From: an uncultured Bacilli bacterium
GTDB lineage: Bacteria; Bacillota_I; Bacilli_A; RF39; UBA660
Reading direction: 5' to 3'
DNA length: 55,010 nt
Assembly (NCBI GenBank): GCA_947589195.1
Contig: CANPZX010000001.1
Coordinates: forward strand, 1 to 55,010
Shown here: positions 1 to 55,010 of the stretch, piece after piece
Layout of the letters: every line of letters starts with the position of its first letter
Numbering within the stretch: the first letter of the stretch is position 1
Position numbers and translations under genes: made by a program
The notes under the pieces: generated by a model
What the model saw: the letters and a program-made list of their open reading frames with translations, nothing else
What the model was told of the DNA's origin: nothing
The model's database searches: none

Positions 1-74
1 TTTTTTAAATTTTTTATCCTTTTTTATGGTTATTTTATTTTTTTAATTACTGGTTTATATATTCTTTAAATTAA

Positions 75-419
75 CATGTAGGAAAAATAGCCGAAAGGTT
101 AAGAGAACTAATAAGACAAAGTTGCAGCAAAAGAGGAATTACTATTATACGCGGAAGTATTGGAAAAGAACATGTGCATTTGTTGGTATCATGTCCACCT
201 AATATATCAGTAAGTGAAATGATAAAATACATAAAGGGAAGAAGTAGTAAAAAATTACAAGAAGAATATAAAGAATTAAGAAAAAAATATTGGGGACAAC
301 ATTTGTGGAGTCCGGGATATTTTTGTAGAAGTGTAGGAAATGTCACAAAAGAAATAATAGAGGAATATATTGAAAATCAAACAGAAGAAGAGGACGATAT
401 ATTTAAAATTGTTGAATGA
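75..419 (+). pseudogene. tnpA: IS200/IS605-family Y1 (HUH) transposase TnpA, 5'-truncated remnant
   Basis: The frame is open from 75 (TAA at 72-74) and reads ...GKEHVHLLVSCPPNISVSEMIKYIKGRSSKKL...WSPGYFCRSVGN... This covers the HUH block (HVHLL) and the catalytic-Tyr block (SPGYF). The N-terminal ~40 aa and any ATG/RBS are missing, and 1-70 is non-coding AT-rich DNA. Confidence 0.8.
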
Positions 420-457
420 CTTTAGTCATATGAGCGGCTTTCAGTCGCTAAAATAAG

Positions 458-478
458 CCCTACACTTTCAGTGTAGGG
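458..478 (+). repeat. Perfect hairpin CCCTACAC-TTTCA-GTGTAGGG downstream of the tnpA remnant; candidate IS200 subterminal (right-end) hairpin
   Basis: 8-bp perfect GC-containing stem 39 nt after the tnpA stop. IS200/IS605 ends are defined by such subterminal hairpins. There is no T-run, so it is not a typical terminator. Confidence 0.5.
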
Positions 479-734
479 TGGTTAACAAGATACATTTCCT
501 ACCTCTTCATCTGTCATTTTTATGTATTTCTTATGGGAAAAAGAAGTAGAAATATTATCTTTATTAAGAAATAGCGATAGGGTAAAAACTTTGAAAAGAA
601 AAATAAATTAAATTATATTTTATATAATCCTTTTTTAAAGGTGATTATTATTTAGTTACAAAACTACTACTTAATTGACTTTAAATTAAATATAATGTAA
701 AATACAAGTGCAAAAAAGAGAGGATTTACTTAAT

Positions 735-2213
735 ATGATCAAGAAAGTTTTTTTAATATTAAAAAGTATTTTAAGTGTTTTAATAATTGCTATATCAGTT
801 TATTTATTATATATTATTCAAAAATTAGCTATTATTCCAGATAAATATTATTTTTTATTACTAGGTTTTTTAACTATTTTAAATATCATAACAATAATTG
901 GATTATTTTCGAAAAATAAAATATTTAAAATAATAAGTATTATTTTATTTATACTTATTGGAACTATTGATATCATAGGGATTAAATATGGGAAAGATAC
1001 TGATGAATTTTTAACTAATGCTTTTGATAATTTTCAAACGGAAACGAGAGTATTTCATATTGTTGTTAAATCGAGTAGTGATATAAAATCTTTAAGTGAT
1101 TTAAATAACTTAGATATTTCTTATTATACATTCTATAATGAAGATGAAAATATCAAAAAAGCTATTAATGAACAAGTATCTAATGCAAATATTCTTCCTC
1201 ATGATGATTTATATGATGGCTTTATTAATTTTTTAACAGGTCATTTGACAGCCTTAGTAATTGATGATGGCTATTTAGAAGTTTTAAGTGAAGCTTATGA
1301 TAATTTAGATACTAGATTAAGAATTCTTTATACTTTTGAAATTGAAAGTAAAAAAGAGGAAGAAGAAACACCCACACCAAGTAATCCGGAAGAATCTACG
1401 CCAAGTGCTAGTAGAACCCAAATAAATAAAGGTAATTCTTTTAATGTTTATTTATCTGGTAGTGATTCCCGAAGTCAAAATATCGCGAATAAAACAAGAA
1501 GCGATGTCAATATGATATTAACAATCAATCCGGATACTAAAACGATTTTACTTACTAGTATTCCTAGAGATTATTATGTCCAAATTCATAATCAAACTGG
1601 TTTAAAAGATAAACTTACTCATTCAGGGATATATGGTTTAGATCGTTCCAAAGAAACTGTCGCCGATTTATTTAATATTGATATGGATTATGCTGTTAAA
1701 GTAGGTTTCTCAGCCGTAGTTGAAGTAGTTGATTTAGTGGGTGGTGTTGACATTAATAGTGATAAAACCTTCAACTCTTATCATATTAAAGGTTGGGTAG
1801 TTGAAAAAGGTATTAATCATATGGATGGAGCCCATGCTCTTGCTTATGCTAGAGAACGTTATGCTTATGCTAGTGGGGATAGACATCGGATTTTAAATCA
1901 ACAACAAGTTTTAGAGGCTACTTTAAAAAAGATTATGGCTGATAAAAGTATTTTACTTAAATATGATGAATTATTAACTTCTTTAAGTAAATTATATATA
2001 ACGGATATTCCTCGGGAGAAAATAGCTGACATGATTAAAATGCAACTTAATAATATGGCTTCTTGGACTTTTTTAACCCAAAGCGTTGATGGGACCGGTT
2101 CAATGCAACATACTCATGTTACGCCTAAAAGTAATTTATATGTAATGATACCTAACCAAAGTACTGTTAATAGTGCTAAAGAACAAATAATCAAAGTAAT
2201 GGAAGCTCGTTAA
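735..2213 (+). CDS. LytR-CpsA-Psr (LCP) family cell-wall glycopolymer transferase, membrane anchored
   Basis: N-terminal TM helices followed by the LCP core: NVYLSGSDSRS, RSDVNMILTINP, LTSIPRDYYV, GAHALAYARERY. The ORF opens at GTG 708; ATG 735 has the better RBS (AGAGAGGA). Confidence 0.85.
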   Translation: MIKKVFLILKSILSVLIIAISVYLLYIIQKLAIIPDKYYFLLLGFLTILNIITIIGLFSKNKIFKIISIILFILIGTIDIIGIKYGKDTDEFLTNAFDNFQTETRVFHIVVKSSSDIKSLSDLNNLDISYYTFYNEDENIKKAINEQVSNANILPHDDLYDGFINFLTGHLTALVIDDGYLEVLSEAYDNLDTRLRILYTFEIESKKEEEETPTPSNPEESTPSASRTQINKGNSFNVYLSGSDSRSQNIANKTRSDVNMILTINPDTKTILLTSIPRDYYVQIHNQTGLKDKLTHSGIYGLDRSKETVADLFNIDMDYAVKVGFSAVVEVVDLVGGVDINSDKTFNSYHIKGWVVEKGINHMDGAHALAYARERYAYASGDRHRILNQQQVLEATLKKIMADKSILLKYDELLTSLSKLYITDIPREKIADMIKMQLNNMASWTFLTQSVDGTGSMQHTHVTPKSNLYVMIPNQSTVNSAKEQIIKVMEAR

Positions 2214-2242
2214 AAAACTAATTATCTTGATTAGTTTTTTTT
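2213..2242 (+). terminator. Rho-independent terminator after the LCP gene
   Basis: AAAAACTAAT-tatcttg-ATTAGTTTTT stem followed by a T-run. Confidence 0.7.
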
Positions 2243-2306
2243 AATTTTATTAGTTTACAAACTATCGTTCGATATAATATAATTAAGAAATGAAAGGGTG
2301 ACTAAG

Positions 2307-4499
2307 ATGAATTACATTAAAGGTAAAATTCATTCCACGATTTATCAAAATCCTAATGGCTATTTTGTAGGTACTTTTAAAATTAAAGAGACAACTGATG
2401 AAGATATGGAAAGTTTTATTAATAAAACAGTTACTATTACTGGAAATATTTTACAACCCAATGAAGAAGAAACTTATATTTTAATGGGTGAATATACTCG
2501 TCATGAACGATATGGTTTTCAATATAAATTTTTAAATTATGAAAAAGAAAAACCCACTAGTACAGATGCCATTATTGAATTTTTGACTAGTCCTTTAATT
2601 AAAGGTTGTGGGGAGAAAACCGCCAAAAAAATAGTTGATACTTTAGGTGAAAATGCTCTTGACTTAATTAAAGAGAATATATCAAATCTTTTTTTAGTGC
2701 CAGAAATGACGGAAAAAAGAGCTAATTCTATATATGAATCCTTATTAGCTCATTCTAGTCAAGATGATTTAATCATTGAACTTAAAAAATATGGTTTTAG
2801 TGTTAGTGAAGCAACAAGATTAATTAATAAATTTAAAGATAATACTAAAATATTTTTACAAGAAAATTTATATCGTTTTAAAACTTTAATTGATTTTAAA
2901 AAATTAGATAATATTTATATAGCTAATTTTGGGGATGATACTAATTTACGAAAAAAAGAATGTCTTCTTGAAACAATGAAAATAATTAGTGATACAATTG
3001 GAGATATATATTATAGCGAAGAAGAAATATATGAGGGATTAAAAAATAATTTTAAAATAATATTATTAGAAGAAGAATTTATTAATTTATTAAATGAATT
3101 AGTTAATGAAAATTACTTAGTTAAATATGAGGATAGATTTTATTTAAAAGAAAACTATAAGATGGAACATGATATAGCTAATAATTTAATTAATATTAAT
3201 AGTCTTCCTAAAAAAGATTTAAAAAATTTTTCGGGGAGTTTAAAAGCTTTAGAAGAAGCTATTAATGTTTCTTATAATCATGAACAAGAAGAAGCTATTA
3301 AAAATGCATTAGAAAATCGGATAAGTATTATTTCCGGAGGTCCAGGAACTGGTAAAACAACAATCATCAATGCTATTACGAGATTATATGGACAAATGTA
3401 TAAGTTATCTCCTATTGAAACTATTACCTCAATTGCTCTTTTAGCTCCTACCGGAAGGGCAGCTAAAAAACTAGCGGAATCAACTCATTTACCGGCTATG
3501 ACAATACATCGTTATTTAAAATGGAATAAAGATACTAATGACTTTGGTATAAATGAATATAATAAAAATAATCATAAATTAATAATTGTTGATGAAGTAA
3601 GTATGATTGATACCTATTTATTTGATGCTCTTTTAAAAGGGATAAATACTAATATTCAACTTATCTTAGTTGGTGATACTTTCCAATTACCAAGTGTCGG
3701 GGCTGGCCTTATTTTAAATGATCTAGTGGCATCTAACTTATTTTCCTATACCCCTCTTTTACATATTTATCGGCAAAGTTCTAATTCTTATATTGCCTAT
3801 TTAGCTAAAGAAATAAAAGAACATGATTTAAGTGAAAATTTCTTAGAAAAACATGATGATTATAACTTTATTGAAGTACCAAGTTCTAGTATTACCTCAA
3901 CTCTAAAAGATATTTGTTTAAAAAGTATCGAAAAAGGTTTAAAAATAGATGATTTACAAATTTTAGCTCCAATGTATAAAGGCGAAAATGGAATTGATAA
4001 CTTAAACTTAACTTTACAAGAGTTATTTAATCCTCCAAGTAAAGAAAAAAAAGAAACTAAGTATTTTGATATAACTTATCGGGAAAATGATAAAGTTTTA
4101 CAATTAGTTAATAATCCGGATTGTAATGTTTTTAATGGGGATATTGGTTATATCAAAAAAATCGAAACTAAATTATTACCCAAGAAAAAAGAAATAATTA
4201 CAATTGATTTTGATGGTAATTATGTTGAATATCAAAAAGAAGATTTATATATGATTAAGCATGCTTATGCGATTACAATTCATAAAAGTCAAGGTAGTGA
4301 GTTTGCCCATGTTTTAATGCCGATAAGTAAAAACTATTATAAAATGCTTTATAATAAACTTATTTATACAGGTGTTTCTCGGGCGAAAAAAAGTTTAGTA
4401 ATTGTTGGGGAAAAAACGGCCTTTTTAATGGCGGTAAATAATGATTATAGTAAAAATCGCAAAACAAGTTTAGCTGAATGTTTAATGCATAAATTTTAA
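2307..4499 (+). CDS. recD2: ATP-dependent RecD-like (RecD2) SF1B DNA helicase
   Basis: Walker A GGPGTGKTT, Walker B IIVDEVSMID, LVGDTFQLPSV, AITIHKSQGSEF, YTGVSRAK. ATG 2307 lies 8 nt after AAAGGG; the ORF opens at GTG 2298. Confidence 0.9.
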   Translation: MNYIKGKIHSTIYQNPNGYFVGTFKIKETTDEDMESFINKTVTITGNILQPNEEETYILMGEYTRHERYGFQYKFLNYEKEKPTSTDAIIEFLTSPLIKGCGEKTAKKIVDTLGENALDLIKENISNLFLVPEMTEKRANSIYESLLAHSSQDDLIIELKKYGFSVSEATRLINKFKDNTKIFLQENLYRFKTLIDFKKLDNIYIANFGDDTNLRKKECLLETMKIISDTIGDIYYSEEEIYEGLKNNFKIILLEEEFINLLNELVNENYLVKYEDRFYLKENYKMEHDIANNLININSLPKKDLKNFSGSLKALEEAINVSYNHEQEEAIKNALENRISIISGGPGTGKTTIINAITRLYGQMYKLSPIETITSIALLAPTGRAAKKLAESTHLPAMTIHRYLKWNKDTNDFGINEYNKNNHKLIIVDEVSMIDTYLFDALLKGINTNIQLILVGDTFQLPSVGAGLILNDLVASNLFSYTPLLHIYRQSSNSYIAYLAKEIKEHDLSENFLEKHDDYNFIEVPSSSITSTLKDICLKSIEKGLKIDDLQILAPMYKGENGIDNLNLTLQELFNPPSKEKKETKYFDITYRENDKVLQLVNNPDCNVFNGDIGYIKKIETKLLPKKKEIITIDFDGNYVEYQKEDLYMIKHAYAITIHKSQGSEFAHVLMPISKNYYKMLYNKLIYTGVSRAKKSLVIVGEKTAFLMAVNNDYSKNRKTSLAECLMHKF

Positions 4500-4534
4500 A
4501 TTAATGGGTACCTTAAGTTTAGGGATGTGAGAAA

Positions 4535-4684
4535 ATGAAAAAAATGATGCTAGCAACAACTATTGGCATGGCTTGTGGTATAGGTTTAACAGCTTATGTT
4601 TTAACTAATAAAAATACGAAGAAAAATGCTGATAAATTATTAAATACCATGATGGATAATGCTAATAATATGATGAAAAAATAA
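4535..4684 (+). CDS. Small (49 aa) single-TM protein, YtxH-like
   Basis: ATG 4535 preceded by GGGATGTGAGAAA. MKKMMLATTIGMACGIGLTAYVL followed by a basic/polar tail. Not in the ORF track because it is short. Confidence 0.5.
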   Translation: MKKMMLATTIGMACGIGLTAYVLTNKNTKKNADKLLNTMMDNANNMMKK

Positions 4685-4742
4685 AGTTATTCTTTATTTT
4701 TTTTTATTGTTTCGTGCTATAATAATTTGTGTAGGTGAAAAC

Positions 4743-7283
4743 ATGAAACGTAGTGAAATAAATAAAGAAGAACTAAGTCCGATGATGCGGCAATATTATG
4801 ATTTAAAAGAAGAATATAGTGAAGAATTATTGTTTTTTCGTTTGGGCGATTTTTACGAATTATTTTTTGAAGATGGCGAAATAGCTTCTCGGGAATTAGA
4901 ACTTACTTTAACGGGAAAAAATGCCGGATTAACCGAAAGAATTCCCATGTGTGGGGTTCCATTTCATTCCGTTCAACCTTATATTGAGAAATTAGTCAAT
5001 AAAGGTTATAAAGTAGCTATATGTGAACAATTAGAAGATCCGAAAGATGCTAAAGGCATGGTAAAAAGGGGAGTTGTTCAAGTAATAAGTAAAGGAACTA
5101 TTGTTGATTCCGAATTATTAAGTGAACATGAAAATAACTATATTGCTAGTGTTTTAGATTTTTCTTTTACCTATGTTTTATGTTATGCAGATATCTCGAC
5201 GGGATATCTAGGAGTCATGAATGTTGAGCATAAAACCGATAAACTCTTAAATGAAATATTAAATTTAAAAATAAAAGAAGTAATCTTAAAAGATAAAAGC
5301 GATTTAGAATTAATCGGCATCCTAAAAGGTAGTTATGGTATTGAAGTATCGATAAGTGATGGTTTTATCACCGATAATGCTTTGGTTGATAGTGTAGATG
5401 ATATTCGTTTTAAAGAAGGAATAAAACATTTACTTTATTATTTAATCGTTCGTGAATTAAAAGATGTTTCTCATATTAAAGAAGTCGAAATAATTAATAG
5501 AGATGACTATTTAAGGATGGATGTTCATACCATTAGAAACTTAGAATTATTTGAAACTTTAAGATTAAAAGAAAGAACTTATTCCTTAATCTGGCTTCTT
5601 GATAAAACGAAAACTAGTATGGGTAGTCGTAAACTAAAAAACTTTATTATGAATCCTTTAAAAGATAAAAATAAAATAAATGAACGATTTGATAAAATTA
5701 CCACTTTAAATACCGAATTTATTTTAAAAGAAAGATTAAGAGATTTATTATATGAAATATATGATATTGAAAGATTATGTGGGAAAATTGCTTGCGGTTC
5801 TTTAAATGCCAGGGATTTATTACAACTTAAAAATAGTCTAAAAGTTTTACCTGAAATAAAAGAAATCTTAACCGAATTAAAATTTGATTATCAACTAGAA
5901 ACGCATGAAGAAATCTATAATTTATTAGAAAAAGCGATCTATGAAAATCCTCCGGTATCGTTAAAGGAAGGTTTCTTAATTAAAGAAGGTTATAATCAAG
6001 AACTAGATGATTTAAAAGAAATAAGAAGTGGGGGTAAAAACTTTATTGCTGATTTTGAAAATAAATTAAAAGAAGAAACGAAGATTAAGAATTTAAAAGT
6101 TGGTTATAACCGGGTATTTGGTTATTATATTGAAATATCTAAAGGTCAAATTAAAGAATTACCTAGTAATTTGAATTGGGAAAGAAGACAAACTTTAGCT
6201 AATGGGGAAAGATATATTTCCCCAGAATTAAAGGAAAAAGAAGCTTTAATTTTAAATGCCGAAGAAAAGATCATTGAAATAGAATATAATTTATTTAATG
6301 AAGTTAAAGAAGAAGTAAAAAAACATTTAATTGCTCTCAAAGATACGGCTGAAATTATTAGTGAGATTGACGCTATTTCATCTTTAGCCGTTTGTGCCGA
6401 AGAATATAATCTAGTAAGACCAGAATTAAATGATAAACATATAATTGATATTAAAGATGGGTTCCATCCAGTTATTGAAGTTGTCAGCAATAATGCTTAT
6501 GTTAAAAATGATTGTTTGATGGACGAAGCCACCCAAACTTTATTAATTACCGGTCCCAATATGAGTGGTAAATCAACCTACATGCGCCAACTAGCGATAA
6601 TTATCATCATGGCTCAAAGTGGTTCTTTTGTCCCCGCTAAATATGCTAATTTACCAATTATTGATAAAATATTTACGCGGATTGGAGCTAGTGATGATTT
6701 AGTAAGTGGCGAGTCAACCTTCATGGTCGAAATGAATGAAGCTAAAAATGCAATTATGAATGCAACAATTGATAGTCTTATCTTATTTGATGAACTAGGT
6801 AGAGGAACAGCGACATTTGATGGGATGAGTCTTGCCCAAGCTATCCTTGAATATGTCAACAAAAATATTAAATGTAAAACTTTATTTTCGACTCATTATC
6901 ATGAACTTACTTCTTTAGAAAGAGAAATGTCTAGTATTAAAAATATTCATGTCGCGGCCTTAGAAGAAAATGGCACAATTACCTTCTTACATAAAATTAA
7001 AAATGGCGCGGTTGATAAAAGTTATGGGATTCATGTCGCTCGTCTTGCCGGAATGCCTGAAGAACTAACTAAAAGAGCAAGTGAAATCTTAGCCTTTTAT
7101 GAGAATAATAAAACTAAAGAAAAAGCGGATAATAAAGTTCAACTTGAAATGGTTTTTGATGAACCAGTTGTTCCCAATAAACTAAAAGATTATTTAGATA
7201 AAATAGATCCTGTTTACATGACCCCAATGGAAGCTATCAACAAATTATATGAATTAAAAGAATTAGCTAAAAATGACAAGTAA
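4743..7283 (+). CDS. mutS: DNA mismatch repair protein MutS
   Basis: N-terminal PMMRQYYDLK, Walker A GPNMSGKSTYMRQ, DELGRGT, STHYHEL. ATG 4743 follows the RBS AGGTGA; the track ORF opens at 4707. Confidence 0.95.
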   Translation: MKRSEINKEELSPMMRQYYDLKEEYSEELLFFRLGDFYELFFEDGEIASRELELTLTGKNAGLTERIPMCGVPFHSVQPYIEKLVNKGYKVAICEQLEDPKDAKGMVKRGVVQVISKGTIVDSELLSEHENNYIASVLDFSFTYVLCYADISTGYLGVMNVEHKTDKLLNEILNLKIKEVILKDKSDLELIGILKGSYGIEVSISDGFITDNALVDSVDDIRFKEGIKHLLYYLIVRELKDVSHIKEVEIINRDDYLRMDVHTIRNLELFETLRLKERTYSLIWLLDKTKTSMGSRKLKNFIMNPLKDKNKINERFDKITTLNTEFILKERLRDLLYEIYDIERLCGKIACGSLNARDLLQLKNSLKVLPEIKEILTELKFDYQLETHEEIYNLLEKAIYENPPVSLKEGFLIKEGYNQELDDLKEIRSGGKNFIADFENKLKEETKIKNLKVGYNRVFGYYIEISKGQIKELPSNLNWERRQTLANGERYISPELKEKEALILNAEEKIIEIEYNLFNEVKEEVKKHLIALKDTAEIISEIDAISSLAVCAEEYNLVRPELNDKHIIDIKDGFHPVIEVVSNNAYVKNDCLMDEATQTLLITGPNMSGKSTYMRQLAIIIIMAQSGSFVPAKYANLPIIDKIFTRIGASDDLVSGESTFMVEMNEAKNAIMNATIDSLILFDELGRGTATFDGMSLAQAILEYVNKNIKCKTLFSTHYHELTSLEREMSSIKNIHVAALEENGTITFLHKIKNGAVDKSYGIHVARLAGMPEELTKRASEILAFYENNKTKEKADNKVQLEMVFDEPVVPNKLKDYLDKIDPVYMTPMEAINKLYELKELAKNDK

Positions 7284-7363
7284 ATGTCAATATAATTATT
7301 TAAAATTTTAAGAATTAAGAGATTAATAGTATAATAAAATTAATTAAGAAGGAGTGATAAGAA

Positions 7364-8074
7364 ATGGAAAATCATTTAATAAATTATATAATTAGTTTAA
7401 TGCCTAAAGGATTTGCTGATATGCAAATGAATGAAAAAGTATTACGTTTTTATTTAACGACTAATTTAAAAAGATTGTTTAATGAAGTAGAAGACTTTTA
7501 TCCTGTAAAAGATAGTGAAAAAAGTCTTAAAGAAGATGACAAAGTAGTTGGAAATGAAACTCGAGTTAATGTTAACGGGGAAGAATATGCTATCGTAGTT
7601 AATAATGAAGGAATTAACTTTAAAAGCTTAACTAATCCTTTAGCTTTTAAAGTATCTTCTAAAAATATGGTTATGAATAATTTTGTTATTAGTATGGATA
7701 ATGAGGATTGTCTTAATAGCGAATATTATAATGTATCTTTAGGTCAAAATAATTATTATGATTATCAAAAAACTATAACTGATAAAGATAATAATAAAAT
7801 AGAGCTACCTCTTTATCGTCTTTCTAATATGCGTTTTCGAAAAAATAATAATGAATATTTTAATTTAAGTGTAATTTCTAATAAACAAGCTAATTCTAAA
7901 TCTTTTTTAAAAAGTTTATATGATTATGTTAATTCTGTTAAAGGCAAAAATGAAAGGCTTATAGCTACTAGTGATGCTTTAGATGATATTTTAGATTATT
8001 TACCAGATATTTATGATTCTTTATATGCTGAGACTGTTAAAGCAGAAAAAGCTGAAAATAGTTTACATGCCTAG
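7364..8074 (+). CDS. Hypothetical protein (N/K/D-rich, no recognised motif) at the position where mutL is usually found
   Basis: 236-aa ORF with a strong RBS (AAGGAGTGA) and its own terminator. No family recognised. Confidence 0.6.
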   Translation: MENHLINYIISLMPKGFADMQMNEKVLRFYLTTNLKRLFNEVEDFYPVKDSEKSLKEDDKVVGNETRVNVNGEEYAIVVNNEGINFKSLTNPLAFKVSSKNMVMNNFVISMDNEDCLNSEYYNVSLGQNNYYDYQKTITDKDNNKIELPLYRLSNMRFRKNNNEYFNLSVISNKQANSKSFLKSLYDYVNSVKGKNERLIATSDALDDILDYLPDIYDSLYAETVKAEKAENSLHA

Positions 8075-8092
8075 TTTAAACTAGGTTTTTTT
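8070..8092 (+). terminator. Rho-independent terminator
   Basis: CCTAGTTT/AAACTAGG perfect palindrome overlapping the TAG stop, followed by T7. Confidence 0.75.
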
Positions 8093-8129
8093 AATATCTT
8101 ATGATATAATTAACCAAGGTGATGGCAAA

Positions 8130-8525
8130 ATGGCATTAAAACGCAGCGAATTAAGAGAAAAATGTATGGTTATTTTATATCAATATGATTTACTTAAAAA
8201 AACTAAAGTAGATATTAATATTGATGAAATAATAAAAGATAATTTAGATATGGAAAATGAATTTGTAAAAAATATTGTTTATGGGGTAATTACGCATGAA
8301 AATGAATTAGATACCTTAGCTAATAAATATTTAAAAGATTGGCCAATTGAACGCTTAGATAAAACGGGAAGTGCGATTTTAAGAATGGCTTTATTTGAAC
8401 TTAAATATATGGATACTCCCGAGATAGTGGTTATTAATGAAGCGATTGAACTAGCCAAGAAATATAGTGATGAAGCGATAAGTAAGATCATTAATGCAGT
8501 TTTAGATAAAATAATTAGAGAATAA
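8130..8525 (+). CDS. nusB: Transcription antitermination factor NusB
   Basis: 131 aa. R..REK.M..LYQ N-terminus, LDKTGSAILRMALFEL, INEAIELAK; followed by xseA/xseB as in Bacillus. Confidence 0.9.
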   Translation: MALKRSELREKCMVILYQYDLLKKTKVDINIDEIIKDNLDMENEFVKNIVYGVITHENELDTLANKYLKDWPIERLDKTGSAILRMALFELKYMDTPEIVVINEAIELAKKYSDEAISKIINAVLDKIIRE

Positions 8526-8542
8526 AAAAGAAGGTGATCATT

Positions 8543-9880
8543 ATGCCAGATGTACTGGAAAAATATCTTAATGTAAGTGATTTAAATGAATATATTAAAA
8601 CGATGTTTGAAGATAATACTTTCTTACATAAGATCTATTTAAAAGGCGAAATATCTAACTTTAAGAATCATACCCGTGGTCATCTTTATTTTACTTTAAA
8701 AGATGATACTTCTAGAATTAGTGCCGTGATGTTCTTTAGTAGTGCAAGAAACCTAAACTTTACCCCGGAAGATGGGATGAATGTTTTAGTAGAAGGGCGT
8801 ATTTCTTGTTATCCAGCTCAAGGAACTTATCAAATATATGTTGATAAAATGGAAAGAGATGGACTAGGTAATTTATATATTGAATATGAAAAATTAAAGA
8901 AAAAATTAGAAATGGAAGGTTTATTTGATCAAAAGTATAAAAAACCTCTTCCGAGATACCCTAAAAAAATTGGGATTATTACAGCTAGTACAGGGGCGGC
9001 CATCAAAGATATTTTAAGTACGATTAAAAGAAGATTTCCAATTGTTGAAACAATTTTATTTCCTTCCTTAGTTCAAGGTAAGGAAGCTGCCGCAGATATC
9101 GTAAGACAAATAAAGAAAGCTAATGAATTTGATTTAGATCTTATTATCTGTGGTCGAGGGGGAGGATCCATCGAAGACTTATGGGCCTTTAATGAAGAAA
9201 TTGTCGCCCGAGCTATCTTTGCTTCTAAAATCCCGATTATTAGTGCAGTTGGGCATGAAGTAGACTTTACCATTGCCGATTTTGTTGCTGACATGCGGGC
9301 CCCAACTCCGACTGGTGCGGCCGAGATGGCTGTCCCGACCGTCTTTGATACCATTACCATCTTAAAAGCCCAAGAAATAAGATTAACTAAAACCATTAGT
9401 CATATCTTAAAAACTAAAGAATCTTTACTTAAAAAATATGAAGATTCCTATATCTTAAAAAATCCGCTTAGCTTATATGAACTAAAAGAACAAAAATTAG
9501 ATATGTTAATTGAAAAATTAAATAAAACTATGGGGGATACTATTAAAAATAATCAAACCAAGTTAGATTTAATTACGAAATCATATTGTCTTCAAAATCC
9601 CTTGAGTTTATATGAACCAGCCAAAATAGAGTTAAATAACTTAACTGATAAATTAAATAATTTAATAAAGAATTGTTTAGCTAAAAAAACTCATCAATAT
9701 GAATTAATAGTTAATACTGTTAAATTAGCTAATCCCTTAAATATCTTAGAAAAAGGATATTCAATAATCAAAAAAGATAATAAAATAATAAAAGATAGCG
9801 AAGATGTAAAACCAAGTGATACTTTAAATATTAGATTGTGTCATGGTGAAATTAAAGCTATTGTAAAGGAGATAAAATAA
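8543..9880 (+). CDS. xseA: Exodeoxyribonuclease VII large subunit
   Basis: OB-fold N-terminus (LKGEISNFKNHTRGHLYFTLKD), GIITASTGAAIKD, GRGGGSIEDLWAFN, GHEVDFTIADFVAD, long coiled-coil tail. ATG 8543 follows GAAGGTGA. Confidence 0.9.
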   Translation: MPDVLEKYLNVSDLNEYIKTMFEDNTFLHKIYLKGEISNFKNHTRGHLYFTLKDDTSRISAVMFFSSARNLNFTPEDGMNVLVEGRISCYPAQGTYQIYVDKMERDGLGNLYIEYEKLKKKLEMEGLFDQKYKKPLPRYPKKIGIITASTGAAIKDILSTIKRRFPIVETILFPSLVQGKEAAADIVRQIKKANEFDLDLIICGRGGGSIEDLWAFNEEIVARAIFASKIPIISAVGHEVDFTIADFVADMRAPTPTGAAEMAVPTVFDTITILKAQEIRLTKTISHILKTKESLLKKYEDSYILKNPLSLYELKEQKLDMLIEKLNKTMGDTIKNNQTKLDLITKSYCLQNPLSLYEPAKIELNNLTDKLNNLIKNCLAKKTHQYELIVNTVKLANPLNILEKGYSIIKKDNKIIKDSEDVKPSDTLNIRLCHGEIKAIVKEIK

Positions 9881-9881
9881 A

Positions 9882-10103
9882 ATGGAAGAAAAAGAATTAA
9901 GCTTTGAAAAAGCCCTTACCAAGTTAGAAGAAATAGTTAAAGAATTAGAAAATGGTTCCGAACTAGAACAGGCAATTGATAAATATACGGAAGCCATGCA
10001 ATTAATTAAATATTGCAATGAAAAATTAACCACAGCTACAGATAAAGTTAATAAAATTTTAAATGAAAATGGAACTCTTAGTGAATTTAAGATTGAAGAA
10101 TAG
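9882..10103 (+). CDS. xseB: Exodeoxyribonuclease VII small subunit
   Basis: 73 aa, SFEKALTKLEEIVKELENG...LEQAI..Y.EAM.L; starts 1 nt after xseA. Confidence 0.85.
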   Translation: MEEKELSFEKALTKLEEIVKELENGSELEQAIDKYTEAMQLIKYCNEKLTTATDKVNKILNENGTLSEFKIEE

Positions 10104-10109
10104 ATAAGT

Positions 10110-11531
10110 ATGGAAAATATGAATAAAGAAATAACGAGTCGTGATGTAGATTTCGCATCTTGGTATACTGATGTTGTCAAAAAAGCTGATTTAGTTGATT
10201 ATTCTAGTTTAAAGGGCAGTATGATTATTCGCCCTTATGGTTATGCTATCTGGGAAGAAATAGTCAAAGTTTTAGACCAAAAATTTAAAGAAACTAATCA
10301 TGTCAATTTACAAATGCCAATGTTTATTCCGGAAAGTTTATTAAATAAAGAAAAAGAGCATGTTGCCGGTTTTGCTCCCGAAGTTGCTTGGGTAACGCAA
10401 GGGGGTTCGGAGCCTTTAGAAGAAAAGTTATGTGTAAGACCTACTAGTGAAGTATTATTTTGTGATCACTTTAAAAAAATAATTAAGTCTTATCGGGATT
10501 TACCCCTTTTATATAATCAATGGTGTACGATTGTTAGATGGGAAAAGACGACGCGACCTTTCTTAAGAAGTCGGGAGATTTTATGGCAAGAAGGTCATAC
10601 CATGCATGCAACAAAAGAAGAAGCTTTAGAAGAAACTTTAAGAATGTTAAAAATTTATGAAGATTTTCAAAAAGATTATTTAGCTTTGCCCGTAATTGTG
10701 GGAAAAAAGACCGAAAAAGAAAAATTTGCTGGAGCTTTAGAAACGTATACGGTCGAAGCGATGATGTATGATGGTGTAGCTTTACAAAATGGAACTAGCC
10801 ATTTCTTTGGTCAAGGTTTTGCCAAAGCCTTTGATATTACTTTTTTAGATAAAAATAATGAACTACAAACCCCATATCAAACCAGTTGGGGGGTAACGAC
10901 CAGAATGATCGGGGCCTTAATTATGACTCATAGTGATGATCGTGGACTCGTCTTGCCACCCAAAATAGCTCCGATAAAAGTATGCTTAGTGGCTATTAAA
11001 AATACCGAAGAAGTACTAGATGCCCTAGCAAATATTAAAGAAGAATTACTAAAAAATGGTATTACTTGTTTCCTTGATGATTCAGCTAAATCTGCCGGCT
11101 ATAAATTTGCCGAGGCCGAAGTCAAAGGCTATCCTATCCGTTTAGAATTAGGACCTAGAGATTTAGAAAATAAGGAAATTACTTTAGTAAGACGGGATAC
11201 TTTAGAAAAAGAAGTAATTAGTATTGCAAAAGTTAATAAAGTAATCCCCGAAGTACTTTTAAAAATTCAAGATAATTTATATAACCGGGCTTTAGAAAGA
11301 CGAAACAGTATGCTTTATGAAGCTAAAAATTACCAAGAATTTCAAGAAATTGCTATAAATAAACCAGGATTTATCAAAATCAATTGGTGTGGCGATGTCG
11401 CTTGCGAAGATAAAATTAAAAATGATACCACTTTAAAATCGCGGTGTATAATTCCGGAAGAAGTCGACGGCCCTTGTTGTATCTGTGGGAAAGATGCAAA
11501 ATACAAAATCTATTTTGGTAAACAATACTAA
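10110..11531 (+). CDS. proS: Proline--tRNA ligase (short archaeal/eukaryote-like type)
   Basis: F.SWYTDVV.KADL, class II motifs (RWEKTTRPFLRSREILWQEGHT), C-terminal zinc-type CGDVACE...CCICGK, ends ...YFGKQY. Confidence 0.9.
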   Translation: MENMNKEITSRDVDFASWYTDVVKKADLVDYSSLKGSMIIRPYGYAIWEEIVKVLDQKFKETNHVNLQMPMFIPESLLNKEKEHVAGFAPEVAWVTQGGSEPLEEKLCVRPTSEVLFCDHFKKIIKSYRDLPLLYNQWCTIVRWEKTTRPFLRSREILWQEGHTMHATKEEALEETLRMLKIYEDFQKDYLALPVIVGKKTEKEKFAGALETYTVEAMMYDGVALQNGTSHFFGQGFAKAFDITFLDKNNELQTPYQTSWGVTTRMIGALIMTHSDDRGLVLPPKIAPIKVCLVAIKNTEEVLDALANIKEELLKNGITCFLDDSAKSAGYKFAEAEVKGYPIRLELGPRDLENKEITLVRRDTLEKEVISIAKVNKVIPEVLLKIQDNLYNRALERRNSMLYEAKNYQEFQEIAINKPGFIKINWCGDVACEDKIKNDTTLKSRCIIPEEVDGPCCICGKDAKYKIYFGKQY

Positions 11532-11563
11532 CAATAATTGGCAATAACCAATTATTGTTTTTA
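11531..11563 (+). terminator. Rho-independent terminator after proS
   Basis: ACAATAATTGG-caataa-CCAATTATTGT (11-bp perfect stem) followed by T5. Confidence 0.85.
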
Positions 11564-11607
11564 TTATTATTTTAAAATAGTTAAAACTAGAAATGAAGGT
11601 GATTATT

Positions 11608-12579
11608 ATGAAAAGATTAAAAATTATTCTTTTAATGATTTTATGTTTACCTTTAAATGTTTTAGCTTATTCGAGTAAAATAATTGTCGGTGGGGAAAGC
11701 ATTGGCATAAATATTAAAAGTGATGGTATTTTAATCGTGGGTTTTTATAAAGTAAATGGTAGTGAAATAAAAACCAATCCTTCCCTAAAGGTTGGTGATT
11801 ATATTAAAAAAGTTAATAATCATGAAGTAAAGACAATTAATGATTTAACTAAAAGTATTGATGATTATATGGTAAATAATGAAGTAATTTTAACTATTAA
11901 TCGTTCGGGACAAGAATTCAATTCCACTTTAACTTTATTAAAACAAGATGAAATCTATAAAACTGGTTTATATGTTAAAGATAGTATCACGGGGATTGGT
12001 ACCCTTACTTATATTGATCCAGCTACTCATATTTTTGGCTCTTTAGGTCATGAAATATTGGACTCTAATTCTAATACGCGTATCGAAGTAAAAACGGGTT
12101 CAATTTTTAATAGTACGATAACGGGGATTAATAAAAGTGTTGATGGTGACCCAGGGGAAAAGAAAGCTAACTTTAATATTGATAAACAATATGGAATTAT
12201 TAAGAAAAATACCGCGGTAGGTTTATTTGGCAACTATACTTCTAATTTACCTGGTAAAAAATTAATGGAAGTGGCAAGTCCCGAAGAAGTAAGAATAGGC
12301 GATGCTAAAATAATCACCGTTTTAGAAGGTAATAAATTAGAAGAATATATGATTAATATTACTAAAATTAATGAACATAATGATATTAAAAATATTTATT
12401 TTGAAATTACCGATGAAAAACTTTTAAATAAAACGGGTGGTATTGTTCAAGGAATGAGTGGTAGTCCTATTATCCAAAATAATAAAATAATCGGGGCCGT
12501 CACTCATGTCATTATTGATAATGTTAAAACGGGATATGGCATATTTATTACGACAATGTTAGAAGAAGGCGAAAAATAA
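11608..12579 (+). CDS. spoIVB: SpoIVB peptidase (S55), sporulation signalling serine protease
   Basis: Signal peptide, PDZ segment (GDYIKKVNNHEV), GTLTYIDP...FGSLGHEI, catalytic GMSGSPI. ATG 11608 follows GAAGGTGA. Confidence 0.85.
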   Translation: MKRLKIILLMILCLPLNVLAYSSKIIVGGESIGINIKSDGILIVGFYKVNGSEIKTNPSLKVGDYIKKVNNHEVKTINDLTKSIDDYMVNNEVILTINRSGQEFNSTLTLLKQDEIYKTGLYVKDSITGIGTLTYIDPATHIFGSLGHEILDSNSNTRIEVKTGSIFNSTITGINKSVDGDPGEKKANFNIDKQYGIIKKNTAVGLFGNYTSNLPGKKLMEVASPEEVRIGDAKIITVLEGNKLEEYMINITKINEHNDIKNIYFEITDEKLLNKTGGIVQGMSGSPIIQNNKIIGAVTHVIIDNVKTGYGIFITTMLEEGEK

Positions 12580-12638
12580 GCCTTTTTTTCGACATTATTT
12601 TAAACAATCATTTGTTATAACTAAGTTAGGTGATTTAA

Positions 12639-13052
12639 ATGGCCAAAACTTTAAAAATGATTTTTTGCGCTTGTTTTATCGGGGCTACACTGGCTGCCTG
12701 TTTTTTCTTTTCCATAAAAGAAACTCCGGAAGCTCTAGAAAAAAGAAGTGTTTATGCTTTTCAACTAGGAGTATATAAAGTTTATGATAATGCTTTAAAA
12801 AATCAAGAAAAATACCCGGTAAGTAAAATATTATTTGATGGTGAATATTATCGTTTATTCGGGGCTTTAACCATTAATAATCAAGAATTATTAAAAAACT
12901 ATTTTAAAGAAGATTTTTATCTTAAAGAAATAATGGTTGATACCAATACTTATAACCTCATTTTAAAATGTGATGAACTTTTAAAGACAGCCTCTTTCGA
13001 GAGTTATCCCGAAATTTTTAAAATGGCTTTAGATGGTTTAAATGAATTATAA
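12639..13052 (+). CDS. Membrane-anchored protein with a SPOR-like C-terminal fold (tentative)
   Basis: N-terminal TM helix, then YAFQLGVYKVYDNALKN....YYRLFGAL, reminiscent of SPOR repeats. Weak assignment. Confidence 0.4.
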   Translation: MAKTLKMIFCACFIGATLAACFFFSIKETPEALEKRSVYAFQLGVYKVYDNALKNQEKYPVSKILFDGEYYRLFGALTINNQELLKNYFKEDFYLKEIMVDTNTYNLILKCDELLKTASFESYPEIFKMALDGLNEL

Positions 13053-13719
13053 AATAAAAGATTTACCCTTAGATGAAAGACCTCGCGAAAAACTAAAATT
13101 AAAGGGCAGCAAAAGTTTAAGTGATGAAGAATTATTAGCTATTTTATTACGCACTGGCACCAAAAATGAATCAGCCAAAGATTTAAGTATTCGCCTTTTA
13201 AAAGAAATAAAAACTTTACATAATTTAAATACTTTATCTTATAATTATCTAATTAGTATTAAAGGCATTAAAGAAGCAAAAGCCCTCACCATCTTAGCGG
13301 CTTTAGAATTAGGTAAAAGACTAAATTATAAAAAGGAACCAATAAAGAAAATAAAAACTGGGGAAGATGTCTTAAATCTTTTACAATATGAAATAATTAA
13401 TCTTCGTCAAGAAAAATTATTTGCCATCTTTTTAAATAGTCAAAATGAAGTAATATCTTATCAAACAATTTTTATTGGTACCCAAAATAAAAGCATTACT
13501 CATCCCCGAGAAATATTTTATGAAGCCATTAAAGAACAAGCTGTGAAAATCATAATTGCTCATAATCATCCCTCTAATAATGTTAATCCTAGTCCCGAAG
13601 ATATAACTTTTACCAATAACTTAAAGAATGCTAGTATTATTATGCAAATACCTTTATTAGACCATATAATCTTAGGAAATAATACTTATTTTAGTTTTTT
13701 AGATCATAATCTTTTATAA
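13042..13719 (+). CDS. radC: RadC-family JAB/MPN domain protein
   Basis: LPLDERPREKL, SDEELLAILLRTG, HhH segment, JAMM motif AHNHPSNNVNPSPED. Confidence 0.85.
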   Translation: MNYKIKDLPLDERPREKLKLKGSKSLSDEELLAILLRTGTKNESAKDLSIRLLKEIKTLHNLNTLSYNYLISIKGIKEAKALTILAALELGKRLNYKKEPIKKIKTGEDVLNLLQYEIINLRQEKLFAIFLNSQNEVISYQTIFIGTQNKSITHPREIFYEAIKEQAVKIIIAHNHPSNNVNPSPEDITFTNNLKNASIIMQIPLLDHIILGNNTYFSFLDHNLL

Positions 13720-13748
13720 ATTTTTCATACTAAAAATAGGTGAAAAAG

Positions 13749-14417
13749 ATGACTAATTATCAAAAAAATTTCTTATTAATTTTATTATTAGTTATTTTAA
13801 TGATGAAAGATTATGCCCTAGGAGTAATAAACGCTTCCAAAGTCTTTAATTTAACCGATAGTCAAGTATCTAATATGTTAAATCAAGAATTAGCAACTAA
13901 ATATCAAGAATTAACAAATAGTTATAATTATAATGATTTTTACCCTGAAAATTTAGAACATTCCAAAATATTATATCGTACTTTTTATAATTTTAATAAA
14001 ACTATTACCATTTACAAAGGAACTAAACAAAACATTAAGCCTAAAATGTTAGTTATTAATGACCAAGGTTTAGTGGGCATTATCAATAAATGTTTTTTAA
14101 ATAGTAGTGAAGTAATACTTTTAACTAGTTCTCTTTATGTTCTACCTGTCAAAATAAACGATTATTATGGGGAATTATCTTCTTTTAAAGATAAATTAAT
14201 TGTTAAGGGAATTAAGAAAAGTAATGAAGTTAAAGAAGGCGATTTAGTCTATACGAGTGATTTAAGTATTTATCCATCCCCAATTTTAATTGGCAAGATT
14301 AGTAGTATTAGTTTAGATAATTACGAATTAGAAAAGATTTTAGAAATTGAACCGGCCGTTAATTTTAATAAATTAAATTATGTAAGTATTATTCCTATCT
14401 TAAGAGGTCAAGAATGA
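13749..14417 (+). CDS. mreC: Rod shape-determining protein MreC
   Basis: N-terminal TM, GLVGIINKCFLNSSEVILLTS, GDLVYTSDLSIYPSPILIGKI; followed by an ATGA-overlapped mreD-like ORF. Confidence 0.75.
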   Translation: MTNYQKNFLLILLLVILMMKDYALGVINASKVFNLTDSQVSNMLNQELATKYQELTNSYNYNDFYPENLEHSKILYRTFYNFNKTITIYKGTKQNIKPKMLVINDQGLVGIINKCFLNSSEVILLTSSLYVLPVKINDYYGELSSFKDKLIVKGIKKSNEVKEGDLVYTSDLSIYPSPILIGKISSISLDNYELEKILEIEPAVNFNKLNYVSIIPILRGQE

Positions 14418-14776
14418 TATATTTATTACTTGATTTAGGTTTTGCTACTTTCCTTAATATTCCTACTTATCTTTTCTTAATTCCTTTATTTAAAAATATT
14501 AACTTTCACTTTTATTTTAAATTAATCTTAATTTATGACTTATTTTTTCTTAAAAGTTATTTTCTTTTTTCTTTAATTATTTTATTTTTCTTTTTCTTAA
14601 ATAATAAACTAAAACTAAATTATATTATTAAATATATAATTTTTTACTTTCTATTTTATCTCTTTCATTATTTTATCTTTTTCTTAAATTTTAATATTTT
14701 AAGTTTTTTAATAACCAGTATTATTTTTTTATTTAGTTATAAAAAAAATATCAGTCAATATAATTATAATGGGTGA
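14414..14776 (+). CDS. mreD: Polytopic F/L/I-rich membrane protein, probable MreD
   Basis: Start overlaps the mreC stop (ATGA). About 4 predicted TM segments. Assigned by position only. Confidence 0.45.
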   Translation: MIYLLLDLGFATFLNIPTYLFLIPLFKNINFHFYFKLILIYDLFFLKSYFLFSLIILFFFFLNNKLKLNYIIKYIIFYFLFYLFHYFIFFLNFNILSFLITSIIFLFSYKKNISQYNYNG

Positions 14777-14782
14777 TAATAA

Positions 14783-15406
14783 GTGGATGACGTCATAAGA
14801 GAAGCCAAAGCGCGAATAAAAGAAAAAAGAGCTAATTTAATTGATAAGGAAAAACATTATTTTAAAAGTCCTTCGAAAAAAATTAATCTTTTATTTAGTA
14901 AAACTTTAATAAGTATAATCTTAGTTTTAAGTGTTGCTATTTATGTCAGTATTAGTGATAATAATTTACTTAATTTTAAAACTAAAGTTTTTCAAGATAC
15001 CCTTTTATTTACTAAAATAAATAATTTATATGCTAAATATTTCGGGGATGTCATTCCCTCCAAAGTAAATAAAAATACGACCACCGTTTTTGGTAATACT
15101 TTAAAATATACGAATATCGAGCAATTCGATAAAGCTTATAAATTAACTTTAGAATCTAATGTTGTTAATACTTTAGAAAGTGGTATTGTTGTTTTTATGG
15201 GGGAAAAAGATAATCTAGGTAAAACTATCATTATTCAAGGTATAGATGGAGTCGATATTTGGTATTCGAATATTTCTTATAATGATTTAACTTTATATGA
15301 TTATATTGAAAAAAATAGTATTATCGGCGAAGCTAATAATCAAGAATTATATTTAACTTTTTTAGAAAATGGCGAAACGGTAGGTTATGAAAAATATCTT
15401 AACTAA
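14783..15406 (+). CDS. spoIVFA: SpoIVFA-like membrane protein with degenerate M23/LytM domain
   Basis: Single TM, then GIVVFMGEKDNLGKTIIIQGIDGVDIWYSNI...IIGE without the metal-binding His residues. Overlaps and precedes spoIVFB. Confidence 0.6.
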   Translation: MDDVIREAKARIKEKRANLIDKEKHYFKSPSKKINLLFSKTLISIILVLSVAIYVSISDNNLLNFKTKVFQDTLLFTKINNLYAKYFGDVIPSKVNKNTTTVFGNTLKYTNIEQFDKAYKLTLESNVVNTLESGIVVFMGEKDNLGKTIIIQGIDGVDIWYSNISYNDLTLYDYIEKNSIIGEANNQELYLTFLENGETVGYEKYLN

Positions 15407-16166
15407 ATTTAAAATTAATAATGCCACTTATTTATTAATTTTTACTTTTTTAATTACTGGTTATATTAAAAATATTATTTTAATTTTAATAATCGTTTTA
15501 TTTCATGAACTAGGTCATATTTTCTTTTTAAAAAAATTAGATTATACCATTGATGAAGTAATTATTTATCCCTTTGGCGGTTTAACTAAAACATCTAAAT
15601 TAATTAATACTCCCATTAATCAAGATTTACTTATTTATAGTGGAGGAGTAATCTTTCAAATAATCTTAAGTTTTATATTTTACTTTCTTTTTAAATTAAA
15701 CTTAATTACTTCTTTAACATTTAAGTTATTTTTAAATTATAATTTTTCCATTTTACTATTTAATTTATTACCCATCAAACCTTTAGATGGTGGGGAAATC
15801 ATGAGTTTATTAATAGCCAAAAAATATCCTTTTAAAAAAACTTTAGATTATGCGCTTTTTCTATCAGGAATAAGTTTATTTTTATTTTTAATCTTTAATA
15901 TTCATTATAGTATTAATAATTACTTAATTATGGGATATTTATTAGTTAAATTAAATGAATTTATCAAAAAGAAAAATTATCTTTTTCATAAATTCTTATT
16001 AGAACGTTTTTTATATACTTTACCTTATCAAAAAATAGAACATGATGAACTAATTAATACCAAAGTTTTAAAGAAGGATACCCTTCATTTTTTTAAAAAA
16101 GATAATCGTTATTATCATGAACGTGAAATATTAGCAAAAAAATTTGACAGAAAAACATATTTTTGA
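15387..16166 (+). CDS. spoIVFB: Site-2 (M50) intramembrane metalloprotease SpoIVFB
   Basis: HELGHIFF (HExxH) within a TM helix, NLLPIKPLDGG; sits upstream of rplU as in B. subtilis. Confidence 0.8.
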   Translation: MKNILTKFKINNATYLLIFTFLITGYIKNIILILIIVLFHELGHIFFLKKLDYTIDEVIIYPFGGLTKTSKLINTPINQDLLIYSGGVIFQIILSFIFYFLFKLNLITSLTFKLFLNYNFSILLFNLLPIKPLDGGEIMSLLIAKKYPFKKTLDYALFLSGISLFLFLIFNIHYSINNYLIMGYLLVKLNEFIKKKNYLFHKFLLERFLYTLPYQKIEHDELINTKVLKKDTLHFFKKDNRYYHEREILAKKFDRKTYF

Positions 16167-16169
16167 TAA

Positions 16170-16262
16170 AATTTATTCGTTTGAAAGGGCTTTCCTGGAA
16201 AAACCGCTTGGAAAAGGTTTAAAACTTTTAAAGTACCTTAACAGCGTGTCTTATTAATTAAA
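16170..16262 (+). promoter_or_regulatory. Possible L21-operon leader RNA upstream of rplU
   Basis: A ~100-nt untranslated spacer before rplU, where Bacilli carry the L21 leader. I could not confirm the structure by eye. Confidence 0.3.
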
Positions 16263-16273
16263 GGAGGTATGAA

Positions 16274-16576
16274 ATGAAAGCGATTTTTACAACTGGTGGC
16301 AAACAATATTATGTTGCTGAAGGCGATGTTATTTATGTTGAAAAACTAAATAATGAAGTTGGTAGTGATGTGGTATTTAATGACGTATTATTTGTAAATG
16401 GTCAAGCTGGTGATCCTTATGTTAAGGGTGCTAAAGTTGTATGTACTGTTGAAAAAACAGGTAGACAAAAGAAAGTAATAGTTTTTAAATATCGACCTAA
16501 AAAAAGTTCTCATAAAAAACAAGGTCATCGCCAACCATATACTAAACTAGTAGTTAAGAAAATTGAAGCTAAGTAA
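16274..16576 (+). CDS. rplU: 50S ribosomal protein L21
   Basis: [18 protein letters not shown]...[21 protein letters not shown]. Confidence 0.95.
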
Positions 16577-16577
16577 T

Positions 16578-16886
16578 ATGATTAAAGTATATGTAACTAC
16601 TAAAGAAAAGAAAATTAAACATATTTTGGTAAGTGGTCATGCTAATTTTGCTACTTATGGTAAAGATATCGTTTGTGCAGGAGTTTCTAGTATTATTACT
16701 ACTTCAATTAATGCTATTTTATCTTTTAAAGAAACTATTAAAGTAATTGATAAAGAAAACTTAGAAATTGAAGTCTTAGAAAATGACTTAATAACTGATA
16801 CTTTACTTAAAAATATGCTTGATTTATTAACTAATTTGGAAGAAAATTATCCTAAAAATATAAGTATAGTAATGAAAGGAAAATAA
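16578..16886 (+). CDS. prp: Ribosomal-processing cysteine protease Prp (YsxB)
   Basis: SGHANFATYGKDIVCAGVSS (His/Cys dyad) between rplU and rpmA. ATG 16578 is just after the rplU stop. Confidence 0.85.
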   Translation: MIKVYVTTKEKKIKHILVSGHANFATYGKDIVCAGVSSIITTSINAILSFKETIKVIDKENLEIEVLENDLITDTLLKNMLDLLTNLEENYPKNISIVMKGK

Positions 16887-16889
16887 GAA

Positions 16890-17174
16890 ATGTTAAAGTT
16901 TTATTTAAACCTTCAACGTTTTGCTCATAAAAAAGGTCAATCTTCAACTGACAATGGTCGTGATTCAAGAGGACGTCGTTTAGGAGCTAAAGCTAGTGAT
17001 GGAGAATTAGTTTCCGCTGGTTCAATTATTTATCGCCAAAGAGGAACTAAAATTTATCCAGGAACAAACGTTGGAATGGGTAAAGATCATACATTATTTG
17101 CTAAAGTTGATGGAATTGTTAAATTCGAAAGACTTGGTAGAGATAAAAAGAAAGCAAGCGTTTATGAAGCGTAA
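16890..17174 (+). CDS. rpmA: 50S ribosomal protein L27 with Prp-cleaved N-terminal extension
   Basis: [32 protein letters not shown]... Confidence 0.95.
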
Positions 17175-17390
17175 TTGCTTTTTTATTTGAATAAATTCCT
17201 TTGCTGAAAAAAGTAAGTAACCAAGAGAAGTTAATAGAGGTACAAAAAAGAGAACACACCGAAAAAATATTGACATTATCATCCGTACAAAAATAGAATG
17301 GGATATTTAGTTTTAATAAAAAATGATAATTTTAGGCTTTTTCTACATAAAAAAGGACTATAATGAATACATCAAGTCCGGAGGTTAAAC

Positions 17391-17759
17391 ATGAATCAAA
17401 TTAAAGAGTATAACGAAACAATTTTTGAGAGCATAAAACACACTAATGAATATTGGCTTGCTTGAGAGTTAATGGTAGTACTTGAATATAAAAGATGGGA
17501 TAAATTTAATAATGTTATAGATAATCTAAAGTAGCTTGTGAAAAAAGTAATAATCTTATTGACGACCATTTTTCCCAAGTGGGAAAAATGGTAGAAATAG
17601 GTTCCGGAGCCAAAAGAAAACAAGCTGATTATGAGTTATCTAGATATGCTTGTTACTTAATTGTTCAAAATGCAGATTCAAGAAAAAGAAAATGTTGCAC
17701 TTGGGCAAACATATTTTGTTGTTCAAACAAGAAAACAAGAAAAGATTGAAATGAAATAA
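17391..17759 (+). pseudogene. dinD: DNA-damage-inducible protein D (DinD-like) pseudogene
   Basis: RBS GGAGGT plus ATG. Reads MNQIKEYNETIFESIKHTNEYWLA-TGA-ELMVVLEYKRWDKFNNVIDNLK, continues in another frame as VACEKSNNLIDDHFSQVGKMVEIGSGAKRKQADYELSRYACYLIVQNADSRK, then a third frame as EKVALGQTYFVVQTRKQE. That is one nonsense codon plus at least two frameshifts, and only the N-terminal half is present. Confidence 0.8.
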
Positions 17760-17760
17760 A

Positions 17761-18130
17761 TTTGGGTTTATCACCCCGCAAGGAGAAGTAGGATTAATGT
17801 ACCCAAGTGATTATGGCTATGCAACCGAAGGAGGCAGTTTAGGACGAAACTTATGTTTAAATTAATTGGAGTAATGGAGAATATCAAAGTAATTGTGCAT
17901 ATACCGATTGGTTATTAAACAAAGATTCGTCTCAACATCGGATATGGACTCTTTCGCCGCATTCGTCCTCTAGCGATCATGCTTTCTATGTCTTTATTTC
18001 AGGACATGTCAAAAATAGCAGCTACTATGTCTATGGTCAAGGTGCCGTTTCTCCAGTCCTATATCTAAAAAGCAATATAGAAATAAGTGGAGGAGAAGGT
18101 AGTCCTTTAAATCCATATATTTTAAAATAA
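17761..18130 (+). pseudogene. 3' remnant (copy E) of the NPY-tail surface-protein family, frameshifted
   Basis: Reads ..PQGEVGLMYPSDYGYATEGGSLGRNLCLN, then shifts frame to WSNGEYQSNCAYTDWLLNKDSSQ..WTLSPHSSSSDHAFYV...AVSPVLYLKSNIEISGGEGSPLNPYILK. This is collinear with the last ~120 aa of the gene ending at 48058. About 9 of 10 nt were identical over the first 60 nt I aligned by eye. Confidence 0.8.
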
Positions 18131-18305
18131 AGAATATTTAAAAAAGTAGAAAATTAACTATTGTCAAATTTACTGTCTATTTACTATTAATAAAGAAAAA
18201 TATTTCTAAAATTATTAAGATAATGATATAATTAATATGTAAAATAGAGAAAGGAGAATGTGACTATGTGGGCTTGGTTAAAAAGATTCTTATAATCTAA
18301 CTTAA

Positions 18306-18335
18306 AAAAGGCTTTCCTTTTGGGAAGCTTTTTTG
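18306..18335 (+). terminator. Terminator-like hairpin plus T-run upstream of the hrcA promoter
   Basis: AAGGCTTTCC-tttt-GGGAAGCTT (imperfect stem) followed by TTTTT. Directly follows a 9-codon mini-ORF. Confidence 0.45.
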
Positions 18336-18358
18336 ATGGAAAATAAAAATAAAATAAT

Positions 18359-18386
18359 TTAGCACTCATATATTGACAAGTGCTAA
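18359..18386 (+). promoter_or_regulatory. CIRCE operator 1 (HrcA binding site)
   Basis: TTAGCACTC-n-AGTGCTAA, close to the consensus TTAGCACTC-N9-GAGTGCTAA. Overlaps the -35 box. Confidence 0.8.
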
Positions 18387-18401
18387 GCATAATATTATAA
18401 T
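18373..18401 (+). promoter_or_regulatory. SigA-type promoter of the hrcA-grpE-dnaK operon
   Basis: TTGACA (18373-18378), 17-nt spacer, TATAAT (18396-18401). Confidence 0.7.
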
Positions 18402-18405
18402 AGGA

Positions 18406-18432
18406 CTAGCATTTCAAATAAAAGAGTGCTAA
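18406..18432 (+). promoter_or_regulatory. CIRCE operator 2 (degenerate left arm)
   Basis: CTAGCATTT-CAAATAAAA-GAGTGCTAA with 9-nt spacing, between the -10 box and the hrcA start. Confidence 0.6.
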
Positions 18433-18448
18433 ATAAGAGGTGACAAAG

Positions 18449-19453
18449 GTGGACGAAAGACAGAATAAACTTTTAAAAGCTATTGTTGAGTCGTATATTA
18501 AAACTGTTAAACCAGTGGGTTCTAAATCTTTGTGTCAAAAATTTAAATGTTCTAGTGCCACGATTCGTAATGAAATGGTAGTCTTAGAAAATTTAGGTTA
18601 TATTGAAAAAAATCATATATCTTCTGGCAGAATACCTAGTGAAGCTGGATATAAATATTATGTCGAGAACTTAATGAGACCGAAAGAATTAACTGGAGAA
18701 GATATGTTAAAATTACAAAGAATATTTGAAAATAATAGCCTAGAGTTAAGTGATTCGATTACTAAAACAGTTGAAATAATAAGTGAACTTACTAATTATA
18801 CTAGTATTATATTAGGTAAAAGCTCTAAAGAAAATACTTTAAAACAAGTAAGTATTATTCCTTTAGATGAACATAAAATTATCGCTTTAGTTTGTACTAA
18901 TAAAGGGATTATTGAAAATAAGCAATTTCTTTTAGATGAAAAATCTAATTTAGATGAAATAGTAAAAACTAGTGAAATAATCAATAAAATGTTAGTAGGT
19001 ACACCAATTAATGAAGTCGCGGGTCGTCTAGAATTTGAAATTAAGCCCATTATTAGTCGCCAGATTAAGCAGTATGAAACTGTTTATAATATCTTTGCTG
19101 ATGCTTTTAATGATTTTCTTAATAAAAGTCAAAATATATATTTTGGGGGTAAAACTAAAATTTTTAATGAACCAGAATATAATGATGTTGAAGATATAAA
19201 AAAATTGGCTAGTAAATTTGAAGATACGGAAAGTATTCGAAGAATTGAAGAAGATTCACCAGATAATGAAGTTAAAGTATATATTGGAAAAGAAAATAAA
19301 TTTGATCCCAATGTTACAATTATTAAAAGTAAATATAACATAAATGGTGAAGAAGGAACTATCGCGATTGTCGGTCCTAAAAGAATGGAATATGATCGGG
19401 TAGTGGGTTTACTCGAATATTTAAAAGATACTTTAAATAAGCAGGACAAATAA
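18449..19453 (+). CDS. hrcA: Heat-inducible transcription repressor HrcA
   Basis: ERQNKLLKAIVESYIKTVKPVGSKSL, winged-helix N-terminus, followed by grpE. GTG 18449 is 5 nt after AAGAGGTGA; the ORF opens at GTG 18440. Confidence 0.9.
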   Translation: MDERQNKLLKAIVESYIKTVKPVGSKSLCQKFKCSSATIRNEMVVLENLGYIEKNHISSGRIPSEAGYKYYVENLMRPKELTGEDMLKLQRIFENNSLELSDSITKTVEIISELTNYTSIILGKSSKENTLKQVSIIPLDEHKIIALVCTNKGIIENKQFLLDEKSNLDEIVKTSEIINKMLVGTPINEVAGRLEFEIKPIISRQIKQYETVYNIFADAFNDFLNKSQNIYFGGKTKIFNEPEYNDVEDIKKLASKFEDTESIRRIEEDSPDNEVKVYIGKENKFDPNVTIIKSKYNINGEEGTIAIVGPKRMEYDRVVGLLEYLKDTLNKQDK

Positions 19454-19470
19454 AGAAAGAGGATATAAGT

Positions 19471-19992
19471 ATGGAAGAAGAACAAATTGCTGAAAATAAA
19501 AATACGATGGAAAAGCCCAAGAAAAATAATAAGTGTCATAAAGAAATAGAAACATTAAAAGAAGAAAATAAAGCTTTAAATGACAAAGTATTAAGACTTA
19601 ATGCAGAAATCCAAAATATGCGTCGGCGAAGTGAAGAAGAAATTTCCAGAATTTATAAATATGAGGGAGAAGATGTAATTAAAAAAATCTTACCAATTAT
19701 TGATAATTTTGAAAGAGCTATTAAAATGGATGATAATGATTTAACTGATGAAGTAAGTAAATTCTTAAGTGGGTTTAAAATGATTTATACTAATTTATTA
19801 AATGTTTTAAATGAAAAAGAAATAACGGAAATAGAATGTTTAAATAAAGAATTTGATTCTAATTTAATGGAAGCAGTATTAACTGAAAAAATAGAAGGAT
19901 TAGAAAAGAACCAAGTTGTTGAAGTCTTACAAAAAGGTTATATATATAAAGATAAACTTCTTCGTCCGGCTATGGTTAAAGTTAGTGAATAA
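19471..19992 (+). CDS. grpE: Nucleotide exchange factor GrpE
   Basis: Coiled-coil N-terminus, RLNAEIQNMRRR, ILPIIDNFERA, GYIYKDKLLRPAMVKV. Confidence 0.9.
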   Translation: MEEEQIAENKNTMEKPKKNNKCHKEIETLKEENKALNDKVLRLNAEIQNMRRRSEEEISRIYKYEGEDVIKKILPIIDNFERAIKMDDNDLTDEVSKFLSGFKMIYTNLLNVLNEKEITEIECLNKEFDSNLMEAVLTEKIEGLEKNQVVEVLQKGYIYKDKLLRPAMVKVSE

Positions 19993-19993
19993 A

Positions 19994-22326
<2,333 letters not shown>

Positions 22327-22342
22327 TATTAAAAACCAAGAT

Positions 22343-22366
22343 AAAGTTCTAGGAAACTAGAACTTT
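22343..22366 (+). terminator. Hairpin between dnaK and pepF (partial terminator or processing stem)
   Basis: AAAGTTCTAG-gaaa-CTAGAACTTT, a perfect 10-bp stem followed only by ATTT, so read-through is likely. Confidence 0.5.
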
Positions 22367-22389
22367 ATTTAAAAGTTAGGAGAATAAAG

Positions 22390-24171
22390 ATGGATACTTT
22401 AGAAAGAAAAGATGTCCCTAAAAAGTATTGTTGGGATTTAAGCTTACTTATTAAAGATGAACAAGATTATCAAAATAAAGTTGCCGAGATAAAAGTGCTA
22501 GGAGAACAAATACCCACTTACCAAAATCATTTATTTGATAAGGGAAAAATCTTACTATCTTATTTAGAATTATCAACGAAATTAAATGAATTACTAGAGA
22601 TAGTTTATACTTGGGCTAATCTCTATAAATACGAAGATTTAACGAATAATAAAGCAAATGATTATGTGTTAAATATAACCAATGTTTTAAATGATATTGC
22701 TAGTAAAGAAGCTTTTGTACGAAGTGAAATAATTTCCCATTCTTTAGAAGAGTTTTATAAATTAGTAAAAGAAGAACCAAAGTTAAAAAAATATGATTTT
22801 TTAATGCAAAGTTTATTTTTAGAAAAAGAACATATTTTAAGTCCTAAGGAAGAACAATTAATAACTAATTTAGTAAGAAGTTATGGAAATGTCAGTGATA
22901 CCTATGAAATTTTATGTGATGCGGAAGGAATCCTTGGAAAAATAAAAATTTTAAAAGAAGATGTAAATATAACCCAAAGCAATTATACCGAATTAATGAA
23001 AGATCAAAGAAGAAGAGTAAGAAAAAATGTTTTTAAAACTTATTATAAATTTTATGATAATTATAAAAATACTATTTCTTCTTTATATAGTACCAATGTG
23101 TTAGAAGATACGAATTTAGCTAAAGTAAGGAAATATGATAGTTCTTTAGCTATGGCTTTAGCAAGTGAAAATATTGCACCGGTTGTTTATAATAATTTAA
23201 TTAATAGTGTCCATAAATATTTAAATTTAAATCATGAATATCAAAATTTAAGAAAAAAAATCTTAAAAATAAAAGACTATCATATTTATGATAATTATGT
23301 AGAGATAACTAAAACTACGAAAAAAGATTATAATATCTTAAAATGTCAAGAAATAATTAAAGAAGCCTTAAAGCCTTTAGGTAGTGATTACTTAACTAAA
23401 CTTGATTATATGTTTAATAGTAAATATATTGATTATTACCCAACGAAAAATAAAAGAAGTGGCGCTTTTCAATGGCATAAGTATGTGATGTTAAATCATT
23501 TAGATACGAAAGATTCACTTACCACGATGGCGCATGAACTAGGGCACGCAATAAATACTCTTTATACGTTAGATAAGCAACCCTATATTTATCAAGATAA
23601 TCCGATCTTTTTAGCCGAAATTGCAAGTACCTTAAATGAAGTATTAGTGGGCGAATATTTTTATCAAAACGCGCGGACTAAACAAGAAAAAATTGTTTCT
23701 TTAACTGATTTTCTCGCTCGAGTAAATTCGACCATTTATCGTCAAACAATGTTTGCTGAATTTGAATATTTAACCCATCAAGCAAGCGAAGATAATATTT
23801 CCCTTACTTGTGAATATATGTCTCGAGAATATTTAAAATTAGTTAAAAAATACTTTACCAAAGAAATGATTATCGATGAAGAAATTAAATATGAATGGAT
23901 GCGGATACCTCATTTTTATACTTCGTTTTACGTATATAAATATGCAATTGGTTTAATTGTCGCGTTAATATTTGCTAAACGAATTTTAAATAATGAACCC
24001 GATGCGGTTAAAAATTACCTAATATTTTTAGCAAGTGGTTCGAGTGATTATCCTTTAAATATTTTAAAGAAAGCGCAAATTGATTTAACTAAAGAAGAAA
24101 CATTTACTGAAGCTTTTAGTTTGATTGAAACGAAAATAAAAGAATTGAAAGAAGTGATGAAAGATGAATAA
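22390..24171 (+). CDS. pepF: Oligoendopeptidase F (M3B)
   Basis: 593 aa, zinc motif [12 protein letters not shown], downstream [21 protein letters not shown]. Confidence 0.9.
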
Positions 24172-25273
24172 GAAAGATTATTATGAAGTTTTAGGGGTAA
24201 GTAAAACCTCTACCGATGAAGAAATAAAAAGAGCTTTTCGTAAATTAGCTAAGCAATATCATCCGGATGTTAATAAAGAACCAGGGGCGGAAGAAAAGTT
24301 TAAAGAAATTGGTGAAGCTTATGCGGTTTTATCTGACCCAGACAAAAGACGTCAATATGATCAATTTGGTCATGCAGCCTTTGAGGGGGGAGCTAATGGG
24401 TTCTCGGGCTTTAATGCCGAAGATATCGATTTATCCAGTATCTTTGATGACTTATTTGGCTCTTCCTTTGGTTTTAATTTCGGTAGTTCGGGAAGAAGGG
24501 GCAGAAATAATCCCACTAAAGGAAAAGACCGTTTAGTCAGGATGAATTTAACTTTTGAAGAAGCTGTCTTTGGGTGTAAAAAAAGCTTAAATATTGATTT
24601 AAATGAAACCTGCCTAAAATGTCATGGGGCTGGTGGTTTTGGCGAAAAGACTTGTAATCGGTGTCATGGCAGAGGAACAATTGTTTCCGAACAAAGAAGC
24701 ATGTTTGGGATTTTTCAAACGGAGACAACTTGCCCAGAGTGTAATGGCCAAGGTAAAACTTATAGTGAAATTTGTTCCAAATGTCGCGGGACTGGACATG
24801 TTCGGGAAAATAAAGAAATATTAGTAAGTATTCCGGAAGGTGTTGACAGTGGCTACCAACTTCGCATCAGTGGTAAAGGAGAAGCTGGTTTAAATGGGGG
24901 ACCTAACGGGGATATTTATATCGAATTTGTCGTTAAAAAACATGACTTTTTTGAACGGCAAGAAGCTGATATCTATTTAGAAGTACCACTAACCATTGTC
25001 GAAGCTAGTTTAGGCTGTAAAAAAGAAATTCCAACTTTAGAAAAAAATGTAATTTTAGAAATAAAGGCTGGAGCGATGAGTGGCGATAAATTAAAATTAA
25101 AAGGTAAAGGAATAAAAATACCTAATACTTCTAAAAAAGGTGATATGTATGTCATTTTAAATGTTATCACGCCAACTAAATTAGACCGTAAACAAAAGAA
25201 ATTATTAGAAGAACTAGGTGAAACTGGTTTAGATGATGAATTAATATTCAAGAATTTTCGGAAGAATCTGTAA
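24164..25273 (+). CDS. dnaJ: Co-chaperone DnaJ
   Basis: J domain KDYYEVLGV...YHPD, G/F region, four CxxCxGxG zinc-finger repeats. Start overlaps the pepF stop by 8 nt. Confidence 0.95.
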
Positions 25274-25290
25274 ATAAAAGATTCTTTTTC
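25263..25290 (+). terminator. Rho-independent terminator after dnaJ
   Basis: AGAATCT-gtaaataaa-AGATTCT followed by TTTT. Confidence 0.65.
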
Positions 25291-25315
25291 TTTACACTTA
25301 AAATCTTTAACTTGT

Positions 25316-25344
25316 TTGACAAGAATTTAAGGTATTGTTATACT
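25316..25344 (+). promoter_or_regulatory. SigA-type promoter for family gene A
   Basis: TTGACA (25316-25321), 17-nt spacer, TATACT (25339-25344). Confidence 0.6.
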
Positions 25345-25374
25345 TAATATAGATATAGTACTGGGGTGAAGTAA

Positions 25375-26655
25375 ATGAAGAAAAAATATAAATTTGGTTT
25401 AAAAACAGTTGGTTTTCTTTTAATTATCGCTCTAGTAAATGTCTTTTTATATTTAGATTTTAAAAAAAATTATGATCCTAGAACAAGTAGCATTGTAGTT
25501 GTTAATAATGTTTTATCAGTTAATTATGAATATGGGCAAAACTTAAAAGTAAAAAAAGATGATGAAGTATCTCGTTTTTCAATTACAAATAATTCTTCTG
25601 ATAAAATTTATTACTATATTGCTATTTCTTCTGTTCAAAGTAATAATTCTAATTTTAAATTTGATTTACATGAATCAAGTGGTAAAATTAATATTAAACA
25701 AGATAACTTTCCGGCCCAAGATGCTTATTTAGTAAGTTTTGTCGAAATAGAACCTAATACCACTCATAATTATGAAATAAATTTATATAAAGAAAATAAT
25801 CTTAATTTTAAAGCTAAATTAGTTGTAGGTGTTGAAGATGAAGTTGAGGAATATTTTGCTTCAACTATTTTAAAAAATAATTCTTTAAAATTTCCTACTA
25901 CTAAAATAGCAATCGAAGCCGCAACTAGTGATGAAGGTTTAATTGAAACTAATGATGATTTCGGCTCTTCTTATTATTTTCGGGGTAATGTCCAAAATAA
26001 TTATGTTTCTTTAGGTAATAATCTATGGCGAATTGTAAAAATAAATGGCGATGGAACTGTTAAACTTGTTTTAGATGATTATTTAGAATTATCCCAATAT
26101 ATGTATGATTCTACATCATCTTTAAATTTAAGTGAAAAATTAGAATTTATTAATACCAAAGTTTATAATTATTTAAATGAATTTTATGAAAATAATTTAT
26201 TAGAGTATGATAAAATAATTTCTAATCATAAGTTTTGTATCGAAGATAATGAAACAACATATGATGAAAAAACTAAAACTACTTATTATCAAGGTTATGC
26301 TCGAGCAACCCAAGATTTTAATCCTTTATATAATTGTTTTGGTAGTCTTTTTTCCCATAAAATAGGTTTATTAACTATTGATGAAATCTTATTAGCGGGA
26401 GCATCAAAAGATACTGATAATAAAGATTTCTATTTATATACTCCTGATGAAACCTATGGTTTTTGGTCTTTAACTCCATCTAGCAGTACGGATAGTGATG
26501 TTTCATATTTTAGTTTATCCAATACTGGTAAATTAATATATACTGATGTCGGTAGTTCTTATCGGGGAGTTAAACCAGTAATTAATTTAATTAAAAAAGT
26601 TATGGTAAATGGTGATGGAACTAAAACCAATCCTTATACTATTAAAGAATCTTAG
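25375..26655 (+). CDS. NPY-tail surface-protein family, copy A (N-terminal anchor, beta-rich variable domain, WRIV...KPVINL C-terminal domain)
   Basis: Basic-hydrophobic N-terminus, RFSITNNSSDKIYYYIAIS module, NYVSLGNNLWRIVKINGDG, GVKPVINLIKKVMVNGDGTKTNPYTI tail. Same architecture as 46402..48058. Confidence 0.75.
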   Translation: MKKKYKFGLKTVGFLLIIALVNVFLYLDFKKNYDPRTSSIVVVNNVLSVNYEYGQNLKVKKDDEVSRFSITNNSSDKIYYYIAISSVQSNNSNFKFDLHESSGKINIKQDNFPAQDAYLVSFVEIEPNTTHNYEINLYKENNLNFKAKLVVGVEDEVEEYFASTILKNNSLKFPTTKIAIEAATSDEGLIETNDDFGSSYYFRGNVQNNYVSLGNNLWRIVKINGDGTVKLVLDDYLELSQYMYDSTSSLNLSEKLEFINTKVYNYLNEFYENNLLEYDKIISNHKFCIEDNETTYDEKTKTTYYQGYARATQDFNPLYNCFGSLFSHKIGLLTIDEILLAGASKDTDNKDFYLYTPDETYGFWSLTPSSSTDSDVSYFSLSNTGKLIYTDVGSSYRGVKPVINLIKKVMVNGDGTKTNPYTIKES

Positions 26656-26658
26656 GAA

Positions 26659-27159
26659 GTGAAAGAATTGAAAGCATTATTAAAAGATATTGGAGGTTTT
26701 TTAAGTACTCTGACGGGAATCGATATTCTCTTATATTGTGCAGTTTTATTTTTAATATTATTAGTTGTCTGTTTAGCTTATATTATTAAGAATACTGATG
26801 ATGAAGAAGAACCAGAATCAAATGAATTAGACTTAGCTAAAGTTGTTAAAACATTAGAACAAGAACAAGAAGTTCCAATCGTTAATCATACTTCTTATGA
26901 AAAAGAACAAGAAGAAAAAGCAATTATAAGTTATGATGAATTACTAGCTCAAAGTAAAAATAAAAATAATTATAATTATGATGAAGAAATAATTACAAAT
27001 GACGATGACTTAAAAATAAAAAAAATAGATTTAACTAAAAAAATAGTTTTACCAGAACTTCCGAAAGATAAAGAAGAAAATAGTAATCCTATTATGTTTA
27101 AGTATCAAGAAGAAGAAGAATTTTTAAAAACTTTAAAATTATTTATTCAAGAATTATAG
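26659..27159 (+). CDS. Small membrane-anchored, highly acidic protein (unknown function)
   Basis: One TM helix (ILLYCAVLFLILLVVCLAYII), then D/E-rich sequence (DDEEEPESNELD, EQEQE, EKEQEEK). The start is uncertain: GTG 26659 or TTG 26668. Confidence 0.6.
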   Translation: MKELKALLKDIGGFLSTLTGIDILLYCAVLFLILLVVCLAYIIKNTDDEEEPESNELDLAKVVKTLEQEQEVPIVNHTSYEKEQEEKAIISYDELLAQSKNKNNYNYDEEIITNDDDLKIKKIDLTKKIVLPELPKDKEENSNPIMFKYQEEEEFLKTLKLFIQEL

Positions 27160-27203
27160 ATTATCTCAAAATATATTATAATAAAAATAGGAGAGTAGAG
27201 AAA

Positions 27204-28424
27204 ATGAATTTAAAAAAATTTTCTAAAAATAAAAAATTAACTACTAGTTTAATCTTATTAGGATTATTTTTCCTAATTGGTGGAGGATTCTTGATTTATC
27301 GGACCTTTGCTTTATATTCTGAAAATAAAGAATTTAATGTTATTAAAGGTAGAGTTCCGGAATTTATAAAAGGACTTAAAAGTTTTGATGAACTAAAAAC
27401 TTATGCGGTTCCTAATTATTGTATTGACCATAATATTGTTCAAGTTTCTCATGAAAGTGATTATATTGAAGAACTTGATTACCATGCTTTTAATAGCTCT
27501 TTAACTAACGAAACAGTATATAACAATTTAAAAATGCCCGAGTATCGTTTTTGTGGGTCTAATCCCAATAACTATGTAACATTTAATGGTGAAGTTGCTG
27601 GGTGGCGAATAATTGGGCTTGTTAATACGCCGGAAGGTCAACGGATCAAATTAGTTAGAGCTAATCCTTTAGATGTTGAATTAGCTTGGGATAATAAAGC
27701 TGCCGGAGTAGGGACAGCAACGTTTGATTATGGAAGTAACGATTGGACAGATGCTGCATTGCAAGAATTATTGAACAAAGGTGCTTATTATCTTGGTCAA
27801 AGTGGTAATTGTCCATTAGGACAAAAAGGAGGAACAATTCCCTGTGATTTTAGCGAGTCTGGCTTAACAGATAATGCTAAAGAAATGATTGATACAATTA
27901 CTTGGAATCTAGGGGGTTATTATACGCAAGATATGTCGGTTTCTAATGCTGATTTAGTAAAAAACTTTTATGAATATGAAAGAGGTAAAGGAACATATAG
28001 ATATACTAGTAATAGACCACTTATGTGGCAAGGAAAGATTGGTTTATTGTATCTTTCTGATTATGGTTATGCTGCTGGAGGAATGGGTAAAGAAATGCTT
28101 TACTATCCCCAATGTATGGCGACTCCGATGTTTAACTGGGGATCAAACGAAAATTATATTTTCTGCTTATATGATAATTGGTTAAATAAAGAAAACTTGG
28201 GCCAATGGTTGTTAATGCCAGATGATCAATCTAATTTTATGGTATGGTATTATTATAATAAAGGGCAAGACTCATGGCCATATTCAATGTTTTTATCGAA
28301 TGTAAATGATTTATATGAACCAGCTAGTGTAATTCCCACTTTATATTTAAAACCTAATGTCGAGATTAAAAAAGGTAATGGGACTATAGAATATCCTTAT
28401 GAATTAACAATAAAGACGCTTTAG
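27204..28424 (+). CDS. NPY-tail surface-protein family, copy B (short N-terminal region)
   Basis: N-terminal anchor ...GGGFLIYRTFALYSE. NNYVTFNGEVAGWRIIGLVNTPEGQRIK, YGSNDWTD..LQELLNKG, IDTITWNLGG, WQGKIGLLYLSDYGYA, VIPTLYLKPNVEIKKGNGTIEYPYEL. Close paralogue of copy C. Confidence 0.75.
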   Translation: MNLKKFSKNKKLTTSLILLGLFFLIGGGFLIYRTFALYSENKEFNVIKGRVPEFIKGLKSFDELKTYAVPNYCIDHNIVQVSHESDYIEELDYHAFNSSLTNETVYNNLKMPEYRFCGSNPNNYVTFNGEVAGWRIIGLVNTPEGQRIKLVRANPLDVELAWDNKAAGVGTATFDYGSNDWTDAALQELLNKGAYYLGQSGNCPLGQKGGTIPCDFSESGLTDNAKEMIDTITWNLGGYYTQDMSVSNADLVKNFYEYERGKGTYRYTSNRPLMWQGKIGLLYLSDYGYAAGGMGKEMLYYPQCMATPMFNWGSNENYIFCLYDNWLNKENLGQWLLMPDDQSNFMVWYYYNKGQDSWPYSMFLSNVNDLYEPASVIPTLYLKPNVEIKKGNGTIEYPYELTIKTL

Positions 28425-28480
28425 TCTTTTTTCTTGGAAAAATATTTGTTAAAATATGTAACAAAAGGAGATTTTAAAAG

Positions 28481-29779
28481 ATGAAATTTCATATTATTAC
28501 CCTAGGTTGCAAAGTAAATGCTTATGAAAGTGAAATTATTAAAGAAAAATTACTAGCTGATGATTTTAAATATACTATGGAAGAAGAAGCTGATATTATA
28601 ATAATTAATACATGTTCGGTAACCAATATGGCGGATAATAAATCCAAAAAATATGTTCGGCATGCAAAAAGACTTAATAAAATTTTAGTTGTATGTGGTT
28701 GTTCAAGTGAAAATAATAAGCAAGAATATGAAGATATGGATATTGATATATTAATAGGCACAAAAGATAAAAGTAAGATTAATGAAATAATAAAAGAATA
28801 TTTAAAAAATAACCAAAAAGTTACAAAATTTTATCAAAAGAAACTATATGAATTTGAAGATATGCAAATAAATAAATTTACAACGCAAACTAGAGCTTTT
28901 GTTAAAATTCAAGATGGTTGTAATAATTTCTGTAGTTATTGTATTATTCCTTATGTAAGAAAAAATATCCGTAGTAAAGATTTTGAAACAGCCATTAAAG
29001 AGATTAAAACTTTAGTAGCTAATGGTCATAAAGAAATAGTTTTAACGGGTATTCATACTGGTTCTTACTATAATAATGGTCATGATTTAGCGGATTTAAT
29101 TACCGAGATTGCTAAAATTCCTGATTTAAAAAGAATTCGAATTTCTTCAATTGAAATAACTGAATTAAATGATAAAATGTTGAAGGTAATAAAAAATGAA
29201 GAAAAAGTATGTAATCATTTTCATGTTCCATTACAAGCGGGAAGTGATAAAATCTTAAAAATTATGAATCGAAAATATAATTTAGACTTTTTCTTTAAAA
29301 AAGTTACGGAACTTCGTAAGTTAAAATCAGATGTTGCAATTACAACAGATGTTATTGTTGGTCATCCTTATGAAACGGAAGAAGATTTTCAAGAAACTTT
29401 AGCTACTTGTGAAAAAATAGGCTTTGCCAAGATTCATGTTTTTCCTTATTCTAAACGCGATGGAACAGTTTCTTCAACTATGCCAGAAGTTTCTAATGAA
29501 GAAAAAAAGCGTCGTAGTCATGTTTTAAATGAATTAAGTAAAAAGCTAGAAAAGGAATATTTAAAAAAATATTTAAATAAAGAATTATTAATATTAACCG
29601 AAGAAGTAACAAATTTTTATACAATGGGGCTTACAGCTAATTATATTCGCGTTAAAATTGAAGAAAAATTACAACCTAATACTTTTTATTCTGTAAAAGC
29701 TAAATCTATAAGTGATGAAGTGTTAATTTGTGAAGTAATTGATGTAAAAGACCAAGTTCATAATTTACAAAATGTATAA
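28481..29779 (+). CDS. mtaB: tRNA (t6A37) methylthiotransferase MtaB (radical SAM, MiaB family)
   Basis: MTTase N-domain (ITLGCKVNAYES, INTCSVT), radical-SAM CNNFCSYCIIPY, TRAM-like C-terminus. Confidence 0.85.
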   Translation: MKFHIITLGCKVNAYESEIIKEKLLADDFKYTMEEEADIIIINTCSVTNMADNKSKKYVRHAKRLNKILVVCGCSSENNKQEYEDMDIDILIGTKDKSKINEIIKEYLKNNQKVTKFYQKKLYEFEDMQINKFTTQTRAFVKIQDGCNNFCSYCIIPYVRKNIRSKDFETAIKEIKTLVANGHKEIVLTGIHTGSYYNNGHDLADLITEIAKIPDLKRIRISSIEITELNDKMLKVIKNEEKVCNHFHVPLQAGSDKILKIMNRKYNLDFFFKKVTELRKLKSDVAITTDVIVGHPYETEEDFQETLATCEKIGFAKIHVFPYSKRDGTVSSTMPEVSNEEKKRRSHVLNELSKKLEKEYLKKYLNKELLILTEEVTNFYTMGLTANYIRVKIEEKLQPNTFYSVKAKSISDEVLICEVIDVKDQVHNLQNV

Positions 29780-29810
29780 GAAAGTGTATACTAAATAATA
29801 GGTGAGGATT

Positions 29811-30203
29811 ATGTTTACAGAAGATACTTTCTCTAAATTTAAAATTTCAACTAAAGAAGCTGTAGTGGGAGATTTAACTGTAAATAATGATCTCTTAAAA
29901 CAATATGATTTTTATCATCCTTTTACAAGGATTAATTATTTTAAAGAAGTTACAAAATATGGTACGCGAGATGCGTTAGCCATTGAACAATATATTGTTA
30001 ATTGTTTAAATGATTATTATGTTAAATTAGTTAATAATACTAATATTGAAGAACGAAATAAAATGTTAGATAAGTATGTTCATTTATATGGGATGTGGCG
30101 AGAATTATATACTTATAAGAATGCTCAAGATTTAATTTCCATGAATAATATGTATGATATGTTTTTATATGAACTTTATATAATAGGTTATGTTTCTTCT
30201 TAA
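29811..30203 (+). CDS. Hypothetical protein
   Basis: ATG 29811 follows AGGTGAGGA. About 130 aa with no recognisable motif. Confidence 0.5.
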   Translation: MFTEDTFSKFKISTKEAVVGDLTVNNDLLKQYDFYHPFTRINYFKEVTKYGTRDALAIEQYIVNCLNDYYVKLVNNTNIEERNKMLDKYVHLYGMWRELYTYKNAQDLISMNNMYDMFLYELYIIGYVSS

Positions 30204-30287
30204 TATTTTTAATAATTGAGAATATAATATAAAATAGTAATATTCTGTTAAATTAACTGTCAAATTTAAAAAAAATTTATTCCATTA

Positions 30288-30315
30288 TTGCAAGAATAAG
30301 GAAGTTTGGTATAAT
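30288..30315 (+). promoter_or_regulatory. Extended -10 SigA promoter for the cpsC/D/B module
   Basis: TTGCAA (30288-30293), 16-nt spacer ending in TGG, TATAAT (30310-30315). Leaves a ~100-nt leader. Confidence 0.6.
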
Positions 30316-30420
30316 AAAATAGATAAAAGTAGTTTTTATGTGATTTTAAGAAAGCTTGCAATTTCCGACATTTTATGTAATAATATTGGCGCGTAAAAAT
30401 TAAAGAAGGGGGATTTCTTT

Positions 30421-31131
30421 ATGGAAGAAATCAATTTAAATGAATTATTTAAGTATTTTAAAGAAAAATGGCTAGTGATTTTAATTATCGTTTTGTCATT
30501 TGGAGTTGCTGGATCAATTTATTATGCTTTTATTCAAGTTCCAACCTATACTTCTAATACTACTTTAGTTTTAGCGGGAAGTAGTAATGAAAGTACTATT
30601 AGTCAAAGTGATTTAACGATTAACTCTAAATTAGTTAAAACATATCAAAAAATAATTCGGAGTCGCCGGGTCTTAAATCAAGTTATAAATGATTTAGGAT
30701 TAGATGTAAGTTGGGAAAGCCTTGCTAATAATATTAGTGTTAGTGTGGTTAGTGATACTGAGGTTATTGAAATAACTGTTACTAATCCGGATGCCGTTTT
30801 AGCTTATCGAGTTGCTAATAGTGTTGCTAATGTCTTTGTTAAAGAAGTTGCGGAATTATATAATTTATCTAATATTAATATTTTAGACCGAGCAATAGTA
30901 AGTGATCATCCTTCTAGTATGGGAGCTTTAAAAATTCTAGTGATTGCTATTTTAGGGGGAGTAGTTGTTGCCTGTGGTTTAGTCTTCATCATGTTCTATT
31001 TTGATAATACGGTTAAATCTGCTGAGCAAATTGAAGCAAAATTAGGAGTATCAGTTTTAGGTTCTGTTCCATATTATAATGAAAGAAATGAGATGCAAAG
31101 AGAAATGAGAGTAAGGAAGGGTGAAAAATAA
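30421..31131 (+). CDS. Polysaccharide co-polymerase / tyrosine-kinase modulator (Wzz, CpsC/YwqC type)
   Basis: Two TM helices flanking a Wzz-type loop (TYTSNTTLVL, YQKIIRSRRVLNQVI, IEITVTNPD). Confidence 0.8.
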   Translation: MEEINLNELFKYFKEKWLVILIIVLSFGVAGSIYYAFIQVPTYTSNTTLVLAGSSNESTISQSDLTINSKLVKTYQKIIRSRRVLNQVINDLGLDVSWESLANNISVSVVSDTEVIEITVTNPDAVLAYRVANSVANVFVKEVAELYNLSNINILDRAIVSDHPSSMGALKILVIAILGGVVVACGLVFIMFYFDNTVKSAEQIEAKLGVSVLGSVPYYNERNEMQREMRVRKGEK

Positions 31132-31814
31132 TGTTTGATGAATTAATTGTTAAAAAGAATCCTAAATCCAGCATTGCCGAGGCAATTAGAGTAGTAAGAA
31201 CTAATATTCAATTTTCTTTAAAACTTAACAAAGGTAAAACTATTTTAATTACATCTTCTGTGAAGGGTGAGGGAAAAAGTTTTGTTAGTTCCAATTTAGC
31301 GGTATCATTTGCTCAAAAAAATCTAAAAGTGTTATTAGTTGATTGTGATTTACGTCTAGGAAGACTTCATAAAATCTTTAAAACTAATAGTAAAGGTTTT
31401 TCTAATTTGTTAATTGAAGATGATGTTAATGATTATAAGTCATACATTAAAGAGACTAAAATCGAAAATTTACACTTTATTCCTCGGGGAACAGTTCCTC
31501 CTAATCCTAGTGAACTTCTAGATTCTCCCGTTACCAAAAAGTTTATTGCCACGGTTGAGAAAAACTACGATGTTATTATTTTTGATGGAACACCGATTAA
31601 TGGTTTAACTGATTCTCTAGCTTTTACTAAATTTGTTGATAAAGTTGTTGTCGTAAGTGCATGTAATTATACCAAATTAGATGTCTTAGAAAATACTATT
31701 AAAAACTTGAAAAATTTAGATGTTGATATTGCCGGGGTAGTTTTAAATAAAGTTCCACATAGTTCTTCTAGTAGCTATTATTATTACTATGATGGAGGAT
31801 ATTACTCTAAGTAA
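31131..31814 (+). CDS. BY-kinase (CpsD/YwqD-type protein tyrosine kinase)
   Basis: Walker A SSVKGEGKS, Walker A' VLLVDCDLR, Walker B VIIFDGTP, C-terminal Tyr cluster SSSSYYYYYDGGYYSK. Confidence 0.9.
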   Translation: MFDELIVKKNPKSSIAEAIRVVRTNIQFSLKLNKGKTILITSSVKGEGKSFVSSNLAVSFAQKNLKVLLVDCDLRLGRLHKIFKTNSKGFSNLLIEDDVNDYKSYIKETKIENLHFIPRGTVPPNPSELLDSPVTKKFIATVEKNYDVIIFDGTPINGLTDSLAFTKFVDKVVVVSACNYTKLDVLENTIKNLKNLDVDIAGVVLNKVPHSSSSSYYYYYDGGYYSK

Positions 31815-31816
31815 TT

Positions 31817-32545
31817 ATGATTGATACACATACACATATTTTATATGGCATTGATGATGGATCAAGATCATTAGAAGAAAGTATCAGTATGCTAAGAAAT
31901 CTGAGTGCTCTTGGTTTTACGAAAATAATAGCCACGCCTCATTATATTGAAAATAGTGAGTTTATCGCGGGAAATAAACAAAAAAAAGCTCTTTTAAAAG
32001 AATTAAAAGAGAAAATAAATGAAGAAAATATTCCTTTAGAACTTTATTTAGGTAATGAAATATTTATTCAAGATAATATAATCGAAAAAATATATAATCA
32101 AGAAATATATACATTAAATAATACAAGCTTTATGCTAATCGAATTACCCTTATTAACGAAATTTGATTTTACGGAAGATCTATTCTTTGAATTAAGAAAA
32201 AAAGGGGTTCAAATAGTTCTAGCCCATCCGGAACGTTATGTAATGTTTCAACAAAACTTAAAATTAGTTAATAGTTTTATTGAAATGGGCTGTTTATTAC
32301 AAGGTAATATTGATTGTTTAAGTGGGAAGTATGGCAAAGAAGCCAAGAAAACTTTTATTAAATTATTAGAAAAAAGAAAATATTTTGTATTAGCTAGTGA
32401 TATTCATCATGCTAAAACGGGATATTTTGAAAGATTTGCTAAATTAAAAAAAGAAGTTATAAAATTAACTAGTGAACAATATTTTAATGATTTAATGATT
32501 AATAATCCTGAAAAAATTTTAAATGATGAAATAGTTATTGATTAG
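31817..32545 (+). CDS. PHP-family protein-tyrosine phosphatase (CpsB/YwqE type)
   Basis: MIDTHTHILYGIDDG, ATPHY, LAHPERY, ASDIHH. Confidence 0.9.
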   Translation: MIDTHTHILYGIDDGSRSLEESISMLRNLSALGFTKIIATPHYIENSEFIAGNKQKKALLKELKEKINEENIPLELYLGNEIFIQDNIIEKIYNQEIYTLNNTSFMLIELPLLTKFDFTEDLFFELRKKGVQIVLAHPERYVMFQQNLKLVNSFIEMGCLLQGNIDCLSGKYGKEAKKTFIKLLEKRKYFVLASDIHHAKTGYFERFAKLKKEVIKLTSEQYFNDLMINNPEKILNDEIVID

Positions 32546-32578
32546 AATGTTTAAAGTTGATTCTTTGAACATTTTTTT
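32546..32578 (+). terminator. Rho-independent terminator after cpsB
   Basis: AATGTTTAAAG-ttgattc-CTTTGAACATT (one mismatch) followed by T7. Confidence 0.65.
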
Positions 32579-32620
32579 AATTTTAAAATTATATATGATA
32601 TAAAAATAAAATATAAAAGT

Positions 32621-32655
32621 AAAGACTTTTGACAAAAGAAGTCTTTATTTTTTTT
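32621..32655 (+). terminator. Second terminator in the cpsB-adhesin spacer
   Basis: AAAGACTT-n10-AAGTCTTT followed by A and T8. Confidence 0.7.
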
Positions 32656-32743
32656 AGCTCTAAAAACTTTTTATATTTTTTTTCATTTTTTTGTTAAAAA
32701 AAAAAGGAAAATACAGATTTGCGGGTAATAATTATATTAGGAG

Positions 32744-35164
32744 ATGAAAAATATGAAAAAAAATTTGTTGTTAGTTGTAAGTAGTATTTTATTAGTAGTT
32801 TGTAGTTTTTTAGGAGGTGCTCTAGTTGTCTCGGCTAGTGAGACTGCTAAATTTACGGAGTCTTTTATTGGCCAGTACCATTATGTTGATACTAAAGGTA
32901 AATATGGTGATTTTCAACATTTTACTAGAGTAAGTGATGGGATGATTGCTTATTGTATTGAACCAGGAGTTCCACCTACAAGTAGTAGTTATGAAGGTTT
33001 TTCCGATTTATCTTTAGAAGAAATGGCTCTTAAAGTGGGGTTAAGTAGTGAAACTTTAGAAAAGGTGAGTTTAATAGCTTACTTTGGCTATGGTTATCAA
33101 GACCATTTAAGTGATGAATGGATTGTCGCGACTCAAAGTTTGATTTGGCAAGAAACGGGGCGGAGTTTTTCGTTTACTAGTAAAAATAATCGGGAAGATC
33201 CTGATAAATATAAAATTAGTACGCCAAAGACTATAAAAAGTAAGATGGAAGAGATTACTTCTTTAGTTAATGATTTTATAAAAAAACCAATTTTACCAAC
33301 AGAAGAAGTAAAATTATGGCAAGGCGAGTCTCATTATTTCCAAGATAGTGCCTTAAAAAATTATCAAATAAAAAATAAAGTAAATTGTACAGCTAGTTTA
33401 AATGGTGATAATTTATTCTTTACCACGGAAGGAAATGAAAGTGGCAAAATTGTCTTAGAAAGAAAATATACCGCTTGGAATGGCAGTTTTATCGTCTATC
33501 ATCATCAAACTGGTCAAGATATGATTGTTCCTGGCAAAGGTATTATGGACGAAATAGAATATAATTATACCTTAGTTAAAGGTAAAGTAATTATTAATAA
33601 AAAAGATGGTAATACTAAGAGTTGTACCCCTGAATTAAAAGATACCGTTTATCGGTTATATGATGCTTATACGGAAGAATATAAAACCGATATTTATGTT
33701 AATGAAAATTGTCAAGCTATTTTTGGGTATATATTTCAAAAAGGAAAATATTACATTCAAGAATATAAAGCTCGTCCAGGGTATAAATTAGATGATACTA
33801 AATATTATTTTGATATTAATGATGAAATAACGGAAGTATCATTTGATTTAGAGAATCAAAGATTACTAGGTCAAATTAAAATAACTAAGTTGGATAAAGA
33901 TAGTAAAACTTGTCAAAGTCCTAATCATACTAGTTTAACTAATGCCGTATATGGAATATATAAAACAACCGGGGAGTTAGTCGATCAACTTATCACTAAT
34001 GATAATTGCGAGGCCCTATCTTTAAGAAACTTAGAAATGGGAGATTATTATTTAGAAGAAATCACGGCTCCGTTAGGTTATCAAAAAGATTTAGAAAAAC
34101 ATTATTTTAGTATTACCTTAGATAATGTTGAAGACATAATAGAAATACCTTTACAAGATGAAGTAATTAAAACTGAATTAATTATCAATAAAACATATTT
34201 AGTAAATAATGAATTAAAACCCGAAATCGGGGCCGTATTTGCCATATATGATGAAATAACTAATAACTTAGTTGCTACTCTTACCATTGATGAAAGTGCC
34301 CAAGCTAATGTTGTACTTACATATGGTACATATATTTTAAAACAAGTAAGTGGCCAACCAGGTTATGAAAAATCTAAAGATTTAAGAATTATCGTCGATG
34401 AAAATACTAAGATAAAAACTTATATTACTTTATTAAATCAAGAATTTAAAGTTCGGTTAAAAGTTAAAAAAGTAGATGAATTAGGGAATCTTTTAAATAT
34501 TCCCAATATAAAATTTAAAATTTATGATTTAATAAATGAAAAGTATGTATGTCAAAAAATAACTTATCCAGAAGTTAAAGAAATATGTGAATTTAGTACT
34601 TTAGAAAATGGAACATTTATAACCCCGATGGGCTTAAAACCATCTAAATACTTACTAGAAGAAGTAAGTGATACTAATCCCGGTTATATTTGGAATAAAG
34701 ATGGTTTAGAGTTCGAAATAAATCCCGATTTAAGTTATCAAACGGATCCTGATTTAGGATTAATACTAGAATTAGATTTTGTTAATGAAAAAATGAATGG
34801 CAAATTAGAGTTTTATAAATTAGATAAAGAAACTAAAAAACCTTTATCAGGAGCGATAATTGATATTTTTAGAGAAGATGGTAGTTTATATAAATCTTTA
34901 ACAACTGATGAAAATGGCCGAATATATTTAGAAGATTTAGAATATGGTAAATATTATTTAGAAGAACATTTAGCCCCTAATGGTTATACTTTATATGAAG
35001 AAAAAATGTGGTTTGAAATTGTCAATAATGATGTTATTGAATTAATTATGGAAGATGAAATAATTGATATTCCTAATACTTATTTAAATGAAATTGATTA
35101 TTTTAGTATCTTTAATATCATAACTATTTTAGGTTTAATAATTTATGAAAAAAAATATTGTTAG
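32744..35164 (+). CDS. Cell-surface adhesin: signal peptide, thioester (TQXA-type) domain, multiple Cna-B/SpaA-fold domains, C-terminal sorting-like signal
   Basis: Signal peptide ...VVSASE. Thioester pair candidates AYCIEPGVPP (Cys71) and VATQSLIWQ (Gln131). Repeated modules of the type GKLEFYKLDKETKKPLSGA...GKYYLEEHLAPNGYTL. Tail IPNTY + FSIFNIITILGLIIY + EKKYC. Confidence 0.85.
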   Translation: MKNMKKNLLLVVSSILLVVCSFLGGALVVSASETAKFTESFIGQYHYVDTKGKYGDFQHFTRVSDGMIAYCIEPGVPPTSSSYEGFSDLSLEEMALKVGLSSETLEKVSLIAYFGYGYQDHLSDEWIVATQSLIWQETGRSFSFTSKNNREDPDKYKISTPKTIKSKMEEITSLVNDFIKKPILPTEEVKLWQGESHYFQDSALKNYQIKNKVNCTASLNGDNLFFTTEGNESGKIVLERKYTAWNGSFIVYHHQTGQDMIVPGKGIMDEIEYNYTLVKGKVIINKKDGNTKSCTPELKDTVYRLYDAYTEEYKTDIYVNENCQAIFGYIFQKGKYYIQEYKARPGYKLDDTKYYFDINDEITEVSFDLENQRLLGQIKITKLDKDSKTCQSPNHTSLTNAVYGIYKTTGELVDQLITNDNCEALSLRNLEMGDYYLEEITAPLGYQKDLEKHYFSITLDNVEDIIEIPLQDEVIKTELIINKTYLVNNELKPEIGAVFAIYDEITNNLVATLTIDESAQANVVLTYGTYILKQVSGQPGYEKSKDLRIIVDENTKIKTYITLLNQEFKVRLKVKKVDELGNLLNIPNIKFKIYDLINEKYVCQKITYPEVKEICEFSTLENGTFITPMGLKPSKYLLEEVSDTNPGYIWNKDGLEFEINPDLSYQTDPDLGLILELDFVNEKMNGKLEFYKLDKETKKPLSGAIIDIFREDGSLYKSLTTDENGRIYLEDLEYGKYYLEEHLAPNGYTLYEEKMWFEIVNNDVIELIMEDEIIDIPNTYLNEIDYFSIFNIITILGLIIYEKKYC

Positions 35165-35666
35165 AATTATTATTTTAATCTTAATTATACTTACTTATTT
35201 AAAACCATTAAAAGCTGAAACTTTCGAAGAAAATATAACATCGGCTTTATTAACTAAAGAAGTAAGCTCTGATATTAATATGTATCAAAAAATATTAGAA
35301 ATACCTAAAATTAAATTAAAGAAAGGTTTTTATGCAATAAATAGTCCTTTTAATCAAGTAAAATATGGCATTGAAGTAATTAAAGATGACCCTAATTTAC
35401 TCATTTTAGCCAGTCATAGTGGTAATGCGAAAATATCTTATTTTAAAAATTTAAATAAATTAGAAAATAATGATGAAGTAATTATAAGTAGTCCTGCTAC
35501 GAAAGAATATTATAAAATAGTTTACCATTATGAAATAAATAAAAATGGTCAATTTAAAGTTTTAAATGATGGCTTAGATAAAAAGATAATATTAATAACT
35601 TGTTCGAAAGAAGATAAAACTAAACAAATAGTTTATGTGGGAAAATACGAAAAAAAAGAAGTCTAA
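35145..35666 (+). CDS. Sortase-family transpeptidase, translationally coupled to the adhesin
   Basis: N-terminal anchor, LEIPKIKLK, His block LILASHSGN, Cys block IILITCSK. Start overlaps the adhesin's 3' end by 20 nt. Confidence 0.8.
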   Translation: MKKNIVRIIILILIILTYLKPLKAETFEENITSALLTKEVSSDINMYQKILEIPKIKLKKGFYAINSPFNQVKYGIEVIKDDPNLLILASHSGNAKISYFKNLNKLENNDEVIISSPATKEYYKIVYHYEINKNGQFKVLNDGLDKKIILITCSKEDKTKQIVYVGKYEKKEV

Positions 35667-36664
35667 ATCCAGACTCCATAAGTAATCGCGGCCATTGCTA
35701 AAAGAAAACCAACAACCCAGAATAATTTAACAATATCGGTTTCGACCCAGCCAAGTTGTTCAAAGTGATGGTGAAGGGGAGCCATTTTAAAGACTTTTTT
35801 ATGAAACTTCCGAATCGCAATTATTTGAATTAAACTCGATAAAGTTTCAATAACAAATACACCCCCAACTAAAACTAAAGAAAGTTCGTGTCTGGTGATT
35901 ATCGCCACCGTTGCTAAGGCTCCACCTAATGCTAGAGAACCTAAATCGCCCATAAATATCTTGGCCGGATGCGAATTATAAATTAAGAATCCCATTAAAC
36001 TACCTACTAAAAGGAAACAGAAAATAGCAACTTCTTCATAACCTTCCATCCATCCGGTATTCCAAGCAATAATGCCAAAAGCGATAAAAGCTATTGCTGA
36101 TAATCCGCCAGCTAAGCCATCTAATCCATCCGTAATATTTACTGCATTACTAGTACCCACTAAAACACAAAGAATAAAGATACCAAATAACCAACCCATA
36201 TTAATATTAATATTTAAAGATGTAATCCATAAAACAGGTTCGCCACCATTTTTCATAAATACATAAAAGAATACGAGGGCAATTAACATTTGTAATAAAA
36301 ACTTTGTTGTAATAGATAAACCTTTATTGTTATGATAACGAACTTTTAAAAAGTCATCAATAAAACCAAGCCCGGCATAAGCAATAAAAACAAAAACTAA
36401 AATAAATAAATTATGATTTAGGGTAATACTTCCCCGGAAATAAAGAAGTAATAAACTTATTAAAACGGGAATGATAAAGATAAATCCTCCCATCGTCGGA
36501 GTGCCATCTTTTTTAATATGTCTTTCTCCTACCGTATGGCTGACGCTTTGTCTAATATGTAATTTTTTAATAAATGGGATAAAGAAAAAGCCTAAAATAA
36601 GAGAAATTACAAACCCGAGCATCATGGCCATTGCCGCTTTTGCTAATATTAACATCGTCTTCAC
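35663..36664 (-). CDS. mraY: Phospho-N-acetylmuramoyl-pentapeptide transferase MraY
   Basis: GTPTMGG, DDF.KV, NAVNITDGLDGLA, MGD.GSLALGG, APLHHHFE. Confidence 0.95.
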   Translation of the reverse strand: MKTMLILAKAAMAMMLGFVISLILGFFFIPFIKKLHIRQSVSHTVGERHIKKDGTPTMGGFIFIIPVLISLLLLYFRGSITLNHNLFILVFVFIAYAGLGFIDDFLKVRYHNNKGLSITTKFLLQMLIALVFFYVFMKNGGEPVLWITSLNININMGWLFGIFILCVLVGTSNAVNITDGLDGLAGGLSAIAFIAFGIIAWNTGWMEGYEEVAIFCFLLVGSLMGFLIYNSHPAKIFMGDLGSLALGGALATVAIITRHELSLVLVGGVFVIETLSSLIQIIAIRKFHKKVFKMAPLHHHFEQLGWVETDIVKLFWVVGFLLAMAAITYGVWI

Positions 36665-36728
36665 CTCAATTAATTTAAATTATACTCTTTTTTAGATAGA
36701 TAAATAAAGATTTACAAATAATTTTACA

Positions 36729-38636
36729 TTAGTTAGACAGCATCAAAGCTATTTTTCCACCTTCCTCGGCATAATATCCTCCCTCAGGGCTTTGATATAT
36801 TACTTTATTTCCAGTTCCAGAGAAATTTAATTTGAATCCTTTTAAAGTTTTTTTAGCTTCATCAACACTCATTCCGACAACATCGGGAAGCATCACATAT
36901 TTTTTATCAAGCCAAGTATATTCCCGCGGTGTAGCTTCTTTACTTTTAGGGATATCATAAATATCGATGGCTGAGGTAAAAATCCGTTTTACAATCGGTG
37001 CCGAAACTGTCCCACCATATTGGACAACCCCTTTCGGGTTATCAACCGCGGCATAAACTACTAAACTAGGGTCATCCGCGGGCATAAAACCAATAAAAGA
37101 TAAAATATAATTTCCCACCATATATCGGCCATCTTTTACTTTTTGGGCGGTTCCTGTTTTGCCTCCAATACGATAATTTTCGATATAGGCATTTTTTCCC
37201 GTTCCTTTGGCCACCACACTTTCTAAAGCAAATCTGACCATTTTACTTGTATCTTCGCTAATAACTCTTGTACCTTCATCCGGATTAAATAATTTTATGA
37301 CACTATTAGTTTCGGGTTCAGTCATTTTGGAAACAATATAAGGAGTATGTAAAATCCCTCCATTAACAACAGCCGAGACTGCTCTTACTTGTTGAATAGG
37401 TGTTACACTAATTCCTTGACCAAAACTAGTTGTCGCTAGTTCTACTGGTCCCATTTTATCAATATTAAATAAAATCCCATTTGCTTCACCATTTAAATCA
37501 ATTCCCGTTTTTTTTCCAAAACCAAAGTTATTTATATATTTCATTAAAGTTTCTTTTCCTAGTTTTTGACCCATCACGACAAATCCGGGATTACAGGAAT
37601 TTTCGACAACTTGTAAGAATGTCTCAGCTCCATGTCCTCCTGCTTTCCAACATTTAATTCTTGCTCCTTCAACGTTAATTGAACCACCATCATAATAATT
37701 ATCTTCAAATAAATTAATGGTTTGTTCTTGTAAAGAAGCGGCTAGGGTAATTATTTTAAAAGTCGACCCTGGTTCATAAGTCATCCAAATAGGTAAGTTG
37801 CGATTTATTACTTCAATACTAGACGTTTGATAAGTATTAGGATTAAAATTCGGCCGACTAGCCATCGCTAGAATTTCTCCTGTTTTTGGATTCATGGCTA
37901 AAATAAGGGCCTGGTCAGGATTATATTTGCTAATGACATTATCAAGTTCATTTTCAATTGCCAGTTGTAAATCAATATCGATAGTTAAATCAATATTAAT
38001 TCCATTTTGGGGTTCTTCATAAACTTCGGATAATTGCAGACGATTGCCTTTACCATCCGAAAAATATTTTATCGCCCCATTAACTCCCGTTAAATAATCA
38101 TCATACATAAGTTCAATTCCTGATAACCCTTGATTATCAATTCCTACATATCCTAAAACGTGGGATAAAACATTATTATAAGGGTAATATCTTTTGCTTT
38201 CTTTAACTAAATAAACTCCATCATAATTTAAATTATTAATTTTCTCAGCAATTTCATAGGATAACTGTCTTCCTTCGGGATGAACTCTTTCAATAGAAGT
38301 TTTCTTACTAATATGCCGATATATTTCTTCATATGGTGTATCTAAAATTTCTGCTAATTTTGTTGCAACTTCTTCTTTATTTTTAATTTGATTAGGGATT
38401 ACCACGAGCGAAGTAGTAGTAATATTAGTTGCTAAAACTTTTCCATTTCTATCTCTTATTTCACCTCGATCAGCCGTGATAGGTAATTCCCTGCTCCATA
38501 AAGAAGTAGCCAGATTAGCTAGTTTATCATATTGAAAAATTTGAATAAAAAATACTTTAAAAATAATTAAAATAAGTAAAACTAAAACGCCAACTAACAC
38601 TAATCTAATTCTAATATGAATATGATTAAAAAACAT
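36729..38636 (-). CDS. Class B penicillin-binding protein (SpoVD/PBP2B-like) with C-terminal PASTA domain
   Basis: N-terminal TM, dimerisation domain, SxxK GSTFKI, SxN ENSCN, KTGTA, PASTA segment MLPDVVGMSVDEAKKTL. Confidence 0.9.
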   Translation of the reverse strand: MFFNHIHIRIRLVLVGVLVLLILIIFKVFFIQIFQYDKLANLATSLWSRELPITADRGEIRDRNGKVLATNITTTSLVVIPNQIKNKEEVATKLAEILDTPYEEIYRHISKKTSIERVHPEGRQLSYEIAEKINNLNYDGVYLVKESKRYYPYNNVLSHVLGYVGIDNQGLSGIELMYDDYLTGVNGAIKYFSDGKGNRLQLSEVYEEPQNGINIDLTIDIDLQLAIENELDNVISKYNPDQALILAMNPKTGEILAMASRPNFNPNTYQTSSIEVINRNLPIWMTYEPGSTFKIITLAASLQEQTINLFEDNYYDGGSINVEGARIKCWKAGGHGAETFLQVVENSCNPGFVVMGQKLGKETLMKYINNFGFGKKTGIDLNGEANGILFNIDKMGPVELATTSFGQGISVTPIQQVRAVSAVVNGGILHTPYIVSKMTEPETNSVIKLFNPDEGTRVISEDTSKMVRFALESVVAKGTGKNAYIENYRIGGKTGTAQKVKDGRYMVGNYILSFIGFMPADDPSLVVYAAVDNPKGVVQYGGTVSAPIVKRIFTSAIDIYDIPKSKEATPREYTWLDKKYVMLPDVVGMSVDEAKKTLKGFKLNFSGTGNKVIYQSPEGGYYAEEGGKIALMLSN

Positions 38637-38678
38637 ACTATCAGCTTCTTTCTTTTATGAACGGCAAAGAGGTAAATA

Positions 38679-39566
38679 TTAATCTATAATTGCAAGTACG
38701 TATTTTATTAGACTGTTCTTTATCATTTCATCTTCTAATTTATTAATTGAAAAAGTTTTACTTCCTGCATAATTAAGAGATGATCCACAATGATAAACTG
38801 CTTTTCGATCTAATATAATATATCTATCATGAAAATAATTATTATAAACAATCTTTAAATTATTATATTGCTCTTGGTATTTATTTATATCTATTTCTTT
38901 TAATAAACCATTATTTTTACAAATTATAGTTACGTTAACTTTTAAATTTCTTATCATATCTAAAACATTTTTATCGGCATAATTATCAATAATAATTATG
39001 TTGTCATAGGCTCCTTTTAAAATATCAACTATTTTTGAATAAGCATCATAAATTTGGCCATTAAAATAAATTTCATTATCTTTTTTCTTTTCTTCAAATT
39101 TAATAAAAGATTCTTGCAATAATTTGATATCTTCATCGTGTTTTATTACTAAATTATTAATATATTTTTGTTCAATTAATTCATTAGAAATATATTTTCG
39201 CATTATTACAAAAGCATCCATAATTGCAATACTTACTTGGGTTGCAACATTAGATTTTAAAATAGTGGCAAGCATCGCTACACCTTGTTCTGTAAATACT
39301 TGAGGTAAAAATTTTGAATATTGTCCCCGTTTAAGTTCTAAGGTCGCATTTTGCGACCTTAGAATACCAATATATTCATTTTTACTTAATTTAAAGCAAA
39401 ATCTTGCTGGAAATTTTTGAGGATTTCTTTTTACTGCTTCATTAATTCTTTTTGTTTCTACTTCATAAAGTTTTGCTAAATCTGAGTCAAGCATTACTTG
39501 CTTTCCTCTTACTTCATAAATCATATTTTCTATTTTTACTTGTTTTGTTAGCATAACATCATTCAT
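38679..39566 (-). CDS. ORF6N-domain protein (KilA-N-related DNA-binding N-terminus) with uncharacterised C-terminal domain; intact copy 1
   Basis: IYEVRGKQVMLDSDLAKLYEVETKRINEAVKRNPQKFP..FCFKLS, FTEQGVAMLATILKS. C-terminal ...FHDRYIILDRKAVYHCGSSLNYAGSKTF. Confidence 0.8.
   Translation of the reverse strand: MNDVMLTKQVKIENMIYEVRGKQVMLDSDLAKLYEVETKRINEAVKRNPQKFPARFCFKLSKNEYIGILRSQNATLELKRGQYSKFLPQVFTEQGVAMLATILKSNVATQVSIAIMDAFVIMRKYISNELIEQKYINNLVIKHDEDIKLLQESFIKFEEKKKDNEIYFNGQIYDAYSKIVDILKGAYDNIIIIDNYADKNVLDMIRNLKVNVTIICKNNGLLKEIDINKYQEQYNNLKIVYNNYFHDRYIILDRKAVYHCGSSLNYAGSKTFSINKLEDEMIKNSLIKYVLAIID
39336..39364. repeat. Perfect intragenic palindrome in ORF6N copy 1 (13-bp arms, 3-nt centre)
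   Basis: TTCTAAGGTCGCA-ttt-TGCGACCTTAGAA, checked base by base. Encodes ILRSQNATLE near codon 72. Confidence 0.95.
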
Positions 39567-39630
39567 CTAAAATACCCCCTTACTTCGTTTATAACTAAAA
39601 TGTATCAAACCTGTTTTATCACTTTTACTA

Positions 39631-39810
39631 GAAATTATTTACGCATTATTACAAAAGTATTCATAATTACAATTCAGATTTTAAAACACTTGCAAGTATA
39701 GCTACACCTTGTTCTGTAAATACTTGAGAAAAGTATTTTCTATATGTTCATCTACCATTTTTCGGAGTTTTAAGGTCGAAATTTTCGACCTTAAAAAATT
39801 CTATTCATTA
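39631..39810 (-). pseudogene. ORF6N copy 2: internal fragment only, heavily decayed
   Basis: Aligns by eye to 39197-39390 of copy 1 (..cgcattattacaaaag..gctacaccttgttctgtaaatacttgag..) with an ~18-nt deletion and many substitutions. No start codon and no N- or C-terminal domains. Confidence 0.6.
39768..39796. repeat. Perfect palindrome in ORF6N fragment copy 2 (14-bp arms, 1-nt centre)
   Basis: TTTTAAGGTCGAAA-t-TTTCGACCTTAAAA. Relative to copy 1, the inner CA..TG pair has become AA..TT, a symmetric change that preserves pairing. Confidence 0.95.
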
Positions 39811-39843
39811 TCGATCAATAACCAAGAAAAATTTTTAACAAAC

Positions 39844-40208
39844 TTTTGCATCATTACAAAAGTGTGTATAATACTAGTACTTACTTTCAAGGCAACCGAA
39901 GTTCTTAAAATACTTGCAAGCATCGCAACTACTTACTCGGTAAAAACATATGGATTTTTTCTAATTCCACCATGCTTTGAAGTTTCAAATTGAAACTTCA
40001 AGTTTTTATATTCTTCGTTAGTTAATTGAAAATAAAAATCTTCAGGAAACCTATCAATATTTCTTTTTACTGATTGATTAATCGTCTTAGTTCCATTTAC
40101 ACATTCATAAAGTTGGGCTAAATCAGAATTGAGCATTACTTGCTTTCCTCTTACTTCGTAAATCATATTTTTAATCTTTTCTTCTTCAATTAATGCCATT
40201 GCATTCAT
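39844..40208 (-). pseudogene. ORF6N copy 3: N-terminal domain plus stub, nonsense-interrupted and 3'-truncated
   Basis: MNAMALIEEEKIKNMIYEVRGKQVMLNSDLAQLYE...YVFTE-TAA-VVAMLASILRTSVALKVS... TAA sits where copy 1 has CAA (Gln). The C-terminal domain is absent. The 5' leader (catct(t)aaaataccccc..ttcgtttataa) is duplicated from copy 1. Confidence 0.7.
39977..40001. repeat. Perfect palindrome in ORF6N copy 3 (12-bp arms, 1-nt centre)
   Basis: TTGAAGTTTCAA-a-TTGAAACTTCAA. Encodes LKFQFETS near codon 73. The sequence is unrelated to the copy 1 palindrome but sits at the same position. Confidence 0.95.
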
Positions 40209-40279
40209 CTTAAAATACCCCCCTTATTTCGTTTATAAATAAAATTTATCAAACAAATGTTCTCTTGTCAATATATATT

Positions 40280-41365
40280 TCAATTATTTTTGGAAATATT
40301 CAAAATAATGCCAATACTAGCCATACTTACAAGTAAACTACTGCCTCCATAACTAAGGAAAGGTAAAGTGACTCCAGTCACAGGAATAATTCCTACCACG
40401 ACCATTAAATTTAAAATAGCTTGAATAATTAAGCCAAAGGCGAGGCCAAAAGCTAAATATTTTGAAAATAAATCACTTGCTTTCATAGCAATCCGAATAG
40501 CTCGGTAAAAAATAAAGAAAAATAAACTGGTGACAATTAAAACTCCTAAGAAACCAAATTCTTCACTAATAATCGAAAAAATAAAATCCGTTTGGGGTTC
40601 TGGTAAATAAAAATGTTTTTGTCTTGATTTCATAAATCCCTGTCCCAGTAAGCCCCCAGGTCCAATCGCATATAAACTCTGAATAATTTGAAAACCGCTA
40701 CCTAAAGGATCACTCCAAGGATTTAAAAACGAAACAATCCTAGCCATGCGATAAGGGGCAATAATAATTAAAACAATAATACCTGCTAAACCTAAAAGAC
40801 CGATTTTAACAAAAAAATCGACTTTGACCCCCGAGATAAAAATTAAAACAATTAAAGTTAATACCATAACCATGGCCGTCCCAAAATCCGGCTCTAACAT
40901 AATAAGTCCAAAGAATACCATAATTATAAGTAAAATAGGCAAAACACCTTTTTTAATATTAAACATTAACTTTTGATTATTAGCTAAATACTTACTTACA
41001 AAAATAATTAAACCAATCTTAGCAAATTCACTAGGTTGGATACCCAAAGAACCAATCCCAAACCAACTTCGACTACCATTTCGAACTGTGCCAATTCCCG
41101 GGATTAAAACTAAGACTAATAAAATGAAACAACCAAATAATAAAGTGTTAGCTTTCTTTTTAAAAATATGATGGTCAAAATTACTTAAAAAGTACATCAG
41201 TAAAAGACCAATAACAAAGAAAATACTTTGGGCTTTAACAAACTTAAAGGCATCATGAAATTTATAATCTGCCCAGATACAACTTGCCGAATAAATCATG
41301 ACAATGCCAAATAAACAAATAAAAATAACTGCACCGACTAACCATTTATCTAATTTATGTTTCAT
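40280..41365 (-). CDS. ftsW: SEDS-family peptidoglycan polymerase FtsW/SpoVE/RodA
   Basis: 10-TM protein. GSRSWFGIGSLGIQPSEFAKI, PDFGTA, LPEPQTDFIFS, LPFLSYGGSS. Confidence 0.9.
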   Translation of the reverse strand: MKHKLDKWLVGAVIFICLFGIVMIYSASCIWADYKFHDAFKFVKAQSIFFVIGLLLMYFLSNFDHHIFKKKANTLLFGCFILLVLVLIPGIGTVRNGSRSWFGIGSLGIQPSEFAKIGLIIFVSKYLANNQKLMFNIKKGVLPILLIIMVFFGLIMLEPDFGTAMVMVLTLIVLIFISGVKVDFFVKIGLLGLAGIIVLIIIAPYRMARIVSFLNPWSDPLGSGFQIIQSLYAIGPGGLLGQGFMKSRQKHFYLPEPQTDFIFSIISEEFGFLGVLIVTSLFFFIFYRAIRIAMKASDLFSKYLAFGLAFGLIIQAILNLMVVVGIIPVTGVTLPFLSYGGSSLLVSMASIGIILNISKNN

Positions 41366-41482
41366 TCAGTTTCCCTCGTTTAAGTTTATGGTGAGTGTCA
41401 AGGAAAAATGAATATAGCCTGAAACTCTGTCATAATAACACTCTTTATGCTATAATATTTATTAACTAAGAGGTGAATTAAG

Positions 41483-42574
41483 TTGAAAATTATCGTCTCG
41501 GCTGGAGGAAGTGGGGGACATATCTACCCAGCTTTAAAAATAATTGAAGAATTTAAAAGACAAGAAAAAAATTTAAGTATTTTATATATTGGTACCCATA
41601 ATCGGATGGAAAAAGATATTATTCCTAAAGCCAATATTCCTTATGAAAGTTTAGAAGTATATGGTTTTACTAAAGATATCAAAAGAGATATTAAAAATAT
41701 TAGTTTAATTAAAAAAGCTTATCGTAAATGTTTAAAAATAATGCAAGAATTTAAACCTGATGTAGTAATTGGGGTAGGGGGATACGTTACCTATCCTGTT
41801 TTAAAAGCAGCGAGGAAATGTCATATTAAGACCTTTATTCATGAACAAAATAGTCGTCCCGGAAAAGTAAATTATTTAACAAGTAAATATGCTGATATTG
41901 TGGGAGTAACCTTTGAAAGTTCGATACCTTATTTTAAAAAGGCCAAAAAAGTTGTTTATACGGGTCATCCTTCTTTAGATAGTGCGCGAATGGTTAATCA
42001 AATTGATAAAACCACTTTAGGATTTGCGAAAAATAAAAAATTAGTTTTATGTGTTGCTGGTAGTTTAGGAAGTGCTTCCTTAAATCAAAAAATGCAAAAC
42101 TTTTTAAATAGTAATTTACATGATAACTATGAAATTCTTTATATTGTAGGAAATAATGTTAACTTAGAAGAATTTACATCTTCCGTAAGTCAAAGTAAAA
42201 ATGTTAAGTATGTATCTTATATGGATAATTTACCGGGCATCATGGCTAGTTCAGATTTAATAATTTCCCGAGCTGGGGCGGGAGTCTTATTTGAAATCCT
42301 TGCTTTAGGTAAACCTAGTATTATTATTCCTTCTCCTAATGTTGCCAATAATCATCAATATTATAATGCTTTAGAATTAAAAAATAATGGCTGTATTTCC
42401 TTAATCGAAGAAAAAGATTTAACAGCCCAAAAACTAAGTGCCGAAATCGATAAATATTTAAATAGTAAAGCCGAAGTTTTTGAACTCCAAAAAAATATGA
42501 TAAAATATCAAACATCTTCCCCCGTAAAAGAAATATATAAACTAATAAAAGACTTAATTAAATCTAGTAATTAA
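41483..42574 (+). CDS. murG: UDP-N-acetylglucosamine--lipid I transferase MurG
   Basis: GGSGGHIYPAL, HEQNSRPG, SRAGAGVLFEI, NHQYYNA. TTG start after AAGAGGTGA. Confidence 0.95.
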   Translation: MKIIVSAGGSGGHIYPALKIIEEFKRQEKNLSILYIGTHNRMEKDIIPKANIPYESLEVYGFTKDIKRDIKNISLIKKAYRKCLKIMQEFKPDVVIGVGGYVTYPVLKAARKCHIKTFIHEQNSRPGKVNYLTSKYADIVGVTFESSIPYFKKAKKVVYTGHPSLDSARMVNQIDKTTLGFAKNKKLVLCVAGSLGSASLNQKMQNFLNSNLHDNYEILYIVGNNVNLEEFTSSVSQSKNVKYVSYMDNLPGIMASSDLIISRAGAGVLFEILALGKPSIIIPSPNVANNHQYYNALELKNNGCISLIEEKDLTAQKLSAEIDKYLNSKAEVFELQKNMIKYQTSSPVKEIYKLIKDLIKSSN

Positions 42575-42611
42575 TTAAAATATTTGATATAGTTTTAGGT
42601 AGGTGGCTATA

Positions 42612-43310
42612 ATGCAAAAGAATAAAAAGAAAGTAAAAAAACATCTTAAAGTAAAATCATTTTTAATCTTAATAAGTATTATTTTAATTATCTTTTTTAT
42701 AATATACTATCTTATTTCTCTACCTATTAAAAATATCTATATTAAAGGAAATGATAAAGTAAGTGATTATACGATTTTAGAAGTTTCTAACTTAAAAGAT
42801 TATCCTAAAATGTTTAAATATTCTAAAAAAACTATTGAAAATAAAATATTAAGTATTCCTAATATTGCCAGTGTTAAAATAACTAAAAATTTATTAGGAA
42901 AAATAACTATTGAAATCGAAGAAGCCAGGGTTTTATTTTATAATCGTAATGATAAAAAATATGTTTTAGAAAATTATCAAACTTTAGATAATTCCAAAGA
43001 AAATGTGCCATTTTTAATTAATTATGTTCCTAATACTATTTATGAGCGACTTATTTCTAGTATGAAAGAATTAACTACTAATACAATTTCTCTAATAAGT
43101 GAAATAGAGTATTCGCCAAGTAAAAGTGGCGATACAGTAATTGATGAAACTAGATTTTTACTAAGAATGAATGATGGCAATAACGTATATATTAATTTAA
43201 TAAATATTAAAAGATTAAATATGTATTTAGAAATTTCGACTATTTTTCCTTCTAATGGTACTTTAGGATTAGATTCCGATAATGGTCAAGTTGTTTTTAA
43301 TGCATTTTAA
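42612..43310 (+). CDS. divIB: Cell division protein DivIB/FtsQ (POTRA)
   Basis: Basic N-terminus, single TM, POTRA-like IKNIYIKGNDKVSDYTILEVSNL, position after murG. Confidence 0.7.
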   Translation: MQKNKKKVKKHLKVKSFLILISIILIIFFIIYYLISLPIKNIYIKGNDKVSDYTILEVSNLKDYPKMFKYSKKTIENKILSIPNIASVKITKNLLGKITIEIEEARVLFYNRNDKKYVLENYQTLDNSKENVPFLINYVPNTIYERLISSMKELTTNTISLISEIEYSPSKSGDTVIDETRFLLRMNDGNNVYINLINIKRLNMYLEISTIFPSNGTLGLDSDNGQVVFNAF

Positions 43311-43325
43311 ATAAGGGTGGTTTTA

Positions 43326-43946
43326 ATGAATTATTATAATGAAATGGTCAAAATAATAGATTCCTTAAATGGCCAAAAAGCAACATTATTATTACATAGT
43401 TGTTGTGCGCCATGTTCTTCTTCAGTGATTGAAACATTAAAAGATTATTTTAAAATTACAATACTTTATTATAATCCTAATATTGAACCAGATACGGAAT
43501 ATGAAAAAAGAAAAGAGGAACAAATTCGGTTTATTAAAGAATTAAATGCCGACATTAACTTTTTAGACGTGCCTTATGAAAACGATGAATTTAAAAAAAT
43601 TAGTAAAGGATTAGAAAATGCTTTAGAAGGGGGAGAACGGTGTCATAAATGTTATCGTTTAAGATTAGAAAAAACAGCTTTGCTAGCTAAAGAGAAAAAC
43701 TTTACTTATTTTGGCACTACTTTAACGGTAAGTCCTTATAAAAATAGTCAAGTTATAAATGAAATAGGGAAGATTTTAGCCGACCAATATCATATCAATT
43801 ATTTATATTCTGATTTTAAAAAACATGATGGTTATAAAAGAAGCATTGAATTATCGAAAAAATATAATTTATATCGGCAAAATTATTGTGGTTGTATTTA
43901 TTCTAAAAATAATCAAAAAGTTAAAGAAAAATTATCTAATAGTTAA
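43326..43946 (+). CDS. queH: Epoxyqueuosine reductase QueH (DUF208)
   Basis: LLLHSCCAPCSS, YYNPNI.P, CHKCYRLRL, TTLTVSPYKN, YRQNYCGC. Confidence 0.85.
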   Translation: MNYYNEMVKIIDSLNGQKATLLLHSCCAPCSSSVIETLKDYFKITILYYNPNIEPDTEYEKRKEEQIRFIKELNADINFLDVPYENDEFKKISKGLENALEGGERCHKCYRLRLEKTALLAKEKNFTYFGTTLTVSPYKNSQVINEIGKILADQYHINYLYSDFKKHDGYKRSIELSKKYNLYRQNYCGCIYSKNNQKVKEKLSNS

Positions 43947-44153
43947 ATAACCTCGAAAATTATGATAGTAAGCTTTCTTAAAATCATCAATTAATTTCTT
44001 AGGAAAATCATGATGAAAAGTCATGATTATTTTATTAATTCCATATTCTCTTAGAATTCGAAATAACTTAATTTGCAGGTTTTCCAGACCTTTTTCAGTT
44101 AAAACATCATAAATATCAATATATAAAGTTTCATTTTGATACATTAGATTCAT
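43932..44153 (-). CDS. Hypothetical 73-aa protein (faint STAS-like resemblance)
   Basis: ORF converges on queH and overlaps it by 15 nt. No firm motif. Confidence 0.4.
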   Translation of the reverse strand: MNLMYQNETLYIDIYDVLTEKGLENLQIKLFRILREYGINKIIMTFHHDFPKKLIDDFKKAYYHNFRGYLTIR

Positions 44154-44277
44154 ATTATCACCGGCGTAATTTTACCAAATAATTTTTGGTATTGCATTAC
44201 ATTCGACAATACCTCTCTAAAAAAGTTATGATGCGAAATTAAAGACATTATGATATAATTTTTGATAGGTGAAGATT

Positions 44278-45621
44278 ATGATGACTTTCTTACAAATTCT
44301 TGTTAATAAATTAATTACATGGGGTTGTAAAATTATGAAGAAAAATGGAACAGTTTTACCTGGTACTTTTTCTTATAATATGCGGCCTAAAGTTTTAGAA
44401 AAAATAAAATATCCGAAATATGTAATCGGAGTTACTGGTTCCAGTGGTAAAGGAACAACAACTAATTTAATTGCCCATATTTTAAAATCTAATGGTTATG
44501 ATGTAGTTTATAATGAAAATGGTTCCAATGGGATTCGCGGTTTAACTACGTTAATTTTAAATAACTGTACGATGTTTGGCCGTTTTAAACATGATATTTT
44601 ATTATTAGAAATTGATGAAAAACATCTCCATTTAGGTTTTCGGAAAAACAAATTAACCCATTTAATCATTACGAATATTACTCGCGATCAACCAGCGCGA
44701 AATGGTAGTCCCGATTTAATTTATAAAGCTATCATGGACTCTTTAGATGAACAAACGACTCTCATATTAAATGCCGATGATCCAGGTCTTATGCAAGCCA
44801 AACTTACATTTTTAGGCAATATCATTACTTATGGTTTAGAAAAAACTGTCGATAGTTATACCAAATTTAAAGGTCAAAGTATCGATAATGCTTATTGTCC
44901 GAAATGTCATAAAAAACTTACTTATAAATTTTATCATTATGGTCATATAGGTTCTTATTTTTGCAAAAACTGTGATTTTTCCCGGGGAAGTCTTAACTAT
45001 ATGGGAACAAATATTGATTTAAAAAATAAAACCATGAAAATAAATAATGAAATGATTACTTTAAATAAAGATATTTTATTTGAAGCTTATGCGACCATTG
45101 CGGCTTATGCCCTTACTAGTACCATTGGTTTAAAAAAAGAAGAAATAACTTTTGCTTTAAATAAAAATACCCCGAAAGCTAAAAGAGGTAATACCTATAC
45201 TTTAGATAATCGCCATATTACTTTCTTAGAAAGCAAAAATGAAAATTGCTTAAGTTATTATCAATCATTAAAATATATTATTGATACTAACCAAAAATGT
45301 TCCGTTATTTTAGGTTTTGATAATGTCTCAAGACGATATAAATTTAATGATGTTTCTTGGCTTTGGGATGTTGAATTTGAACTTTTAAATAACTCTAATA
45401 TCGATAAAATATTTTGCATTGGTCGTTTTAAATGGGATGTAGCCAGTCGCTTAATTTATGCTAATATTGACCCTAAAAAAATAATTTTAGTTGAAGATTT
45501 AGATAACGTTTTAAGTTCTTTACGGCAAAAAACTAAATATGATTTATATACAATGGTTTGTTTTGATATGACCGCTATTTTAAAAAGTAAAATCTTGGAG
45601 GCAAACAATGGAAACAATTAA
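44278..45621 (+). CDS. murT: Lipid II isoglutaminyl synthase subunit MurT (Mur-ligase family with Cys4 ribbon and DUF1727-type C-terminus)
   Basis: VTGSSGKGTTTN P-loop, CPKCHKKL...CKNCDF zinc ribbon, paired with a gatD homologue. The ORF opens at GTG 44269. Confidence 0.85.
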   Translation: MMTFLQILVNKLITWGCKIMKKNGTVLPGTFSYNMRPKVLEKIKYPKYVIGVTGSSGKGTTTNLIAHILKSNGYDVVYNENGSNGIRGLTTLILNNCTMFGRFKHDILLLEIDEKHLHLGFRKNKLTHLIITNITRDQPARNGSPDLIYKAIMDSLDEQTTLILNADDPGLMQAKLTFLGNIITYGLEKTVDSYTKFKGQSIDNAYCPKCHKKLTYKFYHYGHIGSYFCKNCDFSRGSLNYMGTNIDLKNKTMKINNEMITLNKDILFEAYATIAAYALTSTIGLKKEEITFALNKNTPKAKRGNTYTLDNRHITFLESKNENCLSYYQSLKYIIDTNQKCSVILGFDNVSRRYKFNDVSWLWDVEFELLNNSNIDKIFCIGRFKWDVASRLIYANIDPKKIILVEDLDNVLSSLRQKTKYDLYTMVCFDMTAILKSKILEANNGNN

Positions 45622-46330
45622 AATTGCACATTTATATTATGATTTAATGAATTTATATGGTGAGAATGGTAATATTCGGGTTTTAACCAAACATTTAGAA
45701 GAACAAAATGTTAAAGTAATATTACATACTCTTTCTTTAGAAGATGAACTTGATTTTACAAAATATGATTTCTTTTATTTAGGATGTGGCAATAAAGCTA
45801 GTTTTAATTTAGTTTTAGAACATTTAAAAAAATATCAAAAAGAAGTAAAAAAAGCCATCAAAGATAATAAATTTTTCTTAGTAAGTGGTACTTCTTTAGA
45901 TTTATTTGGTAAATCTTTTACTAATCTTGATGGTACGATTACTAAAACATTAAATATTTTTGATTATGAAAGTAAAGAGATAGATAATCGACTAGTTGGT
46001 GAACAAGAATTTACTTTTAATAGTTTAGATAAACCAATAATTGGTTTTCAAAATCGTAATACTATTTTAGATAGTTTAGGAGAACTTCATTTATTTGAAG
46101 TTATAAAAGGTTTTGGTTATCAAATGGATTCCCATTTCGAAGGAATAAGAGATCATAATTTTTATGGAACTTATTTATTAGGACCTATCTTAGCCAGAAA
46201 TCCTCATTTTACAGAATATTTAGTTTCTAAGATTATGGCTAGTAAAAATTTAACATATCATCCCTTTGAACTTGCTTATGAAACTAAAGCTTATCAAGAG
46301 TATTTAAAAAATATTATTGAAAAAAATTAA
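45608..46330 (+). CDS. gatD: GatD-like (CobQ-type glutamine amidotransferase fold) partner of MurT; canonical Cys/His apparently absent
   Basis: IAHLYYDLMNLYGENGN, GTYLLGPILARNP; overlaps the murT end by 14 nt. See the finding on the catalytic residues. Confidence 0.8.
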   Translation: METIKIAHLYYDLMNLYGENGNIRVLTKHLEEQNVKVILHTLSLEDELDFTKYDFFYLGCGNKASFNLVLEHLKKYQKEVKKAIKDNKFFLVSGTSLDLFGKSFTNLDGTITKTLNIFDYESKEIDNRLVGEQEFTFNSLDKPIIGFQNRNTILDSLGELHLFEVIKGFGYQMDSHFEGIRDHNFYGTYLLGPILARNPHFTEYLVSKIMASKNLTYHPFELAYETKAYQEYLKNIIEKN

Positions 46331-46401
46331 TAATATTTTTTTATTTACATAACAATAAATTTTATGTTATTATTTCTATAGAATAAAGGAGATGTTAAGA
46401 A

Positions 46402-48058
46402 ATGACTGAAACACGTTTAGGGGGGGGGGTTATTAAGAAGTAAGAAAGTAATCCTTACATCTTTAATAATCTTCCTTGTAGCATTAGTAATAGGGGTAAC
46501 TTATGCTTATTGGAAAGTAGATGAAAAACAAACTTCCTTAAATTTATTAAATTCTAATTGTTTAAAAGTAACATATGAAGACATAAATGAAGGGATAACG
46601 ATTGAACATGGCTATCCCATGAGTGATAGTGATGGCATGGAGGAACCATATTACCAATTTACGATATCAAATATCTGTGAAAATGATTGGGCCTCTTATC
46701 AAATAAATATAGAAACAATTGAAGCTTCAACAGAGGAAACTCCCAAATATTTGCCGGAGCGATATATAAAAGCTAATTTAAGTGTTGGAGAAGATAGTAA
46801 AGTAACAACGAAATTAACAAGTGATTTAAATGTTACACCAACAATTGAAGAAGCAGTAAGAGCTTATAAATTATTAGTAGCTAAATTAGCCCCAGGAGCA
46901 AGTGTAACTTATGATTTAAGATTATGGATGGACGAAGGAGTAACAATGGAAAACACCGATGCAATGAACGCTACCTATGAAAGTAAGATAAGTGTAGTCT
47001 TTAGTTATATGGAACCACCAGTATATTTAGTCGATAAAATAAAAGAACAAGCAAGTAAAGATGAAAATGTCTGTGGAGATAATGGAATAGTAGAAGTAAA
47101 ACATGATGACGCTACGATTGCAGATATTGATTATCATACATTTGATGAAAAATTAAATAATGAAACAGTAAAATCCAATCTAAAAATGACGGAATATCGA
47201 TATTGTGGAGAAGACCCTAATAATTATGTAACATTTAATAATGAAACAGCTGGCTGGCGAATAATCGGATTAGTTAATACTCCGGAGGGTCAACGAATTA
47301 AAATAATCAGAGCAACACCATTATATCTGAATTTATCATGGGATAATAAACCAAGTGGAACTGGTTCATCAAATAGCTCATATGGAAGTAATGATTGGAG
47401 CGATTCAAGATTACAAGAATTATTAAATAAAGGTGGAGCCTATTATAATCGAACAAGTGGTACTTGTTATAAAGGCTCAAGTAATGCATCAACCTCATGT
47501 AATTTTGGAGATAGTAGTGAAACACCTGGGTTAACCGCTGAAGCAAAAAATATGATAGATACAATTACTTGGAACTTAGGAGGAACTGCTAGTTACAGTA
47601 GTGCTTCCAATGGACTTACAAAACACTTTTACAATTATGAAAGAGGGATAATAGTTTACACAAACAGTAGTTTAACAAATCCAAGGCCAACCTTATGGCA
47701 AGGAGAAGTAGGCTTAATGTATCCTAGTGATTATGGATATGCAACCGGAGGAGGTAGTACCTATAACCGTGGAGCATGTTTAAGTAAGGAATTATACAAT
47801 TGGAGTAGTGGAACATATCGAAGTAATTGTGCCCATACAGATTGGCTATTAAACAAAAGTTCATATCAATGGACTCTATCGCCGTACTCGTCGGCTAGCA
47901 ACTATGCCTTCTATGTGCATACTGCGGGTATTGTCTACAGCAACTACTATGTCAACAGTGCGTACGCCGTCGCGCCAGTCCTATATCTAAAATCCGATGT
48001 GCAAATAGGAGAAGGGAGTGGTCTTGATACGAATCCTTATACTTTGGAACAAGGGTAA
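46402..48058 (+). CDS. NPY-tail surface-protein family, copy C; poly-G phase-variable, frameshifted (OFF) as sequenced
   Basis: ATG 46402 with RBS AAAGGAG. G10 at 46420-46429 gives MTETRLGGGVIKK-stop. With G9 the frame runs through LLRSKKVILTSLIIFLVALVIGVTYAYW... into the 479-aa track ORF (46619..48058). The span is 1657 nt, which is 3n+1. Confidence 0.8.
46420..46429 (+). repeat. G10 homopolymer (slipped-strand phase-variation tract)
   Basis: Counted directly: g at 46420 plus nine g at 46421-46429. Confidence 0.95.
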
Positions 48059-48072
48059 TGGCATTTATAATT

Positions 48073-48099
48073 AACTATGGTTAACTCTATAGTTTTTTT
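48073..48099 (+). terminator. Terminator after family gene C
   Basis: AACTAT-n10-ATAGTT followed by T7. The stem is short. Confidence 0.5.
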
Positions 48100-48137
48100 A
48101 TTTTTATTTAATCATATATTTTAAATAGGTGGGAAAT

Positions 48138-48380
48138 ATGCATTTATATAAAACTATGCGTGATTTTCTAATGGATAAAGATTACTATATTGACATATTT
48201 GAAAAATATATTCATGTTTTTAATTATGTCGATATCATAAAATTAGAAAGTAATAAAATAATCATAACGATGGATGGTTTTAATTTAGAAATAGATGGTA
48301 CGGATTTAGTCGTAAAAAGGTTAGAAAAAAAAGAAATCTTAATTGAAGGTGTTGTTTTAAAAGTGGGGTTTATAAGGTGA
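48138..48380 (+). CDS. yqfC: Sporulation protein YqfC (YabP family)
   Basis: ~80-aa protein whose stop overlaps the start (GTGA) of a YqfD-like gene. Pattern: I....KI.I.....L.I.G..L.V. Confidence 0.7.
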   Translation: MHLYKTMRDFLMDKDYYIDIFEKYIHVFNYVDIIKLESNKIIITMDGFNLEIDGTDLVVKRLEKKEILIEGVVLKVGFIR

Positions 48381-49528
48381 TAAAAAAGTATATTTATTTA
48401 AAATGTAAATGTAAGAATAAAGGTAAATTATTAATAAAATTATATAAAAATAAAATAAATGTATATGACGCGATATATAAAGAACCGGAAATATATTTTA
48501 AAATATTAGCGAGCGATCAAGATAAACTAAAAAAAATATATGGTTATAAATTTTATTATTATTCGGAAAGTGGTATCTTTAAATTAAAAAAAGCAATTCC
48601 TTTTTGGCAAGTATTTAGTATTATTTTATTTATCATTATGATTAATTTTTTATCCAATATTATTATCGAAGTAGATGTTATTCATTCTAATAAAGATATC
48701 CGAAATTTAATTAGAACTAGTTTAGAAGAAAAAGGTATTAAGAAATTAAGCTTTAAAAAAGATTTTAATACTTTAGAACAAATAAAAGAAGAAATTAAAA
48801 ATACCTATAAAGATAAAATAGAATGGTTAGAAATTGAAAATGTGGGAATGAAATATATTGTTCGGATTGAAGAAAGAATTATTAATAACTTAGAGCAGGA
48901 AGATAAAAATTGTCATATTGTTGCTAGTAAAAATGGGATTATTGAAAAAATAATGGCCACCAAAGGGGAAGTCTTAGTCCATGATGGTCAGTATGTATCC
49001 GAAGGTGATATCTTAATATCGGGAGCTATTAAAAAAGAGGAAGAAATAAAAGAAAATGTTTGTAGTACGGGTAATGTTTATGCTGAAGTATGGTACACCA
49101 CCAAAGTAAGTATTCCCGTATCTTATGAAGAACAAGAATATACGGGGAAAGTTAGATTAAATTTACGAATTAAAAGTGATCGCTTTAATTATAAAATTTT
49201 TAAAAGTCGAATAAAAAATACTTATGTTGAAGAAGAACAAAAATTATTTCGTTTATTTGAAATAGATTTTTATAAAGTAAAAGAACGTGAAGTAAATATT
49301 AAAAATCGGACTAATACCTTAGAAATGGGGGTGGAAAAAGCTATTAAACTTGCCGATGAAAAAATAAATTTAAAATTACAAGAACCTGAATATATAAAGG
49401 TACGAAAAGTTTTGAAAAAAAGTTTAAATGATAGTACAATAGAAGTAGAATTATTCTATGCTGTTGTTGAGAATATTACGAAAGTCGTAGAATATGAAGA
49501 AATAATTGATAATAAGGATGGTAATTAA
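48377..49528 (+). CDS. yqfD: Sporulation protein YqfD
   Basis: 383 aa with a central TM. Size and position (yqfC-yqfD-...-ybeY-era) match the Bacillus locus. Confidence 0.8.
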   Translation: MIKKYIYLKCKCKNKGKLLIKLYKNKINVYDAIYKEPEIYFKILASDQDKLKKIYGYKFYYYSESGIFKLKKAIPFWQVFSIILFIIMINFLSNIIIEVDVIHSNKDIRNLIRTSLEEKGIKKLSFKKDFNTLEQIKEEIKNTYKDKIEWLEIENVGMKYIVRIEERIINNLEQEDKNCHIVASKNGIIEKIMATKGEVLVHDGQYVSEGDILISGAIKKEEEIKENVCSTGNVYAEVWYTTKVSIPVSYEEQEYTGKVRLNLRIKSDRFNYKIFKSRIKNTYVEEEQKLFRLFEIDFYKVKEREVNIKNRTNTLEMGVEKAIKLADEKINLKLQEPEYIKVRKVLKKSLNDSTIEVELFYAVVENITKVVEYEEIIDNKDGN

Positions 49529-49529
49529 G

Positions 49530-50147
49530 ATGATACTAGATACTTTAACGGATGCTATTGTGGATGTTTGGCCCATGCTAACAATCTTTTTAGTCGTAAT
49601 TGTAACGATTAGACTCGCTTATTTAAAGATAAACAACGAAAAATTTGTTTTTTATCGCGAATTTCTAAACTTAATGTTTATTGTTTATATCTTTTTATTA
49701 TATCAATTACTTACCAGTACCGAATTAAATAAAATGAGTGGTTTAAATATTGTTCCTTTTACAGAAATATTCCGTTATGAAATAGGTAGTAAACTATTCA
49801 TGTTTAACGTAATAGGTAATATTTTAGTATTTGTTCCTTTTGGCTATTTTGTCTCTGGTTATGTCAAAGCTAGTAAATTTAGTCATATCTTCTTTATTAG
49901 TGTCATTACTTCTTTAACTGTGGAATTAGTTCAATTACAAATTGGAAGAAGTTTTGATATCGATGATATTATATTAAATGTGGCCGGAAGTATTATTGGT
50001 TTCTTACTATATATCGGTCTTACGGCGATTAAAAAACATTTACCTAAAATCTTCCAAAGTGATTTATTTTATAATATAATTTGTATTATAATATTTGTAA
50101 TATTTATAGTTTATTTTACACGCATTATTGGATTAGGGTGGTTTTAG
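49530..50147 (+). CDS. VanZ-family membrane protein
   Basis: 4-5 TM helices, NIVPF, GNILVFVPFGYF, ELVQL..GRSFDIDDIILN. ATG 49530 is 1 nt after the yqfD stop. Confidence 0.75.
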   Translation: MILDTLTDAIVDVWPMLTIFLVVIVTIRLAYLKINNEKFVFYREFLNLMFIVYIFLLYQLLTSTELNKMSGLNIVPFTEIFRYEIGSKLFMFNVIGNILVFVPFGYFVSGYVKASKFSHIFFISVITSLTVELVQLQIGRSFDIDDIILNVAGSIIGFLLYIGLTAIKKHLPKIFQSDLFYNIICIIIFVIFIVYFTRIIGLGWF

Positions 50148-50581
50148 TGGATAATATTAATAATGAGTTTGGTTATACGAAAGATTATAGTTATTTAAGT
50201 GAGGTAATTAAAGAAACTTTAGAGCACGAACAAGCAACTGATGCCTTATTTGAAATTACTTTTGTTGATGAAGAAAAAATAAGAAAAATTAACCATCAAT
50301 ACAGGCATATTGATAAAATAACGGATGTCATATCTTTTGCTTTTGAAGATAATCAAGATTATATTCCAAAAATAAGATTTCTCGGCGAAATATATATATG
50401 TATTCCGAGGATGCAAGAACAAGCCCTAACTTATGGGCATAGCGAAAAAAGAGAATTAGCTTTTTTATGTGTTCATGGGCTTTTACATTTACTAGGATAT
50501 GATCATCAAGAAAAAGCTGAAGAAAAAGTTATGTTTGCCTTACAAGATGAAATTCTAAATAAAGTTGGCATAACTAAATAG
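50147..50581 (+). CDS. ybeY: Endoribonuclease YbeY (16S rRNA maturation)
   Basis: TDVISF, zinc motif HGLLHLLGYDH. GTG 50147 overlaps the vanZ TAG. Confidence 0.9.
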   Translation: MDNINNEFGYTKDYSYLSEVIKETLEHEQATDALFEITFVDEEKIRKINHQYRHIDKITDVISFAFEDNQDYIPKIRFLGEIYICIPRMQEQALTYGHSEKRELAFLCVHGLLHLLGYDHQEKAEEKVMFALQDEILNKVGITK

Positions 50582-50596
50582 TAAGGAAGTAGAAAA

Positions 50597-51481
50597 ATGA
50601 AGAGTGGTTTTGTAAGTATCATTGGTCGACCTAATGTGGGGAAAAGTACCCTGATTAATACAATAATAAATAAAAAAATAGCAATTACTTCGGATAAAGC
50701 CCAAACAACTAGAAATATCATTCAGGGGGTATATAATGAAAAAGATACCCAAATAGTTTTCGTGGATACTCCGGGTATTCATAAACCAATAAATAAATTA
50801 GGTAAAATTTTAAATAAAGAAACTTATGCTTTAACAAAAGATGTTGATGCTATTTTATTTGTTGTCGATGCTTCCGTTAATTTAGGTAGTGGCGATAAAT
50901 TTATTATTAATAGTTTAAAACAAAATGATATTCCCGTTATTTTAGTCTTAAATAAAATTGATAAAATAAGACCCGAACAAGTTTTATTAATGATTGAATC
51001 CTATAAAGATTTATATCCTTTTGCCGAGATTGTTCCGATAAGTGGTCTTAAAAATGACAATGTTGATCGTTTAATAAAAGTAATTAAAAAATACTTAACT
51101 GATGATGTCAAGTATTTTCCAGATGAAGTAATAACCAGTAATAGTATCTATTTTATGATTAGTGAATTAGTAAGAGAAAAACTACTTAACCTAACAATTG
51201 AAGAAGTACCGCATTCTCTTACTTGTACCACCAGTCATTATGAAGAAAAAAAAGATTTAATTGAAATAACTGTTGATATTATCGTGGACCGTGATTCTAT
51301 TAAAAAAATTGTTATAGGTAAAAATGGTGAAAGATTAAAAACTGTTGGTTCCCTAGCGCGTAAAGATATTGAAACTATGCTTGGGAAAAAAGTTTATTTA
51401 GAGTTATATGTCAAAACTATCAAAAAATGGCGGGAAAAAGAAAAACTATTAAATGAACTTGGTTTTAAAGAATTTGAATAA
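50597..51481 (+). CDS. era: GTPase Era
   Basis: GRPNVGKST, DTPG, NKID, KH domain C-terminus (VIGKNGERLK). Confidence 0.95.
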   Translation: MKSGFVSIIGRPNVGKSTLINTIINKKIAITSDKAQTTRNIIQGVYNEKDTQIVFVDTPGIHKPINKLGKILNKETYALTKDVDAILFVVDASVNLGSGDKFIINSLKQNDIPVILVLNKIDKIRPEQVLLMIESYKDLYPFAEIVPISGLKNDNVDRLIKVIKKYLTDDVKYFPDEVITSNSIYFMISELVREKLLNLTIEEVPHSLTCTTSHYEEKKDLIEITVDIIVDRDSIKKIVIGKNGERLKTVGSLARKDIETMLGKKVYLELYVKTIKKWREKEKLLNELGFKEFE

Positions 51482-51535
51482 AATTTAAAAAATATCCCCA
51501 TTATATATTTAGAAAGAATAAAATGGGTGATAAAA

Positions 51536-51628
51536 ATGAATAAAGAAACAGCTTGGCAAAAATTTAAAGAATCAGGTAAAGTTGAAGATTATTTAGAGTA
51601 TGTTAAATTAAAGAGAAGTGAAAAATAA
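51536..51628 (+). CDS. yqzL: YqzL-family small protein (30 aa)
   Basis: MNKETAWQKFKESGKVEDYLEYVKLKRSEK. Stop overlaps the recO ATG (TAATG). Located between era and recO as in Bacillus. Confidence 0.6.
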   Translation: MNKETAWQKFKESGKVEDYLEYVKLKRSEK

Positions 51629-52359
51629 TGATTTCAAAAGTTGAAGGAATAATTATAAGTGAAACAGCTTATGGTGAAACTTCGAAAATAATGCAAGTAT
51701 TTACTAAAGAATATGGAATCATAGGTATAATGGGTAAGGGTGTTAAATCTATAAAAAGTCCCTTGCGGGCTCTTACTCTTAAATATACTTATGGTTCTTT
51801 TAATATTTATTATAAAGAAAATAAATTATCTCTTTTAAAAGATGTTGATATAATTAATCCTTTAAAAAATATTAAAAGTGATATTACTTTAATTGGTTAT
51901 CTTGGTTATTTATGTGATTTAGCGCATCAAGTTTATAAACAAAATAATAATAAAATAATTTATGATTTATTAATCCAAGGTATTTTAAAAATTGAAGAAG
52001 GTTTAGATCCTTTAGTTATTACGAATATTTTAGAACTTAAATTTTTAAAGTTTTTAGGTGTAGGCTTAGAATTAGATTCATGTATTTTATGTGGTAGTAA
52101 AACTAATATTTTAACAATTGATGCGGATGCTGGGGGTTATGTTTGTCAAAAATGTTATACTAATGAAATAATTGTTAATAAAAAATGTATTAGTTTAATT
52201 AGAATGTATTATTATGTTGCTTTAGAACAAGTAAAAGAACTTAAAATAAGTAAAGAAGTAGCCAGTGAAATAAATAGATTTATTGATCGTTATTATGAAA
52301 GATATACGGGTTTATATTTAAAAAGTAAAGATTTCTTAAATAAGATATTATCGTTATAG
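51628..52359 (+). CDS. recO: DNA repair protein RecO
   Basis: OB-fold N-terminus (EGIIISETAYGETSKI), zinc motif C.LCG...C..C. Confidence 0.85.
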   Translation: MISKVEGIIISETAYGETSKIMQVFTKEYGIIGIMGKGVKSIKSPLRALTLKYTYGSFNIYYKENKLSLLKDVDIINPLKNIKSDITLIGYLGYLCDLAHQVYKQNNNKIIYDLLIQGILKIEEGLDPLVITNILELKFLKFLGVGLELDSCILCGSKTNILTIDADAGGYVCQKCYTNEIIVNKKCISLIRMYYYVALEQVKELKISKEVASEINRFIDRYYERYTGLYLKSKDFLNKILSL

Positions 52360-52394
52360 TAATATTTTAATTTGTGACAACAATAATTTTATCT

Positions 52395-52422
52395 TTGTAA
52401 TTTCTTATAAGTATGTTATAAT
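52395..52422 (+). promoter_or_regulatory. Extended -10 promoter for the T-box leader
   Basis: TTGTAA (52395-52400), 16-nt spacer ending in TGT, TATAAT (52417-52422). Confidence 0.55.
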
Positions 52423-52427
52423 TTAGT

Positions 52428-52552
52428 CATACAAGTGTTGATGAGCTTGGCAAACTCGGAGCTATATAAAATAAAAGTGATTCGCTAAAGAATAAAAAGG
52501 GTGGAACCGCGGAAATATTATTTCGTCCCTTGGGCTTTCTTTAGTGTTTTTT
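52428..52552 (+). promoter_or_regulatory. Glycine-specific T-box riboswitch leader (short glyQS type)
   Basis: T-box sequence AAAAAGGGTGGAACCGCG (~52495-52511) with a UGGA bulge. Specifier-loop candidate GGC-A at 52449-52452. Terminator arms CTAAAGAA / TTCTTTAG followed by a T-run (to ~52552). Confidence 0.85.
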
Positions 52553-52571
52553 AATTTAAGGAGGGATAATT

Positions 52572-53093
52572 TTGAATGTATTTGTAGCCCACACTTTTAG
52601 TGAGAATTTAAGTGCTGATTATTATGATTTAATATTACAAGTTTATAAACTAATTAAAGAAAATAATCATAAAATATTAGTTGGTGGTTTATTTACGAAA
52701 CTAAAAGATAATTTATTAGAATATGAAGATATTATTACTTGTTATTCATTAAGAAAATATCAAGAAGAAGAACGTAAATTATTACCAAATGGAAAATATA
52801 TTTTAACTGATAATATTTATAGTCGGACTAAAAATTTAATGGAAAATAGTGATATAGTAGTTATATTACCTGGCGGATCGGGCTCTTTAGCGGAAATATT
52901 TAGTATTTTAGAAGCATATAAATATCTTGAAAGTAAAAATAAAATTTATATTCTTAATTATCATAATCATTATGATGATTTAATTAATTATTTAAAAAAG
53001 TTAGAAGATAATAAATTTAATAAAAGAACAGATTTAGCTTATTTAAAAATTATTAATTTAAAAGAATTAAAAAGTATTTTAGAAAGTAGGTAA
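52572..53093 (+). CDS. LOG/TIGR00730-like Rossmann-fold protein (divergent)
   Basis: VILPGGSGSLAEIFSILE matches the PGGxGTxxE motif. The N-terminal GGGxxGxMG motif is poorly conserved. TTG start after AAGGAGGG. Confidence 0.6.
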   Translation: MNVFVAHTFSENLSADYYDLILQVYKLIKENNHKILVGGLFTKLKDNLLEYEDIITCYSLRKYQEEERKLLPNGKYILTDNIYSRTKNLMENSDIVVILPGGSGSLAEIFSILEAYKYLESKNKIYILNYHNHYDDLINYLKKLEDNKFNKRTDLAYLKIINLKELKSILESR

Positions 53094-53097
53094 AATT

Positions 53098-54477
53098 ATG
53101 AAAATGGATGAATTAGTTAATTTTTGTAAACAATATGGTTTTATATTTCAAGGAAGTGAAATTTATGGAGGATTATCAAATACTTGGGATTATGGTCCTT
53201 TAGGAATTGAATTAAAAGAAAATATAAGAAGAGCTTGGTGGAAAAAATTTATTCAAGAAAATCCATATAATTATGGTATTCAAAGTGCTATTTTAATGAA
53301 TCCGAAAGTTTGGGAAGCAACTGGACACGTTACAAGTTTTAATGATCCCTTAATTGATTGTAAACATTGTAAAATGCGTTTTCGAGCTGATAAATTAATT
53401 TCGGAATATATGAGTGGTAAAAATAAGGAAATATCTTGTGATGGTTGGGAAAATGAAAAATTAGAAAACTTTATTAAAGAAGAAAAAATACCTTGTCCTA
53501 ATTGTGGAAGTTTAGATTTTACCGGAATTCGGCAATTTAACATGATGTTTAAAACTTTCCAAGGAGTAACGGAAGATGCTAGTGCAACAGTATATTTAAG
53601 ACCAGAAACAGCTCAAGGAATGTTTGTTAATTTTAATAATATTGTTAGAAGTATGCGAGTTAAAGTACCATTTGGAATTGGTCAAACTGGTAAGAGTTTT
53701 CGAAACGAAATAACTCCGGGTAATTTTACTTTTAGAACTAGAGAATTTGAACAGATGGAATTAGAATTTTTCTGTAAACCAGGTACTGATTTAGAATGGT
53801 TTGGCTACTATAAACAATTTTGCATGGACTTTTTAAAAAGCCTAGGAATTAGTAAAGAAAACTTACGTTTCCGGGATCATGCCAAAGAAGAATTAGCCTT
53901 TTATAGTGTAGCTACAACCGATATCGAATATCGATTCTTACATGGTTTTGATGAGCTTTGGGGAATAGCTGACCGAACAGATTATGATTTAACTACGCAT
54001 AAAGAACATAGTGGGGTTGATTTATCTTATATTGACCCTCAAACAAATGAAAGATATATACCTTATTGTATTGAACCAGCAGTAGGTCTAGATCGTTTAA
54101 TTCTAATGTTTTTAACAGAAGCTTATACTAAAGAAAAATTAGAAAATGATGATGAACGAGTTGTTTTAAAACTTCATCCTTTCTTAGCTCCAATTAAAAT
54201 AACAATTTTACCTCTTATTAAAAAAGTTCATGGCGATAAAGCAAATGATTTATATGCCCGACTTTGTAAAAGTTTTAATTGTAGTTATGATGATGCTGGT
54301 AGTATCGGGAAAAGATATCGAAGAAGTGATGCTGTTGGAACACCATTTTGTATAACTATTGATGATGAAACTTTACAAAATGATACAGTTACTTTAAGAG
54401 AGCGTGATACAATGGAACAAATTACTATAAAAATAGCTGATTTAGAAAGTTATATTAGTAAACATCTTGAGTTTTAA
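53098..54477 (+). CDS. glyQS: Glycine--tRNA ligase (single-chain alpha2 type)
   Basis: FQGSEIYGGL...WDYGPLG, RPETAQG, FRNEI.P....R.REFEQME.EFF, GLDRL, anticodon-binding C-terminus. Confidence 0.95.
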   Translation: MKMDELVNFCKQYGFIFQGSEIYGGLSNTWDYGPLGIELKENIRRAWWKKFIQENPYNYGIQSAILMNPKVWEATGHVTSFNDPLIDCKHCKMRFRADKLISEYMSGKNKEISCDGWENEKLENFIKEEKIPCPNCGSLDFTGIRQFNMMFKTFQGVTEDASATVYLRPETAQGMFVNFNNIVRSMRVKVPFGIGQTGKSFRNEITPGNFTFRTREFEQMELEFFCKPGTDLEWFGYYKQFCMDFLKSLGISKENLRFRDHAKEELAFYSVATTDIEYRFLHGFDELWGIADRTDYDLTTHKEHSGVDLSYIDPQTNERYIPYCIEPAVGLDRLILMFLTEAYTKEKLENDDERVVLKLHPFLAPIKITILPLIKKVHGDKANDLYARLCKSFNCSYDDAGSIGKRYRRSDAVGTPFCITIDDETLQNDTVTLRERDTMEQITIKIADLESYISKHLEF

Positions 54478-54480
54478 ATA

Positions 54481-54505
54481 ATTGTCTTAAAAGGCAATTT
54501 TTTTT
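54481..54505 (+). terminator. Terminator after glyQS
   Basis: ATTGTC-ttaaaa-GGCAAT (one G-T pair) followed by T7. Confidence 0.55.
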
Positions 54506-54719
54506 AGAAAATAAAAAAGTACTATTAATTAGTACTTAAACTTTAAGGAAAGGATGCGAGGATACAATTACAAATTGATAATTATATACCTGCTTTTAGA
54601 AAAGGAATAAATCCTTTCCTAATTAATAGTATACACTAATATTATTAAATTTCAACTATTTTTGATTTACTAAGTTAAATAAAAATGTTAAGATATAGAT
54701 AAGAATGGAGAAGATGAAA

Positions 54720-55010
54720 ATGGAAAAAATAGCAAATGGGGGGGGGGTTATTTAAGAGTAAGAAAGTAAGACTTTCTATTTTAATAATTCTCTTAATAAC
54801 GTTAGTAATAGGAAGTACCTATGCCTTATGGCAAATAACCCATATCCAAACCGGATTAAATAAATTAGCAAGTAATTGTTATGATATTGAATTTAGTGAA
54901 CAAGATAATATAGTTTTAAAAGAAGCCATACCGATATTAAATAGTGAAGGAGAAAAGTTAACTCCCTATATAATAAGCATCAAAAATACTTGTGATGCTG
55001 AAACTAAATA
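54720..55010 (+). CDS. NPY-tail surface-protein family, copy D (5' part only; runs off the window); poly-G phase-variable, OFF as sequenced
   Basis: ATG 54720 is 9 nt after GGAG (an in-frame ATG also exists at 54714). G10 at 54738-54747 gives MEKIANGGGVI-stop (TAA 54753-54755). With G9 it reads MEKIANGGGLFKSKKVRLSILIILLITLVIGSTYALWQ...TPYIISIKNTCDAETK and stays open to the window end. Confidence 0.75.
54738..54747 (+). repeat. G10 homopolymer (second phase-variation tract)
   Basis: Counted directly: ggg at 54738-54740 plus seven g at 54741-54747. Confidence 0.95.

Follow-up and report, generated by a model that had tools for sequence, protein, structure and literature searches.

Which proteins are encoded by the related reading frames that recur between housekeeping operons on this contig of an uncultured Bacilli bacterium, and what decides whether they are made? 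The window, meaning the whole 55,010-nt stretch analysed, had been read from its letters alone as carrying five homologous elements, A to E, and BLASTP together with profile-profile comparison recovered all five where they had been placed:

17761..18130, forward strand: remnant E, the 3' stub of a C-type family gene, covering approximately residues 433-549 of C (family HMM E 2e-21)
25375..26655, forward strand: copy A, 426 aa, the conserved core member
27204..28424, forward strand: copy B, 406 aa, a lineage-specific extra copy between X (see below) and mtaB
46402..48058, forward strand: copy C, 551 aa if its poly-G tract is G9
54720..55010, forward strand: copy D, 5' part only, running off the window (family HMM E 2e-23)

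Searching the window by tblastn revealed no further family copy. By BLASTP, B and C were 47% identical over 353 aa (E 1e-93), C and E 61% identical over 121 aa, and C and the N-terminus of D 42% identical over 87 aa. The likeness claimed for B and C at the nucleotide level was borne out (68% over 649 nt) and extended to C and E (71% over 342 nt) and to C and D (75.5% over 98 nt). The direct match between A and C was weak (35% over 65 aa), and profile-profile alignment by hhalign joined the A-type proteins (110 homologues) to the C/B-type proteins (94 homologues) with 99.6% probability and E 2e-24 over 404 columns. The family drew matches at E<=1e-3 from 14,053 50%-identity cluster representatives; the relatives are metagenome-assembled genomes labelled 'uncultured Bacilli', 'Tenericutes' or 'Mycoplasma sp. 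CAG', and the sources say only 'hypothetical protein', in keeping with the earlier failure to name the family. Remnant E was described as a silent 3' stub, and its translations agree: it is a decayed C-terminal fragment lacking the 5' part and frameshifted internally near 17862. A role for E as a donor in recombination is at most conceivable, from a hint of patchwork similarity. A dinD-like pseudogene adjoins it.

Full copies consist of an N-terminal membrane helix, a beta-sandwich (missing from B) and a C-terminal domain. The AlphaFold2 (AF2) model of A (pLDDT 91.3) places a transmembrane (TM) helix at residues 3-32, the beta-sandwich at about 40-153 and a DUF6273-like domain at about 186-426; that of C (545 residues, pLDDT 88.4) places them at 5-28, 48-197 and 222-545, respectively. 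B passes directly from a TM anchor with a TFALY motif into the C-terminal domain, and D begins like C, with a TYALW motif and the start of a beta-sandwich. Both the NYV..WRI(I/V) and PV(L/I)(Y/N)L brackets and the GxG(S/T)..(N/Y)PY tail picked out in the sequence-only reading were found, near-invariant across the family alignments.

The suspected resemblance of the C-terminal domain to DUF6273 (Pfam PF19789) proved real at the structural level and marginal in sequence. All window copies fall below the Pfam gathering threshold (C scores 15 bits, the cut-off being 23.5), E<=0.01 is reached by 11 of 94 and 19 of 110 relatives, and some relatives have passing precomputed PF19789 matches. In Foldseek searches, the best PDB match of C's domain was 9qa6 (E 1.8e-7, 323 columns), the Thomasclavelia ramosa IgA peptidase with a DUF6273 N-terminal domain (PMC12402451), and in BFVD, too, this fold ranked best, with several phage proteins annotated 'DUF6273 domain-containing' matching at E 1e-7 to 1e-4. 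The bracketing WRI.. and ..PV.YL strands are common to both. Unlike DUF6273, the C/B-type domain is larger (~320 aa), has its own invariant YPSDYGYA motif and Cys pair, and is coupled to a TM helix and a beta-sandwich, where the reference domains have a peptidase or an Ig/Fn3 array as partner. Other DUF6273-like domains are reported to resemble C-type lectins (PMC10743442), and the family domain may bind a ligand. Reference DUF6273 domains themselves lack an established function.

DUF6273 and the family both occur in surface proteins of gut Firmicutes and in phage receptor-binding proteins, the latter being described for DUF6273 in PMC10743442, and the domain is common in phage tail proteins and targets of diversity-generating retroelements (DGRs), such as the phage 'tentaclin' proteins. 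The copies could thus be remnants of prophage tail fibres, a reading also in line with the BFVD matches to phage DUF6273 and tail-collar fibre proteins and with a match to PHROG 9958 at 1e-6. We consider this origin highly improbable: the copies carry N-terminal membrane helices, their neighbours are housekeeping operons and not phage genes, A has been inherited vertically and in synteny throughout the clade, and incidental reading brought no reverse transcriptase, template repeat or other sign of a DGR to notice beside any copy.

The N-terminal export or anchor helix was predicted in the AF2 models of A and C. The T(Y/F)A motif said to end every N-terminus is missing from A and from most A-type proteins; in the form [ST][YF]Ax[WFY] it occurs in B, C, D and 93 of 94 C-type homologues. 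No LPXTG motif, lipobox or wall-binding module was seen in family proteins, so retention at the surface would depend on an uncleaved anchor, which is at odds with the fit of [ST]-x-A to a signal-peptidase site, that of ordinary signal peptidase I included. In an alternative reading, the family are TasA/camelysin-like matrix or fibre subunits, cleaved by a SipW-type peptidase after [ST][YF]A and polymerised through a donor-strand N-terminus that links the beta-sandwiches, with DUF6273-like heads. Like TasA/CalY (Peptidase_M73) and archaeal AbpA, the family has an N-terminal signal ending in [GST]-aromatic-Ala-aromatic followed by a beta-sandwich, and unrelated exported proteins behind poly-G tracts also carry the [ST][YF]A motif. 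The motif resembles the SipW-cognate signal TIGR04088; TasA (NF046066) is weakly matched by 6 of 94 members and Peptidase_M73 by one (2e-4), and residues 27-44 of the C model, the candidate donor strand, are conserved in sequence yet modelled with low pLDDT. The second-best PDB fold match was the Pyrobaculum bundling pilin AbpA (7ueg, E 2e-4), followed by chaperone-usher pilins; AbpA (PMC9245690) is described as TasA-like and donor-strand assembled. Yet every sequence match lies below its curated cut-off (C, the best against TIGR04088, reaches 12.9 bits, the cut-off being 19), TM-scores to AbpA are low (0.37, target-normalised), and a profile of the N-terminal module found no TasA or pilin in PDB. 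The large C-terminal domain is extra to TasA, CalY and AbpA, [ST]-x-A also fits signal peptidase I, and A dispenses with the motif. The sipW gene normally adjoins its substrates; a search for a SipW-like peptidase, the enzyme implied when the motif was first likened to SipW-type signals, found no S26-type motif either in the window or across the 1.35 Mb of family loci. On balance, fibre formation is unlikely, and we favour an extracytoplasmic binding protein.

Next, we consider which copies are fixed and which vary. Copy A stands beside a small partner and has a promoter-like site upstream:

25316..25344, forward strand: sigma-70-like promoter match upstream of A (TTGACA, 17 nt, TATACT), a consensus match read by eye
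26659..27159, forward strand: X, the 166-aa partner of A, with a TM segment, an acidic linker and a conserved C-terminus

The order dnaJ-A-X-mtaB was syntenic in ~57 of 82 related loci in the tblastn synteny table, in which X is co-conserved with A, and most related loci keep the longer order pepF-dnaJ-A-X-mtaB. X gave no significant Pfam or NCBIfam match. The promoter match contains no homopolymer tract, and elsewhere some family members are tract-free and identical across >20 contigs. Conserved, syntenic copies, which the sequence-only reading had itself set against antigenic variation, were thus found for A and for A only, and A is a conserved orthologue with an ordinary promoter-like site, not a variable antigen. 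A and X would make up the constitutive core, passed on vertically and keeping its place between dnaJ and mtaB.

The other copies behave differently. E is flanked by rpmA and hrcA, A and B by dnaJ and mtaB, C by MurT/GatD and YqfC/YqfD, and D follows GlyRS. The proposed placement at operon junctions recurs in part: family genes adjoin rpmA or hrcA in four further species, follow dnaJ in another and neighbour glyS in one, but the gatD|yqfC placement was not seen to recur in relatives' loci. The paralogues are indeed dispersed and multi-copy: relatives' genomes hold several family loci each, A has additional paralogues within 4 kb at 13 loci, and 19 of 79 C-type loci contain at least two family ORFs. 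B is absent between X and mtaB in L001, the closest relative with data, and is a lineage-specific extra copy. B, C, D and E would accordingly be accessory paralogues, gained and lost between lineages.

Two of the accessory copies carry a G run near the start. The only G/C runs >6 in the window are two G10 tracts, ~0.02 being expected from composition, and both sit, as had been noticed, where a 1-nt change flips the reading frame:

46344..46373, forward strand: promoter-like site of C (TTTACA, 18 nt, TG-TATTAT), a consensus match of a kind whose count does not exceed that in shuffles
46420..46429, forward strand: G10 tract of C, codons 7-10, a proposed slipped-strand switch, OFF at G10 and ON at G9 or G12
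54738..54747, forward strand: G10 tract of D, affecting the frame of starts 54714, 54720 and 54736
27279..27287, forward strand: GGT GGA GGA (Gly-Gly-Gly) inside the TM segment of B

As assembled, C read from ATG 46402 meets a stop after 13 codons, the downstream frame is open for 545 codons (46421-48055), and one 551-aa protein results only at G9. In D, the ATGs near the ribosome-binding site (54714 and 54720) read in frame with G9 but not with the assembled G10; a third ATG at 54736, which overlaps the tract and lacks a Shine-Dalgarno sequence, is in frame at G10, leaving the switch state of D ambiguous on its sequence. B appears locked ON, since it has GGT GGA GGA where B-type relatives with homologous N-termini carry an uninterrupted G10 (L001:12279 and L154:4639).

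The same kind of device recurs beside family genes in many related species. The 1.35 Mb of relatives' loci contained 35 runs of at least G8, compared with ~1.1 expected; all lie on the gene strand, no C run exceeds 6, and run lengths show two modes, the second at G9-G10. Some 25 of these 35 stand immediately before, or at the opening of, a gene matching the family HMMs, an association that is partly by construction because the loci were selected for carrying family genes, the window (2 of 2) and the A-selected loci being less biased samples. Thirteen tracts fall within 15-25-nt spacers that separate a TTGACA-like from a TATAAT-like hexamer, and a conserved promoter cassette with G10 is common to paralogues in several species. 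In nine coding tracts, gain or loss of one G restores the frame, -1 in some loci and +1 in others; all nine, the unambiguous ones, are OFF in the consensus assemblies. In this DNA of ~27% GC, ORFs downstream of tracts remain uninterrupted over 500-560 codons, which speaks for maintained genes rather than pseudogenes.

These features weigh against C, D and E being decaying pseudogenes of a redundant family whose G runs are mutational or assembly accidents, an improbable account. E is clearly decayed and has the dinD-like pseudogene beside it, the coding tracts are all out of frame, two-colour Illumina chemistry is prone to errors in poly-G, and contigs end at tracts. However, C is open but for one frame offset and folds confidently, as is the case for 8 other tract-bearing genes in other species; tracts occur at homologous positions and within the conserved cassettes in independent assemblies from different studies; and a discrete length mode and confinement to one strand are poorly explained by accident. 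The uniform OFF state, together with the recurrence of G10 in independent samples, could also mean that slippage of RNA polymerase at the G run, or frameshifting by the ribosome, yields a constant in-frame fraction from 'OFF' alleles with no switching of the DNA. This is improbable, given that the correction differs by locus, that no frameshift-stimulating signal is evident in the sequence, and that RNA-polymerase slippage cannot act on the 13 tracts in untranscribed promoter spacers; moreover, it is for A/T runs that transcriptional slippage has been documented best. The assembled contigs gave no direct view of tract-length polymorphism: four contigs from different samples agree on G10 at one promoter tract and two agree on G10 at another, the sole length difference being between species (G9 in L121, G10 in L133 and L155). 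Some contigs end in or within 7 nt of tracts, which may reflect tract heterogeneity or, equally, poor poly-G sequencing.

Collectively, these observations suggest that the family comprises extracytoplasmic proteins whose accessory copies are probably under slipped-strand control, giving stochastic display of binding proteins, with poly-G runs most likely switching at least two family genes on and off. Of the variable surface-antigen or adhesin system first proposed, the multi-copy dispersed paralogues and frame-switching tracts stand, and A, being conserved, falls outside it. The host would be an uncultured, walled, low-GC gut member of the Bacilli, and each protein would have a helix at the N-terminus serving as signal or anchor, in most cases a stalk formed by the beta-sandwich, and a DUF6273-like globular domain at the C-terminus. 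Slipped-strand mispairing would leave C OFF at G10 and D OFF from its RBS-linked starts, with loss of 1 nt giving full-length exported C; B, its tract lost, would be fixed ON, and E a dead stub. In relatives, tract length in promoter spacers would set the distance from -35 to -10. Each cell may then display a stochastic, heritable and reversible subset of binding proteins, and such variation could serve evasion of IgA or phage, or varied adhesion.

Switching of this kind is known from contingency loci such as the poly-G genes of Campylobacter jejuni, the vlp promoter poly-A of Mycoplasma hyorhinis, the opc and nspA promoter tracts of Neisseria and sabA of Helicobacter pylori. Homopolymer-tract contingency loci for surface proteins are described in PMC2715451, PMC6389960 and PMC2831843. 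As in such loci, multi-copy surface-protein genes carry long mononucleotide runs, placed between -35 and -10 or directly behind the start codon, a change of one nucleotide flips the frame or spacer length, and several independent loci occur per genome. Unlike these loci, the tracts belong to a different protein family in an uncultured gut Bacilli host, are proposed as switches from their sequence, are always G on the sense strand, and take a third position inside the signal/TM segment (B-type). Among Gram-positive mucosal commensals, slipped-strand mispairing is reported for the gene of the extracellular, suspected cell-wall-associated sialidase NanH3 of Gardnerella (bioRxiv 10.1101/2020.09.16.300947), which, as far as its abstract goes, is a single enzyme gene of an actinobacterium with no mention of promoter-spacer tracts. 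Poly-G on/off switching is a familiar device for immune and phage evasion, previously undescribed for this family or lineage.

Inspection of the translations by eye and a Pfam scan revealed Bacillus-like housekeeping and cell-wall genes in the window (GC content ~27%): an LCP-family protein gene, recD2, mutS, nusB, xseAB, proS, mreCD, rplU-ysxB-rpmA, hrcA-grpE-dnaK-pepF-dnaJ, mtaB, mraY, pbp, ftsW, murG, murT-gatD, yqfC-yqfD, ybeY, era, recO, and glyRS. Also noted by eye were an 81-aa edge ORF resembling the C-terminal part of an IS200/IS605-type transposase (174–419), and two paralogous minus-strand ORFs (38679–39566 and 39933–40208, the latter a short fragment) with an N-terminal 'IYEVRGKQVML.SDLA.LYE' and a DNA-binding-like ORF6N/Rha-type appearance. 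All five elements of the surface-protein family claimed by the sequence-only reading were present among these genes, and no copies beyond them were found in the window:

A, 25375–26655: intact ORF
B, 27204–28424: intact ORF
C, start ATG at 46402, G10 tract at 46420–46429, next frame open at 46421–48055: frameshift-split gene
D, G10 tract at 54738–54747: gene laid out as C, running off the window
E, 17761–18130: C-terminal fragment with a frameshift inside

Immediately 5' of E is a pseudogene, interrupted by in-frame stops, that resembles dinD (DNA-damage-inducible protein D; 17390–17750); the two form a small decaying islet in the rpmA/hrcA interval.

BLASTP comparison gave identities of 47% over 353 aa for B and C, 61% over 121 aa for C and E, 42% over 87 aa for C and D, and only 35% over 65 aa for A and C. 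The likeness of B and C at the nucleotide level was borne out (68% over 649 nt), with corresponding values of 71% over 342 nt for C and E and 75.5% over 98 nt for C and D. Searches with C returned more than 3,367 matches, many of full length, at 40–47% identity, and searches with A returned 680 matches with lengths uniformly 411–426 aa; the window's own species occurred once in the collections searched. When the aligned A-type (n = 110) and C-type (n = 94) homologue sets were compared profile to profile, they matched along the whole length (99.6% probability, E 2e-24, 404 columns), and A is thus a true though distant family member. The motifs bracketing the C-terminal domain and the GxG(S/T)..PY tail, proposed as common parts, occupy near-invariant columns in the family alignments. 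The N-terminal [ST][YF]Ax[WF] motif proved less general, being present in 93 of 94 C-type proteins but missing from A and most A-type proteins. The family is unnamed and very large: among 50%-identity cluster representatives, the profile matched 14,053 proteins at E ≤ 1e-3 and still 3,137 when the limit was tightened to E ≤ 1e-30, some with as many as seven repeats of the C-terminal domain. One relative (P0241, 2446 aa) carries up to seven matched stretches of the C-terminal domain, and another (P0009, 963 aa) is extended at its C-terminus by a segment of FGE-sulfatase/C-lectin-like appearance, as judged by eye.

Just two G or C runs longer than six occur in the window, the G10 tracts of C and D, compared with ~0.02 expected by composition. 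Translated from ATG 46402 at G10, C reads M-T-E-T-R-L-G-G-G-V-I-K-K-stop, and a G9 tract would join both frames into a 551-aa protein. For D, the frame state at G10 is ambiguous. The ATGs linked to an RBS come into frame at G9 but not at G10, and an ATG formed from AAT and the first G of the tract is in frame at G10, the equivalent start being the one from which a relative (P0003) has been called. To examine such tracts more widely, we searched 161 relatives' loci, 1.35 Mb in total, for long runs of G or C. Runs of G8 or longer numbered 35 against ~1.1 expected, and C runs longer than six were absent from these loci. Run lengths were bimodal (G5, 217; G6, 18; G7, 1; G8, 4; G9, 10; G10, 18; G11, G13, and G19, one each), and without exception the tracts ran in the sense orientation of the family gene. 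Approximately 25 of the 35 tracts directly precede or open a gene matching the family HMM, and several of the remainder precede other exported proteins with an [ST][YF]Ax[WF]-type motif or a DUF6273-like domain. The long tracts, most often G10, consist of G on the sense strand and in no case of C; this holds for promoter spacers too, although strand ought to be irrelevant there.

By position, three classes of tract can be told apart. In the first, 13 tracts lie between TTGACA-like and TATAAT-like hexamers, giving spacers of 15–25 nt around the 17-nt optimum; the cassette TTGACA-N3-G10-N7-TATAAT with its ~190-nt leader is kept across paralogues and species, and an Rfam scan of it returned no relevant family. 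The leader (L198:1010–1200, L185, L086:4739–4900, and L109:4802–4990 in relatives' loci) contains 'CTATGGTGATTTTTT', what may be an upstream ORF of ~20 codons, and another TGnTATAAT-like site. In the second class, which includes C and D, the tract lies just 3' of the start codon. In the third, it lies within the transmembrane segment of B-type proteins (L001:12279 and L154:4639); B itself reads GGT GGA GGA at this position (27279–27287), which looks like an interrupted tract locked in the ON state. Two marks of contingency loci were found, namely tract lengths far beyond chance and tract positions at which a change of one unit in either direction would toggle the ORF or the promoter spacing.

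Four tract-linked genes encode different exported proteins (L001:12266–13417, L069:7107–8021, L018:653–1423, and L032:7458–8219), two with another DUF6273-like subtype and two being small proteins ending in CYAYF. The aromatic-Ala-aromatic N-terminal motif also occurs in the L001, L018, and L032 genes, suggesting a portable 5' module made up of motif and tract. In another locus (L004:8610–9269, the same record as L172:10610), a poly-G promoter whose spacer is a perfect 17 nt at G10 lies 5' of a peptidase-like gene with an apparently cytoplasmic product, showing that the tracts are not strictly confined to exported proteins.

In the assembled consensus, none of the nine unambiguous coding tracts (that of C and eight in relatives) was in frame, and each lay one G from the in-frame length. 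Broken frames of this kind may also be read as plain pseudogene decay or as an artefact, which we judge improbable. Slippage at the tracts might instead permit constitutive expression of the out-of-frame genes, a reading to which we give little probability and against which the 13 tracts located in promoter spacers speak. Direct tract-length polymorphism was not found: in look-ups with P0023 and P0020, the length was G10 throughout, for one promoter tract in four of four contigs of separate samples and for a second tract in two of two. The difference between G9 and G10 was seen between species only, contig look-ups with P0002 and P0003 yielded no record, and two exact-pattern scans of JGI metagenome contigs gave no matches. 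Contigs ended at or inside the tract in three of the seven places listed for one locus and in one contig of another, which fits heterogeneity and, equally, poor sequencing of poly-G. Three family members (P0106, P0025, and P0026) lack a tract altogether, and some tract-free members show no difference across more than 20 contigs.

Next, we investigated the genomic context of A. Scanning the genome collection yielded 80 loci in species-level MAGs labelled as uncultured Bacilli, Tenericutes, Mycoplasma sp. CAG:776, Candidatus Onthocola, and similar. Searches with the window neighbours (tblastn) revealed A followed by X, the 166-aa ORF between A and B (26659–27159), and then mtaB in ~57 of 82 loci, and dnaJ was located 5' of A in every locus whose contig extends that far. 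A relative at 54% identity has the order hrcA-grpE-dnaK-pepF-dnaJ-A-X-mtaB, without B, which in the window is an extra copy in the X/mtaB interval; in relatives, 13 loci likewise carry additional paralogues within 4 kb of A. The promoter-like site of A is an ordinary one, spaced by 17 nt and free of any tract. Conservation and synteny had been named beforehand as grounds for abandoning the variable-antigen claim, and for A that claim fails. X joins a transmembrane segment through an acidic linker to a C-terminus that is conserved; it is kept with A in ~57 relatives' loci and matched no Pfam or NCBIfam family; it may be a functional partner of A. C-type genes are multi-copy, with two or more family ORFs in 19 of 79 C-type loci and one MAG contributing at least six loci among the top 80. 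Placement at junctions between operons, as proposed, holds in the window and recurs in part elsewhere: family genes adjoin rpmA or hrcA in four other species (L102, L104, L125, and L152), one lies 3' of dnaJ in L109, and another adjoins glyS, but none was seen at gatD|yqfC in other species.

To examine the fold, we ran AlphaFold2 with the family alignments, modelling C from the frame at 46421–48055 of the window (pLDDT 88.4, pTM 0.76). The C model comprises the following parts, by residue:

5–28: transmembrane helix
27–44: low-confidence linker
48–197: beta-sandwich
203–213: helix
222–545: mixed alpha/beta domain

The A model (pLDDT 91.3) has the same order of parts. Foldseek comparison of the C model identified the Thomasclavelia ramosa IgA peptidase 9qa6 as the top PDB match (E 1.8e-7, 323 aligned columns), a protein with a DUF6273 domain annotated on its first ~290 residues (PMC12402451). 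Against BFVD, it matched several phage 'DUF6273 domain-containing' proteins (E 6e-7 to 3e-4) and one tail-collar fibre protein, and PHROG 9958 was matched at 1e-6. Judging from the aligned length, the region of C involved is probably the C-terminal domain. The loose resemblance to DUF6273 suggested earlier is thus upheld for the C model at the level of fold, by its matches to annotated proteins, but is marginal in sequence: C scored 15.0 bits (E 0.022) with PF19789, under the Pfam gathering threshold of 23.5 bits, A and B had no match in the Pfam scan, and at E ≤ 0.01 matches were confined to 11 of the 94 relatives of C-type and 19 of the 110 of A-type. A PDB sequence search with the full-family profile gave no significant match. 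The A model returned weak generic beta-sandwich and CBM matches in the PDB and no DUF6273-type match, so that no function can be drawn for A from its fold; its ties to DUF6273 are solely profile homology to C and the PF19789 matches of its relatives. Other DUF6273-like domains are reported to resemble C-type lectins and to be DGR targets in phage receptor-binding proteins (PMC10743442), and the domain of this family may likewise bind a ligand. With regard to the phage matches, derivation of the family genes from prophage remnants was also considered; set against the recurrence of A between dnaJ and mtaB, we give this almost no credence.

The next PDB matches of the C model were the archaeal bundling pilin AbpA (7ueg; E 2e-4) and then chaperone-usher pilins, all weak (TM-score 0.37 or lower), and we attribute them to the predicted beta-sandwich on the basis of aligned lengths. 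Together with the N-terminal motif, they raise the possibility of a TasA-like, SipW-processed fibre, which we regard as rather unlikely. The claimed likeness to SipW-type signals was sub-threshold: with TIGR04088 (SipW-dependent signal peptide, NCBIfam), C scored 12.9 bits (E 0.098), under the 19-bit curated cut-off, and two of 94 relatives matched at E ≤ 0.1. A crude regex search for the S26 signal peptidase box (SGSMxP/SSMxP) revealed no plausible peptidase in the window or the 161 loci (1.35 Mb). SipW-type processing of the family is accordingly unproven. Pfam and NCBIfam scans detected no TasA/camelysin match (PF12389, NF046066) in the window proteins; among 94 relatives, one matched PF12389 at 2e-4 and six matched NF046066 at 0.013 or weaker. 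The N-terminal module profile recovered neither TasA nor anything significant among PDB sequences. The sequence matches to TasA/camelysin are sub-threshold, and the sole fold match of this kind, AbpA, is weak. The translations contain no LPXTG sorting signal, the C-termini reading GxG(S/T)xx(N/Y)PYxhxx without a hydrophobic tail, and no lipobox, there being no Cys where the signal h-region ends. Elsewhere in the window (32744–35666), a surface protein of 806 aa, repeat-rich and Cna-B/SpaA-like, terminates in IPNTY and then a hydrophobic tail, and a 173-aa sortase-like ORF lies 3' of its gene; by eye, the pair is a separate conventional surface-anchoring system.

A fuller version of the fibre reading, modelled on donor-strand polymerization in TasA and AbpA, would have the near-invariant [ST][YF]Ax[WF] motif as a dedicated processing signal, the conserved disordered segment behind it as donor strand polymerizing the beta-sandwiches, the conserved pair of A and X as a membrane-anchored base, and the switched paralogues as exchangeable DUF6273-like tips, forming a modular surface-fibre system peculiar to uncultured gut Bacilli. 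We consider this improbable; if true, it would be a combinatorial phase-variable adhesive fibre without a match among described Gram-positive pili.

We consider it probable that the family consists of exported DUF6273-like binding proteins, with a constitutive core, A with X, and accessory paralogues under slipped-strand poly-G switches; all the alternatives rank as weaker. The earlier proposal of a variable surface-antigen system with poly-G switches and a silent stub is retained for the frame-toggling tracts of C and D and the dead E, but not for A, which is conserved, or for the members that are tract-free and invariant. Under the switch reading, C would be OFF in the window, D probably OFF, B locked ON, and E dead. 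E was also considered as a gene-conversion donor; the one hint, a 'GGSLGRN.CLN' loop that E has in common with relatives' genes and not with C, is too thin a basis for this.

RF39-like gut Bacilli, labelled 'Tenericutes', occur commonly in the guts of humans and animals, remain uncultured, and are functionally almost uncharted. In the full-text literature, we found nothing relevant on phase variation in RF39 or related lineages or on poly-G promoter spacers in Firmicutes, and DUF6273 was named in just seven papers. The DUF6273-like fold is one used by phages for receptor binding and carried too by a gut IgA protease, and switching, if true, would bear on the persistence of gut Bacilli under IgA and phage pressure. 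In that case, frameshifted 'pseudogenes' and contig breaks at G10 in MAGs would be biology and not error, and the split between the core (A with X) and the switchable accessory copies offers a concrete experimental entry point. The switching mechanism itself is classical, with examples in Campylobacter, Neisseria, Helicobacter, and Mycoplasma; if the tracts truly switch, these gut Bacilli would possess a contingency-gene system comparable to that of Campylobacter or Neisseria.

Follow-up and report, generated by a model that had tools for sequence, protein, structure and literature searches.

Palindromes within ORF6N genes of bacteria, archaea and phages as predicted binding sites of ORF6N proteins

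Three copies of an ORF6N gene lie one after another in the stretch of DNA analysed here (the window, 55,010 nucleotides from an uncultured Bacilli bacterium), and each contains a perfect palindrome. Why should a sequence that encodes, or once encoded, part of a protein be kept palindromic, and what would read it? We compared the locus with ORF6N genes from bacteria, archaea and phages. The comparison suggests that the palindrome is probably double-stranded DNA that an ORF6N protein recognises as its cognate site; in intact genes this protein would be the gene's own product.

Palindromes and gene copies in the window

Palindromes 1 (39336-39364; 13 + 3 + 13 nt), 2 (39768-39796; 14 + 1 + 14 nt) and 3 (39977-40001; 12 + 1 + 12 nt) are perfect and have no strand. 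The original prediction had described all three, and base-by-base reading and a repeat finder reproduced them. Perfect palindromes with arms of 12 nt or more and a loop of no more than 4 nt number just five in the whole window, three of them at this locus, against an expected mean of 0.1 from thirty dinucleotide shuffles. Counted from the first base of the start codon, the centres are at 216 nt (copy 1, start at 39566) and 219 nt (copy 3, start at 40208), and the encoded peptides are LRSQNATLE in copy 1 and LKFQFETSK in copy 3, both as predicted. Two of the earlier descriptions had to be changed. The palindrome does not follow the ORF6N domain but lies inside its Pfam envelope (residues 15-102), and palindrome 3, which had been called unrelated to the others, shares the family core T..CAA-N-TTG..A.

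Copy 1 (38679..39566, minus strand) is an intact gene of 295 amino acids, recognised from the ORF call, Pfam ORF6N, PADLOC PDC-S05, an AF2 model and Foldseek. Pfam ORF6N (PF10543) gave 108 bits for copy 1 and 99.4 bits for copy 3 with a gathering cut-off of 27.8, making both members of the family. Copy 1 also matched the PDC-S05 model PDLC04869 (E 6.5e-91, residues 4-289) and three more PDC-S05 models. In its layout an ORF6N N-domain with a helix-turn-helix is followed by a long helix and then by a PLD-like C-domain with the motif HDR..D..GSxxN. The AF2 model has helices at residues 27-34 and 38-47, then long helices over 106-157. The AF2 helix at 38-47 and the residue-base covariation described below define the predicted recognition helix, codons 38-48 (TKRINEAVKRN; 39423..39455, minus strand). 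The peptide encoded by the palindrome falls in a loop with a pLDDT below 50 (residues 70-84), and this segment is predicted to be disordered.

The best Foldseek matches for copy 1 were TrmBL2/TrmB, then NucT, Zucchini and PLD3; SauUSI was also matched. Six residues of the C-domain never vary (H246, D247, R248, G261, S263 and N265), and conservation of D253 is 90% or higher. Compared with the HxK(x)4D(x)6GSxN motif, R replaces K and the spacing is 1-2 residues longer. A Pfam search gave no PLD or HKD nuclease match for the C-domain, and a PDB sequence search found no match.

Copy 3 (39846..40208, minus strand; ORF call, the Pfam score and repeats D2-D4) has the ORF6N N-domain only. Its 91-aa ORF (39933-40208) is stopped in frame after FTE, homology runs on to about residue 125, and the C-terminal domain is missing. 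The predicted recognition helix, codons 40-50 (TKTINQSVKRN; 40059..40091, minus strand), is a variant with a two-residue 'NG' insertion. Upstream of copy 3 a match to the consensus suggests a promoter-like TTGACA-17-TAAATT, TG-extended (40243..40271, minus strand), whose -10 is part of a 36-nt block that recurs upstream of copy 1 (39575-39610; repeat D6).

Copy 2 (39600..39845, minus strand) is a non-coding fragment that covers about codons 51-125 of a KIS/KFS-type ORF6N paralogue, as defined by alignment to the second gene of locus L164 and to L001 and by repeats D1, D5 and D7. It lacks the N-terminal half with the helix-turn-helix part and contains stops and indels. It had been taken for a decayed derivative of copy 1, but the alignment shows a different paralogue type, closest to the second L164 gene, whose intact palindrome is GGTCGAAA..TTTCGACC. 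The paired CA..TG to AA..TT changes between palindromes 1 and 2 therefore arose between functional paralogues. The argument that a palindrome kept in a decayed copy indicates a selected structure is weaker than it had seemed, because copy 2 did not derive from copy 1. Palindrome 2 is perfect, and the flanks of copy 2 are about 20-25% diverged from its closest functional relative and carry indels. The half-site of palindrome 2 is GGTCGAAA. A at d3, as in this half-site, goes with N or S at residue 47, and the cognate helix type (..AVKNN / ..AVRNN) is encoded nowhere in the window, and no ORF6N genes were found in the window besides this locus. On its sequence, palindrome 2 is an orphan predicted site left behind by a decayed paralogue. 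Relative to the start codon of copy 1 it is centred 216 nt upstream.

Constraint on the nucleic acid across the family

The family sample comprised 153 unique ORF6N N-domains from Bacilli, Bacteroidota, Verrucomicrobiota, CPR, archaea and IMG/VR contigs. In most of them the best palindrome of the region is centred on the same nucleotide. The spacing of the half-sites is constant, with centres about 10 bp apart, and alignment of 122 sites needed no gap in the core of 121 of them; the sole gap block comes from L020:4294-4334, a sequence without the family core. The palindromes of the window are a local case of a family-wide, apparently undescribed rule in ORF6N genes of bacteria, archaea and phages. 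The original prediction knew of no earlier description, and our searches of the literature on ORF6N, KilA-N, RhuM and PDC-S05 likewise found no DNA target, palindrome or autoregulation described for ORF6N. Searching INPHARED for a cultured phage example returned only five metagenomic records, unannotated.

The original prediction held that palindromy is selected on the nucleic acid rather than the protein, and two lines of evidence uphold this. Pairing was observed at 11.09 of 12 positions and fell to 5.68 after synonymous resampling with each gene's own codon usage. Among 111 genes, 104 exceeded 99% of their synonymous resamples. The second line is the 17-nt core GGTCRCAAWTTGYGACC, which is translated as LRSQIATS in one frame and as LVANCDRF in another, and close relatives can differ in the frame in which it is read. 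As the core is kept in two reading frames, the constraint acts on the nucleic acid. The two arms also covary, with a score of 0.596 compared with 0.169 when shuffled (none of 500 shuffles reached 0.596) and 0.09-0.19 when slid.

The 17-mer is largely confined to this family: 73% of its genomic occurrences are inside ORF6N genes, and others are directly beside such genes. A degenerate-pattern search gave 121 matches, 111 of them symmetric at the free position, and 70 of these 111 were inside ORF6N genes. The extragenic copies lie upstream of predicted promoters in no consistent orientation. We rejected these upstream copies as self-operators, as the promoter-proximal ones match the helix of the adjacent gene only about half the time (about 11 lineages cognate, 10 not); they thus add no support for autoregulation. 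Readings of the intergenic copies as integron attC sites, REP/RAYT-like elements or terminators were also discarded, since flanking core motifs and U-tracts are missing and the residue-base code points to ORF6N.

Recognition helix, half-site and alternative readings

One face of the predicted recognition helix carries residues 39, 43 and 47, which covary with half-site positions d7, d4 and d3. With Q at residue 43 the base at d4 is A (55/65), with E it is G (49/50), with K or R it is C (10/12) and with L it is T (3/4). Residue 47 shows the same behaviour towards d3 (R with C in 115 of 118, N or S with A in 9 of 9), as does residue 39 towards d7 (K with G in 102 of 105). Genes with Q or E are concordant in 104 of 107 cases, in both frame classes. 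These pairings agree with the classical preferences of Gln for Ade, Glu for Cyt and Arg or Lys for Gua. When we started from the DNA instead, an out-of-sample scan with GGTTYCAAWTTGRAACC found TTCC with K in 20 of 20 cases and TTTC with L in 9 of 10 (29/30 in total).

Helix and site are only about 90 nt apart and are co-inherited, so part of the association could be shared ancestry. A neighbour-joining tree from about 75 residues with Fitch counts was noisy, the frame character 'changing' 15 times, and co-switches were therefore judged by closest-pair contrasts. Among the closest disjoint pairs differing at residue 43, d4 had switched as predicted in 12 of 14, and both exceptional pairs bear a second, concordant palindrome.

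The copies in the window follow this pattern. The half-site of palindrome 1 reads GGTCGCAA from d8 to d1. From K39, E43 and R47 of copy 1 one would expect G, G and C at d7, d4 and d3 respectively, and the site has each of these bases; the copy 1 protein is predicted to recognise palindrome 1 as its cognate site. In palindrome 3, with the half-site AGTTTCAA, the bases G at d7 and C at d3 agree with K41 and R49 of copy 3, the counterparts of K39 and R47. At d4 the half-site has T where the protein has Q45, a minority combination that L401 also shows.

Stem-like covariation within a gene can be read in other ways. Long arms that covary, and predicted stems of -19.7, -14.9 and -11.5 kcal/mol (z-scores -6.1 to -3.8), are what might lead one to an RNA hairpin in the ORF6N mRNA, acting in processing, stability or translation pausing, or binding the protein to its own message. 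Internal mismatches lean the same way (20 sense-G.U, 8 antisense and 10 other), and the frame-2 clade keeps a sense-strand U.G at d9 with 3-5 pairs further out. This conserved T.G together with the maintained outer pairs would suit an RNA stem. However, a single clade supplies half of the sense-G.U mismatches, and when it is excluded G.U is about as frequent as A.C. The residue-base covariation follows a helix reading the major groove of B-DNA, the loop is fixed in length and flips freely between AAA and TTT or A and T, and the extragenic copies with their inconsistent orientation also argue against a transcript structure. An Rfam scan of the locus gave chance-level matches only at E values up to 10 and none at E<0.05. 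An RNA hairpin is therefore unlikely, and neither it nor a cruciform is required by the evidence. The intragenic attenuator of the original prediction, or a terminator, is not supported, as the palindromes have no sense-strand U-tract; terminator-like calls were made at palindromes 2 and 3 on the + strand only, antisense to the genes, and none at palindrome 1.

The outer arms (d9-d13) behave differently from the core. They are 74-97% Watson-Crick paired with no conserved sequence, and differ between two sites of locus L151. Simple half-site readout is insufficient to explain them. Quasi-palindrome correction is an established mutational mechanism, and intramolecular template switching was reportedly described as its basis by Ripley in 1982, Viswanathan et al. 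in 2000 and Dutra and Lovett in 2006. It would keep arms perfectly complementary, lengthen them and invert loops. The whole palindrome might then be a functionless, self-maintaining quasi-palindrome, its arms restored and lengthened by intra-strand template switching at a much higher rate than point mutation wears them down, in a permissive loop-coding region that tolerates it. The perfect but unconserved outer arms, the loop flips and the survival of a perfect palindrome in the decayed copy 2 all fit. As a mutational process rather than a function, however, correction conserves no specific core and no match to a protein. It leaves unexplained a core conserved over bacteria, archaea and phages in two frames, the residue-base code, and the symmetry at the free position of the degenerate pattern, inside ORF6N genes and overall. 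For the palindrome as a whole we regard it as improbable. For the outer arms, and for these only, it is the explanation we prefer, and their perfect pairing may come from such correction or from a hairpin role.

A third reading, which extends the duplication hotspot of the original prediction, has the palindrome as a DNA hairpin or cruciform, a hotspot of recombination or template switching that would drive tandem duplication, domain shuffling and linker expansion in the 'Bro network' family. Tandem arrays and shortened copies are indeed common (in the window and at L004, L006, L009, L010, L014, L027, L028 and L164), some linkers contain 2-4 palindrome modules, a three-base loop is inverted between proteins that are 87% identical, and the frame of the core differs between close relatives. 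Yet the junction of copies 3 and 2 is about 50 nt from the palindrome and both shortened copies end at the domain boundary and not at the palindrome; we had considered the palindrome as the breakpoint between copies 3 and 2 and rejected this after aligning copy 2 with its true relative. A hotspot would need neither a conserved 17-nt core nor a match to helix residues, and we consider this reading very improbable.

That palindromy is a by-product of a symmetric peptide motif (L-R-S-Q-x-x-T-S, common in the ORF6N family) and codon bias is scarcely credible, because synonymous resampling halves the pairing, the residue at motif position 6 (V/A/G/E) tracks a synonymous base, the third of the Ser/Phe codon at position 3, the same DNA specifies an unrelated peptide in the second frame class, and the segment is predicted to be disordered.

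A candidate operator within its own gene

Of the roles raised in the original prediction for the palindrome, the attenuator and the hotspot are less well supported, and the helix residue-base covariation and the out-of-sample scan favour the auto-operator. We infer that the protein binds the site physically, as a dimer, and lowers its own expression. The helix-turn-helix of the N-domain would supply the reading head and the long helix behind it would dimerise the protein, allowing two recognition helices (residues 38-47) to read two half-sites GGTCRC with centres one turn of DNA apart. The palindrome lies in the stretch that codes for the predicted disordered loop of the DNA-reading domain itself. 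With the operator inside the coding stretch of its own domain, domain and operator would be inherited, transferred and shuffled as a unit. A dimer on the site would form a roadblock or take part in looping and produce negative autoregulation independent of any promoter, a fitting arrangement for an anti-repressor or defence protein that moves horizontally and is possibly toxic. Such promoter-independent autoregulation is the most likely purpose of the palindrome.

Parts of this arrangement are familiar. Intragenic operators include the purR operators downstream of the start, lacO2 in lacZ and galOI in galE, which like the proposed ORF6N site are dyad operators in a transcribed or coding region, used by dimeric helix-turn-helix repressors for autoregulation, as a roadblock or in looping. 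These are single-species arrangements, whereas the ORF6N site keeps a fixed codon position across bacteria, archaea and phages. A closer parallel in position is parS, the binding site of ParB, which Lin and Grossman reportedly located in 1998 inside spo0J/parB of Bacillus subtilis. It too is a perfect palindrome (16 bp in parS) in the coding sequence of a helix-turn-helix protein, widely conserved in bacteria. Unlike the ORF6N site, parS serves chromosome segregation as a centromere from which spreading is nucleated, has extra copies around the origin, and lies outside the stretch coding for the DNA-binding domain. We know of no reading-frame switch or family-wide residue-base code for parS.

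TrmB-family regulators resemble the ORF6N protein in form. By fold search the two are alike in architecture (winged helix-turn-helix, long helix, PLD-like C-domain); the match to TrmBL2/TrmB spans about 275 columns, yet has a TM of only 0.31-0.35 with a large rmsd, and a Pfam search to E values up to 10 returned ORF6N alone and no TrmB profile. The resemblance is thus one of fold and operator geometry, not of profile membership. TrmBL2 binds coding as well as intergenic regions. Some ORF6N sites, such as GGTATCACAAAATGTGATACC, are identical to TATCAC-N5-GTGATA, the Thermococcales glycolytic motif and operator of the TrmB family (PMC4158304). TrmB operators are at the promoters of sugar metabolism and not within trmB, whereas ORF6N sites lie within their own gene.

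ORF6N (PF10543) is widespread, in phage 'anti-repressors', in island genes and in the defence candidate PDC-S05. The proteins of the locus fall by profile match in the PHROG anti-repressor families and the 'Bro network', a grouping of phage anti-repressors (PMC10111431), and in the PADLOC candidate PDC-S05. A representative of PDC-S05 described as a RhuM-domain protein, other than the copy 1 protein, reportedly protected E. coli B from T7, T5 and T4 (bioRxiv 10.1101/2024.09.26.614923). For this family the analysis supplies a predicted target, a predicted recognition helix and a simple specificity code. The conserved look of the domain's loop peptide is also explained, as the DNA dictates the peptide. 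As a natural example of two overlapping codes, for protein and for operator, the family is unusually clean: both appear to have been maintained over very long periods and to have outlasted a switch of reading frame. The palindrome can be used in annotation to flag ORF6N genes and their remnants, and the family offers naturally orthogonal pairs of regulator and operator. It also gives a caution that strong stem covariation within a gene is not necessarily RNA structure.

In its widest form our reading is that ORF6N is a self-recognising module. Its in-gene operator, at a fixed position and in any reading frame that the loop permits, and its near one-residue-one-base code (Q/A, E/G, K or R/C and L/T at position 4, R/C versus N/A at position 3) would have diversified together across bacteria, archaea and phages, and orphan operators would cross-wire the ORF6N genes of mobile elements. 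We give this wider proposal an even chance. The perfect palindrome of the dead fragment in the window would be accounted for as such an orphan operator. If the proposal is true, every paralogue has a private feedback loop that needs no promoter, and the orphan operators of dead genes would link the ORF6N genes of different mobile elements into cross-regulatory networks.

Palindromes and gene copies next to ftsW

The three palindromes of the original prediction were confirmed exactly, in coordinates and arm lengths, by sequence reading and repeat finding: palindrome 1 at 39336-39364 (13+3+13), palindrome 2 at 39768-39796 (14+1+14) and palindrome 3 at 39977-40001 (12+1+12). Perfect palindromes with arms of 12 or more and loops of 4 or fewer number five in the 55-kb window (G+C 28%), against a mean of 0.1 in 30 dinucleotide-preserving shuffles. 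The other two, ACCATTTTTCCCAAGTGGGAAAAATGGT at 17565-17592 in a stretch without long ORFs and ATAAAGTTCTAGGAAACTAGAACTTTAT at 22341-22368 in the 63-nt gap between the plus-strand genes 20497-22326 and 22390-24171, are unrelated to the ORF6N family, and no further family sites were found elsewhere in the window.

The minus strand carries all three ORF6N copies, flanked by ftsW (40280-41365) and a PBP gene (36729-38636). Copy 1 (38679-39566) encodes 295 aa and is intact. Copy 3 (39933-40208) is an ORF6N N-domain terminated by a stop codon, with homology extending to ~39846; it ends in TAA (39933-39935) where copy 1 has CAA (FTE-Q). It still has a ribosome-binding site and a good promoter-like sequence, and might yet yield a 91-aa HTH-plus-loop protein. 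Copy 2 is, as predicted, a degraded non-coding fragment, covering only ~codons 51-125 with indels and stops. It aligns best with the second gene of L164, a related locus from our genome scans, and with L001 (helix KRINEAVKNN, site GGTCGAAA). From this alignment and its decayed state we read palindrome 2, which lies 216 nt upstream of the copy 1 start codon, as a putative orphan operator of a lost paralogue; no cognate gene for the site was found elsewhere in the window.

In the close relatives L161, L164 and L167, from rabbit-gut Bacilli MAGs, an ORF6N gene always directly follows ftsW while the other neighbours vary. L161 and L167 have one copy, L164 two intact copies, and the window one intact copy and two remnants, and this spot in the cell-division cluster looks like a hotspot of insertion or turnover. 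The locus proteins are ORF6N members by Pfam and match PHROG 'anti-repressor' families and the PADLOC candidate anti-phage system PDC-S05, one representative of which has reportedly given E. coli protection against T7, T5 and T4 (bioRxiv 10.1101/2024.09.26.614923).

Constraint on the nucleic acid

A protein-based scan with one genome per species gave 80 full-length relatives, from Bacilli, Clostridia, Bacteroidota, Verrucomicrobiota, Proteobacteria, CPR bacteria and several archaea, and an IMG/VR scan gave 80 more, mostly 190-aa ORF6N+ORF6C proteins. In most of the 153 unique N-domain regions the best palindrome mapped to one query nucleotide, which opens the codon that follows Q72; the remainder were mostly alignment shifts of the same site. 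Arms reach 20 bp, and in some genes the loop encoded here holds between two and four palindrome modules.

The proposal that palindromy is under selection at the nucleic-acid level was borne out. Resampling synonymous codons from each gene's own usage reduced pairing at positions 2-13, counted outward from the centre, from 11.09/12 to 5.68/12, and 104 of 111 genes exceeded 99% of their own resamples. Across an essentially gap-free alignment of 122 distinct 41-nt sites, standard pairs filled 85% of cells (61.7% when shuffled) and the covariation score was 0.596 against 0.169 in shuffles, a value reached in none of 500; with the partner slid it was 0.09-0.19. At positions 10 and 11, 94-97% of pairs were Watson-Crick, and four pair types occurred at each. 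The most telling result is that one class of genes reads the 17-nt core GGTCRCAAWTTGYGACC as (L)RSQ(I/F)(A/V)T and another, one base out of frame, reads it as LV(A/T)NCD(R/Q/H), with the flanking protein alignment intact, a pattern that points to constraint on the nucleic acid. The residue at motif position 6 (V, A, G or E) is dictated by the synonymous third base of the position 3 codon (TCA, TCG, TCC/TTC or TTT).

The encoded peptide had been placed just after the ORF6N domain, but the Pfam envelope (residues 15-102) includes it. In the AlphaFold2 model of copy 1 (mean pLDDT 75.5) residues 70-84, between helix 62-72 and strand 89-91, fall below 50, which suggests that the peptide is a permissive loop.

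A predicted recognition helix that tracks the site

When sites were listed beside their proteins, the variable core bases tracked the second HTH helix (copy 1 residues 38-47, TKRINEAVKR). Residue 43 paired with position 4 as Q with A (55/65), E with G (49/50), K or R with C (10/12) and L with T (3/4); residue 47 with position 3 as R with C (115/118) and N or S with A (9/9); and residue 39 with position 7 as K with G (102/105). With their i, i+4, i+8 spacing, the three residues share one helix face. Gln-Ade, Glu-Cyt and Arg/Lys-Gua are classical residue-base preferences, and the ORF6N pairings match them. The Q and E genes were concordant in 104 of 107 cases, either combination occurring in both reading-frame classes. 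The association is not a coding artefact, because helix and site are ~90 nt apart.

The 14 closest non-overlapping gene pairs with different amino acids at residue 43 have 69-87% identity outside helix and loop; base 4 differed as predicted in 12 of them, and the two exceptions, L127 and L023, each have a second, concordant palindrome. A prospective genome scan for GGTTYCAAWTTGRAACC found, inside ORF6N loops, K with 20/20 TTCC sites and L with 9/10 TTTC sites, spanning two different helix backgrounds. For copy 1, K39, E43 and R47 call for G at positions 7 and 4 and C at position 3, and its half-site is GGTCGCAA. Copy 3, an 'NG-insertion' variant (helix TKTINQSVKRN), has AGTTTCAA, which fits at positions 7 and 3; its combination of Q and T at position 4 belongs to the minority and was seen in one other case. 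Half-site spacing was invariant in 121 of 122 aligned sites, the one gap block coming from a sequence that lacks the family core (L020:4294-4334), as expected of a dimer on B-DNA but not required of a hairpin loop.

The best PDB fold matches were TrmBL2 and TrmB (winged HTH, long helix, PLD-like C-domain), a model-based result that fits the predicted HTH reading of the palindrome. The whole copy 1 protein resembles TrmBL2 in architecture, and TrmB with its palindromic motif is the closest analogue of the protein-site pair. TrmBL1/Tgr operators, TATCAC-N5-GTGATA (PMC4158304), have the same geometry and are identical in sequence to one ORF6N subclass (GGTATCACAAAATGTGATACC). The C-domain (38679-39180 in copy 1) had no Pfam match; by Foldseek it resembles the PLD nucleases NucT, Zucchini and PLD3, and also SauUSI. 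Its motif H246-D247-R248...G261-x-S263-x-N265 is invariant, with R in place of K, and D253 is at least 90% conserved; it may be a nuclease, or a ligand or oligomerisation domain.

Of the suggested roles, the auto-operator is the most likely mechanism: from the helix-base covariation we propose, with moderate confidence, that a dimeric HTH protein would bind its own coding DNA at the palindrome. Its purpose would probably be autoregulation, and our confidence in the regulatory sign is lower than in the binding.

Outer arms, other sites and the predicted operator

Perfect pairing of the outer arms, whose sequence is not conserved, is not required by half-site readout. At L151 they differ between two sites of the one locus (AACTGG../..CCAGTT upstream, GGGGTA../..TACCCC inside). 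Quasi-palindrome correction by template switching is an established mutational process and one explanation of this pairing; it would account for the central-base A/T flips and for the exact three-base loop inversion between copy 1 (AAA, window 39350) and L161 (TTT, L161:3217), where the peptide is QN and HF respectively and the proteins are 87% identical. Such an exact inversion is what template switching, or loop inversion through a hairpin, leaves behind.

The palindrome may also have a true hairpin or cruciform role. Predicted RNA hairpins are stable (-19.7 to -11.5 kcal/mol) and one clade retains a sense-strand U.G with additional pairs past it, but with that clade set aside G.U-type mismatches are about as frequent as A.C-type, and an Rfam scan of the locus gave no match. 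The suggested intragenic attenuator finds no terminator signature on the sense strand at the window palindromes. The proposed recombination or duplication hotspot is ruled out as the breakpoint of the copy 3/copy 2 junction, which lies ~50 nt from the palindrome. On the plus strand, antisense to the genes, palindromes 2 and 3 are each followed by a T-rich tail, and a consensus scan calls them terminator-like (39768-39806 and 39976-40012, palindrome and tail together); with a G+C content of 28% this may be coincidence, or it may serve to stop antisense transcription.

A 17-mer genome scan gave 130 sites in its first 120 loci: 95 (73%) within ORF6N coding matches, 14 beside one (11 within 200 nt, 3 at 426-627 nt), and 21 either in loci without a match or at a distance of over 1.5 kb. 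Of the sites outside, 23 were examined; most were non-coding, often in toxin-antitoxin, restriction or conjugation surroundings and sometimes in arrays of 2-3. In a second scan the free position was symmetric in 111 of 121 matches, 70 of these 111 inside ORF6N genes. In several loci copies also precede the ORF6N start by 24-200 nt. In contrast to the internal site, these upstream copies agree with the helix of the adjacent gene in only about half of cases; they may derive from lost paralogues, as in the window, or be targets of other ORF6N proteins.

At L017:2500-2884 four intergenic perfect family palindromes, in tandem repeat units with ~120-nt spacing, precede a consensus-like promoter (TTGACA-17-TAAAAT, 2922-2950) and an ORF6N gene; they share their outer arms with the internal site (AAACTTGAAGT) and have two cores, TTTC and TCAC. 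The hybrid site TTGAGGTCACAATTTGCGACCTCAA (L068:492-516), 37 nt upstream of an ORF6N gene, joins TCAC and TCGC half-sites and could be the target of a heterodimer or of two paralogues. Orphan non-coding arrays of 2-3 occur at L250 (~3259), L188 (2177, 2506, 3505), L271 (2796, 2823), L269 (~5210) and L224 (~1682), with no ORF6N gene detected in these 8-kb loci and MmeI-like methylase, HigA, HicAB, MNT/DUF2442 and Tpt1/NADAR genes as neighbours. One family palindrome (L258:7959-7975) lies just upstream of a gene with a putative RhuM-like N-terminus, called by eye, and related domains may use the same kind of site.

In the literature searched we found no description of the arrangement for ORF6N genes, in line with the original prediction, nor of an operator that occupies a fixed codon position in the domain that reads it, conserved across bacteria, archaea and phages, surviving a change of reading frame or co-diversifying with a recognition helix. 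The arrangement most resembles parS, which lies within spo0J/parB, and intragenic operators like those of purR, lacZ and galE. The ORF6N palindrome would belong, as a predicted autogenous operator, to an already known sort of element.

Follow-up and report, generated by a model that had tools for sequence, protein, structure and literature searches.

Large simple-sequence repeat (SSR) "phasomes" are textbook features of a few Gram-negative pathogens, of spirochaetes, and of mycoplasmas. In Neisseria gonorrhoeae and Neisseria meningitidis, as exemplified by pilC, and in Campylobacter jejuni, runs of about 8-13 G are found in the 5' part of the coding sequence at many loci per genome, and in pilC the tract sits in the part that encodes the signal peptide. 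The mycoplasmas, which are phylogenetically near to the Bacilli, harbor poly-A tracts, located in the promoter of the vlp genes of Mycoplasma hyorhinis and within the coding sequence of vaa in Mycoplasma hominis and of p78 in Mycoplasma fermentans. Recoding is represented by transcriptional slippage in Thermus dnaX, in IS elements, and at the poly-A runs of Buchnera, and by the +1 frameshifting of prfB; the documented bacterial cases of transcriptional slippage involve, to our knowledge, mostly runs of A or T. We know of hardly any documented SSR phasome in Gram-positive commensals of the gut that have sporulation genes, and of no family-wide poly-G recoding in a Gram-positive lineage. In the tp0126 gene of Treponema pallidum, the tract is placed between the -35 and -10 elements, where the optimum spacer is 17 nt.

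The present analysis deals with AT-rich, uncultured rabbit-gut Bacilli, in which dozens of poly-G tracts accompany a single expanded protein family, whose members are anchored and possibly lectin-like, with both promoter and in-gene placements. Its starting point is a stretch of 55,010 nt from an uncultured Bacilli bacterium, referred to as the window, and within it a gene designated gene C. The window has matches to SpoIVB, YqfD, and YabP and also encodes MutS. The proposal that the host is a spore-forming Firmicute agrees with these matches, and the organism belongs to an uncultured gut Bacilli MAG lineage rather than to Clostridium. A literature search returned no paper on this lineage.

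The Poly-G Tracts of the Window

The tract in gene C is not a chance occurrence. The GC content of the window is 27.6 %, and two G10 tracts are observed in it against an expectation of 0.02 from dinucleotide shuffles; beyond these two, the window contains no G or C run of 7 nt or more. The codon GGG makes up 15.5 % of the glycine codons in 20 ORFs (9644 codons), and the same set holds no further GGG-GGG pair. Since GGG is a minor codon that is not otherwise paired, and since the three anchor glycines of the paralogous gene B are written GGT GGA GGA (27279-27287), it appears to be the homopolymer itself that is selected and not the peptide.

The original prediction described a start codon with an AAAGGAG ribosome-binding site, ten G residues, and an early TAA. 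It held that removal of one G or addition of two would place this start in frame with the ORF that ends at 48058 and yield a product of about 551 aa, that G11 would also terminate, so that one tract length in three is ON, and that the ORF list shows only a leaderless fragment from 46619. Direct reading and translation bear out each of these statements. With G10, the frame from ATG 46402 consists of 13 codons, MTETRLGGGVIKK, followed by the TAA, and with G11 it gives MTETRLGGGGY*, which is 11 codons. With G9 or G12, it gives 551 or 552 aa, respectively, reading MTETRLGGG(G)LLRSKKVILTSLIIFLVALVIGVTYAYWKVDEKQ..., and only such a change of -1 nt or +2 nt allows the signal-anchor region to be translated. 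The downstream frame comprises 545 codons, is open from 46421 to 48058, and is closed on its 5' side by TAG 46418-46420. No ATG, GTG, or TTG occurs in this frame between that TAG and 46619, which is why the ORF list holds only a 479-aa fragment of gene C.

An internal start 3' of the tract is thereby ruled out. The codons ATT, ATC, and TTA were likewise rejected as alternative starts after the tract, as they are not conserved across loci, and the G-run was rejected as the Shine-Dalgarno sequence (SD) of a downstream start, as no start codon is suitably spaced from it. Judged from the lack of an in-frame start before the anchor, together with an allele (P0121, described below) that reads through from leader to anchor, ATG 46402 is evidently the real start of gene C. 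The -10 region, SD, and leader cassette are near-identical in an independent contig, L001. The features of gene C and its paralogs in the window are listed in Table 1.

Table 1. Positions of features of genes B, C, and D in the window
Feature	Position	Strand	Basis
Paralog gene B, without tract	27204-28424	+	
Putative gene C promoter, TTTACA-18 nt-TATTAT, extended -10 TG	46344-46373	+	Consensus scan, 10/12 matches plus TG
Gene C SD, AAAGGAG, 10 nt 5' of ATG	46385-46391	+	Read directly; kept in L001
Gene C start codon as assigned, leader MTETRL	46402-46404	+	No in-frame alternative; P0121 allele
Gene C frame-setting G10 homopolymer, codons 7-9 plus 1 nt	46420-46429	+	Direct reading, shuffle test
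Premature TAA in gene C G10 frame, after MTETRLGGGVIKK	46441-46443	+	Translation
Gene C basic-hydrophobic signal-anchor region (predicted), LLRSKKVILTSLIIFLVALVIGVTYAYW	46430-46513	+	Translation; homolog N-termini align
Gene C body, predicted beta-sandwich and C-terminal domain, to stop codon	46514-48058	+	
Gene D SD, GGAG	54707-54710	+	Direct reading
Gene D SD-served start codon, leader MEKIAN	54720-54722	+	
Gene D G10 tract	54738-54747	+	Out of frame from ATG 54720 (MEKIANGGGVI*)
Gene D 5' part, LFKSKKVRLSILIILLITLVIGSTYALWQ..., continues past window end	54748-55010	+	

The second G10 tract of the window, which the original prediction had missed, is found in the paralogous gene D, at the same codon, the same 18-nt distance from the ATG, and the same frame offset as in gene C. 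It is in frame with a second ATG (54736-54738), built from AAT and the first G of the tract. Gene B corresponds, without a tract, to the G10 genes of one of the related assemblies, L061. Fragments of the gene family are also present in the window at 17779-18127.

Poly-G Tracts in Related Assemblies

Four more in-gene G10 tracts were found in three other assemblies of uncultured gut Bacilli: at codon 7 in L001, at codon 16 in L063, and at codon 26, within the anchor, at two loci in L061. Each of them gives an ORF of 405-469 aa once the tract is G9 or G12. Together with those of the window, the in-gene tracts are placed within the first 7-29 codons, and all six are G10 with one common offset that needs the loss of 1 nt, such that none is ON in the consensus. 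The original prediction had proposed, as a check, a look for G9 or G12 alleles in related genomes. The tract itself was recovered there as an in-gene G10 but the length variant was not, as no length other than G10 occurs in the assembly consensus of the six loci or of L062, a second assembly of one L061 locus (both G10, at about 9x coverage). The six loci span at least three cassette designs and four organisms, and the 18-nt spacing from ATG to tract is common to gene C, gene D, and L001 although their leader peptides differ. In all five complete loci, the downstream frames of 405-545 codons are fully open, the sole lesion being the G10 in the first 30 codons.

A further type of placement is seen in two rabbit-gut MAGs, Lapin-008 and Lapin-004, where 30 tracts precede genes of the family, in an apparent promoter spacer. 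Their lengths are G8, G9, G10 (25 loci), and G11 (3 loci); within Lapin-008, 22 of the 24 promoter copies are G10 and the two G11 copies are located at contig ends. The tracts are flanked by a conserved TTGAC on the 5' side and TGnTAAAAT on the 3' side, in a cassette of the form TTGACn + (1-3 nt + Gn + 7-9 nt) + TGnTAAAAT, which occurs in three designs and has a 20-nt spacer at G10. This putative spacer is two to three steps off the 17-18 nt optimum, and a promoter scan of the cassette, restricted to spacers of 16-18 nt, picks the alternative TTGATA-17-TATGGT. The Lapin cassettes also contain a strong inverted repeat between the -10 element and the ATG. A role for G10 as the boundary of a recombination cassette was ruled out, as the conserved block of the promoter type spans both sides of the tract. 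The window tract, in turn, was rejected as a promoter element of the Lapin kind, both because no -35 and -10 elements surround it and because it is positioned 3' of the conserved promoter, SD, and ATG.

Overall, poly-G on this gene family recurs in five assemblies and takes one of two positions, near the 5' end of the coding sequence or within the apparent promoter spacer. The distinct tracts number 36, each of them within or 5' of a member of the family, and 31 of them are G10 (32/37 when the second assembly of one locus is counted). No tract is found on the contig of P0123, a top-scoring DnaK match, where the gene order differs, or at five dnaK-flanking loci reached via two further DnaK relatives. 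Related genomes differ in presence or absence at the locus upstream of hrcA. Within the GTDB representative genomes, a scan with the gene C protein gave no relatives and the exact DNA pattern of tract plus flank gave no match, so evidently no representative belongs to this genus. A single pattern match in a JGI metagenome, L030, was set aside as an unrelated chance hit.

Homologs with identities of 56 % or less have plain MKKKK... N-termini and no tract. P0121, a natural allele that beyond residue 30 shares 99.7 % identity with the L001 gene, begins ...MTETRLG and runs directly into the anchor through an interrupted, in-frame junction, MTETRLGMVVLNSK.... This junction shows that the reading from ATG to anchor is real and that the 5' cassettes vary between alleles; at its 3' end, the L001/P0121 gene is cut short. 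P0002, P0006, and P0013, the homologs closest to gene C, are all called from MSDSDGM, as the same shortened fragment, and four public close homologs are called from that internal Met. P0013 alone was returned by a protein search with the N-terminal 205 aa of gene C. A protein from another genome, P0003, is called as MGGGLFKSKK..., a start that points to the same T+G10 junction as in gene D. Automatic annotation thus shortens or loses such poly-G genes.

The Product of Gene C

The product of gene C is, according to its AlphaFold model, a signal-anchored two-domain protein in which a helix at residues 3-31 is followed by a beta-sandwich and a second, C-terminal domain of about 330 aa. The C-terminal domain has a weak match to DUF6273 (PF19789), at 15 bits and below the gathering score of 23.5; a precomputed PF19789 match is present in some of the homologs. 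A SipW-type signal (TIGR04088) scores below threshold, with 12.9 bits where 19 are required (E = 0.098). The top Foldseek match is 9qa6, the IgA peptidase of Thomasclavelia ramosa (E = 1.5e-7, 321 aligned columns, with a low TM score of 0.29), followed by 7ueg, a TasA-like archaeal bundling pilin, and a profile search of PDB sequences with gene C gave nothing significant. As the HExxH motif is absent from the product, gene C appears to lack a peptidase domain. Catalysis by the T. ramosa enzyme does not require its N-terminal domain, which is described as novel and C-type-lectin-like (PMC12237041). The second domain of gene C probably resembles this lectin-like domain. With its modeled anchor helix, beta-sandwich, and C-terminal domain, the product resembles the usual targets of phase variation.

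Interpretation of the Tract

Most likely, the poly-G serves to turn members of a large, variable surface-protein family on and off by mutation. The G10 would be a hypermutable SSR on which the reading frame of a gene for a signal-anchored surface or secreted protein depends, with slipped-strand mispairing at replication changing the length of the tract. At G9 or G12, the SD-served ATG 46402 would be joined to the 545-codon frame (ON), and at G10 or G11 translation would stop after 13 or 11 codons (OFF). Gene C would be one of many such loci, so that each cell expresses a random subset of the variable family, and the uniform G10 of the metagenome consensus would be the population mode, with ON variants as a minority. 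We infer that the tract mutates at high frequency, that G9 leads to expression, and that the protein is exposed at the surface. If the tracts do switch, they would let these bacteria vary their surface combinatorially in the gut, for instance against IgA or phage.

Several features by which contingency loci are recognized are present. Genes C and D carry a mutable homopolymer (at least 7-8 nt) in the 5' coding sequence, a change of one unit toggles between full-length and truncated products in gene C, L061, and L063, and the repeat is both over-represented (2 versus 0.02) and tied to one gene class (36 tracts). The design of a contingency locus within a multi-gene poly-G "phasome" is well supported by the comparative data, given the recurrence on the family and the tract-free homologs. 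As for length variation, the in-gene tracts are all G10 in consensus, the P0121 allele has an interrupted junction, and the paralogous promoter copies range from G8 to G11. The uniformity of the in-gene tracts, with its shared -1 nt requirement and the 22/24 G10 copies in Lapin-008, counts against a switch, and the MutS encoded in the window may indicate that mismatch repair damps slippage. G/C homopolymers of 8 nt or more are, however, unstable where measured in bacteria, including mismatch repair-proficient Neisseria. The promoter poly-G of T. pallidum spans 7-11 G in vivo and is 9 G in the vast majority (PMC7864442), so a sharp mode of tract length is compatible with phase variation.

The description of gene C as "currently OFF" holds for the frame, since G10 terminates, yet with G10 and offset so uniform a constant state rescued by recoding would look the same. 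In that case the DNA would stay G10 as a fixed recoding signal and a constant or regulated fraction of product would be expressed without any heritable switch, which we consider conceivable but rather unlikely. RNA polymerase might slip on the 10-nt run, which has the length of the RNA:DNA hybrid, to produce G9 transcripts, or the ribosome might shift +1 on GGG-GGG-GGG-G, aided by the minor GGG codons and the SD-like G-run. Consistent with this, all six in-gene loci are exactly G10 and ask for the same -1 nt (= +1 frame) shift, to which the MGGG start of P0003 also points; the ATG-to-tract distance remains 18 nt in C, D, and L001 despite differing leaders, and GGG is a minor glycine codon. A hairpin between the G-run and a downstream U/C-rich segment is also predicted in 3/3 C-type loci (z = -2.1, -2.8, and -0.9), but it is weak, contains the slippery site itself, and depends on G-U pairs. 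The conserved homopolymer of at least 9 nt and the conserved out-of-frame state expected of programmed transcriptional slippage are seen at 6/6 loci, with G as an atypical base. For a +1 site of the prfB type, the zero-frame stops lie too far away, at 2-5 codons 3' of the tract, with no stop or obviously slow codon adjoining it and no separate SD-like element. Moreover, a frameshift site needs just 4-7 G, a 10-nt G-run is intrinsically mutable in DNA, and the tract also lies 5' of the -10 element at 30 loci of the promoter type, a position that no ribosome or elongating RNA polymerase would read in frame. The promoter copies could be accommodated if G10 were a fixed, selected element that acts in genes via G loss in the mRNA or a +1 shift and in promoters via DNA structure or a G-tract-binding factor, which we regard as distinctly unlikely. 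The unusual uniformity of G10 does offer a clean test case for DNA slippage versus transcriptional or translational recoding; the synonymous "locked" counterpart of the G10 length is GGAGGTGGAG.

Two other readings were weighed. One is a homopolymer miscount, in which the true tract is G9 or heterogeneous, the G10 consensus is erroneous, and the gene is intact. Homopolymers are error-prone, L001 has only about 2x coverage by its contig name, contigs often break some 35-170 nt from the tracts, and the related contigs apparently stem from one rabbit-gut project (ERZ272..., CANQ-CANR, SPAdes-style names) and one kind of pipeline, so that a shared bias is possible. Against this, Illumina consensus is reliable at 10-mers, L061 and L062 agree on G10 at about 9x, and the same assemblies give G8, G9, and G11 at homologous cassettes, so the length is not forced to 10; 31 of the 36 distinct tracts (32/37 with the second assembly) share that value across assemblies. 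The contig breaks are explained equally well by cassettes repeated more than 20 times, and the contig ends were accordingly rejected as proof of read heterogeneity; a miscount is, on balance, improbable. Highly improbable is the decay of a redundant family into frameshifted pseudogenes with no role in switching. The family fragments in the window, the 3' truncation of L001/P0121, and the variable presence upstream of hrcA would fit such decay. Independent decay, though, would scatter lesions and not create G10 in DNA of 28-30 % GC, whereas frames of 405-545 codons are intact in 5/5 complete loci with the only lesion at G10, and the 5' cassettes of promoter, SD, leader, and tract are kept between loci and organisms.

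Comparison with Known Systems

At the level of the protein, gene C resembles the T. ramosa IgA peptidase in its fold match to 9qa6, and differs from it in lacking the peptidase domain and any PDB sequence match. The likeness to TasA and camelysin is confined to the fold (7ueg); the SipW-type signal motif is weak, with TIGR04088 below its cut-off.

With recoding systems, the tract shares a conserved out-of-frame state, a constant direction of shift, a homopolymer of hybrid length, and an SD-like G-rich sequence. Unlike prfB, it has neither an A-site stop nor an SD 3 nt upstream, and it is also found at untranslated promoter positions; unlike the A/T runs of known slippage sites, it is composed of G.

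Among switching systems, T. pallidum (tprE/G/J, tp0126, and tprL) has promoter poly-G on a paralogous surface family, much like the apparent promoter tracts of the 30 Lapin cassettes. In contrast to T. pallidum, the tract in the lineage of the window is within the coding sequence, and the Lapin spacer is 20 nt at the modal G10, with an inverted repeat before the ATG. The mycoplasmas are similar in having a multigene surface family, a conserved 5' cassette with a homopolymer, and promoter and coding versions within one group; here, however, the base is G and not A, which is extreme in 28 %-GC DNA, and the proteins are signal-anchored or SipW-like two-domain proteins rather than lipoproteins. 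Neisseria and Campylobacter differ in their host, which in the present case is an AT-rich uncultured gut member of the Bacilli with sporulation genes and MutS, and the in-gene tracts described here, as read from consensus sequence, have one length (G10) and one offset. In their architecture, the systems are alike: a G tract in the 5' coding sequence, one length in three in frame, surface targets (predicted here), and many loci.

Anatomy of the G10 tracts in genes C and D

The G10 tract of the predicted surface-protein gene C is not a chance occurrence. The window has a GC content of 27.6 % and contains only two runs of seven or more G or C, both of them G10, against 0.02 G10 runs expected from dinucleotide shuffles. 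The codon GGG makes up 15.5 % of glycine codons, and no second GGG-GGG codon pair is found elsewhere across 9644 codons. Re-reading and translation bore out all the coordinates and the frame arithmetic of the original prediction for gene C. The product is 551 aa long at G9 and 552 aa at G12, whereas G11 gives 11 residues and then a stop. No stop interrupts the long frame between 46421 and its end at 48058, but it lacks ATG, GTG and TTG before 46619, which is why the ORF list gives only a 479-aa fragment; the claim that the ORF track shows a leaderless fragment from 46619 holds.

The second G10 lies in the paralogous gene D (element span 54707-55010), whose layout matches that of gene C: a Shine-Dalgarno GGAG, an ATG at 54720, five codons, the tract, and a stop two codons on, with the same 18 nt from ATG to tract. 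At G10 this gene reads MEKIANGGGVI and then stops, out of frame, while the loss of one G leads into ...GGGLFKSKKVRLSILIILLITLVIGSTYALWQ... Since the base preceding the tract is a T, gene D also has an alternative ATG at 54736 (AAT+G), which lacks a Shine-Dalgarno sequence and shares the frame of the long ORF when the tract is G10, so that two of three tract lengths would have an in-frame ATG.

Features of the tract loci and MutS
Feature	Position	Strand	Basis or remark
Promoter-like TTTACA-18-TATTAT with extended TG, gene C	window 46344-46373	+	consensus scan
Shine-Dalgarno AAAGGAG, gene C	window 46385-46391	+	direct reading
Start ATG, gene C	window 46402	+	10 nt 3' of AAAGGAG
G10 tract, gene C	window 46420-46429	+	ATG, five further codons, then tract
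Premature stop TAA, gene C	window 46441-46443	+	translation as sequenced, MTETRLGGGVIKK
G10 tract, gene D	window 54738-54747	+	gene D runs off the window end
G10 tracts, L061 (GCA_947630615.1)	5871-5880, 19140-19149		codon 26, inside membrane anchor
G10 tract, L062	36-45		second assembly of one L061 locus, G10 again
G10 tract, L063 (GCA_947631035.1)	15317-15326		codon 16
MutS, full-length, domains I-V	window 4707-7283

In-gene tracts in relatives

In an independent ENA contig, L001, the cassette of promoter, Shine-Dalgarno sequence and leader is almost that of gene C, and its G10 has the same offset. Protein P0121, an NCBI allele of the L001 gene, is 99.7 % identical beyond residue 30; it begins MTETRLGMVVLNSKIK... 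and runs directly into the anchor, its junction interrupted and in frame. This reading through confirms the upstream ATG as the real start, and the pair shows that 5' cassettes vary between alleles. The first 30 codons differ (MTKIRLGGG-LFKSKKLILASLIIF in L001, 2078-2200, versus MTETRLGMVVLNSKIKLLSLIIL in P0121), a comparison that suggests cassette exchange between paralogs and a tract-interrupted allele locked in frame. Both copies stop prematurely at ...SLTRLIMLK. In all three loci of the gene C type the G-run plus UUAUU is predicted to pair with a downstream AAUAAUCUUCCUU-like segment of the RNA (window 46420-46478 and 54738-54796, L001 2096-2152; z = -2.1, -2.8 and -0.9), forming a weak hairpin rich in G-U pairs.

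Sampling of the dnaK neighbourhoods of relatives (DnaK 90-91 % identical) yielded three further in-gene G10 loci, two in contig L061 and one in L063. All are OFF as assembled, and at G9 or G12 they open 405-469 codons. The L061 anchor around the tract reads MELKKFKKNKTYKKTLLALGIATMCL-GGG-IILSKSYALY, and the window homolog of these genes, the tract-free gene B (27204-28424), encodes the same Gly3 as GGT GGA GGA; the peptide therefore does not require the homopolymer. No ON-length tract occurs among the six in-gene loci (seven assembled copies), all being G10 and so one G too long. Between rpmA and hrcA the window holds pieces of the C-terminal part of a family gene, with broken reading frames (17779-18127). 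The position upstream of hrcA is occupied by an intact G10-bearing family gene in L061 and by other genes in L066, L068 and L071; gains and losses seem to be concentrated at this site.

Tracts in putative promoters of rabbit MAGs

In two rabbit MAGs, with housekeeping proteins 55-68 % identical to those of the window, the tract is upstream of the family gene, in a conserved cassette with the order TTGACn, 1-3 nt, Gn, 7-9 nt, TGnTAAAAT, inverted repeat, Shine-Dalgarno and ATG. Lapin-008__bin14 has 24 distinct copies (G10 in 22, G11 in two, both at contig ends) and Lapin-004__bin27 has six (three G10, and one each of G11, G9 and G8); the 30 cassettes thus span G8-G11, with G10 in 25 (contigs L031-L059; e.g. 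L044 394-457). The non-G part of the spacer totals 10 nt in all three cassette designs, so the putative -35/-10 spacer would be 20 nt at G10. The promoter scan also proposes a candidate promoter 3' of the tract, and the assignment is made doubtful by a hairpin whose 5' arm overlaps the putative -10. This strong inverted repeat, between the -10 element and the ATG (L044 421-448, L053 2843-2876; z = -3.3 and -5.3), is kept in both cassettes although their sequences differ, covers the Shine-Dalgarno sequence and is followed by a U-run; possible roles are those of an operator, an attenuator or a hairpin that sequesters the Shine-Dalgarno sequence.

Contigs often end about 5-170 nt from a tract cassette, as at the start of L062, the ends of L064 and L071, and in many Lapin-008 contigs (L034, L035, L036, L040, L043, L045, L049). 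Such breaks could stem from repeats present in many copies, from a drop in coverage behind poly-G, or from heterogeneous reads.

The encoded protein and its host

A database search gives more than 3000 homologs of gene C, nearly all from MAGs of uncultured gut Bacilli or "Tenericutes". Where identity is 56 % or lower, the homologs begin with ordinary N-termini (e.g. MKKKKVLIIMISIALILSVIGISYAVW...) and carry no tract. The closest homologs behave as gene C does: the gene calls of P0002 (78 %), P0006 and P0013 all begin at the same internal MSDSDGM, and that of P0003 is MGGGLFKSKK..., a start that calls for the kind of T+G10 junction seen in gene D. All Pfam and NCBIfam matches of gene C are sub-threshold (DUF6273; SipW-type signal peptide TIGR04088). 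Its AlphaFold model (51 sequences, pLDDT 88) comprises an N-terminal helix (3-31), a beta-sandwich (~40-200) and a C-terminal domain of ~330 residues. Foldseek ranks the T. ramosa IgA peptidase structure 9qa6 as best PDB match (E = 1.5e-7) and a TasA-like archaeal bundling pilin second. A motif search of the protein found no HExxH, so the likeness is presumably to the N-terminal domain of the peptidase, described by its authors as novel, C-type-lectin-like and not needed for catalysis (PMC12237041). We infer that the product, anchored or secreted, would serve in binding rather than as an enzyme.

The window encodes SpoIVB, YqfD, YabP, cell-wall enzymes and MutS; judging by this gene content, the host is a peptidoglycan-walled Bacilli lineage that has genes for sporulation and at least some components of mismatch repair. 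Neither of the ORFs directly 3' of MutS (7364-8074 and 8130-8525) has the size of MutL, and the first lacks a Pfam match, so mutL is not at its usual adjacent place, an arrangement that bears on the possible speed of tract mutation. No genome of the same species was present in the collections searched. An A10 run (32696-32705) lies ~40 nt upstream of a gene (32744-35164) for an 806-aa adhesin with a thioester domain (TED) and SpaA repeats, and is possibly a further homopolymer close to where a surface-protein gene begins; A-runs of at least seven are common in this genome (62).

Interpretation of the tracts

Runs of ten G are intrinsically unstable at the DNA level. The G-run on this family bears the marks of a simple-sequence contingency element under selection, because it occurs in two functional positions, in AT-rich genomes, beside tract-free homologs and synonymous Gly3 codons. 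On these two grounds we rank phase variation first and hold it to be probable: slipped-strand mispairing at the G-run would switch family genes. Its main difficulty is uniformity, in that 6/6 in-gene loci are G10 and need the same one-G loss, and 25/30 promoter-type copies are G10. Uniform G10 may be the population mode as reported by metagenome consensus; to our knowledge, fast-mutating tracts at mutation-selection equilibrium share an identical mode at every locus. In T. pallidum, tprL tracts in vivo range from 7 to 11 G, the vast majority having 9 (PMC7864442).

The constant direction of the needed shift would also suit a fixed recoding signal, read via transcriptional slippage or +1 frameshifting, and a poly-G recoding system would be considerably more novel than phase variation. 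However, G10 copies also stand in putative promoters, no stop adjoins the tract, and the tract is composed of G, all of which make recoding unlikely. Miscounting of the homopolymer is more improbable still, because other tracts in the same assemblies come out as G8, G9 or G11, and one locus was assembled twice with the same length. Least credible are simple pseudogenes, which would leave unexplained the intact frames of 400-545 codons whose sole lesion is G10 within the first 30 codons.

As phase variation, the mechanism would be of a known kind. Neisseria pilC and the poly-G contingency genes of C. jejuni are closest in function to gene C; T. pallidum tpr/tp0126 and M. hyorhinis vlp are closest to the promoter-type cassettes of the rabbit MAGs. 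New here are the lineage and the protein family, the scale, with at least 24 loci in one MAG, and the fact that the two placements coexist.

Follow-up and report, generated by a model that had tools for sequence, protein, structure and literature searches.

Homopolymeric contingency loci are classically known from a few cultured pathogens. In Campylobacter jejuni, Helicobacter and Neisseria, poly-G/C tracts are found at the 5′ ends of genes for surface structures, where changes in tract length turn expression on or off by frameshifting and where several such loci together generate combinatorial phenotypes. The poly-G tract of N. gonorrhoeae pilC, for example, lies in the region coding for the signal peptide, and runs of G8–G11 are strongly over-represented in the AT-rich genomes of Campylobacter and Helicobacter. 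At Haemophilus influenzae lic1, a (CAAT)n repeat is placed just after the start region and is combined with starts in two frames, which results in strong, weak and off states. Other repeats act in promoter spacers, as exemplified by the poly-G tracts of Neisseria porA and opc and the poly-A tract of Mycoplasma hyorhinis vlp. Among gut commensals, measurements of homopolymer contingency loci are, to our knowledge, limited to a few organisms. General reviews of poly-G/C contingency genes are available (PMC2823697, PMC5320596).

The closest precedent for the genes described here is provided by the sortase-dependent pilus genes bbr_0113a/b and bbr_1889a/b of Bifidobacterium breve UCC2003, which contain intragenic G11 and G10 tracts and in which slippage restores the reading frame (PMC9187656). 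In these loci a short upstream ORF with a Shine–Dalgarno (SD) sequence and start codon is followed by the G10 or G11 tract and then by a main ORF with neither an SD nor a start of its own, such that the genes are off in the reference (PMC9187656). The G10 tract was measured as 93.4% G10 and 6.5% G9, and pilus-permissive tract lengths were enriched in vivo (PMC9187656).

Here we analyse two paralogous genes, C and D, on a complete contig of 55,010 bp (27.6% GC) from an uncultured Bacilli bacterium; this whole stretch of DNA is referred to as the window. On the strength of its sequence and that of its relatives, we consider it likely that D is a contingency (phase-variable) locus, in which a slipped-strand switch is positioned between an SD-driven leader and the signal-anchor of a putative secreted or surface protein.

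Architecture of the two genes

The features of D and C are collected in Table 1. A reading made from the letters of the sequence only (hereafter the sequence-only reading) had described a G10 tract in D preceded by six codons that begin at ATG 54720, or by an alternative start at ATG 54714 in the same frame and also 5′ of the tract. Direct reading bears this out, and translation confirms that the leader MEKIAN continues through the tract only as far as TAA 54753–54755. The computed pairing energy of the anti-SD duplex at ATG 54720 is −9.6 kcal/mol. The predicted effect of losing one G was also reproduced: with G9 in silico the frame reads GGGLFKSKKVRLSILIILLITLVIGSTYALWQ..., with no stop up to base 55010, and D with one G deleted translates as MEKIANGGGLFKSKKVRLSILIILLITLVIGSTYALWQ..., open to the contig end. 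Translation of the G9, G10 and G11 versions shows that a change of ±1 would toggle D between a truncated peptide and a full-length ORF. The frame that follows the tract is open for 87 or more codons but closed a few codons upstream. Its first residues form a positively charged n-region (LFKSKKVR), which is followed by a hydrophobic helix and the motif TYALW (at about 54748–54831).

Table 1. Positions of features of genes D and C and of a third family member in the window
Feature	Position	Strand	Description
Nested perfect inverted repeats, 13 nt and 10 nt	54519–54632	+	glyS–D intergenic region
SD of D, GGAG	54707–54710	+	9 nt ahead of ATG 54720, just 3 nt ahead of ATG 54714; from the sequence
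Leader frame of D as sequenced	54720–54755	+	MEKIAN-GGG-VI-stop; direct reading and translation
ATG built from AT and the first G of the tract in D	54736–54738	+	In frame with the long ORF as sequenced; weak SD
G10 homopolymer of D, putative slippage tract	54738–54747	+	Codons 7–9 of the leader frame; run census
Body of gene D, truncated at the contig end	54748–55008	+	n-region, helix, TYALW, start of N-terminal beta-sandwich domain
Promoter-like site of copy C	46344–46373	+	TTTACA, 18-nt spacer, TG-TATTAT
5′ end of copy C	46388–46443	+	GGAG 46388–46391, ATG 46402, leader MTETRL, G10 46420–46429, stop TAA 46441–46443
Body of gene C	46430–48058	+	542 codons open from the tract; first start codon is ATG 46619
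Decayed 3′ fragment of a third family member	17780–18130	+	Just upstream of hrcA; synteny with L163 (uppS, family gene, hrcA)

The tract of D also contributes to a further potential start codon, ATG 54736, situated 16 nt downstream of ATG 54720. From this codon D as sequenced gives MGGGLFKSKKVRLSIL..., i.e. 91 codons that begin MGGGLFKSKKV and are open to the contig end, such that the alternative N-termini of D would be the leader-fused MEKIANGGGLFK... and the embedded-start MGGGLFK.... Pairing of the SD at ATG 54736 is weak (−4.2 kcal/mol, with −5.9 and −6.5 kcal/mol for recO and era in the window, respectively). The earlier statement that D is in its off frame is therefore correct for the strong start at ATG 54720 and incorrect for ATG 54736, which is in frame with the long ORF. 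Because this codon is in frame as sequenced, and because relatives are called from MGGG, D is not demonstrably off. A search upstream of D and around its tract found no promoter-like site. The inverted repeats in the region between glyS and D (MFE −26.8 kcal/mol, z = −4.05) may be separate from the switch, and an Rfam scan of this region gave no match.

Copy C displays the same order of elements (Table 1). Upstream, its body frame closes 3 codons before the end of the tract, and the codon immediately 5′ of the tract in this frame is TAG; with this stop ahead of the tract and no start before ATG 46619, the sequenced form of C is truly off. Between the tract and this first internal ATG, 63 codons precede any start in their own frame and so require a frame change for translation. 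Compared with the orthologue in locus L081, which comes from a different sample and genomic context, they show a dN/dS of 0.39, with 0 stops and 0 indels. In P0122, an orthologue of C without the homopolymer, leader and body form a single frame, MTETRLGMVVLNSKIKLL..., which reads from the MTETRL leader through the body as MEERLKMTETRLGMVVLNSKIKLLSLIILL...; since this tract-less relative runs on in one frame, the upstream (MTETRL) ATG is the real start.

The residues that follow the tract had been described as conserved between C and D, and we find 41.6% identity over 89 residues, with the first 18 nt 3′ of the tract being nearly identical at the DNA level. The codons ahead of the tract, by contrast, had been called unrelated. 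This holds for the encoded residues, which differ, but not for the underlying DNA: the 5′ ends of C, D and L081 align gap-free from GGAG through the equally spaced ATG and the 18 nt to the tract, up to ~20 nt beyond it, from which we conclude that the leader length and its signals are conserved even though the residues are not. Both genes are found among housekeeping genes, in the order murT, a GATase_3 (CobB/CobQ-like) amidotransferase gene, C, a YabP-family gene, yqfD, era, recO, a LOG-like gene, glyS and D. No tRNA genes were found in the window.

Poly-G tracts in the window and in related loci

Only two G/C runs of at least 7 are present in the window, both of them G10 (46420–46429 in C and 54738–54747 in D) and both located 18 nt after the SD-served ATG of one of the paralogues. 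The number of G/C runs of at least 10 expected in the window is 0.0005 for independent bases and 0.006 under a first-order Markov model, in agreement with the earlier judgement that two G10 runs are very unlikely to be due to chance. GGG accounts for 14.5% of the Gly codons in the window's genes, and at this frequency GGG would be used for three Gly codons in a row with a probability of 0.003. The tract arrangement is real, highly non-random and far beyond chance.

Two sets of related loci were analysed in the same way. The first is anchored on recO and covers 80 related species of uncultured gut Bacilli (1.15 Mb), among whose records are 'Mycoplasma sp. CAG:776' and Candidatus Onthocola; the closest RecO match among GTDB species representatives is 66% identical. 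Five G/C runs of at least 8 were observed here against 1.8 expected, four of which are within the spacers of near-consensus promoters: TTGACA-16-TATAAT in L029 and L080, TTGACA-19-TATAAT in L057 and, upstream of a family gene, TTGACT-15-TATTAT in L046. The fifth, in L067, is a G10 near the 5′ end of the coding region of a more distant member of the family; it is out of frame and needs G9. The second set comprises 80 metagenome loci around family genes (0.46 Mb) and contains 7 such runs against 0.9 expected, all 7 in or beside family genes and 6 of them at 5′ ends. These are a G8 in the spacer of a TTGACT-17-TATAAT promoter (L119), a G9 and a G8 in two orthologous leaders that are 90% identical (L106 and L108, respectively), G8 runs in the 5′ leaders of L140, L152 and L162, and an internal G8 in L153. 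When the window and both comparison sets are considered together, 13 of the 14 runs of at least 8 fall in a promoter, a leader or a 5′ coding region, and in all 14 the G is on the sense strand.

A tract that sets the spacer between the −35 and −10 elements is present only in the relatives L029, L046, L057, L080 and L119, with G8–G9 in spacers of 15–19 nt. Promoter-spacer phase variation was rejected for D and C, as their tracts are downstream of the start codon and inside the coding region. We also considered whether an 'AT' ahead of the tract, which creates the embedded ATG, is under selection; it is found at ~4 of ~12 independent tracts against ~13% expected, which is too weak to sustain the idea.

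The leader-plus-tract design of C and D recurs in other members of the family; searching the representatives with the N-domain yielded family proteins in which GGG links a short leader to the charged region. It is in frame in four other family genes, with G9 in three and G10 in one: MEKNTC-G9-LFSQ in L163/L164, with a leader closely like the MEKIAN of D (DNA ATGGAAAAAAACACATGT-G9-TTGTTT); ...IIN-G9-YF in L165 (DNA ...ATCAAT-G9); ...VL-G9-YS in L167 (DNA ...GTGCTC-G9); and L166, in which the first G of the G10 is the wobble base of ACG. The members that are out of frame, C, L081 and L067, all have G10 and all require the same −1 change. L081, whose source contig has a coverage of about 2x, thus repeats the out-of-frame G10 of its orthologue C, and in both C-type tracts for which the DNA was read (window C and L081) the length is G10. 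In-frame and out-of-frame states of the same design both exist across family members, with an on:off ratio that is biased, since the in-frame examples came from protein searches able to find in-frame alleles only. The proposal that the tract and its position are what is maintained is supported.

The closest full-length relative of D among 1.84 billion representatives is P0200 (648 aa), which is 74% identical over all 91 residues and is called from the exact MGGGLFKSKKV start; P0003 and P0190 also have MGGG starts, and in L152 the sequence AAATG plus G7 is in frame with a 444-codon ORF. Several close relatives of C, among them P0002, P0006 and P0013, are annotated publicly as truncated proteins. 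Locus D was not encountered a second time. Exact-protein searches with glyS and era of the window and with the relatives P0002, P0003, P0006 and P0122 gave no matches, nor did a protein search with the 98 residues of D, while a profile of the N-terminal domains matched two proteins in all. The DNA pattern of at least seven G followed by LFKSKK-type codons was found neither in the metagenome collection nor in viral contigs.

A putative slippage switch and its alternatives

Switching of expression by slippage, as had been proposed for these genes, emerges as the best reading when the in-frame and out-of-frame relatives and the poly-G tracts in promoter spacers are taken into account. Slipped-strand mispairing during replication would change the tract length n. 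In D with n = 9, which is divisible by 3, the well-initiated leader would be fused to the body and full expression would result. With n = 10, as sequenced, the leader would end at TAA 54753 and only the weak-SD ATG 54736 would be in frame, so that expression would be low or absent, while n = 8 or 11 would leave no start in frame and the gene off. A ribosome initiating at ATG 54720 would compete with ATG 54736. D may therefore have three expression levels instead of two, and in its sequenced form it is off for the strong start and possibly weakly on from ATG 54736, the use of which in D is suggested by the gene calls in relatives (P0200, P0003 and P0190). Copy C would work in the same manner but without a tract-embedded ATG, acting as a plain on/off switch that is off as sequenced. 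We infer that D itself switches. Given that the B. breve tract was 93.4% G10, it is unremarkable that a consensus should show the off state. If C and D were to act as two switches, as also envisaged in the sequence-only reading, they might give four combinatorial phenotypes.

An unlikely alternative is that G10 is fixed and that expression depends upon programmed recoding, either through RNA polymerase slippage to produce G9 transcripts or through a ribosomal +1 shift on GGG GGG GGG G. The clearly out-of-frame tracts (C, L081 and L067), and D with them, are all G10 and call for an identical −1 correction, as this mechanism would have it, and the minority status of GGG among Gly codons (14.5%) could favour slow decoding. 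In-frame G9 alleles of the same design (L163/L164, L165 and L167) need no recoding, however, and argue against an obligatory mechanism of this kind. Neither the promoter-spacer poly-G tracts nor the G9/G8 difference between L106 and L108, which are length variants at the DNA level, are explained by it, and in the B. breve experiments the change was in the DNA (PMC9187656).

It is also improbable that the G10 tracts are assembly or sequencing miscalls, with a true majority length of G9 that would make D and C plain intact genes. Homopolymers of 9–10 are error-prone, the L081 contig has only about 2x coverage and the out-of-frame cases all deviate by the same +1. Against this, three independent assemblies, each from a different study, share the G10 (the window, L081 and L067), tracts elsewhere were assembled as G9, and the C relatives P0002, P0006 and P0013 were publicly called as truncated. 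Even if the miscall were real, a G9 at codon 7 would stay hypermutable, and the switch reading would survive.

The intact ORF that begins at ATG 54736 raises the quite improbable alternative that D is an ordinary constitutive gene with an MGGG... N-terminus, in which neither the upstream ATG nor the tract plays a regulatory part. The annotated MGGG starts of P0200 (74% identical), P0003 and P0190 fit such a gene, as does the in-frame ATG-plus-G-run of L152. The weak SD at this codon (−4.2 kcal/mol) nevertheless compares poorly with the strong SD that is ideally spaced for ATG 54720, three consecutive GGG Gly codons have a chance of 0.003, leader-fused proteins exist in relatives, and the geometry of SD, ATG, 18 nt and tract is common to C and L081, neither of which has an embedded ATG.

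The notion that D and C are decaying pseudogenes inactivated by frameshift, which the truly decayed family fragment elsewhere in the window and the absence of an in-frame start in C as sequenced might suggest, is very improbable and was rejected in view of the long open frames (542 stop-free codons after the tract in C), the dN/dS of 0.39 in an otherwise untranslated segment and the coincidence of the frameshift with a G10 whose codon position is identical in two paralogues and in an orthologue recovered from a different sample.

The protein family and comparison with known systems

The family to which C and D belong is very large, with more than 3,367 matches to full-length C and with matches to the N-domain in 2,123 clusters at 50% identity. 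Most members start with M, lysines and a hydrophobic helix, followed by (S/T)YA(L/Y/V)(W/F). An AlphaFold model of C (pLDDT 68) predicts a helix at residues 2–28, a confident beta-sandwich at ~34–195 and a less confident C-terminal part. Its top PDB match is the TasA-like archaeal bundling pilin 7ueg_A, with a TM-score of only 0.37 that serves as a lead only. The TIGR04088 model (SipW-type signal peptide) gave 12.9 bits, below its cut-off of 19. On account of this score, and of the low TM-score at pLDDT 68, membership of a SipW-dependent or TasA/camelysin-like group was rejected. Pfam yields only a sub-threshold DUF6273 match in the C-terminal domain of C and no matches for D, while the D relatives P0200 and P0009 have instead a weak FGE-sulfatase match in the C-terminal part. 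By analogy with P0200, complete D would be expected to have about 650 aa and to end in an FGE-sulfatase-like domain. It is a reasonable inference from the N-terminal charged region and helix, together with the weak structural matches, that the product is a surface or secreted protein.

The 3′ ends of the family genes of relatives contain textbook DGR variable regions. These form ~100-bp VR/TR pairs with 13–20 mismatches, almost all of them at TR adenines (17/17 in L025, 17/17 in L109 and 20/21 in L087), and YMDD reverse-transcriptase ORFs are located downstream of family genes in relatives. DGR features were encountered in L025, L087, L109, L115, L089, L120 and L140, the last of which combines a G8 tract in the leader with a VR/TR pair. 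The DUF6273 domain of phages is a DGR target of the C-type-lectin-like kind (PMC10743442). Copy C has a VR-like patch at the position equivalent to the VR of relatives, where the GC profile of its 3′ end rises to 43–47% GC (47850–48050). Neither a TR nor an RT was found on this contig, where self-BLAST of the 3′ end of C matches only the decayed paralogue, and a DGR within the window was accordingly rejected.

No description of poly-G switches in this lineage or family was found in the literature searched. That the same contingency device would operate in this lineage of uncultured gut Bacilli and in this protein family is well supported by the comparative arrangement of the tracts. More tentatively, and with some doubt on our part, AT-rich, small-genome gut Bacilli (including rabbit and human gut MAGs) might possess a dedicated 'phasome', in which nearly all long G runs switch a single secreted beta-sandwich/C-type-lectin-like family, acting in promoter spacers or at codons 4–11. 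The same family would also be DGR-hypermutated, and in some members, D included, a tract-built start would add a third, low-expression state. If this were true, one family would be diversified on two tiers, with on/off or graded expression set by poly-G and hypermutation of the ligand site by the DGR. The switch would control a very large family of uncharacterised secreted proteins, and it could be relevant to interactions with host or phage, the same family being a DGR target in relatives. There are practical consequences too. Several relatives have been deposited as N-terminally truncated proteins, most likely as a result of an out-of-frame tract, and in strain-level metagenomics the tract length could be read as a marker of phenotype.

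Comparison with the described systems places D and C nearest to the B. breve pilus genes, with which they share a Gram-positive gut commensal host and two independent loci per genome. There are several differences. The signal peptide precedes the tract in B. breve and follows it in D and C. The B. breve genome is GC-rich, which makes G runs less exceptional there than in this contig of 27.6% GC. B. breve produces an LPXTG pilin, to which the family studied here is unrelated; its members have a beta-sandwich at the N-terminus and a C-terminus that is either C-type-lectin-like (DUF6273-like) or FGE-sulfatase-like. In B. breve switching was measured, and here it is predicted from sequence.

Campylobacter, Helicobacter and Neisseria are Gram-negative pathogens for which switching rates have been measured, whereas the organism studied here belongs to uncultured Bacilli known from MAGs, and the protein family is a different one. 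Arrangements like those of porA, opc and vlp are represented by the G8–G9 tracts between the −35 and −10 elements of relatives and not by D or C, whose tracts are inside the coding region. What is shared with DGR targets that have DUF6273 domains (a VR at the 3′ end, a TR with mismatches almost only at adenines and a downstream reverse transcriptase) is seen in family members of relatives, and the DGR mechanism is distinct from a poly-G switch. The closest parallel to the putative graded output of D is lic1, since ATG 54720 with its strong SD and ATG 54736 with its weak SD are likewise in two frames. The repeat is a tetranucleotide in lic1 and a homopolymer in D, for which the three levels would follow from the arithmetic of the reading frame.

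Orientation and placement of G tracts

Runs of at least eight G or C residues, taken from the window and the two sets of comparison loci (L001-L162; one anchored on recO, the other on the family of putative secreted proteins in metagenomes), were poly-G on the sense strand in all 14 cases, with no poly-C, where the sense strand is that of the gene which each run precedes or enters. In five relatives, a tract of G8-G9 lies within the spacer of a near-consensus sigma-70-type promoter. Two of these promoters (L046 and L119) drive family genes. Downstream of the one in L057 lie two genes, one encoding a polytopic membrane protein of 514 aa and the other judged, by eye, to encode a UbiA-like prenyltransferase; the L029 and L080 sequences stop about 50 nt or less from the tract. 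At two further loci, a module comprising a leader and G8 is found 5′ of a family gene that has its own separate start (MNFKRKL... in L162 and MKIKLKTT... in L140). Such modules resemble the remains of a former switch, or else upstream ORFs that serve another purpose.

Diversity-generating retroelements

The protein family is a target of diversity-generating retroelements (DGRs) in relatives. Pairs of variable and template repeats (VR/TR) of about 100 bp are present at and beyond the 3′ end of family genes in seven loci, with mismatches nearly confined to the template adenines, and ORFs with a YMDD reverse transcriptase motif lie downstream of the pairs. Copy C, a family member in the window, contains a VR-like GC-rich patch (43-47% GC); neither a template repeat nor a reverse transcriptase was found on the window contig. 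The contigs of L153, L105 and L149 are identical apart from a hypervariable, VR-like patch, which encloses a run of G8 in the first and G7 in the other two, and the reading frame shifts at the G8. The difference reflects either a by-product of DGR activity, the joining of VR variants into a chimera during assembly, or slippage at one more site.

Coordinates of features in the window and comparison loci
Feature	Locus	Coordinates	Detail
Spacer G tract	L029	9991-9998	spacer 16 nt
Spacer G tract	L057	10792-10800	spacer 19 nt
Spacer G tract	L080	9663-9670	spacer 16 nt
Spacer G tract	L119	115-122	spacer 17 nt
Spacer G tract	L046	3991-3999	spacer 15 nt
Leader G8	L162	3482-3489	
Leader G8	L140	3162-3169	
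VR/TR pair	L025	2305-2405/2723-2823	at TR adenines 17/17
VR/TR pair	L087	1355-1453/1653-1751	at TR adenines 20/21
VR/TR pair	L109	1634-1728/2142-2241	at TR adenines 17/17
VR/TR pair	L115	5360-5462/5876-5975	at TR adenines 14/15
VR/TR pair	L140	4663-4763/5246-5346	
VR/TR pair	L089, L120		further relatives with DGR-target family gene
VR-like patch, copy C	window	47850-48050	
G8 in patch	L153	1561-1568	
G7 in patch	L105	5230-5236	
G7 in patch	L149	1244-1250	
295-aa ORF	window	38679-39566	minus strand
91-aa truncated paralogue	window	39933-40208	minus strand
glyS-D repeat region	window	54519-54632	
Outer inverted repeat	window	54520-32 with 54619-31	13 nt
Inner inverted repeat	window	54546-55 with 54611-20	10 nt
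Decayed 3′ fragment	window	~17780-18130	70% identity to C 3′ end
Fragment and broken ORF	window	17300-18130	
hrcA	window	18440	

Other features of the window

The intergenic region between glyS and copy D, the second family member, carries perfect, nested inverted repeats. These give a long predicted hairpin (MFE -26.8 kcal/mol, z = -4.05), for which there was no Rfam match and no second copy of the repeats in the window. Elsewhere, the cell-division cluster is interrupted between a penicillin-binding-protein gene and ftsW by a 295-aa ORF and its truncated paralogue, which have in common an N-terminal motif, IENMIYEVRGKQVML, that appears ORF6N-like by eye.

A third family member survives as a 3′ fragment, interrupted by stops and frameshifts. 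It adjoins a broken ORF resembling, on inspection by eye, the gene for DNA-damage-inducible protein D, and the two lie directly upstream of hrcA. At the same position (the uppS-hrcA interval) in L163, another family locus, there is an intact family gene of 1,448 aa with a G9 tract.
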